The notes under the pieces were generated by a model. It searched no databases and had not been told where the DNA came from. It saw only the letters and a list, made by a program, of their open reading frames with translations. A stretch of DNA of 64,000 nt, taken from positions 13,454,001-13,518,000 of the forward strand of contig NC_043013.1 in assembly GCF_006345805.1 (NCBI RefSeq), written 5' to 3'. The stretch comes from Octopus sinensis (taxonomy: Eukaryota). The position numbers were made by a program, and so were the translations under genes. Below are positions 1-64,000 of the stretch, one piece after another (position 1 is the first letter of the stretch; each line of letters starts with the position of its first letter).

Positions 1-1369
1 TTCTTCTGCGGGTCTTACGAATAGCAAAGGACTATGTTTCGGACTTCTCCCACTACAGGACGAAGACCGCTTCGCTCAACAAACAAACAAAGAAACAGCA
101 GCAGCACAAGCGGCAGAAACAACAATAATAGTAACTATATCAACAACAACATCAGCAGCATGAACAAGATTGATAATAACAACAGTAACATAAACAACTA
201 CATTGAAAACAACAGCAATAACAAAAAGACCAATACATCTGCCAATGGCAACTGTGTAAAAAAACAACAGCAACAACAATAACATAAGGACTCACAACAA
301 CGCTTTATCTTTTTGGGGAGCAGTAATCTAGTGGACCGTCCATTCGGTTGAAGATTTGAAAAATAAAGCACAGCAATACCAAAGTGACATTTCGCAACCA
401 GTGAGGATTAAAAAGAAAACCTACCGAGCGACGAAGAATTGTCTGCCAATGTGTTTCTCGCAAAGAGAGGAAACTTAAATTTCCTACTCCAGCAGAGACC
501 GAAAGACGCCTGCAAGAACTGTGCCCCCCCCCAATACTACACATATGCAACAGTATGCACTACGGGACGTTAACTGTTATATGTAGCACTGAGCAAGAAG
601 CCAGAAAAATGGTTACTATAGCCTGCAGGTTCCAGGCTTTTGTGATGATTCCCGTTACATGAATAAATGGTTGACTTGTATTCGAGTCAAGAACCGATTC
701 ACCGTGATCCGGCGAGAGATTTAGGAGGAGCATGGGGAGATGGTGAAGGTGAAGTCCACCTTACAACTCAATAGATATGGAAATCTGATGCAATTCCAGA
801 TATTAGTTTCTTCATAGGAAATAAATCTTACTCATGATTTTTCTGTGCCGGGGAATGCGAACAGATGCCCGTTTATATAGAAGCGAAAGAAATGAAGTGT
901 TCTAGGTGTGTGTATACGAACCACCTCAAAGCCTTTTGCCCCGTAGAGGAATAAGCACGAATATCTCCGCTGTTATTACCAACTCTTCAAGGTATGAACA
1001 AAGCTATTATCTCACATATGACTCCTTCGTCCTACTAAGTCCTCTTAAAAGCAAAGACTTCATTGACATCGCACCAAAAAGTCTTTGTCGCAGATAAGAG
1101 AAAAAAAACTGAATCTGAAGCAAACGGAGAACAGTCCAAATTGAAGGCTCTAAGGCATGACTGTAAACAACAAAATCCGTCACAACACTGATTAAAAAAC
1201 AAATCAACACCTTCATCACAAGGAAACCAATTTTTAAAACACGTTCACAACCGCAAAAAAAAACACGAAAACAAAAAACAAAACAACTGACAAATTGACC
1301 AACAGTCACACGCTCAGATACGTACGCCCTTCATCAACGTCACTGTTGTTCAGAAGAGCAACACTAAAT

Positions 1370-1640
1370 TTATTGTTGAAGAAGTAATTGATGACATTAA
1401 ACAAGTAATTGAAGAAGTTATTGATTTTGTATTCGTGTTGTGCCATACTGTTTCACCCCCCTCACCACACATTCTACGCTTCTCACTGTCGATGGTGCTG
1501 TCTATTCTGCACTTCACATACTTGGTCCTTAACGCATGTTCTTGAGCTGCAAACATGAGTGCTTCTGTCTCTATTTTCAGGTCAATCCTCCTCATCCACA
1601 GCCACCGGTCCTCTGTATCTGTCTTGGCGTTCATATCTCT
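1370..1640 (-). mobile_element. R4/Dong-like non-LTR retrotransposon fragment (post-RT and CCHC region)
   Basis: WLWMRRIDLKIETEALMFAAQEHALRTKYVKCRID...RMCGEGGETVWH, typical of REL-endonuclease LINEs. Confidence 0.75.
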
Positions 1641-1747
1641 GGAAACTGACCGTACAGTTTTTCATTCCATGTTTTTTCTTATTCATTTCTTCTTTAAATT
1701 TTTCTTTCATTACACGATTTTCAGTTTTGATGACACCACCCTCCTTC

Positions 1748-1784
<37 letters not shown>

Positions 1785-1787
<3 letters not shown>

Positions 1788-1992
1788 GACATCGAGCTGA
1801 CTGCATAGCGGCATTTGGTTCCTATTTATGTTCTGATTTCAAATTTTGCTGGGGTCGACTTTGCCTTTCATTGTTTCGGGGTGGATTAATTAAATACCAG
1901 TGAAACATTGGGCTTGATGTAACAGGCTAGTCCCTTCCCTCAAAATTTCAGGCCTTGTGCCTATTGTGGAAAGGATTGTTATTACTTTTATT
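1785..1992 (+). mobile_element. SINE family 2, degenerate copy
   Basis: GGTCGACTTTGCCTTTCAT...CGGGGT core and GGCCTTGTGCCTA..GTGGAAAG tail shared with 42496-42711. Confidence 0.7.
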
Positions 1993-2114
1993 ATTGCTAT
2001 TATTATTATAATCTTCTTTCGATTCTGTTTCAATTTCTTGCCGAGTTTCTTCCTGATACTCAGAGCAGAGAAACGCACTGTATACATTGGTAGGCTATTA
2101 AAATAATGACACTG

Positions 2115-2976
2115 TTTGTCAAGTCACAACAAGGACCTCAGACAGACAGTACTTTACGCAATATTCATCCATTTCCAAGTAATGCCGACTTTTGCAATAC
2201 ACCGAGATTGTTGGGTATTTAAAAGTTTTTCAGATATTTTTTGACAACAGGAGTAACCTTTATGTTTGACTCTCGTAGCTGCCACATCTTAGCGACATCA
2301 ATTCTCAGGTCTCCATATTTATCAACTTTTTCTCTTTTTTTCATGATGATGTGTTGATCTCTTGGCACTGCTACGTCGATTATTAAGCACTCTTGTTTGT
2401 CCTTCCTATATCCGGCCTTCAGTGCTGTAACACCTTGTCTGTCTGCAAATCAAAGTTCCCCTTATCGTCCATTACCTTTTCTGGTGTATGTTGGCACCAA
2501 GCACCCGTAGCCTCATATCCTTACTTACGACATAGTAGCCAGTGGAGGCTATTTTGTTTGTTCCTTTTTCGAGCCATGACTGGCTCATAAGGGCCGGTTT
2601 CCCGGTTTCCTTGTTGTATAGGTTCCCCACCTGGACAGGATGCCGGTCCATCGCAGATGAGCTGCAAGATGCAGGAGGAAAGAGCGAGAGAAATTTGTGG
2701 CGAAAGAGTCAGCAGAGGTTCGTCATTACCTTCTGCCGGTGTCACGTGGAGCTTCGGTGTTTTGCTCATAAACACACATATCGCCCGGTCTGAGATTCGA
2801 ACCTTCGATCCCTCGACCGCGAGTCCGCTGTTCTAACCATTAGGTCATGTGCTCCAGCAGTGGAGGCTATGGGCTACTTTGTCATACCTATGCTTGTACT
2901 CTTTCTGTGCAAGACTTTCACAAGCACTAACAATGTGAGTCACACTTTGACACATTCTCTTCCCACATATTCTGCA

Positions 2977-2977
<1 letters not shown>
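2115..2977 (-). mobile_element. R4/Dong-like LINE 3' fragment (CCHC knuckle + REL endonuclease), interrupted by a SINE
   Basis: CRICG...HIVSACESLAQKEYKHRYDKVAHSLH|WLLCRK...RPDI...ECLIIDVAVP...KVDKYGDL...LQKSALLG. Confidence 0.82.
2553..2857 (-). mobile_element. tRNA-derived SINE (family 3) with 13-bp target-site duplication
   Basis: Minus-strand head GGAGCACATGACCTAATGGTTAG...GGTTCGAATC (A/B boxes); CAGTGGAGGCTAT at 2540-2552 and 2858-2870. Confidence 0.85.
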
Positions 2978-3048
<71 letters not shown>

Positions 3049-3058
3049 TATTATTATT
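2978..3058. repeat. (ATT/TAA)n microsatellite
   Basis: Near-perfect trinucleotide run. Confidence 0.97.
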
Positions 3059-3074
3059 AAATAAAACTTTATAC

Positions 3075-3252
3075 CTATGGTTCTTGCTGCTTTGTATAAA
3101 CCACGCCCAACAGCTTCAGTATGTGGGTTCAACTGAATCTCTTTTCTTCCCCCAATCACAGAAATAAGCAAACTTGGTAAACGAATATTCCATGTAGATC
3201 TTACCAAACACATCATAATCTCCATAGGGGTTTGGTGATCCACACGAACAAA
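3075..3252 (-). CDS. TRPM: TRPM-like SLOG exon, copy A1 (FVRVDHQTPME...PSLLISVIGGRK...GLYKAARTI)
   Basis: tacatatAG|178 nt, open frame|GTataa, phase 0 to 1. Matches TRPM [YF]VRV...W.L..P.LLISV.GG...GL.KAA.T pattern. Confidence 0.92.
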
Positions 3253-3544
3253 CTATATGTAGAAAAAAGAAACATTGTATTAATGTAACCTAATGTTTAA
3301 TAAAATGGAAAAAATAATTCAGTTACTGATAATTTGGTGAATAAATTTATTGTTTAGAGTTATTGCTTGTATCCATAATATAGAGAATTAACAATAAATA
3401 TTTGAAAACTTAGAGGTTCCTCCTGTCACAGATGAAATCAAGAAAATTCAAGCAACAATTTCAATGAATATTATCCACAGATGTTATTGTAATAATTACT
3501 TATTATAATATGTTTAATATCTTATGTTAAATATCTTCTATACT

Positions 3545-3747
3545 CTTACTCATTTACTTGTTTTAGTCATTTGACTGCGGCCATGCTGAAGCACCGCCTT
3601 TAGTCGAGCAAATCGACCCCGGGACTTATTGTTTGTAAGCCCAGTACTTATTCTATCGGTCTCTTTTTGCCGAACCGCTAAGTGACGGGGACGTAAACAC
3701 ACCAGCATCGGTTGTCAAGCAATGCTAGGGGGACAAACACAGGCACA

Positions 3748-3795
<48 letters not shown>

Positions 3796-3969
3796 CATAT
3801 ATACGACAGGCTTCTTTCAGTTTCCGTCTACCAAATCCACTCACATGGCATTGGTTGGCCCGGGGCTATAGCAGAAGACACTTGCCCAAGGTGCCACGCA
3901 GTGGGACTGAACCCGGAACCAAGTGGTTGGTAAGCAAGCTACTTACCACACAGCCACTCCTACGCCTAT
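3545..3969 (-). mobile_element. tRNA-derived SINE family 1 with internal (CA)n(TA)n
   Basis: Head AGGAGTGGCTGTGTGGTAAG...GGTTCAGTCCC; body shared with 16990-17370 and 34297-34699. Confidence 0.9.
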
Positions 3970-4249
3970 ATTGCAACACTTTTGAATTTTTCTATCATAC
4001 ATAGAGTTTAGCCATAAATATAATATTTAGAATTAGTGATTTCTTTAAACAATTCTTTACAAGAAAATATTATGTTATCTCTCTCCTGTTTTGTAATACT
4101 TATTTCAATCATTCCGTCACAACAGAGTAAATTTCGAATATCAATGTCATATGCAGCTCAGAATTAGTATAATTCACTCCAGTTTAATATAATTCATAAC
4201 ATCACAAGAGTAAAATAAACTATTGCCCAAGTTGTACGCATGCAAGGGG

Positions 4250-4410
4250 GTGTGCATGCATGCGTATGTGTATGCACGCACATCAGTACATACACACACA
4301 TATTCATACACAGACACATAATTCATACATACATACATACATACATACATACATACATACATACATACATACATACATACATACAAACATACATACATAC
4401 ACACACACAT
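4250..4410. repeat. (TACA)n / (CA)n microsatellite
   Basis: Tetranucleotide run; source of spurious YIHT/VCMY ORFs. Confidence 0.95.
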
Positions 4411-4900
4411 TATGGCATCGAATACTAAAATCACAGCTTACATCGAGTTCAAGCAGAACTTCACGTCTTATATACATAAGGTACTGCAAGGGATAACAAT
4501 ACCGACAAGAGTTTGGAAAAGCACCACTGACATGATGTAATCTACGAGTGACGAATTTGTAAGAGAACAAGTAACTCAAATTCAAGCTCCTTGCTTTTGG
4601 ACAAAAAAATGTCGTCCTGCTATATATTGCCACAGTAACTTTGTTTCCACATATGGCTGATCCAAAGAGACTGATCCAAAGGATAATGATAATCCAAAAT
4701 GGATTAACTCACCGCACCCCAATAACATAATGGAGATAGAAAAAATAGAACAGTTGGATTTTATGATGAAATCCAAAGCTAAAAATGACTTCACAAATCA
4801 CTAGCTACAACAGCATGATAGATTCTCCAAATGGTATGAGAATTGTCATCGAGAAACACTCACAAGCCAACTGGTCACCCTCAAACACGATTTACGAGCA
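4410..4900 (+). mobile_element. Possible Penelope-like RT remnant
   Basis: Degraded INSPHPNNIMEIEKIEQLDF resembles the LN..HP.I.FT.E.E...L.FLD motif; stops and frameshifts present. Confidence 0.35.
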
Positions 4901-5699
4901 GTAAATGAACAACGCTGCTATTGTAAAAAATTGCACACAATTTTCCCGAAACCCACAAACTCTATATCGCAGTATGATCAGTGATATTATTGTAGTGGAC
5001 TTCATTTAGGCATAGAGTAGATTCGAACCTGAATCGACAAATTTCCTTTCACATTTCAACAGCACTTTTGTCATAAAGAGACATTAAGTTGACAGCAATA
5101 AAATGAACACATGGCTTTTGCTAAGTTGAATTATGTCTTTGCCACTTGACTCTTCTAACCTTTTGTATGCGATGGGGAGTTGAATTGAGATAACAGTCAA
5201 GCCCTCAAAGTATATCCATTGTCTTTGCAGCATAGCTATCTTTCTAACTAGTTTTGTATAGTTATAAATACTAGAATTTGCTAAGGAAATATCAGTTAGT
5301 GAACAGAGGCAACTAGAAATGGCCACCGGCAGACAGCCACTTGAGACAAATTGCTAGGGGAAGAAAGAAAACAATATGAGACATACAACTTCCCACTACT
5401 CTCTGACATTCACTAACTCAATTTTGTTTTCTACAACATTACCCTATCTCTATCCTTTTACTACTACATAATGACGAGATCACAAACACACCTATACAAG
5501 AAGAAATTAACCCTCTTAACTTTGCATGCTTTTCCACTTATATTATTACACACACCTGCCCGTCGAGGCATGGCATTATATTAAGTAACGGTAAATAAAA
5601 AAATTTGAAGCCAACATAACTTTAATCTCTGTTCTTCTTGCATCTTCTTTTATTTTGCACATCTACAACATCAATATCCGTTACAATCGTTAACTGCCA

Positions 5700-7150
5700 A
5701 CAATCAACATATATCATTACACAATTACTGTGACAATTGATGACCACTGACTTCGATTTCGCATACCGTTGCACTATCAAAGCAGCAAATTCTCTTCGCA
5801 CGGAAGACCTAGAGTCATTCTGGCGGGAAATCCGGTATATAAAGAAAGAACACAACCATGATGCAGCAGAGCTAAACGACATACGAAGGGAGTATTGTGT
5901 AAATGCCTCTCCCAAACATCTAACATCATCAGCGAAACACTCCTGATGGTTATTATGTAACTGCCGAAAGGAAAACCATCTGGGAGAGACCTGGTAACAT
6001 GCTACAGGTACAGAAATCTCACATTCTTCAGAGAAATTCTCATGGCCTTGCTGCAAAAAAGAACGAATGCAGAGCTAGATATACCAGATTGGCTAACGTT
6101 CGCACGTAATACGACTGCCCGCAAGAACGAAGAGTCCAATGTGACCAAAAACTATAGGCTTGAACTTTACGCAGGTTGCCTGAATAAATCTCCCCAGGAC
6201 CATTATCAAACAAATGGTGTGATAACTCACGAAGTGGCAGGGGGAAAGAAAGGAGTTTGCAGCTGTACTGGACAGGTCCTCTTTAACAAAGTTGCCCTGA
6301 AAGAAGTTAAGCAGCATCGTTGGAACATCTTAACAATATGGCTAGACTGCAAGAAGGTGTTTGAATCTGTGCTCACTCATGGATGACCACAACGTGGTCT
6401 ACACAGTTATCACTGACAACTATTAATGCAACACCTATTGGTACAAACAGGATTAAGCTATCAACAGGCGCATTCCAGGGCGATATTCTATCGGTAATTT
6501 TGTCTATATTGGCAGTGAACACTTTGTCGTTCCTGTTAACAAGATGCCAAAGCTACATGGCTGGACAGACGGAGAAAATAAGGCATTTTACCACAGTGCA
6601 GAAAGGAAATGAAGAATGGAGTCCTCCCACTAGTGTGTTAGGGTCCAACCGATAAAGAATAAAGTCTAACCATTGCTAGATTTTTGGGAATTGAATGAGC
6701 ACGTATAATGCTTTTAGGGCGGTGAAATTTTGCGGGACAGGGGCTGACAACAGGAACGACTACGATCGTCGATGTTAAGTCGGTATATCTACAGCTCTGA
6801 GAAATAGTGGTGTTACTATCTGGTGAGGTACAAGAACAGAATATATTTCCTGATCCGGCTGGCATTCGGTTTCAGTGCAGAACCAAAAATCATGGCGAAG
6901 GTTCTTAGGACGATCTTGATGACCAAGGTAGCACAGGCTACGAGTTCCTACACATATCGCATTCTGGATAGATTAGTATGTGCAGTTGGTAGAGTAAATT
7001 GTGGGTCATTTGAGGTGGTGTGAGTTGACCGCAAACCACCGAGGCTATAGGAGGCATTGCGCTGAGGCTCAAACACGAAAGAGGTAAGGTGGGCAGACCC
7101 GTATTTTAGAGAGGAAATGGGATTTGAGATCTGAGTGAGCACATGAGTAG
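5700..7150 (+). mobile_element. Degenerate R4/Dong-like LINE RT region
   Basis: SFWREI..EHNHDA, IPDWLT...KNYR, WLDCKKVFESV, GAFQGDILS.ILSILAVNTLSFLL across several frames. Confidence 0.7.
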
Positions 7151-7399
7151 GTTAGAACTGCTCTCAATATGCGGAAAACTGGTAGAGCACTATCCTATAA
7201 CAGGATGGCTCCAAAGGGCATGAAGCTGCATCAAGAGGCGATCTGAGGAAGTGAAGCAGAAAAAATGAGTTAGAAGAGAGGTGCCATGATGCAAGACGTC
7301 TTGGAGAGAGTGAAAACAGGGGATCCAGTGAAGGGCACCTCTTCGTCCCAATATTTTGTCATCTCTTTCGGATTCAAAATTCTGAAATCAGCTTTCACT

Positions 7400-8520
7400 A
7401 CTTAGTTCTACGTTATCTTTTCCACAAGAGCCAACCATTTACAATGATCAGCATGTCATTATACAGCTAGCCCCTTTCATAACCATCATATGGTCATATC
7501 AATATAGTCTTCACCCTCGAACGCATATGATTCCTCTTATGCCTAACTTTTCTCTTAAATACATTTATACTTTGTTGTTCATATACACAGATTTTTCACA
7601 TCCAATGGAGTATAGGTTTTCACATGTCCACTGCATTTAGAGCCCACATCTTATTACTATGTAGCACTGTTGTTTGTATATAGCCATCATACAATCAGTT
7701 TTTCATTCTGATAGGGAAGCATTTTGTTACCAACAGAGGCAAAAACTCTTGAAATTTCTCCAGCCTGTTTTTATTTTAGTAGCTATAACTTCAGAACAAC
7801 CGCTCCACTGATGGGTAATAGAAACTATCTTTTTTGTTTAGGGATCTTCCTGAGCATTTCAGAAAATCTATTTCCTATGCACATTTAGAATTTCTTTGCT
7901 AGTGTGCATCAACTGCATATGGAGTCTACTTTCTCTGTTAAACTGTCTGTGATACTATGGCAACTCGTGTGTTTCTATAGTTTGCACTAAGTATACCGCA
8001 TGGAATTTCTAATAGTATCTCTGTATAGGGTTTGTGTGGCTGTCATAAGCTATTCTTCTGCTGCTAGCTTCTTCTTTGACCTCACCTTTTCAGAGTAAGG
8101 AACTCTGTGAAACGTTTTCTGCAGATCAATGAATGCTCTGCAGTAACTTCCTCAAAACATGGATTTTTTAATACTTATCTATAGCACAGAACCGAACTTT
8201 ATCTCGTTTCGTCTTTTTCTGTAATTGCTTGAGCTGTAGTTGTTCCCATAACTTTCGTGTCCTTGTCCTGCAATTTGATACTCCTGTGATTACCTTTCTA
8301 TAGCATCTCCTTTATGCTTGTAACAATTGTTGTAATGCTGTAATGCCAGTCACTAGGTATACCACTTTCCTGTATAATCTGATTGACTATACAAGTAACT
8401 AAGCCATATCCCACAGTGCCAAGTATTTTAAACCTTATAATAGTAATTGCTAATGGGATTTCTCCTGCTTTAATATTCTTCAGGGCCCTATCTATCATAT
8501 TGCTACCAGCTAGAATGACT
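7400..8520 (-). mobile_element. Degenerate RTE-clade LINE RT fragment
   Basis: LKNIKAGE...VGYGLVTCIVNQIIQESGIPSDW, homologous to ORF 25605-26204. Confidence 0.7.
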
Positions 8521-8628
8521 AGTCATTCTGTTGGAAAGATCTTTCTTCCATGTTATCTCCACATATAGTAACCTTAAATGATAGCACTTTCAAGTTATTT
8601 TTTACCTCTCAGAATCACTTCTATCCAT

Positions 8629-8683
<55 letters not shown>

Positions 8684-8705
8684 CACACACACATACACAC
8701 ACACC
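8629..8705. repeat. (CA)n microsatellite
   Basis: Dinucleotide run. Confidence 0.97.
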
Positions 8706-8874
8706 AATATGAAAAATAACAGCCAACTATACAAAAAAAAAGAAACGATATGTAAAAATATTCACAAAAAGCATGTAAAATGTTGTTGCTATACAAATCC
8801 AAGGACAAAATATTCAGCTGATTATTGGATAATTTCTACAAACAACATCAATAAAAAGCAAGCAAAAAGAATAC

Positions 8875-8959
8875 CGTTGCATTTTCCTGATAATATCCCC
8901 AAAAATGTATTTCACCAAATGCATTACAGGGTTTTGATGGCTCCTCATCTTTAGAATTT
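8875..8959 (-). CDS. TRPM: TRPM-like exon, copy A1 (NSKDEEPSKPCNAFGEIHFWGYYQENAT)
   Basis: gtctttgatAG|85 nt|GTattc, phase 2 to 0. P-x-[DN]-A-F-G-E-I-x-F motif of MHR1; same length and acceptor as 45436-45520. Confidence 0.88.
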
Positions 8960-9479
8960 CTATCAAAGACAAACAGAAACCAAATGAACTGTTGAAGTAA
9001 AGTTGTAATGGGGAAGGTAGAAGAGGAAAAATGACAAAATCAAAAGATAAAGAACAACTCCAATGAATATTACCGACATAGATACATAAATCCATACACG
9101 GAAATAAATAAATAAATTTTAATTTAGTTGAATCAAATAATGATTACTTTTAAATAAACTGAAAAGGAAAAATAAGAAATATGTTGCCGTCAAAATAAAT
9201 TAAGAAAATGGGTTTCACCATTCCACATCTGAGGTATGATAAGACCATATTCAGAGAGAAAAAGATTACTCAACTGACTGGCACGAAGTCACTTACAAAT
9301 ACACACCAAATTCTGACCCATACTGTGCTGTGTCTTCTCTGCCTTTTCTACCGCTACTACAAATAGCCTCTGCTGGATGGTCTCTGACCACCTTATCCAG
9401 GTATCACTGATACACACATCAACACCCTATCTCAACAGGAACACCCTCTCTCCGTTCTCCTCTACTAGAAATCTCATAC

Positions 9480-10600
9480 CTACAACCAATTCCGCATTCC
9501 ATACCATCAATCGTCAAAATGACAGGACATAATACTGGCATTGTCATAAGACTGTCTCCTGCAGTATTCAAAATTTCTATTGGCTTACCCGAAAGAACGT
9601 AACACACAGTAACTGAAAGCTGAGCAACATTCTGGTGTTGGATCTACAGAAACAGGGAAATACTTGGCAGTTTTAAAATCTGCAACAATATAATTCTTGA
9701 TATGTTTTGCCATCAACAGAACAATTTCTTCGTAGATGGTAGGTGATAAGTACGACTGCTTACCACTTCCAGTATTGCCAAAGGTTTTCAAGTGACCCAT
9801 AAGAAATGGATCAAATTGTTCCATAATTCTCAGAAAATTTCTCAGTCAACTATCTCTTCACTACCTCTAAATGCCAGACCTCTCTCAACTAGAAATATTG
9901 TCACAGTCACTACATGAAAGAATGCAATACTTCAGTCCAGTATTTCTTGTTTCCCTGGACTTGTTCTTCCAATACCTTGTTAACATGAGATGATCCCTGC
10001 ATAAAAGATGGGGCTTGACTTTGTTCTTCTGTTTTCAGTTTCTCCTCTGCTTTTCTCATTTCAGTAAAGCCTTCCTTGTTGGAAAACCTGTCATGTTGAC
10101 CTTGCAGGAAAGTGCAGTAAAAACAATAAACCTTACCCTCTGATGAGCTGTACAGGGGTCACATCTTTAAAAAAACTGCTCACCATTGTCATGAATGGTA
10201 TAAAACATTAAATTTTTTAAACAACGATAGTGCCCAGCCAGTTTGCCTTCACTTGGTTTATAATGGTGTCGAGATACTGGGAAGGTGTCGGAGGCATTTT
10301 TATTTTAACATATGGATGATTTTGCCTGAAAGAACATGGACAAATACTTTTCTCTGACAGAAAATCATATGATTGTGTCTGGATCCCATGATGCTACTTT
10401 GCTATTCATGACAGTAGGACATGAGGATTCTTCACCTTGAATGTTTTGATGTAATACGTTCTTCCTCTTTTCTGCAGATCTACTTAGGAATGCAGCTGGT
10501 TCTTCAAAAGGAACGTCTGATACTGTTTCTACATTATTAGCCTCTAGGCTTTCTTTTTTCAAAGAAAATAACAATTCTACACAGTGTTGTGTCTTTTCTA
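9480..10600 (-). mobile_element. Degenerate hAT-superfamily (ZMYM1-like) transposase
   Basis: TTF-type zinc finger LYSSSEGKVYCFYC..F...GF..RKAEEKL (about 10030-10160) and DUF4371-like FDPFLMGHL...SYLSPTIYEEIV..MAK...AKYFPVSVDPTP (9585-9824). Confidence 0.78.
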
Positions 10601-11249
10601 ATACAGCAGCATGTTTTCATTTTGTTCTTTGTAAATTTTACTCGTCTGAGATCCAGTCAATTGAATTTTCTGTGGCATTCTTAGATATTTTGTGTGTGAG
10701 TATAATATATATTCTGAATAGAAGCAAAAGAAAATAATTTTAAAAAAATGAATAAATAATGTTGGAACTGATAGCAGCAATGTAGACATACTTCATTTAA
10801 TCCTGCTGCAGGTATATTAAGCCAGTCACTTTATGCATATGTGTTACTCCTATGTCTTTTGCAGATAAATAGAGCAGCTGCCAAAGTTAATAAAAATTGA
10901 ATAGAAAAATGTTCAAGGATTACAGATTAATGATTTCGTTTCCATAAAATTACTTTTCTTCAAAATTATGCTTCACTTCCATGAAAATGAAAAGGTGCCA
11001 GAATGACAGGTATAAGCCACTATCATCTCGGAAAGTTTTGCAAAAAGTGGAAATAGTATCGTAATCAACATTAGACGAATTATATTTCTTTTTAAAAACA
11101 AAACGAGAATAACATTAACAGCAAATTGTAGTACATCAAAAAAGTTAAAGACAGAAACATTTTTCGATATTCAGGTTAAATTTTTTTTGTAGATTCCCCA
11201 TTACTGTTGGATTTATTTTAATGAAACCACTGGCGGTGGAATATGAGCT

Positions 11250-11875
11250 ATGACAACAGATGACTTGCGAACACTTGAAAGAAACGAAGCTAGAATGCTC
11301 CGCTGGATGTCAGAGTGTATATGATTTAAGAGGAAAACTATATGATTTAAGAGGCATCAGATGTTGTGTGCAAGAGAAGAGACTGCGCTGGTTTGGTCAT
11401 GTGTTGCGTGTGGATGAGGACGGTTGCATAAAGAAGAGCTGATCCCTAATTGTGGAGAGAACTTGTGGATGGAATACATGGGGGAAGATGCGATGGGACG
11501 AAATGGTGAGAAAGTATCTTCAGACACTGGGCTACACTGAGGAAATATCAAGGGACCGGGAGCTGTGATGATCTGCTGTACTTGAAAAGACATACCACGC
11601 TAAGTAATATCCCGGTCATCCATATACACAGGCATGTGATTTACAGGTTCTAGTGCCATGTAAAATGAACCCGTGCCGGTGGCACGTAAAGTGCACCCAG
11701 CACACTCTGCAAAGTGGTTGGCGTTAGGAAGGGCATCCAGCCCTAGAAACCATGTAAAAACAGACAATTGGAGTCTGGAGAGCTTCTTGGATGGCCAGCT
11801 CCTGTCACACCGTCAAACCCATAGCAGCAAGGTGGATGGACGTTAAACAGTGATGATGATGATGATGATGATGAT

Positions 11876-11880
<5 letters not shown>
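11250..11880 (+). mobile_element. RTE LINE 3' fragment with (GAT)n tail
   Basis: IRCCVQEKRLRWFGHVLRVDED, then 3' UTR TGGTTGGCGTTAGGAAGGGCATCCAGC and (ATG)n(GAG)n. Confidence 0.85.
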
Positions 11881-11906
<26 letters not shown>

Positions 11907-14017
11907 AGGAGGAGGAGGATGTTTCTCTTACATGCCCCTACATCAAAATTAAATCTTCACAGCAACACATTTTCATTGCAAAAGATATCTTTCTCCAATA
12001 AAATGTCTTTTGCTTCAATGTTTGCCATCTTTTTCATTTCCAATTGGCTAAATACGCTGACTTTCTTTTAAATTTTCCATATATTTTCTTTCTATGATTT
12101 ACATTTGCTGCGGAACACAAAGACCAGGATTTCTCATATTTTGGATTTCATGTTTTAATTACTGCTTTCGCCCTAACATCTTGGGAAAGAGGGGAAACTG
12201 GCATTTATAGAATTTTTAAGTAACAATAAAGCTAGACATTTTGATTTTCATCTCAAACTTCCAAAATGCATGTTCGATTTAACCTTTTGAGACTTCTTCA
12301 TATTTAATATTATATAAGAAAACACTTCTAACAATATACGTTGTCGTGGTTATAACTCATCATCTATGATGAACTCATTTCAGTTTCTTCACATAAAATT
12401 AGATCAAGTCCCCAGCCAGAAAAGTAAAATTTCAAAATCTCTCTCTCTCTCTCTCTCTCTCGCTCTCTCCATAAATATAATTAGGATCATTATTAGCAGA
12501 TGCTGTGGATTTCCCACTGAGTTCACAAACCAGTTTTAACTTTTGCTTAATTCACTTTAATTTGTTCTTTATATAAAAGAGAAACAAATCGGCATCACAA
12601 AACCTAACCTCTTTCACTCATAAACATGTGTGTGATTGTTAAAATTATTTATGCCTTTGATGTATTAAGAGTAATGATTGAACAGAAATGATATACTGTT
12701 ATATCAAACACCAATTAGATTTAACTTTTGTTAGTCTTCTGTTGATCTCTATTTTTATGCTTTTCATAAATAATACCGGTGATCTAAGGGAGTAGGATTT
12801 GGAAATGTAACAATTTAATATATTCCCAAATTATTATGAGAAAACCCCTGAGATTTTATTTCTCTGCTTCTATCTCTTCACTTCTTTTCTTAAGTGCTAA
12901 GCGTTTAAGAAAAAAAAGAAAGAAAACGGAAATAAGAAAATCGACTGTATATAATTCCTAAATGTTTTAAAATGAACATAGTCCAACTGGCCTCATGATA
13001 CTAAGTTATGATGTATTGGGATGCTCAAAGAAAAGCGAAATAACGTTATTTCCAGCTACTAGGACACTTAAAAATGAGGTGGAAAATTGAATTATATAGA
13101 AATATTATTTTATGTTCTCTCCCTCGTAAGAAAAAATCTTGTAATAATAAAAAATATAAGCCCTGCGTGGTTCTTTCTCTTTAAAGGAAAACCTCACCCT
13201 CCCTTCTATTTCTAGGTAACTCACTTACTTTCTCTCTCTCTCTCTCTCTTACTCAAAATCATCTGTAGGTAGCAGCAACAACAGTTACCTGTCACATTTC
13301 CCACGTGTGATTCGAACGATGAATGCTACACACAAGACAAAAGGAAAGGTACCATGGCGAGATGAAACATATTGGAAATTAATTCTAAGTCATCCTCACG
13401 TGATAAGCAGCGTGGAAATACGACAAGAGATCCCACGTTTGCACCCGAGAGAAACACAGAGGGGTGTGCATGTAGTTTGTAAAGGAAATGGTAATCAAGT
13501 CTGTATGAAGAACAATCTAACAAGGCGAATAAGCACTGGAGGGGGAAAATTAACAAGAGAAATAAAACAATATCTTTGAAAAACTACTGGAATGAAATCC
13601 TAAACATGTAAGAGACTTTCCCTCATTCTATCACTGTCTCTCGCCTTCTGCATCTCTAATCCACTGTTAAAAGTAAAGAAAATAGAAAACCTTACTCTCT
13701 CCCTATTTCTTAGTAAACTTTCTTTCTCATCTTCTCTTATTCCGAAAGCAACTGTAGGTGGCAGCACCAACAGTCGCCAGTCAAATTTCACATAAGAAAA
13801 AATGACTTATATGGAAATCAACAATTAAGAGATTCTTTTAGTTACCTCTCCCGCCCATTGCTTTTGGATATCCACATCTCTAAGCGATGTTTTTGTATGC
13901 TAATTACTGGAAAAATCTCAACTGATAAAAATGCTTCAATTTACATTACCATAACTGAAATCCTAATATATGTGTACTTATACATTGTAAAATTTAGGGG
14001 CATATTTCTTGAATTAC

Positions 14018-14058
14018 CTTAGTTTTATGTTTTCCTCTATCCATTTCTTATCAGATTT
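14018..14058 (-). CDS. TRPM: TRPM-like exon, copy A1 (KSDKKWIEENIKLR)
   Basis: Minus strand ttttattttcAG|41 nt|GTaatt, phase 0 to 2. Encodes the W-I-x-E-N-I-K motif of the TRPM extreme N-terminus; homologous to 41682-41719. Family call only, no specific paralog. Confidence 0.8.
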
Positions 14059-14569
14059 CTGAAAATAAAAGAAAATAATATGAATGTTTGCAGGAATGAT
14101 GAGATTTCAGCATCTGACATTAATAACACAGAGTTTCAAATTCTATAACAAATTATACAGAGACGACATAACTGAACAGAAATACTATAATAAATAAGTA
14201 TAACTACAATTATCTGGAAGAGATAATCCAATCCATATTAACACAAGTACACATGAATTTGTTTTTTACTGATTTATAGTTTTTAGCATGGTACACTGGT
14301 TTTGACATGGGATTGGAATGAATCAAATCTTCCGGATAGAAACAGAGCCACATGATGATAAGAGAATTTTATTTCACCAATTTAAACATCTGTCAGGCTG
14401 AGAAAGTTATACAATACACCTAATGCATATTTAAAAAATAGAGACTAAAATGAAAGGAAGGAAAGAACAGATGCTAAAGATAAATGATCTTGTTGTTTAA
14501 TATATTTAATATTTTTGTAGCCTCCATCAATTGAAAGATCTATTCATTGGTGAAACCTTCAAGATAAAT

Positions 14570-16353
14570 TCCGCCGCCAACGTTGGTATCCTATTAAAAA
14601 CAAATTTCCAAAAGCACGCAGTAGTATGTTTTTATCGCACTCACAGTTGCTTATCGCACTCACAGTTGCACTGCCCTTCAGGATTGTTAGAGAAGTCGTA
14701 GGATGTGGTTGTGCTGTGCAAGTTTAAATACTGAAGTAAAAGGTAAATGATTTTCCTAGTCAAACACTTTTTAAACTTATAATAAATATTCATTGAGCAA
14801 GCTGTTGATATGCATATGAGGCATTTTATTATTTTTTATTTTTCTACTGAATGATATAAACACTTCTGCTAATGATAAACTTATGAACGAATTTTCTGTT
14901 TAGCTGCTTATTGTTTGTCGTCTTCTTTAAAATGCCTCGCACTTGTGTGAATAAGGCAGACAACTTCTGCAACATTTGTGGTGAGGTGACCTTTGCATCG
15001 CAGAGGTGCCGTATTACTGCTCTGGTTAGAAAGGTATATCACCTATGTTTTGGATGCAAGATTGGCGACCAGGATAAGAAGTGGGCTCCTCGCATGTGTT
15101 GCAACACTTGTGCTACTAGCCTTCACCAATGGTTGAACAGGAAAAGGAAAGGAATATCTTTTATTGTACGAATTACGTGGCGGGAGCCAACAGACAATAC
15201 AGGCAATTGTTATTTCTGCATGGTACTTCCAGTGAAAAAGGGCTTTTCAAAAAAGAGTCCCATGAATATCGAAATATTCCATTAGGTATGCGCCAGGTTC
15301 CACGTGGAAAATGTCTATCTGTTCCTGATGCACCAACTTCCATATTCTTCGAGTCAGATGAAGAAGGGGGTGAAGAGGAAGCAGAAGGGGATAACAGTGC
15401 TGGATTGCAGAATGACCAAAATTTTGATGAAACACACTCCTCTAGATCACAACGGGATTCCATGGCCTTGACAAGGATCTATGACTACCTGAGAATAGGG
15501 CAGAGCTGCTAGGCTCTCGTCTTCAACAGTGAAATCTCCGAATAGCTGATGTAAACTTTCAAAATTTCATGACCGTCAGCAACAGTTCAGCAATTTTTTC
15601 ATAATGGAAGGTGATTTATTGGCCTGCAAAAATATTAATGGTCTGATGGAAGCACTTGATATTAAATACGAACCCAGTCACTGGAGGCTGTTCATAGATT
15701 CATGAAAAATTTGCCTGAAAGCTCTCTTGTTGCATAATAGCAATAGTGAACCTTCAGTTCATGTGGTCTATGAATCATATATGAAAAAAAAAAACATAAG
15801 AGAATATAAAGCTTATGCTGCAATGCATAAAATATAGTGAACATCAATGGCAGCTCTGTGATGACTTAAAGGTTGTTGCTTTTGTGATGGGCTCTCAGGA
15901 CGGATACACCAAGTTCTGTTACTTTCTGTGTGAATGGGATAGCTGCGCAAGAGGTTCGCACTGTATCAGGAGAGACTGGTCACCTCGTCAAACGTTGAAA
16001 CTTGGGATGAAAAATGTTCAACTTCCACCTCTCACTGAGCCAAGCAAAATTTTTCTCCCATCACTACACATAAAAGTGTGGCTCATGAAAAAATTTGTAA
16101 AAGCTATGGACAAATCTGGTCAATGATTCAAGTATTTAACATCAGAATTCTCACCCCCACTGAGCAATGCTATGATAAAAGAGGGAGTCTTCATTGGTCC
16201 TCAGAGCTGAGAGCTTCTTAAAGAATTAATGGAAAACCTCGCCAAGGCTTACAAGAATATGGGATGTAACATGTCATGTTAAATCCACGTTTGGAGACAC
16301 ATTTAGACGTTTTTCTAGCGGGCTGTGGGGCAGTTAGTGACGAACATCGTTGA
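14570..16353 (+). mobile_element. Degenerate DNA transposase, superfamily uncertain (possibly Sola-type)
   Basis: Cys-rich N-terminus FCNICGE...GCKIGDQDKKWAP..CCNTC...WREP....CYFC; core DDLKVVAFVMG.Q.GYTKFC.FLCEWDS...LHIK..LMKKFVKAMD and GAVSDEH. Many stops; truncated by the N gap. Confidence 0.72.
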
Positions 16354-16453
16354 NNNNNNNNNNNNNNNNNNNNNNNNNNNNNNNNNNNNNNNNNNNNNNN
16401 NNNNNNNNNNNNNNNNNNNNNNNNNNNNNNNNNNNNNNNNNNNNNNNNNNNNN
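16354..16453. other. Assembly gap (exactly 100 N)
   Basis: Run of 100 N; a transposase remnant runs into its left edge and unrelated sequence follows. Confidence 0.99.
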
Positions 16454-16700
16454 TAACGGGGGGTAGCATTCTCAAAGTTATAATGAAGGGGAGTAAGAGA
16501 GGGAAAGGAGGAAATAGTGTGAGTGAGGAAGATGGCCCCTAGCAACCACACCTTTTAAGCTAGGGATTTCTAAGGTAGCCCACGAGCATCGTTACCTCAT
16601 TCTACATGTCCCTGTAAATTTTGGAGCGAATTGGACGGGATGTAGTGGCATTGAAAGCGATCCAAGCGGTAAAAACGCATTTCAGTTTTATATATAGAGA
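16454..16700 (+). mobile_element. Possible non-autonomous Helitron/Helentron-type 3' end
   Basis: AAATTTTGGAGCGAATTGG...CATTTCAGTTTTATATATAGAGAT terminus resembles invertebrate DINE-like ends (from memory). Confidence 0.3.
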
Positions 16701-16828
16701 TATATAAATAGGTGAATGAATTATCCTATGTTTATCGTCAGCATGGAAAATTCGTTGAACCGATACCTGGGTAGCATATGTCGAGAGTAAAGGAATTTTT
16801 TAACATCTTCGTTCGACTCCATTCTTTC

Positions 16829-16868
<40 letters not shown>

Positions 16869-16952
16869 TATTAGAAAGACACACATGTTAATATATATAT
16901 ATATATATACATATATTAGATGGACACACATGTTATTATAATATATATATTA

Positions 16953-16989
<37 letters not shown>

Positions 16990-16991
<2 letters not shown>

Positions 16992-17370
16992 GGAGTGGCT
17001 GTGTGGTAAGTAGCTTGCTAACCAACCACATGGTTCCGGGTTCAGTCCCATGCGTGCATCGGGCAGTGTCTTCTGCTATAGGTCCCCCGGGCCTGAACAA
17101 TGCCTTGTGAGTGGATTTGGTAGACGGAAACTGAAAGAAGCCTGTCGTAGATATATATGTAAGTGTGTGTGTGTTTGTGTGTCTGTGTTGTCCCCCTAGC
17201 ATTGCTTGACAACCGATGCTGGTGTGTTTACGTACCCGTCACTTAGCGGTTCGGCACAAAAGACCGATAGAATAAGGACTGGGCTTACAAAAGAATAAGT
17301 TGCTCGATTAAAGGCGGTGCTCAAGCATGGCCGCAGTCAAATGACTGAAACAAGTAAAAGAGTAAAAGAG
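16990..17370 (+). mobile_element. tRNA-derived SINE family 1
   Basis: Same head and body as 3545-3969 in opposite orientation. Confidence 0.9.
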
Positions 17371-17394
17371 TATATATATATATATATATATACG

Positions 17395-17575
17395 TGCGGG
17401 TGGCACGTACAAAGCACCCACTACACTCACGGAGTGGTTGGCGTTAGGAAGGGCATCCAGCCGTAGAAACACTGCCAGATTTTGACTGGGCCTGATGAAG
17501 CCTTCTGGCTTCACAGACTCCAGTAGAACCGTCCAACCCATGCTAGCATGGAAAACGGACGCTAAACGATGATGA
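17395..17575 (+). mobile_element. RTE 3'-UTR-derived short element with (GAT)n tail
   Basis: GTGGCACGTA.AAAGCACC...GGAGTGGTTGGCGTTAGGAAGGGCATCC...GGACGCTAAACGATGATGAT. Confidence 0.8.
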
Positions 17576-17642
17576 TATATATATACATACACACACATAT
17601 ATATATATATATGCATATATATATATATATATATATAATATT

Positions 17643-17834
17643 AATTAGAGACAAAACCACTATTATGCAAATCAAACAAAGAAAGACTTAATCCAATACA
17701 TAAAAATTTTTATATAAATTAAATATAATTAATTATTCTTAATTATATTTAATATATTTAATTTATATAAATTTTTTATGTATTGGATTAAGTCTTTCTT
17801 TGTTGATTTGCATAATAGTGGTTTGTCTCTAATT
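17643..17834. repeat. Long near-perfect inverted repeat (about 190 bp palindrome)
   Basis: AATTAGAGACAAAACCACTATTATGCAAATCAAACAAAGAAAGACTTAATCCAATACATAAAAA mirrored by its reverse complement. Confidence 0.93.
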
Positions 17835-17924
17835 ATATTATATAATATTTTACTATAAAATTGGATTCAATCCTAAATCTGATTTTTCCCTGTAAATTTG
17901 GATTATTCCCTAATATTATTATTA

Positions 17925-17954
17925 TATATATATATATATATACATACACACACA

Positions 17955-18036
<82 letters not shown>

Positions 18037-18075
18037 CATACACACACAAACATATATATATATATATATATACAT

Positions 18076-18120
<45 letters not shown>

Positions 18121-18125
18121 TATAT

Positions 18126-18177
<52 letters not shown>

Positions 18178-18262
18178 CATACACATATATATATATATAC
18201 ATAACATATATATATATATATATATACACACATACACCACACTATATATATATACATATATA
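17925..18262. repeat. Compound (TA)n/(CA)n microsatellite
   Basis: Low-complexity run producing spurious YI/HT ORFs. Confidence 0.96.
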
Positions 18263-19029
18263 AAGATGGATGGAACTTGAGGAGGAGGAAGACCTATAAA
18301 TATGTGGGAAAAAGTATGTAAAATGACCTTCAGATTGTGAGTTTCACAGAGGATATGACAAAGAACTGGGATAATTGATCATTTGGGCTTCAGGAGATCT
18401 GTCTATCTACGTAAAATCGATGTCCTAAAGGCATGTTGTCTATTTCTATACCCCTGCACACAATCCATGTCTCTGAATCTCTCCCCCCAAAACATATCTT
18501 CCTATCCCTATTTACTGCATTTTTCTCCCCTCCATCTCCTACTCACCTTTCATAAACTTACCTACCCACTCACCCTATCCAATCCTCTGTACCGATTACT
18601 ATATATACACCTCCCTGTAATTTGATGGAATGCCCCAATACATCTTCTTCGCCCTCTTCTCTCTCCCTCTGGTTCCACCTGGAGTAGCCATGTATCGCTT
18701 CTACTGCAACATATCTGTTTCTCTCCCCTTATTCATACTCTAACTTCTCATCAGCTGGCACAAAGTCACCTCCCTCACTACTACTCCCCCCACTCAGTTG
18801 CAGTTTCTTGTTTTGCAAGTTACTTGGTCACCTCTCTAGTGTTGGTGCCACATAAAAAGCACCCAGTAAACTCTGTAAAGTGGTTGGTGTTAAGAAGAAC
18901 ATCTGGCTGTAGAAACCATGCCAAAGCAAATGGTAGAGTCTGGTATGGTCTTCTGGCTTACCAGTTCTTCTCAAACCATCCAACCCGTACCACAATGGAA
19001 GAAGGACATTAAATAATGTTGGTATAGAC

Positions 19030-19064
<35 letters not shown>

Positions 19065-19074
19065 GATGATGATG

Positions 19075-19125
<51 letters not shown>

Positions 19126-19544
19126 TTCTCTTCATCATCATGGTATTGATTTATGTTTTCTAAAACCTGAACTTATGCTAAACTTTATATTCTAGTCAAG
19201 TCATACTTTATACATTTTAGACCTAAATGAGGTTATACTTAATGTGAGATGTATTTTAGAATCAGTTATATTTTATTATTAAGATATAATTAAAAAGATA
19301 TACATTTTACTTTAATCATTTATATATTTTTACCTCAATCAGGTATGTTTTGTACTTTAACCAGGTATGCATTACACCATGATCTGGTTATACCTTCTAC
19401 TTTAACCAGGTATATTTAAAAATTTAATCATGTATATGTTTTATACACTAACTAGATATGTTTTACCTTAATCAGGCATATTTCATAATTTAATTATATA
19501 TATATTTTTTCTTAATCAATTCATATTTTCTGCTGTAATTTTAG

Positions 19545-19654
19545 AGAGAGAAGTCAAGATTCCAGTTGTTGTAGTAATGGTTGGAGGTGGACCTGGAACT
19601 CTGAAGTCAGTGTATGATTCAATATCACGCAACATCCCAGTTGTAATAGTAAAG
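19545..19654 (+). CDS. TRPM: TRPM-like exon, group A2 (REVKIPVVVVMVGGGPGTLKSVYDSISRNIPVVIVK)
   Basis: tttAG|110 nt|GTcagt, phase 1 to 0. Canonical PVV...GGPGT...PVV MHR2 motif. Exact acceptor ambiguous because of the AGAGAG run. Confidence 0.92.
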
Positions 19655-20789
19655 GTCAGTAAATAGACTATTATGTAAATAAGGTTACTGAGAGTTTATT
19701 CAGTTCATAATGTTTGCATATCTGAAGAAGCTTGTGGTTAAGAAAAGTAAAAGGAAGGATTATATGAGTATTTTGTTGGTGCAGAATTTTCCATAAATAT
19801 TTTATTTAATGATTTTCCAGTTTTTGGTTTCCTGGTCAACTGCTTAAATCTTATGACTGTCTCTATTGGATGAATGACTTTATATGTACTTAATTCAGAG
19901 TATTTTATAACAAATATTCTTTTAAAATTCTGTCTTTCAACCAAAAATAGTAATTTATTTGCCATTGCCAGTGGTCAACCTCTTCTGTTTTCCTTCTTGT
20001 TGCTACTTTATATGAACCCCCTCGTACATTAATGGTCCTTGAAATTACACCGCTCGCTAATTTCCATGTGTAATGAAATGACCAGCAAAGTGTTGCTTCT
20101 TCTTCACCTTAATTATACATCATTCATCTCTTTGCATTTCTACCTTACAAAACACTAACCCACCTGTAATTGGATTTCATTTCTCATAATTTTGTTGTTC
20201 ATTAGATGTGCTCCTTTGCCTTTGACCCATCACTTTAATTTTTTGCACCACCTAATTCATCTTCTGTGTACTACCTGTAACTCTTCCTGGCCTCGAATTA
20301 ACATAATTGTAGGCCTACCAATATTTACGATCTTTCTTCTCTGATTTCTCTGTTCTTCCTTTGTCTCCTTATGGCTCAGAAAAGTGCAGTCTTTCTGGCC
20401 TTCCTTATACACGATGTGCCAAACTATTCCTGCCTCCACCGCAACATATTACAGAAATCTCTCCTTTGTAACAGAAACACCTCATGCCTCTGCCTCTACC
20501 AGTTGTCTCATCCACATTTATGCATGTACTGAAATGAGACCTTGTTACTTTTTAGTCAATTAAGAAACTACCTTTTTCTTTTCTTTCTACTTGTAATGAA
20601 TTAACCAATTAGCTGTTTTCTTAATTTTCATTATTTACCCATTTATGTTTGTATTAATGGTGCTTATAATGACAATGCTTGTACTACACTTACTTCAGTA
20701 GAGACAGTCTTGAACATGAATGAATGATAATATTAATGCGAGTGGAACTGATACGTGTTGCTGGTAAATGCTCAATGAAACCTTCTTTT

Positions 20790-23168
20790 CAAATGTTGAA
20801 TGTCATCTCTCCTTTCCAAGTTCCATGTCATGTCCCTTTCCACACCTTATGTAGGTCTGGCGAGATTGTGGAGGGGTGGGTGCTTCAGACAAATTCCTCA
20901 TGGGTAAGAAACAGATTTAAAATCATCTGGAAAAGTAACAGGGATGAGGTAGGTAGCATGGGATTACTTCTAACAGACAAATGGGATGGTAAGGTGATTG
21001 AGGCAGTCACAATTTGCAATAGAGAATTTAAGCTTAGACTAGTTTTGCAGAGAAGTAGAGCAATATCTCTAACTATGTTCCCCAGGCAGGTCTACCAATG
21101 AACAAAAGGACCGTTTTATGATATTCTTCTGCTAGCTACCTCAAAGACAAATGACAATAACCTCATCTTTGTTGGCTGATGCTTTCAATGGACATGTTGG
21201 GCAACACCCAGGTATCTTCCATGGTATACATGAGGGCCATGGAATTGGTTCTCAAAACAAGGAGGGAACAAGGCTACTGGAGTTCTACAATGTGAAAAAC
21301 TAATGATCTGCAACACCGACTTCAGAAAGCCAGCCAAACACCCGATAACTCATCAACTAGTTGCTCATGCTAGCCAGATTTATTACATTCTCAATTGTAA
21401 GCAAGATATATGGTTGCTCATAAATGCAATGACCTTACCTGGTGAAGAATGTGACCACCTCAGCATAGATTAGTCTTTAGTGATTTTATACTTCAGGCTA
21501 GAGAGATTCAGGAAGCAGACCAATCTAGAAAAGAAGGATTTGGAAGCTTTTAGAGACACCCAAATTGAGAAATTTAAGGAGATGGAGGAGAAATTACAAA
21601 GTTGTAACAATGTGGGTGAGTTGGAGTTACTGCAGGACAGCTTACTGAGTACCACAACTCAAATCTGTGGCTGGTGTAAAGTTCCAATCAGACCTAGGAT
21701 GATGTGGTGCTGGAATGATGTTGTAGATAAGGACATGAATGAGAGTGAAGAAACAAGCCTGGAATGACTGAAAGAATTATACAGTACCAGAGAATCATAT
21801 CAGGTAGCATGGAAAAAGGCTAAAACAAAGGTATATTTAGACTGGGGACAAGCAGAGAGGGGAAAGTATGCAAATGTTCTGTATCATGAAGATCAGAGGC
21901 TTGAGATATTTTGGAACACAAGGCTGTATCAGAGATCATTATGATGTGGTAGGAGAGAAGTGTATTCACATGGATGATGGTTCACATGTAGTTAGTGATT
22001 CTGCAAGGAAGGAAACTTGGAAACACTTTTATGAAAGTTTGCTAAATGTAGAGAATGCATGGAAGAAGAAAAGCTCACCTAATGTTGATCTAACAGAGGG
22101 GACGGCTATCTGAATTGACAGTAATTTGGTAGATAAAGCAATTAAAGTTACAAAGACAGGGAAATCCTCTGGCTCATTAGGAATGACTGCTAAGATGCTT
22201 CACATATCTGGTGGAGAGTAGGATATGTCCTTGTCTCTTATATAGATAAACCAAGCAAGAGGGAGCCAAATGCAATAGTTGGTGTAGCAGTTTATAGTCA
22301 ACAGGTACAAAGGCAAAGGTGATGATTTAGATAAAAATAATTACAGATGCACCAAATTGTTGGGCCAGGTGATGAAAGTTGCAGAAAGAGTAGTAGGTCA
22401 ATTAATAAGTAAGAGAGTTAGTGTAGATGAGATGCAGTTTGGATTTGCACTAGGTAGAAGCACCACCAATGCTTTCCTCCTGGTGTGCAATTGCAGAAGA
22501 ACTTTGCCAAAAATATCTGGTTTTTACTGACATAAAGAAGATCTTTGACAAGGTCCCCACACCTGGTGGGCAAGGCAGAAGACAGGGATAGATAAGAGGT
22601 TGGATGGGTAATGTTAATATGCATATGCAATAGAGTGTAAGTGATTTGAGAGAAAAGCTGGGTGTATGATGCATGGAACGTAGTATGCAAGAGATAAGTC
22701 TGTGCTGGTACAGTCATTTAATGTGTATGAGTGAAGAGTTGCATGGCGAGGTGCTGATCTCTAATTGTGGAGGGAACGTATGGAAGGGCTAGGCCCATGA
22801 AGATGTGCGACAAAGTCATGAGAAAGGAGCTATGGATGTTGATAGTCACAGAGGGGATGACAGAGGATTGGTACTCCAGGTACTTTGGTGTGCTTGAGAA
22901 AATATGACAAGCTAAGTAAAACTGAGGTCGTACTTGTTCCCTGCATTACTCTTCAGCTGAGTATTCACAATCCTGCAGGTTCATGGGTACTAATTCCAGG
23001 TAAATGTACCTGTTTTGGTGCTGCATAAAAGCACCCAGTTCACTCTGTAAAGTGGTTGGCATTAGGAATGGCATCCAGTCATGGAGCCTGGGCAGCTTTT
23101 AAGCTGGCCAGTTCCTGTCAAACCATCCAACTTCTGCACACATGGAAAATGGATGTTAAATGATGATA
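20790..23168 (+). mobile_element. Degenerate RTE LINE (APE endonuclease + partial RT, internal deletion near 22600)
   Basis: RSGEIVE..GLLLTDKWDGKVIEAV..KLRLVL; CGWCKV; HYESLLNVENAW; RTE 3' UTR at end. Confidence 0.82.
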
Positions 23169-23559
23169 GAAAATGTTCTCATAAACACTGTGGTTCCAAT
23201 ATGTTGAAGGACATGAGGTAATCAGGGAACTCTCTTTTTATAATAAGACAGAGAACTTGTCCTTCCTCCTAAAAACTACCAAAAATACCTTCACTACATT
23301 CACAACATATCCTAAAAGAAGGCGAGAGTTAAATTGGAAAAAGTTATAAATAGTGACTGGCCCCATATTTGACCAAAACAAAGATCCATCCTGCATCATA
23401 CCAGTCCTGTCTAGACCCCTAATCTCTGAACAATCAATTTCAACAATCTACAAAGATCACTAAATAGTACACTTCATATTCTTCGAATTTTGTATCAACC
23501 ATTTCCACAGTCCATGTGAATAAGCAAGTTAGTTATTAGATGAGACTGCTAGAAATAGC

Positions 23560-23745
23560 AGCTAAATCTCTCTGAACAGCACCTGACTTTCTTGAAAATG
23601 CACGGACACACTTTCTTAAAAATGTACGCACACATGATACATTGTAGATGTCAATATGCTAAAGCAAAATGAACATCGCTTTAATTCTCTCTAATCACAA
23701 GTCAGCTTGATCATGGCTGATGTTGATCTAAACAACAACAACAAC
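23560..23745 (-). mobile_element. Dispersed repeat with (TTG)n end; related copies at 28080-28270 and 60795-60880
   Basis: Shared TTGTTGTTTAG..AGGTCA.CC.TGAT...CAG.CCTATG and GATTT.GCTGCTATTTCTAGC segments. Confidence 0.55.
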
Positions 23746-24353
23746 ATATACAATAAAGCTAAAATGTTTAAAATGAAATATCCACTTCAATGCGTGTAGG
23801 CAGAGTTTGTTACAGCAAGATGAAACACCACACAATCCTTGCTGTTACATGTTCAGTGAAACTAAAACTACCAAACACGTCATTAGCCTCTTTAGTCTCA
23901 AACTCTGTGCTGAGAAACAAATCGATAGAGACAAGTACAGAAGCACAGTGATTGTCATACTGCAAGAAGGGGTTCATTCGATATCTGTTGGTGCCCAGAA
24001 ATGAAATAATGGAAGAAATGCAATCTATCCAAACTGATACACTGCAACCCATATTACAATGCTCTGCACATTAGATTGCACATTACAGTCCTCAGATGGG
24101 AAGAATATGGTATATCTACAGATCACATCCAGTCATTTCACTAACTACATACATACTATAACTATACAACAACAATAGCAACAAGTAAAACAACCACAAA
24201 CTCATGATACTTTATAGATTGCAATGAAGGTAAGAGCAACACAGGAGGAGTTTACAACAGCTTATTTGGATTGACGTTTGATGTTAACTGGGGAATCTTC
24301 TCTCATTGATTGAAATTAATAAAGAGAGAAAATCATGGATAGATAAATAGTTT

Positions 24354-24384
<31 letters not shown>

Positions 24385-24459
24385 ATTTGTATATACGTAT
24401 ATTTATACATATATATGGGTGTGTGTATATTTATATGCCTATGTATCAATGCATGTGTT

Positions 24460-24489
<30 letters not shown>

Positions 24490-24491
<2 letters not shown>

Positions 24492-24720
24492 GTTAACCCA
24501 AACATGAAAACACAAAGAGAAAACACAACAACGCGAGGACATGGAACAAATATAGTATTATTGGACGCTCAGGAAGGAAGGGAAGAAGGAGGGTTTAATG
24601 TTTCGAGTGGAGCTCTTCGTCGAAAACATAGGAGAAGGAAAGATCCAGAGAAGGGAAGACAGAGGAAAAAAATCGCCAACGGTACACACGTGGTCACATT
24701 TTGAATGACCGGAAGGAAAT
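24490..24720 (-). mobile_element. Putative Penelope-like pseudo-LTR fragment with degenerate hammerhead
   Basis: Flanked by CA/TA microsatellites; contains the minus-strand HHR-like motif at 24593-24627. Confidence 0.45.
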
Positions 24721-25129
24721 GGGTGAAGAAAAGTTCTTTCAAAGACAGGAGAGTGCAAGAGGAGGTATGTTTGTGTAAGTGTGGATATGTGCGTGCGAGA
24801 AGGTCTGCATGTGCATGTGTGTGTATGTGTGTATGTGTGCAATGATAACACGTGTGTGTAAACAGAGTGAGAGAGGAGATGGTAAAGTGTATAACATTCA
24901 TGGGTTATGAGTTCAAACCCACCATTGACAATTGTTGTATTTCTTTGTCAATATCTTTATTTTATATGGTCACAACTCAGCTCTAAGGAATTAGTAGCAG
25001 AACAATTTGGTTCAGTCTCATACCAGAACAACACTCTATCCACTTAACTATTATCTCCACAATATAGTTCTGATAATGCCACTGTATATCTTCCCTGGAT
25101 GTGTTAAAGATAAGTTCACATCAAAAATT

Positions 25130-27761
25130 CCTTGGGACAACCTGGTGAGATCTGTGACCAGATCTGTGGATGGTGCAAAGTTCCCTCTCAACCCAAGGTA
25201 ACATGGTGGTGGAACAACGTAGTTGACAAGGCCATAAGAGAAAAGAAACAGGCATGGAAGGACTGGTGGTAGCAGGGAATTGTATCAGACTGTCAGCTAG
25301 GAGATAGGTTTATTTTGCCGGAAGGGTAGCAGAAAAGAAAAAATTTGGCAATGTCCTGTGTTGTGAGGACCAAAGACTTGAGGTGGTTTGTGCTGCAAGA
25401 CAGTGTGTGAGAGAGAATCATGATGTCATAGGAGAGAAATGTATCCGCATAGATGATGGTTCACTTGCATTTAATGAGGCTGCAAAAAGAGAGACTTGGA
25501 GATGCCATTATGAAAGATTGCTAAATGAAGAGAATGAATGAGATAAAGAGAGTCTGCCAAATGTCAACCCATCAGAGGGACCAGCTATCCGAATTGACAG
25601 TACCTTGGTAGATGAAGTAATTAAGGGTATGAAAACAGGGAAAGCCCCTGGCCCATCAGGAATCACTGCAGAGATGCTTAAAATATCTGGTAATGTCGGC
25701 TATAGTCTAGTCACCCATTTAGACAATCTGGTGATACATGAAGGAGTCATACCCAATGACTGGTGTAGCAGTACCATAGTCAACTGTTACAAAGGTAAAG
25801 GTGATGCATTAGCTACAAATAATTACAGAGGTATCAAGTTGCTGGATCAGGTAATTAAAGTCACAAAGAGGGACATAGGCCAACTAATTAGGGAGAGAGT
25901 TAGTTTAGATGAGTTGCAGTTTGGGTTTGTGCTAGGGAAAAACACCACCGATGCTATATTTCTAGCAAGACAGCTGCAGGAGAAATACTTAACCCAAGGT
26001 AAATCTCTGTACCTGGCTTTCATTGGCATGGAGAAAGCCTTTGACAGGGTTTCCCTATCCCTTATCTGGTGGTCAATGAGGAAACTAGGTACAGATGAAT
26101 GGTTAGTGAGAGCTGTACAAGCCATGTACAGGGATGCTGTCTGTAAGATGAGGGTTGGCAATGAGTACAGTGAAGAATTCTGGGTAGGGTCCACCAAGGA
26201 TTAGTCCACAGCCCCCTCTTATTCATCATAGTCCTCAAAGCAACAACAGAGGAATTCAAGACAGGATGCCCCTGGGAGCTCCTCTATGCTGATGACCTTG
26301 CTCTAATTGCTGAGTCATTATCAGAACTAGAGGAGAAGTTTCAGGTGTGGATGCAAGGACTACAATCGAAGGGCCTTAGAGTCAACCTAGCAAAAACCAA
26401 AGTCTTAATAAGTAGTAAGGCAGACAAACCACAAATCCCTTCAGGTAGATGGCTCTGCTCGATCTGTAGAGAAGGCATAGGTAGAAACTCGATAAGATGT
26501 ACCCAGTGTCAGCTATGGATACATAAGAGGTACAGCAATATCAAAGGAAAGCTAACTGCGAAGATAGTTTATATGTGTGGCGAATGCTCAGGAGCAATAA
26601 ACACTGAAAATGTGCAGAGAACATCTTCCATCAAATTCCAGGGGCAAAAAACTACAAGTAGTTGATAGCTTTCATTACCTAGGTGACCAAGTGAAAGTGT
26701 AACTTCTAGAATAAGAATAGCCTGGGCAAAGTTCAGAGAGCTCTTACCTTTGCTGGTGGCAAAGGGCATCTCACTCAGAGTAAAAAGTAGACTGTATGAC
26801 ACATGTGTGTCAACAGCCATGCTACATGGCTGTGAAAGATGGGTTGTGACTACTGAGGACATCCGTAAGCTTACAAGGAATGAAGCTAGTATGCTCTGCT
26901 GGATGTGTAATGTCAGTATGCATACACAACAGAGTGTAAGTGCCCTGAGAGAAAAGTTGGACATAAGAAGCATCAGATGTGGTGTGCAAGAGAGATGACT
27001 GCACTGGTATGGTCATGTATTGTGAATGGATGAGGACAGCTGTGTGAGCAGTGCCACATCCTAGCATTTGAGGGAACCTGTGGAAGAGGTAGACCCAGGA
27101 AGACCTGAGATGAGGTGGTGAAGCATGACCTTTGAACATTGGGCCTCTCCTAGGCATGACAAGTGACTGAGACCTTTGGAGATATGCTGTGCTTGAGAAG
27201 ACCCGGCTAGCCAAATGAGACTATAACCGTAGCCTATGCCAGTGCTGCATAACCAGCCCATTTAAGAGTACCCTTCAATCATTGGGCAATAATCTCTGCT
27301 TGCAAAGACCTGTTGAAGCAAGTGAAATCGATGTCATGGCTGATGACAGTACCACCTGATTGGCACCTGTGCCAGTGGAATGTTAAAAGCACCATTCAAG
27401 CTTGGTCATTGCCAGTGCCACCTGACTGGCTCCTGTGCTGGTGACATGTAAAAAGCACGATTTCAGAGTGGTCATTGGCAGAGTCACCTGACTGGCTCTT
27501 GTGCAGGTAGCACATAAAAAGTGCCATTTGAGCATGGTTGATGCCAGTACCACCTGACTGGCCCCCATGCCAGTGGCACATTAAAGCACCCACTACATTC
27601 TTGGAGTGGCTGGCATTAGGAAGGGCATCCAGCTGTAGAAACTTTGCCAGATCAGATTGGAGCTTAATGCAGCCTTCTGACTCACCAGCCCTCAGTCAAA
27701 CTGTCCACCCCATGCCAGCATGGAAAGCGGACATTAAATGATGATGACGACGACGATGATG
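25130..27761 (+). mobile_element. 5'-truncated RTE LINE (RT) with repeat-containing 3' UTR and (GAT)n tail
   Basis: ORF 25605-26204 GKAPGPSGITAEML..NYRGIKLL..QFGFV.GKNTTDAIF..FIGMEKAFDRV, then ELLYADDL, CVQERxLHWYGH; frameshifted. Confidence 0.92.
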
Positions 27762-27909
27762 TAGTACCTTTACTAACAACAAAACATCTTTATTTGATTG
27801 TATGTGTGCATTTTAAAAGATTTTTAAAATATTTGTTCATTCTTAGATTACTTTATATCTGAAGATTTAACTTTAATGAATTCATTAAAGTTTTTCTTTT
27901 AATTATCAG

Positions 27910-27998
27910 GATTCTGGTCGAGCAGCAGATATTATGGCAGATGCTTACCAAACAAAACTCGAAAATTCAAATGAAGAAGATGAAGACAAAAATGACAG
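27910..27998 (+). CDS. TRPM: TRPM-like exon, group A2 (DSGRAADIMADAYQTKLENSNEEDEDKND)
   Basis: ttatcAG|89 nt|GTttgt, phase 0 to 2. SGRAAD motif; in frame with the preceding exon. Confidence 0.92.
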
Positions 27999-29301
27999 GT
28001 TTGTTCTTCATTTCGATAGAACAACAATTTTTTTTTTTTTGCTTTTGTTGTTGTCATTACTGTTGATGTTATTAAATATGTTGTTGTTTAGCCCCTATTA
28101 GCCCTGATAGAACAGGTCTATGAACGTATGTAATCCAGTCTTTATTTCCCTGTATTTACATACTTAGAAGACTTTATTATTCCACTGTGTCAGTCTTCAT
28201 TTTTGCTGAAAGGGTATGATTTGAAATGGATTTAACTTATATTTTTAGCAGTTTTGAGTGGCAAGGTAATCTGCTCCCTCCTTGGCTTGCAACTCTGCTA
28301 TTACTATAGTTGATAGTTTGATTTTAGAGCTGATATTAATAGCGTTGTAGATATTTAAAGCTTTGACTGAAACTGATGACTAATCAGATTTCTTTAACTA
28401 AAGACTCAAACTTTTGGCAGTATGACATAACACTGATAATAATACTAATATTGATTTGTTATTTTGACACAAGGCTCCATATTTGCTGGGGAAGGATAAT
28501 GGGTCCAATTCAGGACATGCCTAGAGATGTTTGGTTTTGTCTATTTCGTTTTCCATCCAATTTAAAAGATCAGATCAAGCAGTAGGTATCATGAAACAAC
28601 ATGAAAACACATTAATAGAAATGGTAATTATGAATAAATCTAGTATGGGTTTAACAAGTTCTGGGCACACTGGCTCCGGCTGTAAACTTAATTCATTCCA
28701 TCTTTTAACACTGAAGTACCTGGTGGTGGTTCAACAGGAGCATTTGGTCCTTCACAGCCTTTAACAGTCCACAACGTTGTGAGCATTCAGAACCAGCCAT
28801 GTCTTGATTTAAAGTCTTTTCAATTCATAGCATCACTGTTTGCTACAGGCTGACATGTAAGGGGTTCTCAAAAGGAGGTCTACTAGCATATAAGCCAGAG
28901 TTACTATAAGCAACATCTCTAGAAACAACCCCATTTCTTGTCAGGCCTCCCCAATCTATGTCTACCAGGTTAATTATTTACAAGATCCAAAAATTGATTA
29001 GCAGCAACCCATGAGTTCTGTTTTATCCATGTCTTTTCCTCATTAATCTTAGTTGTTCTGTAAAACTTATGGGTGGTGCCTTTCCTCCTTAAATTAAGAT
29101 TTGTCCCATCATTTGTTATCACTAATAGTGTAGCCTGATTAACATAATTCTGATTAGGGCTCCAAGGTAGCCTAACTTATCTTCTTTGTGACATCAGTAT
29201 AGACCTTATGTTATTCTTTATAGCTAACTTTCTTTTAATCACTATTAAAAGATTTACATATTAATTTCTGAAATAACTCTTCTTTCTCCATCAATTCTAA
29301 G

Positions 29302-29486
29302 GAAACTGAAAACTGATATCAGAGAGCAAATTATTAAAGAATTTGAAAAGGAATTGAAAGGAAAAGGGATAGATAACTTGGTTGACTATGTGTTGATGTC
29401 CCTAAAACGACCAAACTTGCTGACTGTTTATGATAAAGATTCAGAGAAAGAATTTGATCTAACAATGTTCAAAGCTGTATTCAAGG
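29302..29486 (+). CDS. TRPM: TRPM-like exon, group A2 (KLKTDIREQ...PNLLTVYDKDSEKEFDLTMFKAVFK)
   Basis: ttctaAG|185 nt open|GTaaga, phase 2 to 1. LLTVY...DL...KA..K motif that follows SGRAAD in TRPMs. Confidence 0.88.
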
Positions 29487-30075
29487 GTAAGAAATAGTTT
29501 AAAATTAAATTTTCAGTTTTTTTATATTTTCCAATCAGTTTGACTTTTATTAGACGTAATTGTAATTTAGATTAATTATTGCTAATTAGACTAATTATTA
29601 CACTTGTAAAAAAGTTGAGAGCTATTTTTAGTATAAAAAATCTAAAAAATCTAAATTAGGATGAAATATGCAGAGAAAGAATAACAATATTATTGATGAC
29701 TTATACTATTATTTGTATATTTTCTTATAAGTTTTGGGAGGTTAATCCTGTACCTGAAGCTTAATTAAGCTTCATCAATAAGAGAATCGATGGCTGTATC
29801 AATGGATTTTCTAGAGAAGCTTCTGGTATCTCAGTGAATTGTATGTTGTTATTAGCATTGTACTTTGTCTCTGGTGAAGACATTTAACTCACAGGTTCCC
29901 CTTTTCTATATTACTGAAAATAGATACAAATTAGTAAAAACAGTATGCTTCTGCAATTGTTATCACGATGAATATTTTCCAGATTTGAGGCACTCAATCT
30001 AACCTTAGCCATAGAAATAGTTAGTTGGAAATAGTTCTTGTCTTGACGAAATTGCCATTTAATATATCGGCACAA

Positions 30076-30265
30076 GAAGGCAGCAAACTGGCAGGAACGT
30101 TAGCATACTGGGTGAAATGCTTTGTGGGATTTGGTCTGTCTTTACATTCTGAGTTCATCCTTTTGGGGGTCGATAAATTAAGTATCAGTTGCATACTGGG
30201 ATCAATCTAATCCACTAGCCCCCTCTCCAAAAGTTTCGGGCCTTTTGCCTAGAGTAAAAAAGAAT
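30076..30265 (+). mobile_element. SINE family 2 (followed by a family-1 head at 30270-30360)
   Basis: GGCAGCAAACTGGCAGGAACGTTAG...GGGGTCGATAAATTAAGTA...GAGTAAAAAGA. Confidence 0.8.
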
Positions 30266-30539
30266 ATATAGGCGCAGGCATGGCTGTGGTAAGAAGCTTG
30301 CTTCCCAACCACATGCTTCCAGGTTCAGTTCCACTGCATGGCACCTTGAGCAAGTGTCTTCTAAAATTGTTTCAGTATGGATATTGGGTGGCTGGACAAA
30401 TGTTTCAAAGAGACAGAGACATTGAGAAGAGCCAGATTAATCAATACTGAAAATATTGCGCTCAACATAGACATAGAAATCAGAGAATTAGATCTCAATC
30501 GCCCACACATCTAGGAACAGTGGAAATAGAATACATCAC

Positions 30540-31440
30540 AAAAATGAAAGAGTAAATTAGTAGAGAATATTAAAGAATAGTTAGACTTATATTTAAACAC
30601 TGAAGTCAATGCTGAAACTAATATAATAGAAACAAACATGCTAGCTTTGAAAACCTTAGATAAAAAGACCCTATTAAAGCATACAGAAGTCACCACCACA
30701 CAGCAGACAAAAACAGAATATATCTACCCCTCTCAGGAGATGGTGTTCTTACACAGATAGAGAACTACAAAATAAAAGCAGTTGGACTGGAAATGTACTT
30801 ACAAAGAACTGGTGCAATAGAGTGGATGTGAATTACTGCCCATATCATGAACGAGTGCCATAGACTTGACCAAAATCTCTATAAGTTGTGACCACACGAT
30901 CAAGTAGTGAAAGTGCTCCACTGGAAACTGTGTGAAAAGTGAGGGCTGGCTAGAGAGAGTCAAAACGCAGCATGAGCACAAACCACAGAGATTGGCAGAA
31001 TGGAGACTATCAAAATCTTCTGCATTTCCCAATTCAAACGTATCGAATGCTAGAGCATAACAGACTGGACCTAGTGGTGGAGGACAAGGTGCACCACATA
31101 TGTTATATAAATGATGTTGCTTGCCCCGTTGACCCACGAACAATCAAGAAAGAAGATGAAAAGATAGATGCAATCATTTTAAGTACCAAATAGCCAGGCT
31201 ATGGAAAATGAAGAAGATGAAGACAGTGCCAATTATTGTTAGATCCTTGGGAACAGTATGAGAAGGCATCAAGAGGAATATAAAGGAAATCGGAATAGAG
31301 TTCCCAGTAGAACTGTTACAAAAGGATTTCCTTCTTGGCACGGCCAGAATAATCAGGACAGTATTAGATAACTGTAAAGAGCAGGTAGTAAACCCAATAC
31401 GCATGCAAGACTCCAGGTGTTCCAACAAAACCTGTAATAA
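30540..31440 (+). mobile_element. R4/Dong-like LINE 3' fragment ending in (TAA)n
   Basis: HDQVVKVLHWKLC, HNRLDLVVEDK...INDVACPVD...KED EKI, LWKMKK..VPIIV..LGT, LLGTARIIR. Confidence 0.8.
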
Positions 31441-31488
31441 AGAGATAATAATAATAATAATAATGATAATAATAATAATAATAAATCT

Positions 31489-31620
31489 AATGCCCTGATG
31501 CAGTACCAGGAATGCCCTGATGCAGTACCAGAAATGCCCTGATGCAGTACCAGGAATGCCCTGATGCAGTACCAGGAATGCCCTGATGCAGTACCAGGAA
31601 TGCCCTGATGCAGTACCAGG
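31489..31620 (+). repeat. Six tandem copies of a 22-bp unit AATGCCCTGATGCAGTACCAGG
   Basis: Units start at 31489, 31511, 31533, 31555, 31577, 31599; one G>A variant; no spacers. Confidence 0.97.
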
Positions 31621-32161
31621 CAGTGGCTCTCATGGCTTCTGATCTTAACTGATTGGAAGTGTTATCATGTACATTGTTTGTCTTGGTAAAAAGATGGGCT
31701 ACAGCAAATATTCTGCTCAATACCAAAGATTTGATGTCAGTTTTGACCTTAACCATTGAGCATGTCCCTTAGTGGCTGACGATATGTGCATCTCTGATCA
31801 CAGAGCAGAAGTAGTGGGGGAGCATCATAGCCATGTGTTGAGAGGGATTCTTTGGGGTTTGAATAGTTCACCTCTGGAAACATGGGGGTTCTTTCAAACA
31901 TCCTTAAACAACCCTTATTCAGGGACCGTTTGAGCGGGATGGGCTACTCAACCTGAAGAAGAAAATTCTAACTGGGCCCCACCTGCAAGGTTCATGTGCT
32001 GTTTATCTTGATATGAGATCACCATGTCGCACACATATGGTTGTGATACATGTGCCTGGTGTACCTTTATCAGACGGGTAGTCATGATGGGTATATGGGC
32101 TTCGTATATTAACCCCAGTGTCACTTTGATGGCATGAACTGCTCTCTCACTCAATAATAAT
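31489..32161 (+). mobile_element. Non-coding TAA-flanked interspersed element; 5'-truncated second copy at 52390-52590
   Basis: 3' 200 bp (TTCTAACTGGGCCCC...CTCTCTCACTCAATAATAA) shared with 52390-52590; both sit in TAA tracts. Confidence 0.8.
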
Positions 32162-32179
32162 ATAATTAAATTGAAGTGC

Positions 32180-33000
32180 AGTGGAGCCAGAAGCCTCTGC
32201 ATGGACAGTATATACATTGAAGCCAAAATGCTGATGTAGACCAAGCAACAACATCAGTAGCTGAGAAGCTCAGGACTGAAAACAGTGACTGAAAGTTCAT
32301 TTGGCAGCAAAGATCAAATGTTGCCTTCCCGGAGAGTCATGAGAAGCTTAAAGAAACTTTACAACAAAGTTTTTCTGAAAGTACGATTCCCTCTTGGCTC
32401 ATTAATGGTGTTACATTCTACTTCAGAAAAATGAAGAAGAAGCAAATGAACCAAAAAATCATAGACCCATAACCTGCTTAACAACAATGTATAAAAATAC
32501 TAACATCTGTCTTAACTGACTATACCTGTAGTTTTTTAATAGAAGTGGTATCTCCTTAATGAACAAAAGATTGTAAACATGGGTTCTATAGTTGTAAAGA
32601 TCAGCAACTCATCAATATAGATGATTTTGGAAGATTGTCACAAACAACACAAGAAACTTATCAATAGTATGATAAAAAGTCTTGGTAGCTACCACAAAGC
32701 TGGATTGGAAATATTTGGGAAGTTATAAAATAGCACCTGCTCTGCAAAACGTCTTATGGTATGAGATTATGGAAAACAACACTGACTTTGAATAGTGACA
32801 AAGAATCTTTCAATGCTAGGAATGTAAGAATTTCATGTGGCACTTTCCAGAGCGACCCTATAAACACTCTTCTTTTGTCTAGCTTTAATGCCTCTTTAGA
32901 AATTGCTCGGTGATAGGCAAATAGCTATGTCTTTTAAAAACATTCATGATTAACAACGATGAATATAATGATCAAATTCTTCCATTAACGTTATTAAGTT
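32180..33000 (+). mobile_element. Highly degenerate R4/Dong-like RT remnant
   Basis: KNHRPITCLTTMYK..TS and GCKDQQL..MILEDCHKQHKKL fragments. Confidence 0.6.
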
Positions 33001-33639
33001 TTGGATCAACCTTAAAGGGGTCTGACAGAAGTAGAGAATTGAAAGACATTTTGTACTGTTTTTGCCCTTTCTATGATAAATATTGAGGACTGAAATATCT
33101 GTAATAAGTTTGTCACACTAAGTTATTACACATAATTACATAAAATTTAAGCATTAAACTTCAAATCCAAATATTACTTCTCCTCCCCCTCCTCCTCCTC
33201 CTCCTCCTCCTCCTACTACTACTACTACTACTAATACCACTACTACAGTAACTACTATCATTTGGCAACATGTTAGGCGTAATTGTGCAGACCAATGGTC
33301 ACGGTCTTTTAATTGTGACCACCCTATCTTTTTTTCCAAGACATCTACAATTTCATCTTGGACTACTTTATCTGATTTGTGCTTCCGTTTTAAGTCAGTA
33401 GGGTGATATAATATGGTGGATTCCATATTTATTTCTATTTAATAAAACATAGATATTCTTCATATATTCCGTCATAACCTTGTCATTTCATTATGAACAC
33501 TGAACATCAGAATATAAAGCTAGAAGAAATACTGCTAAGCATTTTCCGTACACTAACGACTGGCAAGCTCACTGTTTGGGAAAATAATATGAACAATAAT
33601 AAAAGTAGAGTGTAGGATTACAAGGTATTATATGAGTCA

Positions 33640-34280
33640 GCAGTGATTTGCGTTGGACAAAGCATATCTCTAAAATTGTCAAGAAGGTCGAGGGTCTTGG
33701 CATCACTCAGCAAGACTTTTGTTAGCCGCTCTCCAGCCATCTATTTAAAACTGTATACAGCTATGGTACGACCACACTTGGAATTCGCATCATCAGTTGG
33801 AACCCCTATCTTGCTCAAACATTGACCTCCTGGGAATCTGTCCAGAGACGTGCAACCAAACGCATACCCTCCATCAGACACCTACCATATTCTGAGCGCC
33901 TTGCTTCCCTGGGCATGGATTCACTGAAGCTCCGGTGTCTGGCGACGGACTTGGTAAACACCCACAAAGTTATCAACCACCTCACCAACAACAACACTGA
34001 ACACCTTTTTGATCTCCATGTGTCTAACACACGTGGACATGCCTACAAAGTTAGAAAACAACACAGCTCCCATGACTTTTGGAAACAATTTTTCACGCTC
34101 AGAGTTGCTGAAGCATGGAATAAATTGCCTGCATCAGTTGTTGACTGCCATGACACTGCATCCTTTAAGGCCCTCATGCTTTCCGAAATCCGCCAAAACT
34201 ACACCTGATTATATATACACTTTAGATGAGTTGTAGTGCACCTGAGCACTGTACACAATTATTATTATTATTATTATTAT
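33640..34280 (+). mobile_element. CR1-clade LINE 3' end with (ATT)n tail
   Basis: LYTAMVRPHLEF; ESVQRRATKRIP...YSERL...TRGH..K...FFTLRVAEAWNKLP. Confidence 0.88.
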
Positions 34281-34296
34281 CATTAACTATTTTGAT

Positions 34297-34699
34297 TTAC
34301 TCTCTTTACTCTTTTACTTGTTTCAGTCATTTGACTGCGGCCATGCTGGAGCACCGCCTTTAATCGAGCAACTTGACCCCGGGACTTATTCTTTTGTAAG
34401 CCCTGTACTTATTCTATTGGTCTCTTTTGCCGAAGCGCTAAGTAACGGGGACATAAACACACCAGCATCGGTTGTCAAGCAATGCTAGGGGTACAAACAC
34501 AGACACACAAACACACACATGTATATATATATATATACATATATACGACGAGCTTCTTTCAGTTTCCATCTACCAAATCCACTCACAAGGCTTTGGTCGG
34601 CCCAAGGCTATAGTAGAAGACACTTGCCCAAGGTGCCACGCAGTGGGACTGAACGCGGAACCATGTGGTTGGTAAACAAGCTACTTACCACACAGCCAC
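34297..34699 (-). mobile_element. tRNA-derived SINE family 1
   Basis: Near-identical organisation to 3545-3969. Confidence 0.9.
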
Positions 34700-35379
34700 A
34701 AGAACATTTTAATATCAACACACTGTTTCATGTAAAATCTATATTACAGCAAAGAACAACATAGAAAATATGAGGCTCGGATTGGCATGGAACAAACCTG
34801 ATGTTCTAAAACGTCTAATATCTGAAAGAGAAGCTCCCTGGGAAGTAAGATAATATCTTTTTTTATCACTTCATGTTGTGAACAATTATTAATTTAACAT
34901 TTTTTTTCTTCTTGAGAGGATGAAGAGTAAAATGTTTTCAATACAAATGTATTTTAAATATCGTTTTAATAATTTGAATGCTTGTAAAATAATTATTGCT
35001 TGTTTGTTAAATTTTTTCACTGGAGATAGTCGAAGGATCACTTTAGGCAGGAATAGCAAGTGGGAAATTTATGAACCTTGTGTATGTGTGTGTGCATACT
35101 TATTTGTCAGAATGTGTATGATGCTGCTGTGTACATCCATGTGCGTTTATCTCTGTCTGTCTGTCTGTCTCTCCCTATAAAAAAAAACAAAAAAAAAATA
35201 AAACTTAGATATGTTTCGACCAAAGATTGGTCCAGGCCATGTCTAACTTAATAGCACCACCTGATAGGATTATTCGAATCCTGTTTAAGTCAAGTTTTGT
35301 TCAAGTAGTGAGTTCTTGTTGGGTGAGTTGTATCTAGTTTTGTTCAAGTAGTGAGTTCTTGTTGGGTGAGTTGTATCCA

Positions 35380-38300
35380 ATTATGGGTGGCTTATCTGGT
35401 ATTCTTTGAAGGAATCTATCCAGACTCTGTTTAAAGTTAATGGGATCCTTTTCCTCTTTGATCTCTCTCGGGACAATGTTAAATAGGGCAGGGCCTGTTG
35501 AGGAAAAGAAATTATGTTGCAGTGTACATGTATGTTGTGATCTTCAATTTGGCAGGGGATGTATAGCCCGTGGTCCAAGTCTTGGATGAACCTTGAAGCT
35601 AATGTTTAGGTCGTTTGGGCAAAGTTGGCGGTATATTTTCCGCATCGTACAAATGATGTACCGCTCACGGCGACGCTGGAGAGAGTAGAGTTTCAAGGCT
35701 TTAAGGCGATCCCAATAATAGAGAGCAGCCATGCCTTCAATTCGTTTAGTGAGTGCCCTCTGGGATGACTCAATTCTGGAGATGTTTTGTCTTGTGTGAG
35801 GAGACCACAGTGGGCAGCAGTATTCAAGGTGTGGCCGTACAAAGGAGGAAAAAAGTGGTATGATGACACCTTGTTCTCTGGACCGGAAAGTTCTTAAGAT
35901 CCAGGAACTCATCCTACGAGCTATATCGACCTTCTTGTTGATGTGTGCACTCCAACTGAGATCGTCATCAACAATTACACCCATGTCTCTGATATTGTTA
36001 GAGGCTGTGAGCGGTTCCCCTGAAGGAAGAGAGTATGGCTGTTTTAGTGAGGAGTTTCTTCCAAAATGCATCAGCTCAAATTTTCCCTCGTTCAGTTGCA
36101 TTTTGTTTCTGTCTGCCCATTGACTCACGGCATATAGATCAGACTGGAGTTGAGTTCGGTCTGCTTCTTCATTGACGATTTGCTGGAGCTTGGTGTCATC
36201 AGCAAATATTTTCAGTTTGCAGTGATGTACGACACTGGAAAGGTCGTTTATGTAGATTATGAAAAGTAGCGGACCCAAGACAGTCCCCTGGGGGACACCG
36301 CTGGTGACTTTTGCTGGGCTTGAGTGGACTCCACAACTACAACATGTTGTGTTCTATTCGCCAGGAAATACTTGATCCAGTGTAGAACTTTTCCACGGAT
36401 TCCAACATTTGCCAATTTTGATAGTAGGATATTATGGTCTACCCTGTTGAACGCTTACTGAAGTCAAGAATATTGACATCAGAGGTTCGAACCTGTTCCC
36501 AAGGCTTTGAGTACATCTTCAATGTGATGTAAGAACTGTGTTAGACAGTCCCTGCCACAGCGGAAGCCATGCTGATTTGCATTTAGGAGTTCTGGGTCTC
36601 CAGGAAGTTAGCCATCCTTGATCTTAACACTCTTCAAACACTTTGATGATGTGGGAGGTGAGTGAGTGAGATGGGCGATAGTTGAGTGCGAGGGATCTGT
36701 TTCCCTGTTTTTGAAAACGGGGATGACGACTGGGATAGAAACTGTCTTGGTATATAACCTGCGTCTAACGAATTTCTCCAGAGGTTGGTCAGAGGGACTG
36801 CAAGTTGGTGTTTACATTCCTTCAGGAGACTAGCGGGAATCTATCAGGGCCTACAGCAGAGTAGTATTTGACCTCATTTATTGCTGCTACAATGTCAGTG
36901 GGAGTGAGGTTATGTCTGCAATTTTGTGTTGGGAGTCAACTTCGTTCGCTTCTCTTACGTCAATATCAGGGGAACACTAAAGACAGAGCAGTATGTTTCT
37001 GCAGTATTTCTGCCATTCTTTAGCATCGTGTTGGGGAATGCCGTTAGCATCAATCAATGGCCCAATGGGTGAGACAGTGGTTCTATGCTTATTTGCATAG
37101 GAATAGAACACTTTTGGGTTCTGTTTGATGTTTTTGATTACCCACTGTTCTCCGCAGCTCTTTGATTTTCAATGGGTTTTCATGTCGTTCTGCAGATGAA
37201 GTTTTTCCAGCTCTAGCCTTTTCATTGTTGTTGAACGTGGATGTTGTTTGTGGGAATATTTTAATTGGTTGATTTTTTTGTTAAGTCTTTTGATGCGCCT
37301 GATGAGTGTTTTCTTCTTTTTAGGGAGCCGATTTTCTGTTTGTGTTAGTAGATTTCGTGGGAGCGTGTTTAGACCATGTATATGTGACAATGTTTTCAAA
37401 GTGCTGCCATGCGGTCTCAATATGGGTGGAATTGAGAGTAAAAGACCAGTCGATGAAAGACAGATCCTTTCTGATTGCTCCCCAGTCCGCTTTGTGGAAG
37501 TTTATGTTATCAAATGAGTGCCATGGAGTGGGATTGGCTGGTTTGGTTTTTATATGTCGGGAATTGAAATTGCAGAGTACCATGTCGTGATCTGAGAGGA
37601 GAGTTTTTTCAACTGAAATACTGTGAACGAAGCTAGAGTGATTGGTCAATACCAGATCCAAGATCGTTTTATTCTGTCTCGTTGGTTCGAGCACAAGCTG
37701 AGTAGGAAGTATTCATCCATTAGATTAAAGAGCAGTTCCACTGCTGCTCTATCTGATGTAGAGCACTTGCCTAACTTTAGTGTATTTGTGGGCCAGTTCA
37801 CATGAGGGAGGTTAAAATCACCCATTACTAGTATGTTTCCGGAGAGTGTACTTCCGAAGGAAGGAAGGACTTAACTTTGCTAAGGCACTCTTCAAAGCAC
37901 TTTAAAGGTGCTTGGGGAGGCCTGTAAAGACCAACAATGACTATGTCCTTGGCCTTGCTGAATAGTGATACAGATTCACAATAGCCATTTGAAAAATATG
38001 TCCTTGGCATCAAGTAAGAAGGAGTCATGGATAAAGATGGCTGTCCCTCCCTTATTTCGGTTTGTACGATCCACACGAACAATGGTAAAATCTTTTTTTT
38101 CACCTCGGCGTCTATATGGGTGTTGTTCAGGTGAGTCTCGGTAAGGATTAAAGAAAGGGAAGCAATGTGTCGTTTCGGCAAGCCAACTCTCTATATATGG
38201 GATCTTCCATTTTTGGGCAATAATTGATGGGTTGATGCCACGTACATTTAATGGAATGTCGAGGTAAGTGAAGTTTGATGTTTGCATTGTTCAAGTTGTT

Positions 38301-39600
38301 CAGTGGTAACAATTGGGTAGGTCTTGTATGGAGCTGTGTGTGTATGATTTTCTTGTTGGTAGTGAGTGTGGGTCCTTGTGATTTGCATAGGTGGGTTGCT
38401 GATAGCTCGTTGGATCTCCTGGCTTAGGTCGGCCTTCATATTTTCTAGGTAAGTCAGTAAAAAAGAGAGTTACCACTTTGGTGCCCCACTGGTCGGAGGA
38501 TACATATTTTCATGTTTGTGTTACTTGGTGTTATGGTTTTTCATGGTTCCGTCTTCGTTGTTTGATTGTAGGAGGGGGAAACGTGGTTGTATGTTGCTTT
38601 AATTGTTGTCGAAGATCTCCTCTGTTGCTGTTTATATATATTTGTGATCGTTTTGTGCCCTTCAGTGGTGGTGGTTGCATTCTGGGTTCAGGCACATCCT
38701 TAGTGACACAGAAGTTTGGCCACAGTTTTAGGATGAAAGAGGTGCATCTATTGCCTTTGTACATCCATATTTGGATCAGGACCATGGATTCTGTATTTAG
38801 GACAGTATTTGGGGTGGAGGTGAGGGCAGTTTTTTCCCGTTATACCGTGTGTGGACAGGTGCCTTAACAAGTCTACGACATAGGGTGGGATGGGAAAAAG
38901 CACAGCGTCCTTGTTGTTGTTGCCGCTGGGGCCAAATTTACAGTTGCCTTGAGCATAGTAAGGCAGGGCAGGGTGTTTGATATGGTGTATGGGTGATTTT
39001 TCTATAGCAGAGTGTTGTTGTTGCTGTAGCAGCAGTGAAACTTGACTTGCAACAGCAGAGCTAGCAGGTGGAATCGGGTCAGGTACTGGTGATGTAGTAG
39101 CAGAAACAGGCTGTTGTGATAGTGAGTCCTGTGGAATGGGTGGAATGAGGTCAGATGTTTGTTGCTTGACCTGTTGGAGTTGGGTCATTTGGTACACTAC
39201 ATTCATTGACAAGGATTGTTTTTAGTTTTGCCATGTGCGTGTGAATAATAGGAAATATTCTGACAATCTCTTTGTTTTATTTTCTATCTGTTTACAGATC
39301 TGTGAAAGGATTGCTTTGCTAATTTTTCAGCTATTTACTGTAAACATAGCTTCATTGTGGTGAGTGTACCAAGCGTATCATTGCAGTGTTCATTTTCAAC
39401 CCAGTGGCGTTTTTGAATATTATCGGCCATATTCAGTGGGACAGTATTATACACTGTACGTTAGTTATTGATGAAAAGTTTGTGTCGATATATCGGAAAT
39501 GCGTGGCTATATCTGAGTGGGTGTGGGAGAGTCAGTGTATATAGTACAAATCAGGATGAGCGCTGATTTAATACAGATCAAGAAAAAGAATTGTACTCAC
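35380..39600 (-). mobile_element. Near full-length degenerate CR1-clade LINE (ORF1 with CCCH-like fingers; ORF2 APE + RT)
   Basis: RT 35544-36278 (GPLLFIIYINDL, KIFADDTKL, VRPHLEYCC, SLQRRRERY); APE 37828-38287 (LTETHL, VGLYRPP) and ILDLVLTN..SDHD (37320-37694); Cys/His repeats 38640-38975. Confidence 0.9.
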
Positions 39601-40111
39601 GGGGCTAGTTTAGAATAGTCTTGGGTTTAGTTTTGGTTTAAATTCTTTTTCCGGGTTGTATATAAATTTGTATAACTTTATCCTCCGATGGTAGTAGTTA
39701 GAGTAGAAGAGTAGAATAGTAGAATGAAGAATTCAAAAGTACTGGACTAAAAACAATGAGAGTTCTGCTGGCTGAGTTGAAATATGCTTCTTGGCTACTG
39801 ACTTTCACCGGAGCTATAAAAAAGTACGTCTTGTCAGGACGAATGCCCTTACATACACACACACATATATATATATATTATATATATATATATATATAAT
39901 ATATATATACCGGAATATATATATATATATTAATACCGGAATATATATATATATATTAATACCGGAGTATAGTATCTATATAATACCGGTAGTAATATAT
40001 ATTATATATACCGGAGTAAACACATAAATGTGAAACAAGGTGGAAAAAAGAGTAATCAAATACCAGTGGTAGATTAATATGCTTTATTTAAAGCACCATA
40101 AAATTCAACAT

Positions 40112-40154
40112 AACCTGTTACTCTGAGTTTCCCGTTGCCGTTCATCGGACAGTT
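40112..40154 (-). ncRNA. Minimal type I hammerhead-ribozyme-like motif (U4C variant) in a putative Penelope-like repeat
   Basis: AACUGU-CCGAUGA-ACG GCAA CGG-GAAA-CUC A GAG-UA-ACAG(G)UU: stem I, core, GNRA-capped stem II, palindromic stem III, GUA cleavage triplet. Confidence 0.6.
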
Positions 40155-40161
40155 TTTGCTA

Positions 40162-40200
<39 letters not shown>

Positions 40201-41681
40201 CATACACACAATTATGTATCATCATTTAACTGCCATCTTCCTTGCTAACGTAGGTTGGACAATCCAATAGGATCAAAACATCTGGAGGACTGCGTTGAGC
40301 TCCAATGTCTACTTTAGCATGGTTTCTTTTTAGTGGGGGAAAAAGAGGAAAATAATCAGAATATAATATGAAAGTTGGATGGTACTGACTTCATAAACAA
40401 AGGAAGAAAGTCTTTGAAGAAAGTAGTTATAGTTGGACATTCCTTAGCCTCTTACATTGGAAGATAAACATCCAGTGAACTGAGACACTGACCTAGTTTC
40501 AATTCCCAGTTTCAATTCCTTGTTTCAATTTCTGCTTGAAGGGAATTAAGAAGTTATCATAAATTTGTATTTCTCTTCCTATAAAATTGTTGTCACGTGC
40601 TTCATATAAAACAATGAATATGATAAATATTAAATATCATCATTATCAGTTAGACATCTGTCCTTCTGTGCTGACACATTGTTGCATAGGTCTATTCTAT
40701 TGTATATCACAATTCCGTTGATCTTCCATTATTTTATTTGTTAAACCCTGCATTCTCATGTCACAGTTGACCATTTCTTCCAGTGACTCATCATTAATAT
40801 TACTCTTCTCTGTATACCTCCATTATCTCAGTCAGATCTGTCAACGTATAAAATGCATCAAAGACAGAGCAAGGTTAACATTCGATGACTTTGTTGGCTT
40901 TGACAGTGCCATATTCCTTTAAGTTCTATTCTATCATGAACGTATCGTATGGAATGAAAATTATGTTCTTGTAGAGATGAATAATCAGAAACCTTACGGA
41001 ATATTTGTTCCATTTCCAAAACTTAGCACTTGGAAATGTAGAATGTTTAGTGAATTCAAGTTAAAAAGTTACCCAGGTTGGAAGTGCAATATGCTTTCAA
41101 GGGGGCGGGGGGGGGACTACAAAATATTAAATAAACAGAACTATTTAACTGTTCTTTGTATTCCTTTTCCCATTCATTTTAGTCATTTTTTAAAGATATA
41201 TTAGAGCTATTCTCTTGTGTCTGGGGAGAGTCATTCTCTTTTAGTGCCTTATAATCTGACAAACTCACCGGTAAAATTTTCACAGCGTCCTGCAACCTTT
41301 TCAATAGTTTATAATCATATCTTTGTAAGTCTGACATGGCTTATAAGTTTTACACAAATGATTAAACTGGTTAAGCAAAATTCTGTTATCATGATGTGGC
41401 ACTGTTTCTATCCAGATTTCATTCATTACAGTCCAATGTCAAAACCAGTGTACCATGCAAAAAATTGTAAATAAGACAAACTGAAATCATGTGTATCTGT
41501 ATTAATAGTGATGAGATTATCTCCACCTGATAATCTTGGCTTTACTCGTGTCTTGTACTGTTTATATGTCTTCTCTATAATTTGTTGTAAATTTTGAGAT
41601 TCTCTGTTATAGAATTAATGTCAGATGTTGGAACTCCATCATTCCTTCAAACATTCAAATTAAAATTTTTTTTATTTTCAG

Positions 41682-41719
41682 GATGTAAAGAAATGGATTC
41701 AGGAAAACATAAAATTGAG
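41682..41719 (+). CDS. TRPM: TRPM-like exon, copy B (DVKKWIQENIKLR)
   Basis: ttttattttcAG|38 nt|GTaatt, phase 0 to 2; paralog of 14018-14058. Confidence 0.8.
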
Positions 41720-42495
41720 GTAATTCAAGCAATAAGCTCATAATTCTGATAAAATATAAGTACATGTGTAGAAGGATTTCAGTTATACTACATAGTGAGT
41801 TGAAAAACTTTGGTCAACCGAGATTATCCAAGTAGCTAGTTGACAAAAACTTCTGGGGATGTCAGTAACCCCAAAACAACAAGCAATGAAGATAACTTAA
41901 AATTAATTGATTGTTGATTTATACATAAGTCTTTTCACATAATATATTGCAAATATACTAAGTTGCTACACTTCAAAAACTCTTACACTATTAGATCACT
42001 GGTGTTATTTATCAATAGCGAAAAAAAGTCAACAGAAGGCTCAAAAAAAATTTGGTTGGCAAAATGAGAATTCATCATTTCTGTATACTTAATTCTTTTA
42101 AGACAGCTCTAGTATTAATAATTTTAACAATCAGACTCATTTCTTTTATTGGTGAAAGAAGTTAGAGTTTATGATATCGATTTCTTTCTCTGTTTTGTAA
42201 GGATCAGATTGCTGTAAATCAACTCAGTGGGAAATCCATAGTGTCTGCTAATGATACTTCAAATTATACTCATGGATACATGAGAGAGGGATACAGAAAG
42301 AGAGAGAGACACACACACACAAAGAGAGAGAGATTTACTCATTTTGGAATTCTACTTTCTGGCAAGAGACTTCACCAAAGTTTGTGTTGAACGTAAAATG
42401 ACTTCATCATGGATGGTGAATGATAGCCATCTCATCATACATTTATTGTTATATTCACTATATTTATATTTTCATATTTAGTATTAAATATGAGT

Positions 42496-42711
42496 TAAGG
42501 CGGCGAGCTGGCAGAAACATTACCATGCTGGGTGAAATGCTTAGCGGTATTTCGTCTGTCTTTACGTTCTGAGTTCAAATTCCACCAAGGTCGACTTTGC
42601 CTTTCATCCTTTCAGGGTCGATTAATTAAGTACCAGTTGCGTACTAGGGTCGTTCTAATCGACTGTCCCCCTACCAAAAATTTTGGGCCCTGTGCCTAGA
42701 GTAGAAAAGAA
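42496..42711 (+). mobile_element. SINE family 2 with 14-bp target-site duplication
   Basis: TATTAAATATGAGT at 42482-42495 and 42712-42725. Confidence 0.92.
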
Positions 42712-45435
42712 TATTAAATATGAGTAAGTCTCAAAGGTTACATCAAATACATACTTTTTGGAGGTTTGGGATGAAGTTCAAAATGTCGTTTTATTGTTAT
42801 TTAATAATTCAATAGATTCCAGTTTCCTCTGCTTCCAAAGATACTGAGGGGTAAGCAGCAATTAATGCATGAAATACAATATACGGGAAAATGAGATCTT
42901 TGTGTTTCTCAGCAAAAGGAATTCAAAGAAGCAAAAATATGAGAAATATAAAACAAAGTCAGTATATTAAGCCATGCGGAAATGGAAGACAACAGAGAGA
43001 GGGGGGGGGAGAGGGAAAGAGAAAATTAAGGGAAGGAGATGAGGATTGTCTATGTCTTATTATAGATGGTCATCATGATATTGGATACAAGAAGTGTTAG
43101 TAGGTATGGGATTTCTAGCAGAGGAGAGTGGAGATGGGTGGTTGATGTTCATGTGGAACTCAGGTGAAAAAGAAATAAGGAAAGAGTAAATAGCAACAGG
43201 TGTGTGTGGAGAGATGTGTGCCACTATACAATATATATATGTGTGAGAGGGTAAGTATAAGATTCAAGCAGTGTGAATATGTATGTGCACTTGTATGTGG
43301 TGGATGGAATATGAGGGAAGGAGTTGGATAAAAAAAGAAATAATCTTTAATTCCAGTGGGAGATAATACTTATAAAGGGACAGTTAAGCAAAGTTAAAAA
43401 GTGAAAGGAAAAATTTAGGGGAAAATTTACCTTTAGGGGTTGATTCTGGAAAATTCACCTTTAGGGGTTAATTATGGCTGTGGATTGATGCCTTTAAAAA
43501 GAAAATCAATCATTGTTCACAAAGACTTTTATTGGATGAATTGGGATATCGGAGAAATCTGTAAACGCCAACAGCATGTTGACCAACTCCGTACACAGGT
43601 GTGTGTGTGCATGAAAGTGTGTGCGTGCACATATGTGTATGCATGTGTAAATATTCACTGATGAATACATCCATTAATTTTAATGTTGTACTTGTTTGTC
43701 AAATGACTTGATCTGAAGTTGAATGTTGAATCTAAAACAATTGCATCATGGGAAAGTCATAATAGCCATCACATCATGTATACACTATTGATAGAGATGT
43801 GAGAGAAATTATCTACTAACTCTTATCTGGATGGAAAAGAGTTTCTAATTTAAGCACAAGACCAGCAATTTTTCGGGGAATGGTTAAATGAGCACCAGCA
43901 CTTGACTGCTACTTTATTTTATCAAACTCCAAGAGGACAAAAGACAAAGATGGCCTCATCAAAAATTGAACTCAGAATGTTAAGTATCAAAAGTAATATG
44001 TTTTAACAATTCTGCCAGCTCATAACTGTACTGCCATTGTTTTTTAAATTTTGAGGAAATTTTAAATAATTGATAATATTTAAGAAAAAAATTCTTTCGC
44101 TCAGTGTCTGATACTAATTTGATGTGACCTTTGCATTTGCAGGCAACAGTCACTGACTGTTTTGGTACTTTATTTTAATGACTCCCCAACTCCAGAAAGA
44201 CAAAATGAAAGGTTGAGCAATGTAAAACTTGAACTCAATATAAATACTTGAAGCTAATACCACATGGTATTTTTTCTGACCCGCTAATGATCTTGTTGTT
44301 TACATATTTTAGTCTAATTAGATTTCCTCAGCAAAGCATAGCCTTCATCGGAGCTTGTCACCACATAATTATTATTAATTAAGAACAGTTTTTATGAATT
44401 ACTATGTTGGCTAATGCTGAGAATACATATATTTTGCTAATCCAGGTAATATCAGGTAATGTTACATAACTATAATAATTATAATTATACATTTTCAAAT
44501 TTCATAGAAAATGAATGCTAATTTTCAAAATAAAAATATTTTTGAAATTAAAACATAAATTTTAATAGATTTTTCTGATTTGTTTATTTGTAATGAATAT
44601 ATACTATCAATAATGATAATACTGTTTATATATTGAGGAACTACATTAGTAATAATATCTGATACAGTTAACTGTGACAAATACACATACCCAATATTAC
44701 CTTTCATATGAATTTAGTTGTACAGTAAGCAAGGGGGATAAATCCAATAAGATCAACATTTTCTTTCCTTGGGCAAGAGGGGAACAAATAGAGAGAGAGA
44801 GAGAGAGTGATAAAAGGAGACACTACCGGACATCTCATGCAGTTTCTTTTCACACCTACTTAATTCAATTTTTATATTGTTAGTGTGGGGATCTAGTCTA
44901 ATGGACACAAGAGATGTGTGTATCAGTGGTACCTGGATAGGGTGGAAAGAGAGCAACCAGTTCTGTGGAGCAGAGGCTATTGTAGTAGTGGTAAAAAAGG
45001 CAAAGAGAGGACACAGCACAACTATAGGTCAGAATTTAGTGTGTATTGGTAAGTGACTTCATGCCAGTCAGATGAGTCACCTTTTTTTCTTTCTTGATGT
45101 GGTCTTATGAGACCTGTATGTGTAAGGGCAGCATCATCCCAGATGTGGAATCACTATTCCCCAGTGTGCCTCATTTTTCTCCATTTACTTCTGATGGCAA
45201 AATGTTTCTTTGCTTTTCCTTTTAAGTTTATTTAAAATTAATCATTGTTTTATTCAACTAAATTGAAAGATAAGTATCCATTTCTGTGTATAGATTTATA
45301 TCTCTATATCTGTGAATATTTGTATTTTTCATTGGAGTTGTTCTTTATCTCTTGATTTTGTCATTTTCCTTTTTCTACCTTCCCCATCACAAATTTACTC
45401 CAATTGTTCATTTGGCTTTTGTTTGTCTTTGATAG

Positions 45436-45520
45436 AAACCTTAGAGACGAAGAGGCATCAAATCCCTGTGATGCATTTGGTGAGGTAAAGTTTGTAGAAC
45501 ATGATCAGAAAATTGCAAAG
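45436..45520 (+). CDS. TRPM: TRPM-like exon, copy B (NLRDEEASNPCDAFGEVKFVEHDQKIAK)
   Basis: gtctttgatAG|85 nt|GTaatt, phase 2 to 0; DAFGEVKF motif. Confidence 0.9.
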
Positions 45521-45889
45521 GTAATTGTTTTAATGCTTTTAAATATTTTTATTGATAATACTTGTCTGTAGAAATTTTATTGAATAATCAGTTCATGATT
45601 TCGGCAATGTATTTGTATAGCAGCAACGTTTTAAATGCTTTTTGTGAATGTTTTTACATACCCTTTTCTTTTTTGTACAGTTGGTTTTTATATTTCATAT
45701 TGGTGTGTATGAATTATTAGTAATACACATACACTTAGTGATTCTGAAAAGAAAGAAGCATAAAAGAGCTATCATTAAAGGTTATTATATGTGGTGATTG
45801 TAGTGAAAAAAAGGTCTTCTCAACATGGACTCAACAGAGGATCTAGTCTTTCTAGTTGACAGCACTGAAGAATATAAATGCATGGGAAT

Positions 45890-46330
45890 CTCCATGAACC
45901 GTTAGGAACGATTGCTATAATGCTTAAAATACTTGGCTGTATGGGATATGGCTTTGTTACTTCTATAGTGAATCAGATTATAGATGAAGGTGAGATTCCC
46001 AGTGAATGACATTACAACATAACAGCCAACTGTTGCAATGGTAAAGCAGATGCTAGAAAAAGATAAATATACAGAAGTATCAAACTGCTGGACAAGGGTA
46101 CAAAAGTTATGGAAACAACGAATGATCAAGTTATTAGAAGAAAAGTTAGACTAAATGAGATATAGTTTGGTTTGGTTGCTTTCTATAGACAAGTATTAAA
46201 AATGCCCAAGAGAAGTATCTGGCTAAAATTGTGTTCAATGACCTGTAGAAAACCTTTGACAGAGATCCTTACTCTCTCTGATCTGGTGGTCAGAGGAAAC
46301 TGGCAGTTGATAGCCATACAGACCATGTAC
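45890..46330 (+). mobile_element. Degenerate RTE RT fragment
   Basis: Homologous to 25780-26130 (VTV..YKG, GIKLLD, FGLVA..). Confidence 0.55.
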
Positions 46331-46769
46331 AGAGGTGCTGTTAGAAATTCCATACAGTGTAATTAGTGCAAATTATAGAAACACAAGTCTTGCAATAGTA
46401 GCACAGTGTAAATATTTAATGAAGGTCAAAACAAATATACATGATTAACAATTTAGTCATTTTTATAAAACCTCGGTATGACTAAACTTTCAATCATGGA
46501 TATTTCTTATGATCTTCAGCGAAAATTTAGACTTATATTACATTCTGGCTCTGTGAAACTCATTGGAATTTGTGTGAACATCCGAAAATTTGATCGTTTA
46601 AACAAGTTTTTCCGAATTTTGCTTTGTACATATAAACTTACCCAAACCTTGGATTATTTATTTATTTTTACCACTGATATGCAAAACGTTGTTGAACCAG
46701 CTTGATATTTGAATAAATGTATTACAAAATTTTGAAACAATTTGAGATTTAGATGCATTTTCAAATCCC

Positions 46770-46975
46770 AAATAAATTCTGTCATATATATATAACTTTC
46801 TCCAGAATATTCTTATTCTAGCAGATACACTCACAGAGCATCCACCCCCACTACTGTCTTGGTCACATAGGTAACAGAAGCTATCAACTACTTCAAGTTT
46901 TTTACCCTGGCATGTGATGGAATCTGTTTTCTGTGCATTTTCGTTGTTTATTGCACTTGTGCAACTTCCACACAC
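46770..46975 (-). mobile_element. RTE RT 3' fragment
   Basis: CGSCTSAINNEN...GKKLEVVDSFCYLCDQ.SSGGGCS.SV.ARIRI.W. Confidence 0.75.
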
Positions 46976-48059
46976 AGAAACTATCTTCCCATGTAACTTT
47001 CCTTTGATATTGCTGTACCTCTTATGTGTCTATAGCTTACAACAGGTACATCTTATAGATTTTCTACCTACGCCTTTTCTACAGATCAAGCAGGGCCATC
47101 TACTCGAAGGGTTTGTGTTTTGTCCGCCTTATATATATATAAATCCTGAAAACACATAAATTCATGAAATGCAAAAAGCAACACAAATCGCTAAAGTGAC
47201 TTCTAACAATTGCGAAACTTTACACAACAACCACGAAACCAATGGTTAAAAATATAAACGCCCAAACTGTGCAACATACTCCAATCTACTTGAAGGCTCG
47301 AATTTCCTTTCCAAACAAGGAGAGAGGGTCACAATTTAAATCAATTTTACTTATGCCTCTGAGAATCTAATTTATGTAATAACCTGCTCGGGTTGTGGAC
47401 ATAACTATATAGAACGAGTATGACATTGAGATGGAGAACCACTCTACATAAAGAACAGATCCGATTCCCGTAATACAGACAGATTCCTTTAAGAGAACAC
47501 ATAGAGAGATGTGCAGGTAACATCAAACCAGATTTCACAGTTTTTCCCTTCTACCAGCGCAACAATACAATTTCTATACAAATAAAGAAAAATTATTCAA
47601 CGAAAAATACAGAACACATCTAAATATGCACGCATAACCAGCTTTGTTCTCTATACATATTTTGACTCAGGATTGCATTCCCATCACTGTACATATTTCT
47701 CCCCACTACTCTAGCTTTTGAAATTTTGTGTATATATTTCCCTCCCCCGGCACTGAAGAATGAACAGTTATCTTCCCTGTCCACAATGATAACGATCACC
47801 AATTACCTCCCCTTAGAATTTTATGCTTGTTGAATCATTCATTCATAAACTACACACACATAGATAAAGAAAATACGTAATTAAAATAATTTTAATGTCA
47901 TGATTAGCTAAAACGAAACCAGTCGACAAACAACATAAAATATATTTTAAAAAAACTAAAACTATGTAAAGTGTGTGCATTTTCCTTCTTTAATTTCTTA
48001 TATATATTACAGCTTACCACGTGAGGATAATTGAAATTCCACCCTTTCTGTTACTAAAT

Positions 48060-48098
<39 letters not shown>

Positions 48099-48102
<4 letters not shown>

Positions 48103-48250
48103 CGCAGGAATTACTGTGTAATAAGTAGCTTGCTTATCAACCACATGGTTCCGGGTTCAGTCCCATTGCGAGGCACCTTGGTCAAGTATCTTCTGCTATG
48201 GCCTCGGGCCAAGCAAGGCCTGAAAGGAGCTTTGAAAGAAGCCTGTCGTA
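48099..48250 (+). mobile_element. SINE family 1, 5' portion
   Basis: GGCGCAGGA..GCTG..AAGTAGCTTGCTTA.CAACCACATGGTTCCGGGTTCAGTCCC. Confidence 0.8.
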
Positions 48251-48251
48251 C

Positions 48252-48300
<49 letters not shown>

Positions 48301-48869
48301 TTTATTATAATTTTTCTATTGAGAAAGGAGCCGGTTCCAACAAAGATACCAGGCTCATCTTCGGGATGTAGTTAACACAGACAAATTCACATTTGGAACT
48401 TGAGAAAAGTCTTGCATATTTTTACTGTTCCACTCACAGATTGAACTTGTAATCTACGAATCAGCCAGTCAAAATGCTCTTTCGGAAAATCTCAGTTTAT
48501 CCAGATTCTCTTTGTATTATGTATGTACGTATGTTCACACGCATGCATGTACTTATGTTTTGTGTCTATGTAATTATTGATTCTTGTATCTACCACTTGG
48601 ACAATAGTCTATTTATTGTAATGATGTAATGATTATGTCGATCTTAACTGAATTATAATTATTCTCAACGATATACCTCATTGATATTAGAATTTTATTC
48701 TGTTGTGGCAGAACTATTGGAATAAGTATTACAAAATAGAACAGAGATTACAGAAAATTTTGTAGAAAATAATTGCATCAAGAAATGGCTAATTCTAAAT
48801 TTTATATTCATGACTAATTCTAAGGTCTGGCCATATGGTGCCAGAGTAGCTTATATGTAGTTTAGATCC

Positions 48870-51760
48870 AAGAGAATCTAACCGTTTGATGCTTCGCTCC
48901 TGGTATGGCTACTTCATGCAGGAGACAGGACTTCTGACTTACAGACTAACTGTGTCCCACAGTGTGTCGGCACATCGCCAAGATAGCAGGACCATCATCC
49001 GTCTGAAGAAACCAGACTGTCCAACATCGGAACAGACACATGCATGTCACCGACCAATGAGTAATCAACTTACGCTACAAAAGACGTGCTACTAAATGGA
49101 ATGTCTTGTTGCTCATTCGTCCAGGAGAAGCCATTCTGCTATTCCAGGAGTTTCTTCTAGAGAGGCCCCGACGACAGAACAGGTCTCTGTGGTGTGGCAT
49201 TAGTCGTGCCCAAGTACATCTGCAATTACTCATAGGATGGAACCCGGTGAATGATCGTTTGCTGTCCACCTGTTTTCATCATTGCCTATACCCCACAGAC
49301 TTCGCAGAGAAGACAGTCAAGGGCGACTACTGCAACCAACTCCAAAAGTTTTAGGACCAGTCCCCACCACGATATCACCCCCCCCCTGACGGACATCAGT
49401 GCTGCCATCTATTCTGCCAGGTTCCCTTCGACAAACTTATTCCAGACTCAAACTATTGGTAATTGCCTCCTGCTCCAATGCCGCAACAACAATTTCTATA
49501 TTGCAGACACATTTTCCTCCAGCAGACTTGATCATCACAGGACTTTGTACAGTCCGGACTGTTAAACACAGAGGGCGATCAACTACATCATCATCTCCGC
49601 TGCTAGAGGTCATTTCTCACTAGCTGCCGGCTCTATAGAGGAGATCAACTCGGCATATCTACTATCGATTGCTGGTGGCGACACTCACGTTGAAGTTGCG
49701 AGCTGACTCTGTCTCAAAGTACCAGCAATGGCCTGATTCATTTTGTGTCTGTAATCTCAACATTGCCTCAACAGTTGCGTGATTTAACAACAATCACTTC
49801 ACTTCCGTGTCCAAAAATGAGACTACCAACTGAGAAATTTTCAAATCAAGTGTCAAAAGTTAGAACGTGATGTCCTGGTAAACTCATTACCTCTTCTCAA
49901 GCGACCCTTGATCCTACTGTGGAGGTCGTACACAAGTAACTGCTGCAGTGAGGCTCACCTATGCAGTAACACAAATGAAAACAACCAGCCCAACTGGATA
50001 TGCGACGACTCCATTCAGAAAACTGGGAGAAGTTCTGGGCGGGAGAAGCCGAGCACTTGGATGTAGCAGCAAAGAATAACAAGATCAGTCTGATATTCAA
50101 TATGCTCCGCAGAGACTGTACCAGTCTCTACTTAAAGACCACCTCAGCGAGGGATACCAATGAAATGTAGACATCGTGGAAACCACCTGCTTCGAACACT
50201 GGAAGGAGAACTTCGGCTTTCTCTGTCACGTATCTGTCCAAATCGATCCCAGTCTAACCATCACTGCACACACAGCCCCAACCAACGACACTTGTAGACT
50301 CGATCCTGTTAACTCTGATGAAGTCAGTGTCACCCTGAAGAAGATCGAAAACCTCAAACACCCAGGAATCTGCACTGTGGCCGCGGAGATGTTCAAGCCG
50401 GATGGAGAAAACATGACTCAATGACTCAGATACATCATCGACCATCTATGGGTATCTGAGCAGCTCCTAAATGACTGAACTCAGAGTATCATCCTCTGCG
50501 TCAGAAAGCGGAAGGCAACAAACTCGTCTGCAGCTACCACGGTGGCACCACCCTCCTTTCCATCCCCAGTAAGCCCTTCATCAGGATCTCTTCTTGTCAT
50601 TAGAAGCACACACCATTCACAATAAGCCAGATTCATACCGTGTTGATCTTCTGCAGACCATACTTTTGCCCTTCGTCTCGTAGTTCAAAGATCTCGGGAG
50701 GTCCGCAAAGATCTCCACCTCTACATCGCCTTTATCGACCTTAAGGTGGCTTTGGACACGGTCGACCATGCATCATTCTGGAAAATTCTCGAGCTCGACG
50801 GTGTGTCTCCCATGATCACTACCCTGTTCTAGTAGCTCTATAGCAGTACCGAAAGCTGGGTTTAGGTGAACGGGAATGATTCTGACTGGTTCCTCCTCAA
50901 GAGCAAGAGACAGGGCTGCGTGGCCGGTCTCGACCTCATCATCTATGTCATCGATTATTTGGTGAGTGAGTTTCTGGCGTGACCTTCTGAAACTACCATC
51001 ATACCGACCTGGAGTATGAGAACGACACCACCCTATTCAGCAACTCGATTGACGAGCTAAGGGACGCACTGACCATATGCAGAGAATCAGCAAAGCTTGG
51101 CTATCAGGTGAGATGGGCGGAGACCATGCTGATGCATGTAGTTGATAGCTCAGACCCTCTTCTTCCCTATTGACCCTGACGTCGTGAAGTTTGTCAACTC
51201 CTTCATCTATCTGAGCCCAACAATGGAGATCAATCGCAGATGTGGTTTGGTCACTGGGGTCATGTACTCCCTATGGAAGCCCCTTTGACACCATTATTCT
51301 ATCTTCCTCAAGACGAAATTCTCTATCTACAACGCATCGGCCCTCGCAAAAGACCTGGCAAAGAAGATTGGTGACGTCGATAGCAGAATATTTGAGAACA
51401 TCAAATGGTACCATCATGTTTCCAACAAAGAACTGCGTGTGCGCATGCATCAGCCCCCAGCTTCCCACCTCACAGCTATCCATCGAATTCACTGATACGA
51501 ATGTTTCCTCCATCTCCTGCTATATCCTCCTACCTGGGTTTTACTCCCATTCGATCCTGAAGCTGTAGACTAGGAGAAGCCTCATTATGGCTGGATGTGG
51601 TTGGAGTATGTCCAGAATACTGACGTCACCGTGGAGGATGCATTAGGGGCTGCTACGGGACAGCCAGTGATAGAGCACCGCTAGACCTGGTCGGTTCTAC
51701 GCATGGTGATGTCTCTGTAACCACTTACCTGGGAGGATCTCAACCACAACAAGCAAGAGC
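48870..51760 (+). mobile_element. Heavily degenerate RTE-clade LINE of a second family (APE + RT)
   Basis: LIGWNPVNDRLLS; EVSVTLKK...PGIC.VAAEMFK; YIAFIDLKVALDTVDH; RQGCV. Confidence 0.72.
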
Positions 51761-52113
51761 TTGAAGCAACCAGACATGGCTAAACTCTACGTATGAGAGA
51801 AATATTGAAATCTGTTACAATATTCAACTTATATAACAAGATAATGAACATATAATAAATGATTATGACAATAACATTTATGGCTGATAATCCTTGAAAT
51901 TGTTGCTTGAATTTTCCTGACTTCCCCTGTGACAGGACAAACCCACAACATTTAAAATACTTAATGTCAAATAACGCAATTCTCAATATTATGAATACAA
52001 ATGTTAAATCATCACAATGAAATCTGTTCACCAAATTCCCCAGTATTTGAATGTATTTTTCGCATTGTATCAAACATTAGGGAACATTAATTAATTTTTT
52101 TTTTTACATATAG

Positions 52114-52293
52114 TTTGTTCGTGTGGATCACCAAACCCCCATGGATATTATAATTAATTTGATAATATATCATTGGAATTTCTCATGCCAAACTTACTTA
52201 TTTCTGTGATTGGGGGAAGAGAAGACGTCCAGTTGAATGAACCTACTAAAGAAGCTCTTGGGCACAGTTTAGTTAAAGCTGCAAGAACAACAG
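52114..52293 (+). CDS. TRPM: TRPM-like SLOG exon, copy B, with 1-nt frameshift near 52180 (FVRVDHQTPMDII...|PNLLISVIGGRE...LVKAARTT)
   Basis: tacatatAG|180 nt|GTaaaa. 181 nt would be needed for phase 0 to 1; only 8 nt lie between TGGAAT and CCA versus 9 in copy A1. Confidence 0.82.
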
Positions 52294-52323
52294 GTAAAAA
52301 GGTTTTAGCACACTTATTGTGAA

Positions 52324-52370
<47 letters not shown>

Positions 52371-54399
52371 ATAATAATAATAATAATAATTCTAACTGGG
52401 CCCCATCTGCAAGATCATGCATTGTTTATCTTGATATGAGATCACCATGTCACGCACATACGGTTGTGATGCATGTGCCTGGTGTATCTTATCAGACGAG
52501 TAGTCATGATGGGTATACTGGCTTCGTATATTTTACCTCAGTGTCACTTTGATGGCATGCACTGCTCTCTCACACTCAATAATAATAATGATGATGATGA
52601 AGCGGCTGGACGTATTCTTCGCTGCACTGAGCTGTCAGCAGCTGAAGACACAGAAACACTAATACAACCCAGCAGGGCAACTGAAAAATAACTCTAAAAG
52701 ACTGGAATATCTAAAGTTTCATATGAGTATTTTGAATTTCCCTGAAAATAAGTTAAGGGACTTACATATCTAAAGCTTTCGAATACATAAGCAATCAGCT
52801 TTAAAACCTTTAATATCTACAACTTCTGTGAATACCTACCATTTCCTCCTTTCCTCCTGAGTATTCGAAAATGTAAACATCCTCTTTATTCCAAGAACAC
52901 TACAGTTTTCTCTGTTCGGACAGACAAAAGATCATCTCCAGTAAATTTTTAAAATTTCAAATCTTCAATTTTCTGTGAAAAAGTTTTACCTTCCTTTTCT
53001 TTCCGTTCCTTTTTCCCTGAATATTTAAAAATATAACCATACTTTTAATGAAGAAAAAAAACACTACAGTTTTCTCTGAACGGACATACAAACGAACACC
53101 TCAGAAAATTTAGAAACGTTAATATCTCCAGTTTTGTGTGAACATTTTGTCTTTTCTTCTTCCCTGACTAACAGAATATGTAAACATGTCTTTTATTGTA
53201 ACAACACAATTAAATGCAAAATAAAAAATTAAGTAAGCACCTGCCAATATATACATACTGCACAACTACAAAAACTGTAAACCACAGCAAAACTGTTTAA
53301 AAGAAAAGAAAAATTCCAAAAGAAAAATAAAAATAAATTCGGAAATTCAAAAATCCAACAAGGTGAACATCTCTTCCTCCTACTATTCCCAAAGACTGGA
53401 ATATCTACAATTTCCTGTGAATATTTTAAATCTCCCTCAAAATAAATAAGCTAGGAAACTTACATACCTACAGCTTTCGAACACACAAACGATCAGCTTT
53501 AAAAAAAGACTTTAATATCTACAACTACTGTGTGAATACCTATCCTCCACACCATCTGCCGAATCTATTTATACACCTGTAGAATATGATCTATTCACTA
53601 AAATGCTACCCTATTATTTCCTCCAACAATGATATATTTATGATTATATTAAGTACAAGACAAAAGTTGAAAATAAGAACGTTTAGTAAAATCTTTTAAT
53701 AATAAATGGAAATAGTAATAATGAGAATAACAATGGTAGTGGTGGTGATGTTGATAATGATAAAAATAAAAATTATAATAATATGCTGCAGCTGCTAATA
53801 CTAAATACTACTAACACTACAATGATACTACAACTACTACTATTATGATAGCACAGGAATCTGAAACCCAACTACCAAACTTACCACTACCCCACCCCTG
53901 CTGCTGTTGCTGCAACCACTGCTGCTACTACACATAAAAAAATATAACTGTGATATCAGTGATGATGTAATAATATAATAATAATCATTAATAATAATAA
54001 TATAAAAAGGAAAGGAATGGGTGGAGCCTCCTCACGGGCTGATTAATGATACATCTAGTGATGGTGTCACAATAAAAACACTGGTAATTGTGCAACCTGA
54101 TAATCGATACCTCATATGAGCGACAATGAGAAAACAAAATATTGTAAATAACGGTGGTAATTAAACTGAAGCCAATGATGGGGACAGTGGTACACCTGGC
54201 GGGCTAAGAGATTCTGGTCTGGCTCCAGCCTGTCGATATCCAGAAAGGGACCACCACACACGGTGTAGATGGAACATGCAAATTAATGCTGTGGTCATGG
54301 AGTGTTACTATCTTAGCAGCCCGGTAGATGAATATGGTTCTCAAATTAGGGGTTACCAACAACGTAGGTATTATCATTGGAGAGAAAAGGAATTGTTTC

Positions 54400-56232
54400 A
54401 ACTCACGGAATAGAGATTATGTGATCAAGCTAATGCAATAAGGAAAAATCGTTGGTTCACAGAAGTAGAGCTCGAAGCTATCAAAAGATGGGTCATGGAA
54501 AATAACAGCAGAGATAACAATGAAAATACAGTTCTTACTAATAAAAGTAATCTCATATCACAGGAAAGGAGAAGTGCAAGTTTACTTGATGAGTGACATA
54601 TAGATGATCTAAAAGAAGACAATAAAACTAATGGCAACATGACAGATGAAAAAAGGCAATCTACAACAGAATAAATGCAAGACTGCAGGAGAACGATAGC
54701 GACATTATTTGCAACCTTAAAAAGGTTGATTGGTGGAAATTGAACCAAGAAACGAAAAATGTCAATGAAATTCTGAAATACATCAGAAAAAACAATGTCA
54801 CAGAAACAAATAATTTGATTAAAGGCAGCAAGTATTGTTGTAGCAGAAAATGCGTGTGTTGATGTCAAGAAAAAGCAATAAATGGGAGTGTGTGAAAAGA
54901 AAGATCCATGGTGGAAAAGAAGAATCCAAGCGGGGTTAGACATGCTCTCGAAGGAAATCTCTATGTTAGACCGAAAAGAGAAAGGGAATCTTAAAAGCAA
55001 ACAAAAATACAGGGCGCTAAAAAGGAAGTATAATATTGAAAGGAAGGGTCTGAAAGGAGTAACAGAGGAACTCAAACAGTGCCTTGTTGCAAAGAAACTA
55101 AAGACGGTAAGATACGACCAAAGAATGAAGGGTTACCAGCAGAATAGGCTATTCAGAGTAGATCAGAAGAGATTCTACAAAGAAATAAATGGAGAGTGTA
55201 CAAATGAAATGTTGATACCAGATAACATTGAAAGTCAAAGATTTTGGAGTGACATCTGGAGCAAAGACAAGGAGCACAAGAAAGATGCTGAACGGTTGTA
55301 AGAACTGAAACAAACAGTAGTCTGTCCAAAACAGGAAGAACTAGTCATTTCAGTTAGGAAAGTGAAGGAAATCAGCAAAAAAAAAAAAAATGAGCAGCTG
55401 GAAGGCCCCGGGACCAGATGGAGTTCAAGGCTACTGGATCAAAAGATTTGGTGAATGTCATGCACGAATAGCTGCACAACTCAACACCTTGCTAAATGCT
55501 GACGAAGTAACACCAGGGTGGTCGACATTGGGTAGGACAGTGCTGTGCCTGAAAAACATCGAAACAGGCAATACAGTAGACAATTACAGGTCGATATCCT
55601 GCTTGCCACTTATGTGGAAGTTATTGACTGGAATACTTGCAGAGTCAATGTATGATCACCTAGAAAAAATGGAGTCCTGCCACATGAGCAGAAGCGTTGC
55701 AAGCGTAAGTGCAGAAGTACCAAGGATCAACTCCTGATAGACAAAACTGTACTTAGAGACTACAAGAGAAGGAAAACTAACTTAGCCATGTCATGGATCG
55801 ACTATCGTAAGGCATACGACATGATCCCACATTCTTGGATTATGGAGTGTATGAACCTATATTGGTATTGCATCGAATGTTAAGCGATTGCTTGGAAAAA
55901 GTATGGTGAATTGGAGGAGGGACCTGACAGCATAGAGAAGAAATTTAGGGACAGTAGAAATTAGAAGGGAGGTTAAGCAGTTGTGGTCAATGAAAAAGAT
56001 GGTAGTAGTCCCAATAATTGTTGTAGCCCTGGGAACAGTGAGCAAAAATCTTGAGAAGTACATGGAACAATAGGGCTGCAATAAGGGTGGAGCATTTGCA
56101 GAAAACAGCACTGCTTGGAACCGCTCGACTATTCCTGAAGGTGCTCGAAAAATATGAGGTGTTACGTTAGTTCACTGGTAGTGAACAGCTGACACTGTAG
56201 TACATCTCCAGTGTTAGAAGCTGTGCAAAGGC
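54400..56232 (+). mobile_element. R4/Dong-like LINE with internal deletion, (TAA)n tail to 56288
   Basis: [67 protein letters not shown]; then jumps to EVKQLWSMKK..VPIIV.ALG. Confidence 0.88.
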
Positions 56233-56245
56233 AATAATAATAATG

Positions 56246-56288
<43 letters not shown>

Positions 56289-57000
56289 GGATCTCTAGGA
56301 ATGATTAAAAAAGATACTGAAACCTATTTGGAAATGATACCAGGCTTACCATCCCTACAGGAAGTGCTAAAAATCGTATTAACTGGAACAGCTCATGTAC
56401 TGAGAAGAGCATTATCGCTGTGAAAACAACATCCATTCATGAATTTATTAATTCATTAATTTTTAAATACATATTTTACCTGTGAATTTGCGTGTGTAAT
56501 CTGAGAATGCATACAATGATCTTCTCTGCCCTGGTGTACGGAAAACACTCGACGAAAAACGGAAGAAAATTTGAAGAAAAAAGGGGGAAAAATAATAATA
56601 ATAACAAGCCAGTTGTTGAAGGTAAAAATGTTACTATCAACTGTAATTTTCCAGTCAATACCGACAGAAAGATTCAGTATAATCGACCAGACATAGTTAA
56701 TAAAGACAAGGAAGACAATACTTGTAGTCTAATAGGTTTAAGTGTTCTCACTGATAAAAATATATCTGCAAAGGAATTTGACAAATTAAGTTAATGTAAG
56801 TATCTGGAAATTGAAATGAAAAAGTTGTGGCATCTTAAATCAAGGACTGTTCTTGTTATTGTAGGTGCCCTAAGAATGATAGGAAAGAGATGTCAGAAAC
56901 ATTTAGATAATGTCCCAGAAGAACAATGTCTCAGAGATTGTGCTGACAAGTGCTGCCCACATCCTTAGAAAACCCCTATCAATTTAAATGTCTGTGTTGT
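56289..57000 (+). mobile_element. Two further R4/Dong-like 3' endonuclease fragments
   Basis: LGMIKK..QEVLKIVLTGTAHVLRRAL (56289-56425); TDRKIQYNRPDIV...KYLEIEMKKLW...SAAHILRK (56590-56990). Confidence 0.78.
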
Positions 57001-57142
57001 ATTACGTGAAGATATTTCGCTACTGCCCCTGCCACTTCCCCACCCCAAGCTTTCAGTCATTCTGTAAAATCTCATATCCTTCACTCATACTAAGATGCTG
57101 GGTGTGTCTCGGCGAGTGATTGTAACAAACACGCCTTTCATA

Positions 57143-57159
57143 TAATAATAATAATTATA

Positions 57160-57235
<76 letters not shown>

Positions 57236-57236
57236 C
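57143..57236. repeat. (TAC)n(TAA)n microsatellite
   Basis: Trinucleotide runs. Confidence 0.95.
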
Positions 57237-57239
57237 TAA

Positions 57240-58945
57240 TGAACCATGTGAGAGTTATTAGGAGGAAAGGTTACTTATCTGGAGTAGAAATATCTCAGAT
57301 TAGTGAGAGTCTGAGAGACCCTGCAAATGAGCTACAAACGTTGGCTGCAGTTGAAAATAGAGAGGTGGGAGATGAAAGCAGGGAGAAGAGTAGACAGGAA
57401 GAAGAGGGGAATAGTGATGGGGCTGTTAAAGATAAGGAACAGGAACATTAAGCAGTGAACTCTGATATTGTGGTGGGTGGACATGCAAGGGAAATGATCC
57501 AACTAGATAATGAATTGCTTGAAATTCAAAGACGTCTCACCGAGTTGATGAATGCTCCAGAAAAAAATCCCCATGAATATGAGAAGGGTAGATAGGAGTA
57601 TGATAAATAAAGTAACACAAAAATAAATACTGTCATACCATCCATCCAGATGGAGGACATAACACAAACAAGGAATCTTCTCCGAGCTATTGCACTACTT
57701 GTTGAGGAGAAATTACAGCTTTCTTAAGCAAAAAATGGTGGAGCCAAAGAACCATATTGGGAACGACGCTTTAAAAGGGACATAATGTGAGCAAGGCAAG
57801 ATCTAGGGAAAATTAAGCAATGGTTAAGAGGAAACTAGAAAAATGGGAAAAAGAAAGACCGAGAAAAATTAGAGAAGAAATATAAAATATGGAAGAACGG
57901 GTTTGATGCAGTAATAGAGCAGTTAAAACAGAGGATCATGGCAAAAATCCAAAAGATCAGAAATAAGGAATAAGCCGTTAGAATAAGCAATGAACAGGAA
58001 TAAGCAGTTAGAGGGGAACATATTGTTCAAAAATAACTAGAAGCAATTCTTTCGAATGTTAGAAGGAGACAATGGTGAAAATGTTGCTCCTGATGCAAAT
58101 CAAGCCAAGGAGTTCTGGAGCGGATTATGGGGAAACGATGTGGTACATAAAAGGGATGCAATATGGAAAGGAAATATCAAGGCAGAATTACAAGGAGGAA
58201 AGAAACAAAGGAATATTGTCATAAGCACAGGTGATGTGAAAGAACAAATGGGTAAAGTGTCTAACTGGAAAGCCCCAAGACCAGATGGGATTCATGGCTT
58301 TTGGCCGAAGAGATGCACGCGGTGCAGGAAAGACTAGCAGCCCAATTGAATGAGTGTGTCCATCCCTGTGTGGATGGTGACTGGGAGGACAACACTTATA
58401 ATAAAAGATAGAAGGGGAATATTGTGGAAAACTACCGTCCCATAGTATGCCTGAGGATAATCTGGAAGATACTCACTGGAATATGTGTGGCAAAGACACA
58501 CACTTTCCTGGCACAGAAAGAAATACTACCAAAGGAACAAATAGAATGTAGGAAGAGTTCTCAGGGTAGCAAGGATCACCTAATCATAGATAAAACAGTT
58601 TTGAAGTATTGTAAAAAGCAACATACAAACATGTATATGGCTTAGATTGACTTCAGGAAGGCATATGATATGGTGCCTCATTCTTGGACCATTGAATGCC
58701 TGCAGGTGTTTAGTATTGCTGACAACATCACAAATTTCTTTATGCATAGCATAAAAGATTGGTAAACCAAATTGTACTCAAGTAATGTATTCCTTGGAGA
58801 AGTTAATATTAAAAAGGGAATCTTCCAAGGTGACTCGTTCTCACCGTTAGTTTTTGTAATTGCACTAATACTCATAACAATGACACTTAGGAAAGTTAAG
58901 ATGGGTTACAAATGTGGGAAGAAAGGCCCATCCTTGAACTATCTT
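57240..58945 (+). mobile_element. R4/Dong-like LINE, 5' half
   Basis: EFWSGLW, NWKAPRPDG, ENYRPIVCL, KDHLIIDK, IDFRKAYDMVPHSW, GIFQGDSFSPLVF; cut by an RTE fragment. Confidence 0.85.
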
Positions 58946-59600
58946 CTGTTGCATCACACAACTCCAGCAGCTTGGTTTCCTCCCCATTGCGGGAACCAAA
59001 TCCAGAGCCACCATCTACACCATGGAATCCCGCTAGATGTTGTCCAATATGATTGTTGAAGTCACCAACAACAAAGAGAAGGTTCCTGTCATTCATCAAC
59101 AAGATAGTCTATAAGAGGGTGTCATAAAATCGGTCTTTCTGTTCATCAGGTAGCCCTGGCTGAGGAGCATATGCCAAGACAATGGTTGCTAATCCATGTT
59201 GCTGAACTAGTCTAAGCTTAAGTATTTTATCACAGACTTTGACTACCTCGATTACCTTATCAACCCATTTCTCTGTAAGGAGTACAGTCAACCCCATCAG
59301 CGTTTGCTACTCAGAAAATCTTATACTTGTGTTCTTTGCCTGTGAGGAACCTAACAGAACTTCCTCTTCACCTTACTTCTTGGATACAGCATAAATCAAC
59401 ACGTCTCCGTTCAAGCATCTCAACAATTTCACCAGACCTACCTTTGAATATACCAACATTAAGTGTGCTAACTCTGAAGGTGTGAGAGGTGTGGGACAGC
59501 GAGACCCTGGGATGGAGGACAGTAGCATTTTCCATCTGAAAAGGAAGCATTTGAAAGATCTCGTAAACATACAATCGTCTTCAACCTGCATTCACTAACT
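58946..59600 (-). mobile_element. RTE LINE 5' (APE endonuclease) fragment
   Basis: TLNVG..KGRSGEIVEMLERRRVDLCCIQEVR; AYAPQPGL.DEQKDRFYD; VGDFNNHIG. Confidence 0.88.
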
Positions 59601-61311
59601 GTCATTTTATTCGCTATATAATCACTTCATTCAGTAGAAGATAGACACTAGGTAGGGATGGAGGGGGAAGGGAAAGGGAAGCGTTCTGTATAGTAAAGAA
59701 AATAATTAGAGAAAACAAAAGAAAGTAAAATATGGAGACAACTAAAGAAATAATTGAAACCAAAAATGTTTAAAAAAGTAAACAAAAGTTGAGTATGGGA
59801 CGCAACACAATCATTAGCCTAAAATATAACGATGGAAAACAGCTATTATTAGAAAGAATAAATGAATTCTATGAAAACATATATCATTCAAAGAACGAAG
59901 TTTCTCAAACAGTAAATTCAAACGAAATGATCTGCATAATCAGTTATTATTTACCTGAGTTCATGATGTCACATCCAGGTAATCCATGTAATAGATGTCA
60001 AGTTGGAAATATATGTGTCCCAAATCCAGCATTTCTAAGTTCCACAGCAATGATTTCCATAGTAAAATATATAGAAGGGACAAAAGGGGAGATTCTCGAC
60101 CGACCAAGCACACAGTGTAAAAGGGTTTCAATAGATGACCATTTCTTTTGATTATTGAACAATACAATTTCCAAGTAACAATAATCAAACCCAATCAAAT
60201 TTATCAGTATCCTGGAATAATATGGTTGTGAGTTTATTGATTTCATTTTGCAATTATGCATTTTCCGGTTCCGCCCCAATTTGTAACACCTTGGTAACTG
60301 TCTTTGATTATACTATGGGATAACCAAAGATTTGTGATTGAGATTGGCAGACCTCATCCATCACTCAGCTTGGTATGTCACTCTGTTTCTTCTCTGACTG
60401 AAATAAAAATTCGGATCTATACCTTACACTCTCTATGATGTATGAGGCAGAGGATGTTTAGGATCGATCCCTCAAGAATTGCACAAATCTGAGTATTCCT
60501 AATACACTATCTGTCACTAGCATCAATCACTCTGTGAGCACTTAAAGTTATTGGCTACATCCTTCTTGCTTGAGTCCTTCCTCCTCAGGGCCACCTCTCC
60601 TCAACTAACATGGCTGGGAAGGGAATTCTCTCAGTATTCTCAGATCCATGCTGAGATATATCTTATTCCATACTTGCATAGGATTTATCTACAAAATACT
60701 AGCAGCTGAATCTATTTTATTTGTAATTCCAAAGGATTTATCTCTTCTTTGTAATAATAATTCATTTTGACTTGTTATAAAGGTTTTCTAGCTGAGCTGT
60801 TTGTTGCTGTTGAAACCGAGGTCAAGCTTAATTCAACAGACCTATGTTCAAAATCATTCCAGCAATGACCATCTCCAGTTATCAATATAGAATAAAATAT
60901 GCTGGCTGCCGATGACTATATCTGAAAAAGGCTGAATAAGCATATTGTTGTATTTAGGTTTTTGTTTCTTTCAGTTATGAGTTCAAATTCTGCTTGGGTT
61001 GTATTTTTGTTTTACATGTTTTGTCAAGGACTGATTAGAAAATCGATAATTGAGTTCTAGATTGATTCAGTATATCATATCCTTACTTCCATAATGAGGA
61101 ATATATCAATGATTAGATTAACCGCAGTTAATGACTGGTGCATATTTCATCAAGCTTACACGGACAAAGAGAAAATTCAGCCTTTTTGTGTGAAGCCTGA
61201 ATGTGACGGAATATAACAAAATGCCATACGGGTATTTTGTCCAAAAACATACTGTAGTTTTAGAATAAGAAATAAATGTTTGAATATAATTATTGATCTC
61301 TTGTTTTGCAG

Positions 61312-61475
61312 ATGCCTGGATCATAAGTGAAGGTTTACATAGTGGAGTTGTGAAATATATTGGGGAAGCTATATCTGATAATGAAAATAAAGTGGCTGAC
61401 ATGAAAAAAGTGAAAACCATTGGTATTGCACGGTGGAACTGTGTACAAAACAAAGAATCCCTAGTGAATAAGGAG
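61312..61475 (+). CDS. TRPM: TRPM-like SLOG exon, copy B (DAWIISEGLHSGVVKYIGEA...KTIGIARWNCVQNKESLVNKE)
   Basis: ttgttttgcAG|164 nt|GTaaat, phase 1 to 0. AWII..G...GV.K..GEA and IGIA.W motifs. Confidence 0.93.
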
Positions 61476-62559
61476 GTAAATTTTTGTTTCAGTTATTTTC
61501 TTTTTTTAACTTTTTATCTAATCTTTTCTCCATATTAACATTAAATATTGATTTATAACATTTTACTGTTAATGTTTGAATGTTTAATATTAATTATTAA
61601 GTTTTAACATTTAAACATTAGATTACATCAAGGAATCAAGAAAAGACCCTTATAATTTCCATTCATGTTACAATGCTCATTTTGTGATAAAGGAATTAAT
61701 ATAATATATTCAAGGTTTTTGGTTTTTGTGTGTGTGTTGCTTTTCTATTTTACTTGAAGTGAAAAAGTAAAATGATTGAGTGAATAAGGTGTTAGATTAC
61801 CAGACCTTAGAGAATGAGTTCTATTCTACTTCAGGTATTTCATTGTTTCTGGGAAAAATACCATATTCTACATAGCCTCAGTTTCCTTAGTTATCAAGAA
61901 TAAACACATCAGTTTGGCAGTGTTCCGTCTCTTCTCAAATATTATCAATCATCTTGGTCGCTTGTTTGACATTGGATCTAGTTTCTGGTTCTGCTTAGAA
62001 TTTGTGTGCAATGGACATAACTCAAAAATTAATTCGTTTGTCTAGATTTACTATTTCTAAGAGATTAAAGGAGTATGTGGTTATATAGCAGAGAACTCTT
62101 GCTAAATACAGCAGGAGCCTGGTTCTATGAGCATTATCTCAGGAGCCTTATTTGTTTTTGTTGATTCTTGGGATTCAGTCATATTATTTACATGAATCAA
62201 AGTAGTAAAAATAAAGACAACACATGACTTGTAGCTTTTTAATCTCTAACCACCACCTGTTTCAGAAATCCTTCAAAGACCCTAGATACTTCACTTTTCC
62301 CTTTGTCTAAGTTAGAAATATTATAACAATGAAAATATAAAAAGAAAGAGGTACCTTGAGGACTGTAGGAAATTTGAATTAAACTGGGGAATATGCTAGG
62401 TGGAGAAGAACTTTGTAGCCAAGTTTCCTCAACTTCTGGAGCATCATTAGTGAAACCTATGGCCGAGCATTGTCACGAAGAATGATTGGCTCTCTTCTGT
62501 TGCCTTGTCTGGAACGGAGTAGTAGCAGTTTTTTGTTCATTTTGCGTAAAAAGTAAGCA

Positions 62560-63325
62560 ACATTTTAAATCATGAAGAATTTGTACTGGATTTTTTTCAG
62601 AGTTTTGAATTATTTAAAGCACTTTATTGCAATTGTATGATAATATAGACATAGACTTAACCAAATGCAACGGTAAATTAACATTGATATTTCTTTAGCC
62701 GTTGTCAGAATCATCTGAAATGGAGTTGTCAATGCGCGATATTCAAGCAAGTTTGCTATTCAACTTCAAAATTGGATGCAAAGCAGCTGAAACTGCTTGT
62801 GATATCAACGAAACATTTGTTGAGTTGTCATCTCGAAAATAGTTTAAACGATTTTGCAGTGGAGACTAGGGCCTTGAAGATTGTGAGCGTAGCCCATCTG
62901 TCATCGATTACAGTAAATTAAAGACCGTCATTGAGAAAGATCCCTGTACAACGACCTGAGAACTAGCACGTGAACTTCACGTTAACCAGAAAACTGTTTG
63001 AAACCATTTGTATGCAATCGAAAAATCAATAAAGCTCGACAAATGAGTACCACACGATTTGAATGAATATCAGGAAATGTACAGATATGAAATTTGTTCG
63101 TTGTTTCTTCTCCGTAACCAGACCGAACCATTTTTCAACCATATTGTAACTTGTAAGAAAAGTAGATTCTGTACAATTAAAAAGAAGTCTTTGCAGTGGT
63201 CGGAGAGTAATATGGAGTACTAAAACATTTCCTAAACCTGAGCTCTTCACATGGTTATAGTGACTGTTTTGTTGGTCACTGATGGAGTCATCCCCTTATA
63301 ATTTCTTTAAACCCGGAAAAATCAT
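62560..63325 (+). mobile_element. Degenerate mariner (SETMAR-type) transposase, 3'-truncated
   Basis: From ATG 62720: LLFNFKIGCKAAETACDIN..F...FKRFCSGD..LED...ELARELHV..KTV..HL....KLDK.VPHDL; multiple stops. Confidence 0.85.
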
Positions 63326-63940
63326 TAACTTAGACAACAGTCGATCAAAATCAGGTCCTTCAATACTTGTTGAATTTTTGAACACACTTAAATCCATTGG
63401 GATGCTACCGCATAGCTTGACATTAAAACTGGGTGCTCCCATTATGTTGCATAAGAATCTTGACCCATTTAGCCTGTGTAATGGAACTCACTTAATTGTT
63501 ACTTCCAAGAAGCCCCATGTCCTTCAGGCAACAATCATAACAGGTAGTCACAAAGAAGAAAATGTCCTTATTTCAAAAATTCCTCTCGTACCTACAGATG
63601 TTCCATTTGAATTTAAGAGGCTTCAGTTTCTAGTCAAACTAAGTTTTGGTATTTCAGTTAACAAATATCAGAGTCAATCCCTCAAAGTAGTTGGACTTGA
63701 TCTCTCCACTACAAACTTCTCCCACGTCCAACCTTTGTTACTCCCTTGCGAGTTGGAAGCAGCAATAATTATTTCAACACCAACAAAAAATGGCACAGTG
63801 AATATTGTTTACCCTGAGGTGCTTCGGCATTGACAGATTTTCAGTTCAAAATTCTATTAACATTACAATTTGTATATATTATTGTTTACTAATGTAAATA
63901 AGAAATGCAATAACCCAGACAACGTCGGTCATTCAGCTAG
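63326..63940 (+). mobile_element. Helitron 3' fragment: Pif1-type helicase C-terminus plus hairpin/CTAG terminus
   Basis: EFLNTL..GM.PH.L.LK.GAPIML.KNLDP..LCNGT.L.V...QF.VKL.F..SVNK.Q.QSL.VVGLDL; GAC-AAC-GTC hairpin near 63914-63928 and CTAG at 63937-63940. Confidence 0.9.
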
Positions 63941-64000
63941 CATACACACGCACACACACATACATATAAACACACGTATACATAATTATATATATACATG

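What the first reader, a model, noticed from the sequence alone, without database searches (positions are those of the whole stretch)
3075..61475. TRPM N-terminal (SLOG/MHR1-2) module present twice in tandem, with no channel exons between the copies
Seen: group A2 ends at the LLTVY..KAVFK exon (29486) and 12 kb later the protein restarts at its extreme N-terminus (KWIQENIK, 41682). The interval is almost all transposon debris, and I found no W-N-R/MHR4, transmembrane or TRP-box exon in it. Known: a full TRPM needs many more exons after this point, and the MHR1/2 SLOG fold is the ADP-ribose-binding site of TRPM2. Inference: either copy A is a channel-less soluble SLOG nucleotide-binding protein, or one transcript strings several ligand-binding modules ahead of a single channel. 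The A2 end (phase 1) and B start (phase 0) are incompatible, so the second model needs an unseen linker exon.
Basis: partly seen in the sequence, partly recalled or inferred. Interest (0 to 1): 0.82.

Follow-up and report, generated by a model that had tools for sequence, protein, structure and literature searches.

The report
Octopus channel-less multi-SLOG gene pieces

Summary

1. The window is Octopus sinensis chromosome CM016875.1. Group A1 (3075-14058) lies on the minus strand. It is exons 1-3 of the first SLOG unit of LOC115221043, a 1423-aa protein with four SLOG units and no channel domain.
2. The gap (16354-16453) separates A1 from A2. An unplaced scaffold, 92-97% identical to the sequence right of the gap, runs on past that point into unrelated DNA. 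The two sides are therefore not continuous, and "copy A" is a chimera.
3. The "unseen linker exon" exists at 34750-34844. It enters in phase 1, leaves in phase 0, and is homologous to the first MHR3 (AWNR) exon. RefSeq model XP_029647073 splices 29486 to it and on to 41682.
4. B exon 3 carries a -1 frameshift, so that model ends after 221 aa.

A2-linker-B is an internal unit-to-unit junction of a paralogue in a multi-SLOG gene family. The four-unit order is conserved in O. sinensis, O. vulgaris and O. bimaculoides. All transcript evidence here is computational gene models, and function is untested. I found no paper describing the family.

The parts
14018..14058 (-). A1 exon 1 (KSDKKWIEENIKL): exon 1 of SLOG unit U1 of LOC115221043 (P0164). 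It is an internal exon with an AG acceptor.
   Evidence: Exact match to P0164 residues 144-156.
8875..8959 (-). A1 exon 2 (NSKDEEPSKPCNAFGEIHFWGYYQENAT)
   Evidence: tblastn 100% to P0164 157-185. AG/GT borders.
3075..3252 (-). A1 exon 3 (FVRVDHQTPMEIMM...LLISVIGGRKEIQ...KAARTI), intact at 178 nt. The gene continues leftwards out of the window.
   Evidence: tblastn 100% to P0164 186-244..
16354..16453 (.). Assembly gap between the contig carrying A1 (minus strand) and the contig carrying A2/B (plus strand). The two sides are not continuous.
   Evidence: L002 aligns from 16454 onward at 92-97% and has 16.3 kb of unrelated sequence upstream of that point.
19545..19654 (+). A2 exon 6 (REVKIPVVVVMVGGGPGTLKSVYDSISRNIPVVIVK), U2 type, enters in phase 1. 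Its exon 5 is absent from the window.
27910..27998 (+). A2 exon 7 (DSGRAADIMADAYQTKLENSNEEDEDKND). It keeps the Arg that matches hsTRPM2 R358.
   Evidence: R358 role from PMC6759353.
29302..29486 (+). A2 exon 8 (KLKTDIREQ...LLTVYDKDSEKEFDLTMFKAVFK), ends in phase 1.
34750..34844 (+). Linker exon (AKNNIENMRLGLAWNKPDVLKRLISEREAPWE). It is homologous to the first MHR3 (AWNR) exon, enters in phase 1 and leaves in phase 0, and joins A2 to B in frame.
   Evidence: Part of P0001. AG/GT borders and 95 nt. Matches the linkers of P0164, P0019 and P0018 and the channel MHR3 start.
41682..41719 (+). B exon 1 (DVKKWIQENIKL), U3 type, starts in phase 0.
45436..45520 (+). B exon 2 (NLRDEEASNPCDAFGEVKFVEHDQKIAK)
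   Evidence: B exons 1-2 together are 100% identical to the U3 unit of P0164, P0183 and P0019.
52114..52293 (+). B exon 3, with a 1-nt deletion near 52183-52186 (TCATGCC where relatives imply TCATTGCC). The reading frame hits a stop after 52206, which is where the P0001 model ends.
   Evidence: Relatives read NFSLPNLL.
61312..61475 (+). B exon 4 (AWIISEGLHSGVVKYIGEA...NKESLVNKE). The unit continues rightwards out of the window.
   Evidence: 100% identical to O. vulgaris P0019 and P0167.
2984..14393 (-). Block paralogous, in inverted orientation, to 41354-52390. The U1 front and U3 front are 66-77% identical at nucleotide level, introns included.
   Evidence: Self-blastn. dS 0.43 and dN/dS 0.59 on exons 2-3.
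35547..38400 (-). LINE remnant (reverse-transcriptase ORF plus endonuclease-like ORFs) in the linker-to-B intron.
   Evidence: Pfam RVT_1, E = 1.5e-11. ORFs listed. The 38400 end is approximate.
34257..34699 (+). SINE-like repeat copy that ends 50 bp before the linker exon.
   Evidence: Four or more copies in the window.

Best explanation
The window shows pieces of two members of an octopus family of very large (180-320 kb) genes. These genes encode proteins made of 3-4 concatenated, diverged TRPM MHR1/2 (SLOG) modules with no channel.

Minus strand: A1 is exons 1-3 of the first unit (U1) of LOC115221043.

Plus strand: A2, the linker and B are the back half of a U2-type unit, a 95-nt linker exon, and the front of a U3-type unit. 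Together they form an internal unit-to-unit junction of a paralogous copy.

How the tandem arises (shown): the duplicated block is the SLOG exons plus the first MHR3 exon. That exon ends in phase 0 and the first SLOG exon starts in phase 0, so repeated blocks splice in frame without any channel exons.

State of this copy (shown): it is cut on its 5' side by the scaffold gap and carries a -1 frameshift in B exon 3. The annotated product is therefore a 221-aa fragment holding only a SLOG tail.

Inferred: the break is somewhat more likely an assembly problem than biology.

Likely function of the intact family (inferred, about 0.3): cytosolic multivalent proteins that bind ADP-ribose-type nucleotides and buffer, sense or modulate signalling to the neighbouring TRPM-beta channel.
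For: - Identity and strand of the exons.
- P0001 (XP_029647073) reads A2 e6-e8, linker, then B e1-e3.
- P0164 spans 320 kb on the minus strand, with the P0001 gene nested antisense.
- Pfam finds 4 SLOG in P0164 and P0165, 3 in P0018 and 4-5 in P0183, with no Ion_trans or TRPM2-like domain. P0001 covers only profile positions 185-251 of 266.
- Units are orthologous between O. sinensis and O. bimaculoides at 76-82%, against 45-63% between different units. Overall identity is 77.5% and colinear.
- A2 is closest to U2 backs (89-94%), the linker to U2-U3 linkers, and B to U3 fronts (91-100%).
- Phase arithmetic holds across all exons.
- No channel exons in the window.
- The gap is not continuous.
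- The frameshift is real in the assembled sequence.
- Closest solved structures are NvTRPM2 (6co7) and a 424-aa zebrafish TRPM2 chain (7aov, which I take to be the isolated MHR1/2 domain).
- ADPR contacts Y295, R302 and R358 (PMC6759353). These positions differ between unit types and are partly conserved across species.
Against: - Every transcript and protein cited is a computational gene model. I saw no RNA or peptide evidence, and no Logan-derived protein matched closely.
- dN/dS between units is 0.59-0.71, so constraint is weak.
- O. sinensis P0164 and O. vulgaris P0183 are only 90% identical. This could mean paralogy or model errors.
- O. vulgaris models differ in which units they include. 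Some read into introns (P0167, P0006) and some include short exons that map to A1 intron 1 (P0019, P0020), so exon chaining by annotators is a real risk.
- The plus-strand copy as assembled cannot make a complete SLOG domain.
Confidence: 0.75

Rival explanations
1. The plus-strand block (A2-linker-B) is a genuinely dead, 5'-truncated partial duplicate. It was inserted antisense into the first large intron of LOC115221043, is transcribed at most as a non-coding or NMD-prone RNA, and its frameshift is real.
For: - -1 frameshift in B e3.
- No exons 1-5 upstream of A2 in the window.
- The product is 221 aa with only a SLOG tail.
- The gene is nested antisense.
- A2 exons versus L002 exons show more change than the introns do: 95.4% against 97.4% identity, dN/dS 2.5 on 9 differences.
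Against: - The truncation coincides exactly with a scaffold gap.
- A 97% identical unplaced scaffold carries the missing exon 5.
- The O. vulgaris counterparts are intact at this site and lie in complete genes.
- All splice sites are canonical.
- The deletion falls in a short TT run, within a paralogous region where read polishing is unreliable (inference).
Confidence: 0.35
2. One reading: A2, B and further modules are 5' exons of one transcript that ends in a single TRPM channel body.
For: - O. vulgaris P0169 has 2 SLOG domains followed by Ion_trans.
- O. bimaculoides P0022/P0190 start in the preceding unit's last exon and tail, then run into a TRPM-beta channel.
- O. sinensis channel isoforms X1-X4 take a U1-type SLOG front from far upstream, in a gene spanning 687 kb.
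Against: - No gene with a channel domain is called within about 108 kb to the right of the window on either strand, or within about 168 kb to its left.
- The channel gene's range does not list the multi-SLOG genes.
- P0164, P0165, P0018 and P0183 end without a channel.
- B is out of frame as assembled.
Confidence: 0.1
3. One reading: copy A (A1 plus A2) is one gene encoding a single soluble SLOG protein.
For: O. vulgaris models P0019, P0020 and P0167 join a U1-type front to an A2-type back on one strand.
Against: - In this window A1 is on the opposite strand and is 100% part of P0164, which has its own U1 back.
- L002 shows a U2-type exon 5 upstream of the A2 homologue, not U1.
- The 29486 donor is used to reach the linker and B.
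- Exons 4 and 5 are absent from the window.
Confidence: 0.03
4. The multi-SLOG 'genes' are annotation artefacts: chains of exons drawn from an array of tandem pseudogenised TRPM 5' fragments, with no such proteins made.
For: - Only models are available.
- Gene spans are huge (180-320 kb, and 687 kb for the channel gene).
- O. vulgaris models are inconsistent with one another.
- dN/dS between units is 0.6-0.7.
Against: - Uninterrupted ORFs of 1419-1427 aa with the same U1-U4 order appear in three independently assembled and annotated species.
- Unit-specific residues are conserved across species.
- The phase-matched linker exon is conserved.
Confidence: 0.2

Closest known systems
TRPM-beta / TRPM2-like channels (N-terminal MHR1/2 = LSDAT_euk SLOG domain); nearest solved structures NvTRPM2 6co7 and zebrafish TRPM2 6drj/7aov
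   Same: - Each unit aligns over the whole MHR1/2 and the first roughly 30 residues of MHR3 (E = 1.5e-55).
- Shared motifs: LLISVxGG, AWIIxxG, NHSHFILVDDGT, GGGPGT, GSGRxAD.
- The octopus channel paralogues (P0024, P0184, P0169) share the unit exon pattern. P0190 is classed as TRPM-beta in PMC13143021 Table S1.
   Different: - No MHR3/4 body, no six-TM pore, no TRP box and no C-terminal coiled coil or NUDT9H.
- Units are concatenated 3-4 times in one ORF.
- ADPR-contact positions (hsTRPM2 Y295/R302/R358) are altered in a unit-specific way: U1 has F/R/P, U3 has S/K/K, and U2/A2 keeps both Arg.
Isolated soluble MHR1/2 domains and prokaryotic SLOG sensors (LSDAT_prok; Thoeris ThsA SLOG)
   Same: - A stand-alone SLOG fold without a channel that binds ADPR-type nucleotides. 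The isolated human MHR1/2 domain binds ADPR (PMC13060097 abstract).
- A 424-aa zebrafish TRPM2 chain has been solved (7aov).
- All units also hit PF18171.
   Different: The known examples are single domains, or domains fused to effectors. The octopus proteins are 3-4 SLOGs in series with no recognisable effector. No binding has been tested.
Multi-SLOG gene models in other animals (oyster P0025, jellyfish P0026, P0033, P0021)
   Same: More than one LSDAT_euk domain in a single predicted protein.
   Different: These keep the TRPM2-like MHR3/4 domain between or after the SLOGs. P0026 also keeps the pore, so they look like whole-N-terminus repeats or fused tandem genes. The octopus units are joined by only a roughly 30-aa linker.
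Variable 5' cassette clusters (protocadherin or UGT1A type); an analogy only, recalled from memory
   Same: An array of alternative 5' modules upstream of a constant body. O. sinensis channel isoforms X1-X4 and X5 use different exon 1-5 sets joined to the same exon 6.
   Different: Here the cassettes are also chained to one another in separate ORFs. The isoforms are predictions. Promoter-per-cassette organisation was not examined.

Membership tests
TRPM/TRPS cation channel | MHR1/2 SLOG domain (Pfam LSDAT_euk PF18139) | tested here: met
   P0164 has 4 stretches (E = 3e-204). P0001 has a partial match, profile positions 185-251 of 266. The window exons align to TRPM SLOGs.
TRPM/TRPS cation channel | MHR3/4 (TRPM2-like domain PF25508) | tested here: not met
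   Only the first roughly 30 residues (the linker exon, AWNK motif) are present. PF25508 does not hit P0164, P0165, P0018, P0183 or P0001. There are no such exons in the window.
TRPM/TRPS cation channel | Six-transmembrane pore (Ion_trans PF00520) and TRP box | tested here: not met
   No Ion_trans hit in the multi-SLOG proteins. tblastn of 106 long TRPM proteins finds no TM or TRP exon in the window. No channel gene lies within about 108 kb to the right of the window or about 168 kb to its left.
Octopus multi-SLOG gene family (LOC115221043 / LOC115221041 / XP_014773893 type) | Units joined in frame by a short linker exon derived from the first MHR3 exon | tested here: met
   34750-34844 enters in phase 1 and leaves in phase 0, and is 77-91% identical to the U2-U3 linkers of the O. 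sinensis and O. vulgaris relatives, 72% to O. bimaculoides P0165. It is used in P0001.
Octopus multi-SLOG gene family (LOC115221043 / LOC115221041 / XP_014773893 type) | Unit-type identity (U1, U2 or U3) to family members | tested here: met
   A1 is 100% identical to P0164 U1. A2 is 89-94% identical to U2 backs. B is 91-100% identical to U3 fronts.
Octopus multi-SLOG gene family (LOC115221043 / LOC115221041 / XP_014773893 type) | Uninterrupted ORF through complete units, with N-terminal exons | tested here: not met
   For the plus-strand copy there are no exons 1-5 of the A2 unit and no N-terminal exons in the window, and B e3 has a -1 frameshift. For A1 the three exons are intact; the rest lies outside the window.
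Simple tandem duplication of one module (the finding's title) | Both copies on the same strand and contiguous | tested here: not met
   A1 is on the minus strand; A2 and B are on the plus strand. A non-continuous gap lies between A1 and A2.
ADPR-binding MHR1/2 site (TRPM2 type) | Residues equivalent to hsTRPM2 Y295, R302 and R358 | tested here: inconclusive
   By motif alignment, A2 keeps the R358 equivalent (DSGRAAD). U2 units keep the R302 equivalent, but the Tyr region has a deletion. U1 and U3 are altered (residue roles from PMC6759353).

The most novel reading that the evidence does not exclude
Octopuses carry a lineage-specific, megabase-scale cluster of giant genes. Their products are soluble chains of three or four diverged TRPM2-type SLOG nucleotide-binding modules, the same number as subunits in a TRPM tetramer. 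The neighbouring TRPM-beta channel gene may draw alternative SLOG fronts or extra units from the same array. Together this would form a modular nucleotide-sensing system with no described counterpart in animals.
Probability: 0.35. Interest if true: 0.75.

Novelty: new variant of a known kind. Interest (0 to 1): 0.55.

Why it matters
The MHR1/2 SLOG domain is the orthosteric ADP-ribose site of TRPM2. It is related to bacterial SLOG sensors of cyclic-ADPR-type immune signals.

If the octopus multi-SLOG proteins are real, they would be the first animal proteins made only of repeated TRPM ligand-binding heads. They would offer a natural system for asking two questions:
- What can these domains bind and do without a pore?
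- How does exon-block duplication with matching phases build new multi-domain proteins?

There is also a practical lesson. The O. sinensis assembly is unreliable in this cluster, with a gap, unplaced near-identical scaffolds and a possible indel. Gene counts and "truncated TRPM" calls from it should be treated with care.

Tried and rejected
- **Exon 5 in the window.** I searched for the GSWPA..LDPNHSHFILVDDG exon with a relaxed tblastn and found none.
- **N-terminal, acidic-tail and other linker exons.** None are present. The only hits were the e1 motifs and two short O. vulgaris model exons that map inside A1 intron 1.
- **O. vulgaris DNA for an orientation test across the gap.** All five loci looked up (P0020, P0167, P0168, P0019, P0183) exceeded the 100-kb limit and returned no DNA. 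P0164, P0018 and P0184 failed the same way. P0170 is not on record.
- **A recent inverted segmental duplication.** I first read the inverted similarity of 2984-14393 to 41354-52390 this way. I rejected it because the two blocks are different unit types (U1 versus U3) with dS about 0.43.
- **Flipping the left contig to restore a colinear A1-A2 unit.** I rejected this because L002 shows a U2-type exon 5, not U1, upstream of the A2 homologue, and because P0164's U1 is complete without A2.
- **tRNA and Rfam scans.** Nothing found.
- **Literature.** Four searches and two papers read found no mention of multi-SLOG octopus genes.
- **Structure prediction.** Not run.

Full report
**Where the window comes from**

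A composite SLOG peptide from the window hit two RefSeq models of Octopus sinensis at 98% and 94% identity. They are named "TRPM member-like 2 isoform X1/X2": P0001 (221 aa, XP_029647073.1) and P0002 (216 aa). The encoding locus L001 is identical to window 9577-62209. It lies on chromosome CM016875.1 at 13,463,577-13,516,209.

**The observation**

I mapped every exon by tblastn and by reading the splice sites.

| Group | Strand | Exon | Coordinates |
|---|---|---|---|
| A1 | minus | e1 | 14018-14058 |
| A1 | minus | e2 | 8875-8959 |
| A1 | minus | e3 | 3075-3252 |
| A2 | plus | e6 | 19545-19654 |
| A2 | plus | e7 | 27910-27998 |
| A2 | plus | e8 | 29302-29486 |
| linker | plus | - | 34750-34844 |
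| B | plus | e1 | 41682-41719 |
| B | plus | e2 | 45436-45520 |
| B | plus | e3 | 52114-52293 |
| B | plus | e4 | 61312-61475 |

- All eleven exons have AG/GT borders.
- The A1 group is on the opposite strand from A2 and B, so the modules are not simply "twice in tandem".
- tblastn with 106 TRPM-family proteins of at least 900 aa found nothing in the window beyond these exons. One further hit, at 59440-59559 on the minus strand, matches a stretch of the P0023 model outside its SLOG unit. It looks like a transposon-derived sequence that the model includes, though I did not test this. The absence of channel exons is confirmed.

**The linker exon**

That exon exists.

- It lies at 34750-34844, is 95 nt long, and encodes AKNNIENMRLGLAWNKPDVLKRLISEREAPWE.
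- It sits 50 bp after a SINE-like repeat.
- It is homologous to the first MHR3 (AWNR) segment of real channels.
- P0001 reads A2 e6 (from an internal Met), e7, e8, linker, B e1, e2, e3.

**The gap**

No exon or reading frame crosses 16354-16453. A1 e1 lies on its left on the minus strand, and A2 e6 lies on its right on the plus strand.

An unplaced O. sinensis scaffold gives an independent view. L002 (VCDQ01003289.1, 52.8 kb, no Ns in the part fetched) aligns to the window at 92-97% identity, from exactly 16454 to 29054.

- L002 holds a further 16.3 kb upstream of that point.
- This upstream stretch shares only dispersed repeats with the window's left contig.
- It carries a U2-type exon 5 at L002 10001-10156, about 10 kb before its exon 6.

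The sequences on the two sides of the gap are therefore not continuous. A2's natural upstream partner is a U2-type exon 5, not A1.

**What the exons belong to**

A representative-library search with P0003 returned octopus proteins with 3-4 SLOG stretches. A second homologue search named them.

| Protein | Source | Length | SLOG stretches (Pfam) |
|---|---|---|---|
| P0164 | O. sinensis LOC115221043, XP_036366249.1 | 1423 aa | 4 |
| P0165 | O. bimaculoides XP_014773893.1 | 1419 aa | 4 |
| P0018 | O. sinensis LOC115221041 | 1272 aa | 3 |
| P0183 | O. vulgaris (found via P0001's cluster) | 1427 aa | 4-5 |

- None of these has an Ion_trans or TRPM2-like (MHR3/4) domain. P0001 covers only profile positions 185-251 of 266.
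- O. vulgaris also has P0019, P0020, P0166, P0167 and P0168.
- A1 matches residues 144-244 of P0164 at 100%. It is the front of that gene's first unit.
- The P0164 gene spans 320 kb on the window's minus strand, from about 158 kb left of the window to about 98 kb right of it. The P0001 gene is nested inside it, antisense.
- LOC115221041 spans 248 kb and lies tail-to-tail with it, 8 kb beyond its 3' end.

**Unit types**

P0164 has four units, U1-U4.

- Unit-by-unit identity between O. sinensis and O. bimaculoides is 76-82%. Different units are only 45-63% identical.
- The two proteins are colinear at 77.5% overall. The four-unit order therefore predates the split of these species.
- The window's A2 is closest to U2 backs (89-94%). 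The linker is closest to U2-U3 linkers (77-91% in the O. sinensis and O. vulgaris relatives, 72% in O. bimaculoides). B is closest to U3 fronts, with e1-e2 up to 100% and e4 100% to O. vulgaris P0019/P0167 but 91% to P0164.
- A2-linker-B is thus an internal U2-to-U3 junction of a paralogous copy, not two separate genes.
- The inverted similarity between 2984-14393 and 41354-52390 (66-77%, introns included) reflects U1-front versus U3-front paralogy. On exons 2-3, dS is 0.43 and dN/dS is 0.59.

**How the tandem is built**

Phase arithmetic:
- e1 starts in phase 0.
- e1+e2 and e3+e4 each close a codon.
- e6 enters in phase 1.
- e8 leaves in phase 1.
- The linker restores phase 0.

A duplicated block of the SLOG exons plus the first MHR3 exon therefore splices in frame to the next block. 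This is shown from the sequence. That it produces real proteins is inferred from gene models in three species.

**Defects of the plus-strand copy**

- B e3 is 180 nt. The U4 homologue is 181 nt and A1 e3 is 178 nt. An alignment places a 1-nt deletion at TCA-TGCC, near 52183-52186.
- Relatives read NFSLPNLL or DFSLPNLL at this point.
- The frame then hits a stop after 52206, which is where P0001 ends.
- Upstream, exons 1-5 of the A2 unit and all N-terminal exons are absent from the window.

I judge an assembly cause somewhat more likely than a true pseudogene, for four reasons:
- The truncation coincides with the gap.
- A 97% identical unplaced scaffold carries the missing exon 5.
- In O. vulgaris, five looked-up multi-SLOG loci are separate genes of 180-260 kb with no nested antisense gene. 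O. sinensis shows two full genes plus fragments on unplaced scaffolds.
- The O. vulgaris counterparts are intact at the frameshift site.

I could not test this, because no reads or O. vulgaris DNA were obtainable.

**Relation to a channel**

- The octopus channel relatives P0184, P0170, P0024, P0169 and P0172 have SLOG, TRPM2-like and Ion_trans domains.
- XP_052830018 (P0190) is listed as TRPM-beta in Table S1 of PMC13143021.
- The O. sinensis channel gene spans 687 kb. Its isoforms X1-X4 use a U1-type front, while X5 uses the channel's own front. Both join the same exon 6.
- O. vulgaris P0169 has one extra SLOG unit plus an acidic tail ahead of the channel. O. bimaculoides P0022 and P0190 begin in the preceding unit's last exon.
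- "Modules ahead of a channel" therefore exists as predicted isoforms in relatives.
- For this window, no channel gene is called within about 108 kb to its right or about 168 kb to its left.

**Likely function (inference)**

- The closest solved structures are NvTRPM2 (6co7, E = 1.5e-55) and zebrafish TRPM2, including a 424-aa chain (7aov).
- In human TRPM2, ADPR is clamped by Y295 and contacts R302 and R358 (PMC6759353).
- The isolated human MHR1/2 domain binds ADPR (abstract of PMC13060097).
- By motif alignment the equivalent positions are as follows.

| Unit | Y295 / R302 / R358 equivalents |
|---|---|
| U1 | F / R / P (R at the last position in O. bimaculoides) |
| U2, including the window's A2 | both Arg kept, with a deletion around the Tyr |
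| U3 | S / K / K in O. sinensis and O. vulgaris; F / K / Q in O. bimaculoides |
| Channels P0024 and P0172 | F / R / R |

The pattern is unit-specific and partly conserved across species. It fits diverged nucleotide-binding modules better than random decay. However, dN/dS of 0.6-0.7 between units shows that constraint is weak. My best guess is a cytosolic multivalent nucleotide-binding protein that buffers, senses or modulates signalling to the TRPM-beta channel, with a probability of about 0.3.

**Comparison and novelty**

- Multi-SLOG models elsewhere (oyster P0025, jellyfish P0026, P0033, P0021) keep the MHR3/4 domain between or after the SLOGs. They look like fused whole N-termini.
- The octopus units are joined by only about 30 residues.
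- Neither the cephalopod TRP survey (PMC13402157) nor the metazoan TRPM study (PMC13143021) mentions such genes.
- The proteins are in RefSeq and UniProt only as "uncharacterized" or "TRPM SLOG domain-containing".
- I rate the family a new variant of a known kind. The window itself shows only two fragments of it, one of them broken.

**Limits**

- All transcripts and proteins are computational models.
- No close Logan-derived protein was found.
- Orientation across the gap could not be checked against another assembly.
- Ligand binding is untested.

Noticed in passing
window 2978-3059 and 52324-52370: Both paralogous units carry a trinucleotide microsatellite 15-30 bp past the donor of exon 3: (ATT)27 beside A1 e3 and (TAC)16 beside B e3.
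   Followed up: partly
window 3494-3957 (+), 16990-17375 (-), 34257-34699 (+), 48096-48273 (-), 30266-30362 (-): A SINE-like repeat family of about 450 bp, with copies 78-87% identical to one another. One copy ends 50 bp before the linker exon. No tRNA-like head was detected.
   Followed up: partly
window 25.1-27.0 kb (+), 21.6-22.5 kb (+), 35.5-38.4 kb (-): LINE remnants. The ORFs at 25542-26201 (+) and 35547-36353 (-) hit Pfam RVT_1 (E = 8e-9 and 1.5e-11). The 21.6-22.5 kb copy is 71% identical to the 25.1-26.0 kb copy.
   Followed up: partly
window 10253-10330 and 10128-10166, minus strand (A1 intron 1): O. vulgaris models P0019 and P0020 contain short exons (QNQPYVKIKLPPTPSQYLDTIINQ and RCDPCTAHQR) that map here at 77-88% identity. 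They could be cryptic or alternative exons, or annotation noise.
   Followed up: no
window 28567-28668 (+); L002: The partial RefSeq model P0006, from the unplaced scaffold, contains a 34-aa stretch after exon 7 that lies in the window's e7-e8 intron, about 570 bp past the exon 7 donor, and is 100% identical to the window there. L002's exon 6 reads GGELETLK where the window reads GGGPGTLK, a cluster of changes that suggests gene conversion between units.
   Followed up: partly
outside the window: O. sinensis channel gene (P0184 and isoforms), same chromosome: The TRPM-beta channel gene spans 687 kb. It has predicted isoforms with two alternative SLOG fronts (distal U1-type versus its own) joined to one exon 6. 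Three unrelated genes are nested within its span: a rhophilin-like gene, a dehydrogenase-like gene and a small 85-aa gene.
   Followed up: partly
window 14887-16334 (+): Cys-rich transposon-like ORFs abut the left edge of the gap. They have no Pfam match, and the left contig ends inside this element.
   Followed up: no

What the first reader, a model, noticed from the sequence alone, without database searches (positions are those of the whole stretch)
3075..19654. Early TRPM exons are on the minus strand and later exons on the plus strand, with the switch spanning the 100-N gap
Seen: A1 (KWIEEN, NAFGE, FVRVD exons) reads leftward and A2 (GGGPGT onward) reads rightward. All six exons have intact GT-AG sites and open frames, and the only gap lies between them. 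Reversing the contig left of 16354 gives the normal TRPM order, with the missing AWII and following exons predicted left of this window. Inference: most likely a mis-oriented contig; otherwise a real intragenic inversion or a head-to-head paralog.
Basis: partly seen in the sequence, partly recalled or inferred. Interest (0 to 1): 0.72.

Follow-up and report, generated by a model that had tools for sequence, protein, structure and literature searches.

The report
Two octopus SLOG-repeat gene copies meet
The strand switch is not one broken TRPM channel gene: it is where parts of two copies of an octopus gene made of repeated TRPM "SLOG" modules sit back to back at a scaffold gap, probably because of an assembly join.

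Summary
Three minus-strand exons (14058-14018, 8959-8875, 3252-3075) and three plus-strand exons (19545-19654, 27910-27998, 29302-29486) have AG/GT sites and open frames, and the only gap lies between them.

They are not halves of a normal TRPM gene. The window is Octopus sinensis CM016875.1. The exons belong to a channel-less family whose proteins carry four tandem TRPM SLOG (MHR1/2) units.

A1 matches residues 144-244 of RefSeq LOC115221043 exactly. That minus-strand model continues left with its own AWII, GGGPGT and later exons, and its N-terminal exons lie upstream on the same strand.

A2 is the 3' half of unit 2 of a second copy. This is RefSeq XP_029647073.

This plus-strand copy is cut off at the gap. 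Its unit 4 sits on unplaced scaffold VCDQ01003106.1. Its O. vulgaris ortholog (CAI9735597 plus CAI9735598) is inferred to be uninterrupted.

My best reading is a boundary between paralogs at a scaffold join, with the plus-strand block probably misplaced. A real young rearrangement or a flipped left contig cannot be excluded. Interest is low. The undescribed 4xSLOG family is the notable by-product.

The parts
14018..14058 (-). A1e1: first exon of SLOG unit 1 of LOC115221043 (KSDKKWIEENIKL). It is an internal exon with an AG acceptor; its upstream exon is not in the window.
   Evidence: exact match to P0133 residues 144-156
8875..8959 (-). A1e2 (NSKDEEPSKPCNAFGEIHFWGYYQENAT)
   Evidence: 100% to P0133
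3075..3252 (-). A1e3 (FVRVDHQ...LLISVIGG...AARTI), the start of the SLOG fold
   Evidence: 100% to P0133 and to O. vulgaris CAI9735615
16354..16453 (.). 100-N scaffold gap. It lies in non-coding DNA, and the flanks are not continuous.
16990..19544 (+). Intron upstream of A2e1. It is collinear with, and paralogous to (78-81%), the intron upstream of the same exon type in unit 4 of O. vulgaris and of the unplaced O. sinensis scaffold. The copy is therefore cut by the contig end, not by a visible breakpoint.
19545..19654 (+). A2e1: exon 6 of SLOG unit 2 of the second copy (REVKIPVVVVMVGGGPGT...IPVVIVK). It uses the family's conserved acceptor TTGTAATTTTAG.
27910..27998 (+). A2e2 (DSGRAADIMADAYQTKLENSNEEDEDKND)
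29302..29486 (+). A2e3 (RKLKTDIREQ...LLTVYDKDSEKEFDLTMFKAVFK)
34750..34844 (+). A2e4: last exon of unit 2 (AKNNIENMRLGLAWNKPDVLKRLISEREAPWE).
41682..41719 (+). A3e1: first exon of unit 3 (DVKKWIQENIKL), spliced in frame from A2e4
45436..45520 (+). A3e2 (NLRDEEASNPCDAFGEVKFVEHDQKIAK)
52114..52293 (+). A3e3 (FVRVDHQTPMDII...LLISVIGG...). It lacks 1 nt near 52183 relative to O. vulgaris, which gives the premature stop that ends RefSeq XP_029647073.
61312..61475 (+). A3e4 (DAWIISEGLHSGVVKYIG...). Not part of XP_029647073 or LOC115221043, the only two gene calls listed here, and 164/164 nt identical to O. vulgaris.

Best explanation
The window is Octopus sinensis chromosome CM016875.1, about 13,454,001-13,518,000. 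It holds pieces of two paralogous copies of a channel-less gene family. The proteins of this family are four tandem copies of the TRPM N-terminal SLOG (MHR1/2) module, each encoded by about nine exons.

A1 is exons 1-3 of unit 1 of LOC115221043, on the minus strand. That model has its N-terminal exons about 148 kb upstream on the same strand. It continues left of the window through its own units 1-4.

A2 is exons 6-9 of unit 2 of a second copy, on the plus strand. It splices directly, in frame, into unit 3 (A3) inside the window. This is RefSeq XP_029647073.

The strand switch is therefore the boundary between two different gene copies, not an inversion inside one gene. I put this part at about 0.85.

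The second copy starts in mid-unit at the contig end. Its unit 4 lies on an unplaced scaffold. Its O. vulgaris ortholog is inferred to be one uninterrupted same-strand array. So the placement and orientation of the plus-strand block, antisense inside the 5' intron of LOC115221043, is most likely a Hi-C scaffolding error in a segmentally duplicated cluster. I put this part at about 0.55-0.6; it is inferred, not shown.
For: Species and locus: P0118 (XP_029647073.1) equals the spliced A2-A3 chain exactly, and L001 is window 9577-62209.

A1's gene: the A1 chain equals P0133 (LOC115221043) residues 144-244. It is followed by DAWIITEGLH... and by three more SLOG units. The P0133 gene spans 320 kb on the minus strand. 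XP_029647073 is nested in it antisense. The first exon lies about 98 kb right of the window's end, and A1e1 to the 3' end spans 172 kb, about 5.7 kb per intron.

Repeat architecture: there are four LSDAT_euk hits and no ion-transport domain in P0133 and in the O. bimaculoides homolog P0134. The unit-to-unit splice from A2e4 to A3e1 is phase-compatible.

No pore or MHR3/4 exons occur in the window.

Orthology: window 47285-64000 aligns collinearly with O. vulgaris OX597830.1 at 96.5% identity, or 98.4% counting substitutions only. Exons A3e3 and A3e4 are 344/344 identical apart from one missing T, so they are under selection.

O. vulgaris arrangement: CAI9735597 (N-terminus, unit 1, unit 2 ending in A2-like exons) and CAI9735598 (A3e4 to unit 4) have consecutive accession numbers. 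Their neighbour lists place them collinear on one strand.

Fragmentation: the unplaced O. sinensis scaffold VCDQ01003106.1 aligns at 95-98.5% to the unit-4 part of that O. vulgaris locus.

Assembly quality: O. sinensis has 20,491 contigs with only 86% of bases placed. O. vulgaris has 2,758 contigs, is manually curated and has 99% placed. The two species are largely collinear and split about 2.5 Mya (PMC10700109).
Against: No reads, Hi-C data or AGP file could be examined, and no DNA outside the window from CM016875.1.

The strand and adjacency of CAI9735597 relative to CAI9735598 are inferred from accession order and neighbour lists, not from coordinates.

Exon-level orthology among copies is a mosaic. 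LOC115221043 matches CAI9735615 in its N-terminus and A1, and CAI9735597 in residues 391-720. Gene conversion or chimeric gene models could therefore mislead the comparison.

A second O. vulgaris model (CAI9735606) is about as close to the A3 exons as the chosen ortholog.

Very long gene ranges occur in this family (602 kb in O. bimaculoides), so a 148-kb intron is not abnormal in itself.

The right end of the plus-strand contig was not seen.
Confidence: 0.55

Rival explanations
1. The arrangement is real. In O. sinensis a partial copy (unit 2 3' half onward) was inverted or inserted antisense into the long 5' intron of LOC115221043 within the last ~2.5 My. The gap and the unplaced unit 4 are only assembly incompleteness.
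For: RefSeq builds a full-length, four-unit model (P0133) through the present layout. That model is collinear with the O. bimaculoides protein. The cluster holds copies in both orientations: LOC115221041 and LOC115221043 are convergent, 8.4 kb apart. Long introns are normal for the family.
Against: The break falls exactly at a contig end. The intron upstream of A2e1 is intact up to about 0.5 kb from the gap. The copy's exons are still under purifying selection, with 0 substitutions in 344 nt against 1.6% in the introns. That is unexpected for a promoter-less, 5'-truncated fragment. The sister species appears to keep the copy whole.
Confidence: 0.25
2. The contig left of the gap is mis-oriented. 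Flipped, it gives A1 -> rest of unit 1 -> 5' half of unit 2 -> gap -> A2 -> A3, one collinear gene like O. vulgaris CAI9735597 plus CAI9735598. The further A2-like and A3-like exons in the LOC115221043 model would then belong to another copy.
For: Residues 391-720 of P0133 (unit 1 e7 to unit 2 e5, left of the window) are 100% identical, in every 30-residue window compared, to CAI9735597. The 3' exons of CAI9735597 are A2-like, close to the window's A2e1-e3 (33/36, 28/29, 55/62 where it skips five residues) although CAI9735658 and CAI9735615 are closer for A2e3, and it sits just upstream of the DNA-level ortholog of A3. P0133's own A2-like exons have no O. vulgaris match of 97% or more. Short contigs are easily flipped by Hi-C scaffolders (general knowledge).
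Against: The N-terminal exons and A1 of LOC115221043 are on the same strand and in the right order. Together they match one O. vulgaris model, CAI9735615, at 100% for the N-terminal windows 31-60 and 91-150 and for A1e1 and A1e3; windows 1-30 and 61-90 and A1e2 match less well. A1e3 is only 55/59 identical to CAI9735597. The flip needs a further, unseen gap exactly after unit 2 e5. It would also leave the N-terminal exons and the remaining minus-strand exons orphaned.
Confidence: 0.15
3. Both contigs are correctly placed and oriented, and the gap hides more than 100 kb. That hidden stretch would hold the 5' halves of two complete genes transcribed away from each other.
For: Both exon chains lack their upstream exons on the gap side. 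The length of the gap is only a placeholder.
Against: In O. vulgaris the gene upstream of the ortholog is a C2-domain gene about 6 kb away, not a divergent SLOG gene. RefSeq finds the N-terminal exons of A1's gene elsewhere, 148 kb upstream.
Confidence: 0.05

Closest known systems
N-terminal MHR1/2 (SLOG, Pfam LSDAT_euk PF18139) of TRPM2-like channels, e.g. Nematostella TRPM2-like (PDB 6co7) and the octopus 'TRPM-like 2' channels
   Same: The sequence family and motifs are the same (KWIxENI, LLISVxGG, AWIxxxGxHxG, HSHFILVD, GGGPGT, xSGRAAD, LxxWNx), in the same order. An O. sinensis channel model (P0138) is 88% identical to A1e3.
   Different: There are no MHR3/4, TRPM2-type domain (PF25508), six-TM pore (PF00520), TRP helix or C-terminal domains. 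The SLOG module is repeated four times in tandem, and the protein ends inside unit 4.
RefSeq/ENA models of the same family: O. sinensis LOC115221043 (XP_036366249) and LOC115221041 (XP_036366207); O. bimaculoides LOC106871768; O. vulgaris CAI9735597, 598, 606, 615, 658 and 241
   Same: The window's exons are these genes or their close paralogs. A1 is exact in LOC115221043, and A2-A3 is exact in XP_029647073.
   Different: The window's plus-strand copy is only a fragment. It is annotated as a 221-residue 'TRPM member-like 2' that ends at a 1-nt frameshift.
Pore-less short TRPM products (TRPM2-S, the short melastatin/TRPM1 isoform). From my own knowledge, not tested here.
   Same: These are N-terminal-only TRPM-derived proteins without a channel. 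They are reported to bind and damp the full-length channel.
   Different: Those are splice isoforms of channel genes with one MHR region. Here there are separate genes with four SLOG modules.
Hi-C scaffolding mis-joins or mis-orientations of short contigs in segmental duplications
   Same: There is a fixed 100-N join, an inferred break of collinearity with the sister species at the join, the continuation of the copy on an unplaced scaffold, and many similar paralogs nearby.
   Different: This is not verified with reads or contact maps, and a real rearrangement gives the same picture in the sequence.

Membership tests
TRPM cation channel gene | N-terminal MHR1/2 (SLOG, LSDAT_euk) region | tested here: met
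   Pfam PF18139 at 2.3e-10 (A1) and 8.9e-6 (A2e1). PDB TRPM2/3/7 hits down to 9e-14.
TRPM cation channel gene | MHR3/4 region following MHR1/2 (Pfam PF25508 TRPM2-type domain) | tested here: not met
   After the LAWNKPD exon the gene restarts a new SLOG unit. P0133, P0134 and P0118 have no PF25508 hit. Octopus channel proteins hit the window only with their SLOG part.
TRPM cation channel gene | Six-TM pore domain (PF00520) and TRP helix | tested here: not met
   No LIAxF or WKFQR-type motifs occur in any frame. No tblastn hit to TM regions of eleven TRPM channel proteins (nine from Octopus). No PF00520 in the gene products.
Octopus channel-less 4xSLOG family (LOC115221043 / LOC106871768 type) | Four tandem LSDAT_euk modules in one product and no other domain | tested here: met
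   P0133 and P0134 each have 4 stretches of PF18139. The same architecture appears in P0002, P0131, P0135, P0136 and P0001.
Octopus channel-less 4xSLOG family (LOC115221043 / LOC106871768 type) | The last exon of one unit splices in frame to the first exon of the next unit | tested here: met
   A2e4 (donor GTAAGA after 34844, phase 0) joins A3e1 (acceptor before 41682). The junction ...APWE|DVKKWIQ... is present in XP_029647073 and, with small substitutions, in P0001, P0002, P0131 and P0133.
   A1's gene model has its own downstream exons (1,280 residues over 172 kb) and upstream N-terminal exons on the minus strand. Caveat: models can be chimeric.
   No read or contact data are available.
Scaffolding misplacement of the plus-strand block | The block is bounded by contig ends, and collinearity with the sister species breaks at those ends | tested here: inconclusive
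   The left end is the gap. The right end is inferred because unit 4 is on unplaced VCDQ01003106.1. In O. vulgaris the ortholog is preceded by its own 5' half. The O. vulgaris DNA upstream of L002 could not be fetched.

The most novel reading that the evidence does not exclude
The exons belong to an octopus-lineage family that I did not find described in the searchable literature. Its members are soluble proteins built of four tandem TRPM-type SLOG (MHR1/2) modules. The family is multi-copy and is kept by purifying selection. It could act as a multivalent ADP-ribose/nucleotide binder, or as a decoy or partner of the neighbouring TRPM-like channels. On the same reading, the antisense partial copy in O. 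sinensis could be a real rearrangement less than 2.5 My old that broke one member.
Probability: 0.25. Interest if true: 0.55.

Novelty: already known. Interest (0 to 1): 0.22.

Why it matters
For the finding itself, it mostly corrects a reading. There is no inversion inside a TRPM channel gene, and both exon sets are already annotated as separate RefSeq genes on opposite strands.

It flags a probably mis-scaffolded stretch of CM016875.1, about 13.29-13.62 Mb. It also flags a truncated RefSeq protein (XP_029647073) that probably results from a 1-nt assembly error plus a contig end.

The by-product may interest TRP-channel and cephalopod biologists. Octopus species carry clustered genes encoding four tandem SLOG modules without any channel. 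In TRPM2 this module is the ADP-ribose-binding part. The genes are conserved from O. bimaculoides to O. vulgaris and O. sinensis, and I found no paper describing them.

Tried and rejected
1. A word-index homolog search with the spliced A1 peptide found nothing. The library is indexed by cluster representatives, so this result says nothing.

2. I searched the window for pore, TRP-helix, HSHFILVD and N-terminal exons by motif and by tblastn, and found none.

3. I tested continuity across the gap with the transposon ORF that abuts it. Its continuation is not on the right flank, so the test cannot confirm adjacency.

4. I tried to fetch O. vulgaris or O. sinensis DNA beyond the window through gene look-ups. 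All the multi-SLOG genes span 185-687 kb and come back without DNA. Only L002 and L003 were obtained.

5. I tried to assign orthology exon by exon from protein identity. The result is a mosaic across copies, so it does not decide which contig is wrong.

6. I looked in O. vulgaris L002 for minus-strand N-terminal exons downstream of the ortholog and found none.

7. I rejected 'A3 is a decayed pseudogene'. Apart from one missing T, its exons are identical to O. vulgaris while the introns differ.

Full report
**What is in the sequence**

The window is AT-rich, transposon-rich animal DNA with one 100-N run at 16354-16453.
- On the minus strand: 14058-14018, 8959-8875 and 3252-3075.
- On the plus strand: 19545-19654, 27910-27998 and 29302-29486.
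- All have polypyrimidine-AG acceptors, GT donors and compatible phases.
- The spliced A1 peptide hits TRPM2/3/7 structures (best: Nematostella TRPM2-like 6co7, E=9e-14) and Pfam LSDAT_euk, 'SLOG in TRPM'.

**The gap**

No reading frame crosses the gap. The nearest exons are 2.3 kb to the left and 3.1 kb to the right. They lie on opposite strands and both read away from the gap.
- Both A1e1 and A2e1 begin at internal acceptors. Their upstream exons are nowhere in the window on either strand.
- The flanks share no sequence.
- The left flank ends inside a decayed transposon ORF (...AVSDEH|NNN) whose continuation is not on the right flank. The right flank is unique DNA followed by (TA)n.
- Sequence is therefore missing, and adjacency cannot be shown from the letters.

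A self-comparison shows that 2984-14393 matches 41354-52390 in inverted orientation at 70-76% identity, introns included.
- There is thus a second, plus-strand set of KWI.EN / .AFGE / FVRVD exons at 41682-41719, 45436-45520 and 52114-52293, followed by an AWII exon at 61312-61475.
- A further exon at 34750-34844 (AKNNIENMRLGLAWNKPD...) follows A2e3.
- Its donor (phase 0) fits the acceptor of the 41682 exon.
- On the plus strand, 19545 to 61475 is therefore one continuous, phase-compatible chain of eight exons. After the LLTVYD and LAWN exons it does not go on to MHR3/4 and a pore. It starts a new SLOG unit.
- No pore, TRP-helix or MHR3/4 exons occur in the window. Nine octopus TRPM-like channel proteins and two further TRPM2-type proteins (Priapulus, Branchiostoma) hit it only with their SLOG part.

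**Identity of the genes**

An exhaustive profile search with A1e3 found proteins with three matched stretches each. Further searches named them.
- The window is Octopus sinensis GCA_006345805.1, chromosome CM016875.1. L001 is window 9577-62209, which is record 13,463,577-13,516,209.
- The plus-strand chain from the Met in MVGGGPGT to a stop in exon 52114-52293 is exactly RefSeq XP_029647073.1, 221 aa.
- The A1 chain is exactly residues 144-244 of XP_036366249.1 (LOC115221043, 1,423 aa).
- That protein, its neighbour LOC115221041 (1,272 aa), O. bimaculoides LOC106871768 (1,419-1,474 aa) and several O. vulgaris models (CAI9735597, 598, 606, 615, 658, 241) consist of tandem LSDAT_euk modules and nothing else. 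The full-length models have four modules.
- Each unit has about nine exons: KWIxENIKL, xAFGx, FVRVD..LLISVIGG, AWIIxxGLH, ..HSHFILVD.., ..GGGPGT..IPVVIVK, xSGRAAD.., ..LLTVYD.., ..LxWNx...
- The natural C-terminus lies inside unit 4, where the ..IPVV.VK exon is read through into VSK*.
- I found no paper describing these channel-less multi-SLOG genes. A 2026 survey of TRPM evolution that includes octopus does not mention them in the passages retrieved.

**What A1 and A2 are**

A1 is exons 1-3 of unit 1 of LOC115221043.
- In that model A1e3 is followed by DAWIITEGLHTG... and then by complete units 2, 3 and part of 4.
- These include the gene's own exon-6 to exon-9 set of unit 2 and its own unit 3. 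They differ from the window's A2 and A3 (29/36, 27/29, 57/62, 27/32 and 50/55 identical residues).
- The LOC115221043 gene spans 320,155 bp. Converting coordinates through the nested XP_029647073 gene (window w = 172,396 - c) gives three figures. The first exon lies at window-scale 162.4 kb, which is 98 kb right of the window on the minus strand. A1e1 lies 148 kb downstream of it. The remaining 31 exons occupy 172 kb to the left, about 5.7 kb per intron, the same as inside the window.
- LOC115221041 lies further left, convergent, with 8.4 kb between the 3' ends.
A1's orientation also agrees with its own N-terminal exons.

A2 is exons 6-9 of unit 2 of another copy. That copy continues into unit 3 within the window.

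**Is the layout real?**

Several results suggest an assembly problem.
1. The plus-strand copy begins in mid-unit 3.1 kb after the gap. The intron upstream of A2e1 (16990-19544) is still collinear with the homologous intron of unit 4 in O. vulgaris and in an O. sinensis scaffold. The family's exon-6 acceptor is conserved. The copy is thus cut by the contig end, not by a visible breakpoint.
2. Window 47285-64000 aligns collinearly to O. vulgaris OX597830.1:67.48 Mb (L002) at 96.5% identity. That is 98.4% counting substitutions, plus about one indel per 180 bp. This is the level expected for orthologs that split about 2.5 Mya (PMC10700109).
3. Within that stretch, exons A3e3 and A3e4 are 344/344 identical apart from one missing T, where about 5.6 substitutions would be expected. 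The copy is under purifying selection, which a promoter-less 5'-truncated fragment should not be.
4. In O. vulgaris the gene just before the ortholog (CAI9735597, then CAI9735598) carries an N-terminus, unit 1 and unit 2, and ends in A2-like exons. It reads through the same exon-9 donor (..WEVR*). Consecutive accession numbers and the neighbour lists place the two models on one strand in order: a C2-domain gene lies upstream of 597 on the opposite strand, and nothing lies between 597 and 598. There, the array appears uninterrupted. This step is an inference.
5. The O. sinensis counterpart of unit 4 of this copy is on the unplaced 52.5-kb scaffold VCDQ01003106.1, which matches L002 48.6-85.9 kb at 95-98.5%. 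The chromosomal contig carrying A2-A3 is therefore probably shorter than about 70 kb.
6. The O. sinensis assembly has 20,491 contigs and only 86% of bases placed. O. vulgaris has 2,758 contigs, was manually curated and has 99% placed. The two genomes are reported as largely collinear with few inversions (PMC10700109).

**Which piece is wrong?**

This cannot be settled here. Two points favour the plus-strand block as the odd one out.
- The N-terminal exons and A1 of LOC115221043 are on the same strand and in the right order.
- The windows 31-60 and 91-150 of the N-terminal part, A1e1 and A1e3 are 100% identical to one O. vulgaris model, CAI9735615. Windows 1-30 and 61-90 (26/30, 16/30) and A1e2 (20/28) are not.

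- Residues 391-720 of LOC115221043 (unit 1 e7 to unit 2 e5, left of the window) are 100% identical, in every 30-residue window compared, to CAI9735597. That is the model which runs on into the A2-like exons and the A3 ortholog.
- LOC115221043's own A2-like exons have no O. vulgaris match of 97% or more.

Relative to the O. vulgaris models, LOC115221043 is therefore a mosaic (615-type 5' end, 597-type middle). Three causes are possible: a patchwork of contigs from different copies, chimeric gene models, or gene conversion. Exon-level identities of the window's A2 and A3 against the various O. vulgaris copies are likewise mixed. Long gene ranges are normal for this family: 602 kb in O. bimaculoides with no nested gene.

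My estimates for the layout are:

| Reading | Probability |
|---|---|
| Scaffolding misplacement of the plus-strand block | ~0.55 |
| Real young rearrangement | ~0.25 |
| Flipped left contig | ~0.15 |
| Large hidden gap | ~0.05 |

**How the thing works**

The strand switch has no mechanism of its own. It is the meeting point of two gene copies.

For the genes, the following is shown:
- four SLOG modules and no channel;
- conservation across three Octopus species;
- purifying selection on exons;
- clustering of copies in both orientations on the same chromosome as TRPM-like channel genes.

The function is inferred. In TRPM2 the MHR1/2 SLOG region forms an ADP-ribose site (cited in PMC13143021). 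Pore-less N-terminal TRPM isoforms are reported to modulate full-length channels (my own knowledge). A soluble four-module protein would therefore most plausibly be a multivalent nucleotide/ADP-ribose binder, or a partner or decoy of TRPM-like channels. Nothing here tests that.

**Verdict**

There is no intragenic inversion of a TRPM channel gene. Both exon sets are already separate RefSeq genes. The finding is ordinary: a paralog boundary at a doubtful scaffold join. The by-products are a probably erroneous frameshift and truncation in XP_029647073, and an uncharacterised 4xSLOG gene family.

Noticed in passing
window 52183 (exon 52114-52293): One T is missing (TCA-TGCC against TCATTGCC in O. 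vulgaris) in an exon that is otherwise 180/180 identical. It creates the stop that ends RefSeq XP_029647073 (..NFSCQTYLFL*). The two assemblies differ by about one indel per 180 bp here, so this is probably an assembly indel rather than a pseudogene lesion.
   Followed up: yes
L003 (O. sinensis unplaced scaffold VCDQ01003106.1) against L002 48566-85855: The unit-4 part of the same gene copy sits on an unplaced 52.5-kb scaffold, annotated separately as 'TRPM member 4-like' (XP_036355031). One gene is thus spread over at least two scaffolds.
   Followed up: yes
window 61312-61475: The AWIISEGLHSG exon has intact splice sites and is 164/164 nt identical to O. vulgaris. It belongs to neither of the two gene calls listed for this stretch of O. 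sinensis.
   Followed up: partly
window 57239-57586 (+): This ORF is used as the first coding exon of O. vulgaris CAI9735598 (116 aa). In O. sinensis it has an in-frame stop (..EQEH*AVNS..) and diverges at about the neutral rate, so it is probably a spurious exon in the O. vulgaris model.
   Followed up: partly
window 10253-10330 (-): This intronic stretch between A1e1 and A1e2 matches (88%) a 26-residue 'exon' (QNQPYVKIKLPPTPSQYLDTIINQ) that O. vulgaris model CAI9735606 uses instead of the AFGE exon. It is likely a mis-called exon in a paralog.
   Followed up: no
window 8875-8959 (-), A1e2: Six of 28 residues (NAFGEIHFWGYY against DAFGKIKFTGHN) differ from the other unit-1 copies of three species (at least 6 of 28 differ from each), although the neighbouring exon A1e3 is 100% conserved with O. 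vulgaris. This is a dense patch of substitutions with no explanation.
   Followed up: no
LOC115221043 (P0133) against O. vulgaris models: The O. sinensis 1,423-aa model is a mosaic relative to O. vulgaris. Most of the N-terminal part, A1e1 and A1e3 match CAI9735615 at 100%. Residues 391-720 match CAI9735597 at 100%. The rest matches nothing at 97% or more. The cause could be chimeric scaffolding, chimeric models or gene conversion.
   Followed up: partly
window 19655-19666, and the C-termini of P0131, P0134 and P0010: The family's natural stop comes from reading through the donor of the ..IPVVIVK exon (GTCAGTAAATAG = VSK*). The same sequence follows the internal exon A2e1, so each unit carries a latent terminator.
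   Followed up: no
window 21.4-27.0 kb (+), 35544-36278 (-), 33726-34205 (+), 54882-55301 (+), 63282-63833 (+): The introns are full of transposon remains. There are two LINE-type reverse-transcriptase copies inside the A2e1-A2e2 intron (21660-22473 is about 71% identical to 25159-25955), further RT fragments, and a fragment that by eye resembles a Helitron/PIF1-type helicase (not searched).
   Followed up: no
window 3494-3962, 16990-17375, 34257-34699, 48096-48273, 30266-30362: A repeat family of about 400 bp (80-86% identical, in both orientations), probably a SINE. One copy lies 0.5 kb right of the gap.
   Followed up: no
O. sinensis P0250 (TRPM-like 2 isoform X1) and O. vulgaris P0137: Channel gene models in the same cluster look stretched or composite. 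P0250 spans 687 kb with three unrelated genes nested inside. P0137 carries two SLOG units before its pore. Annotation of the whole cluster seems unreliable.
   Followed up: no
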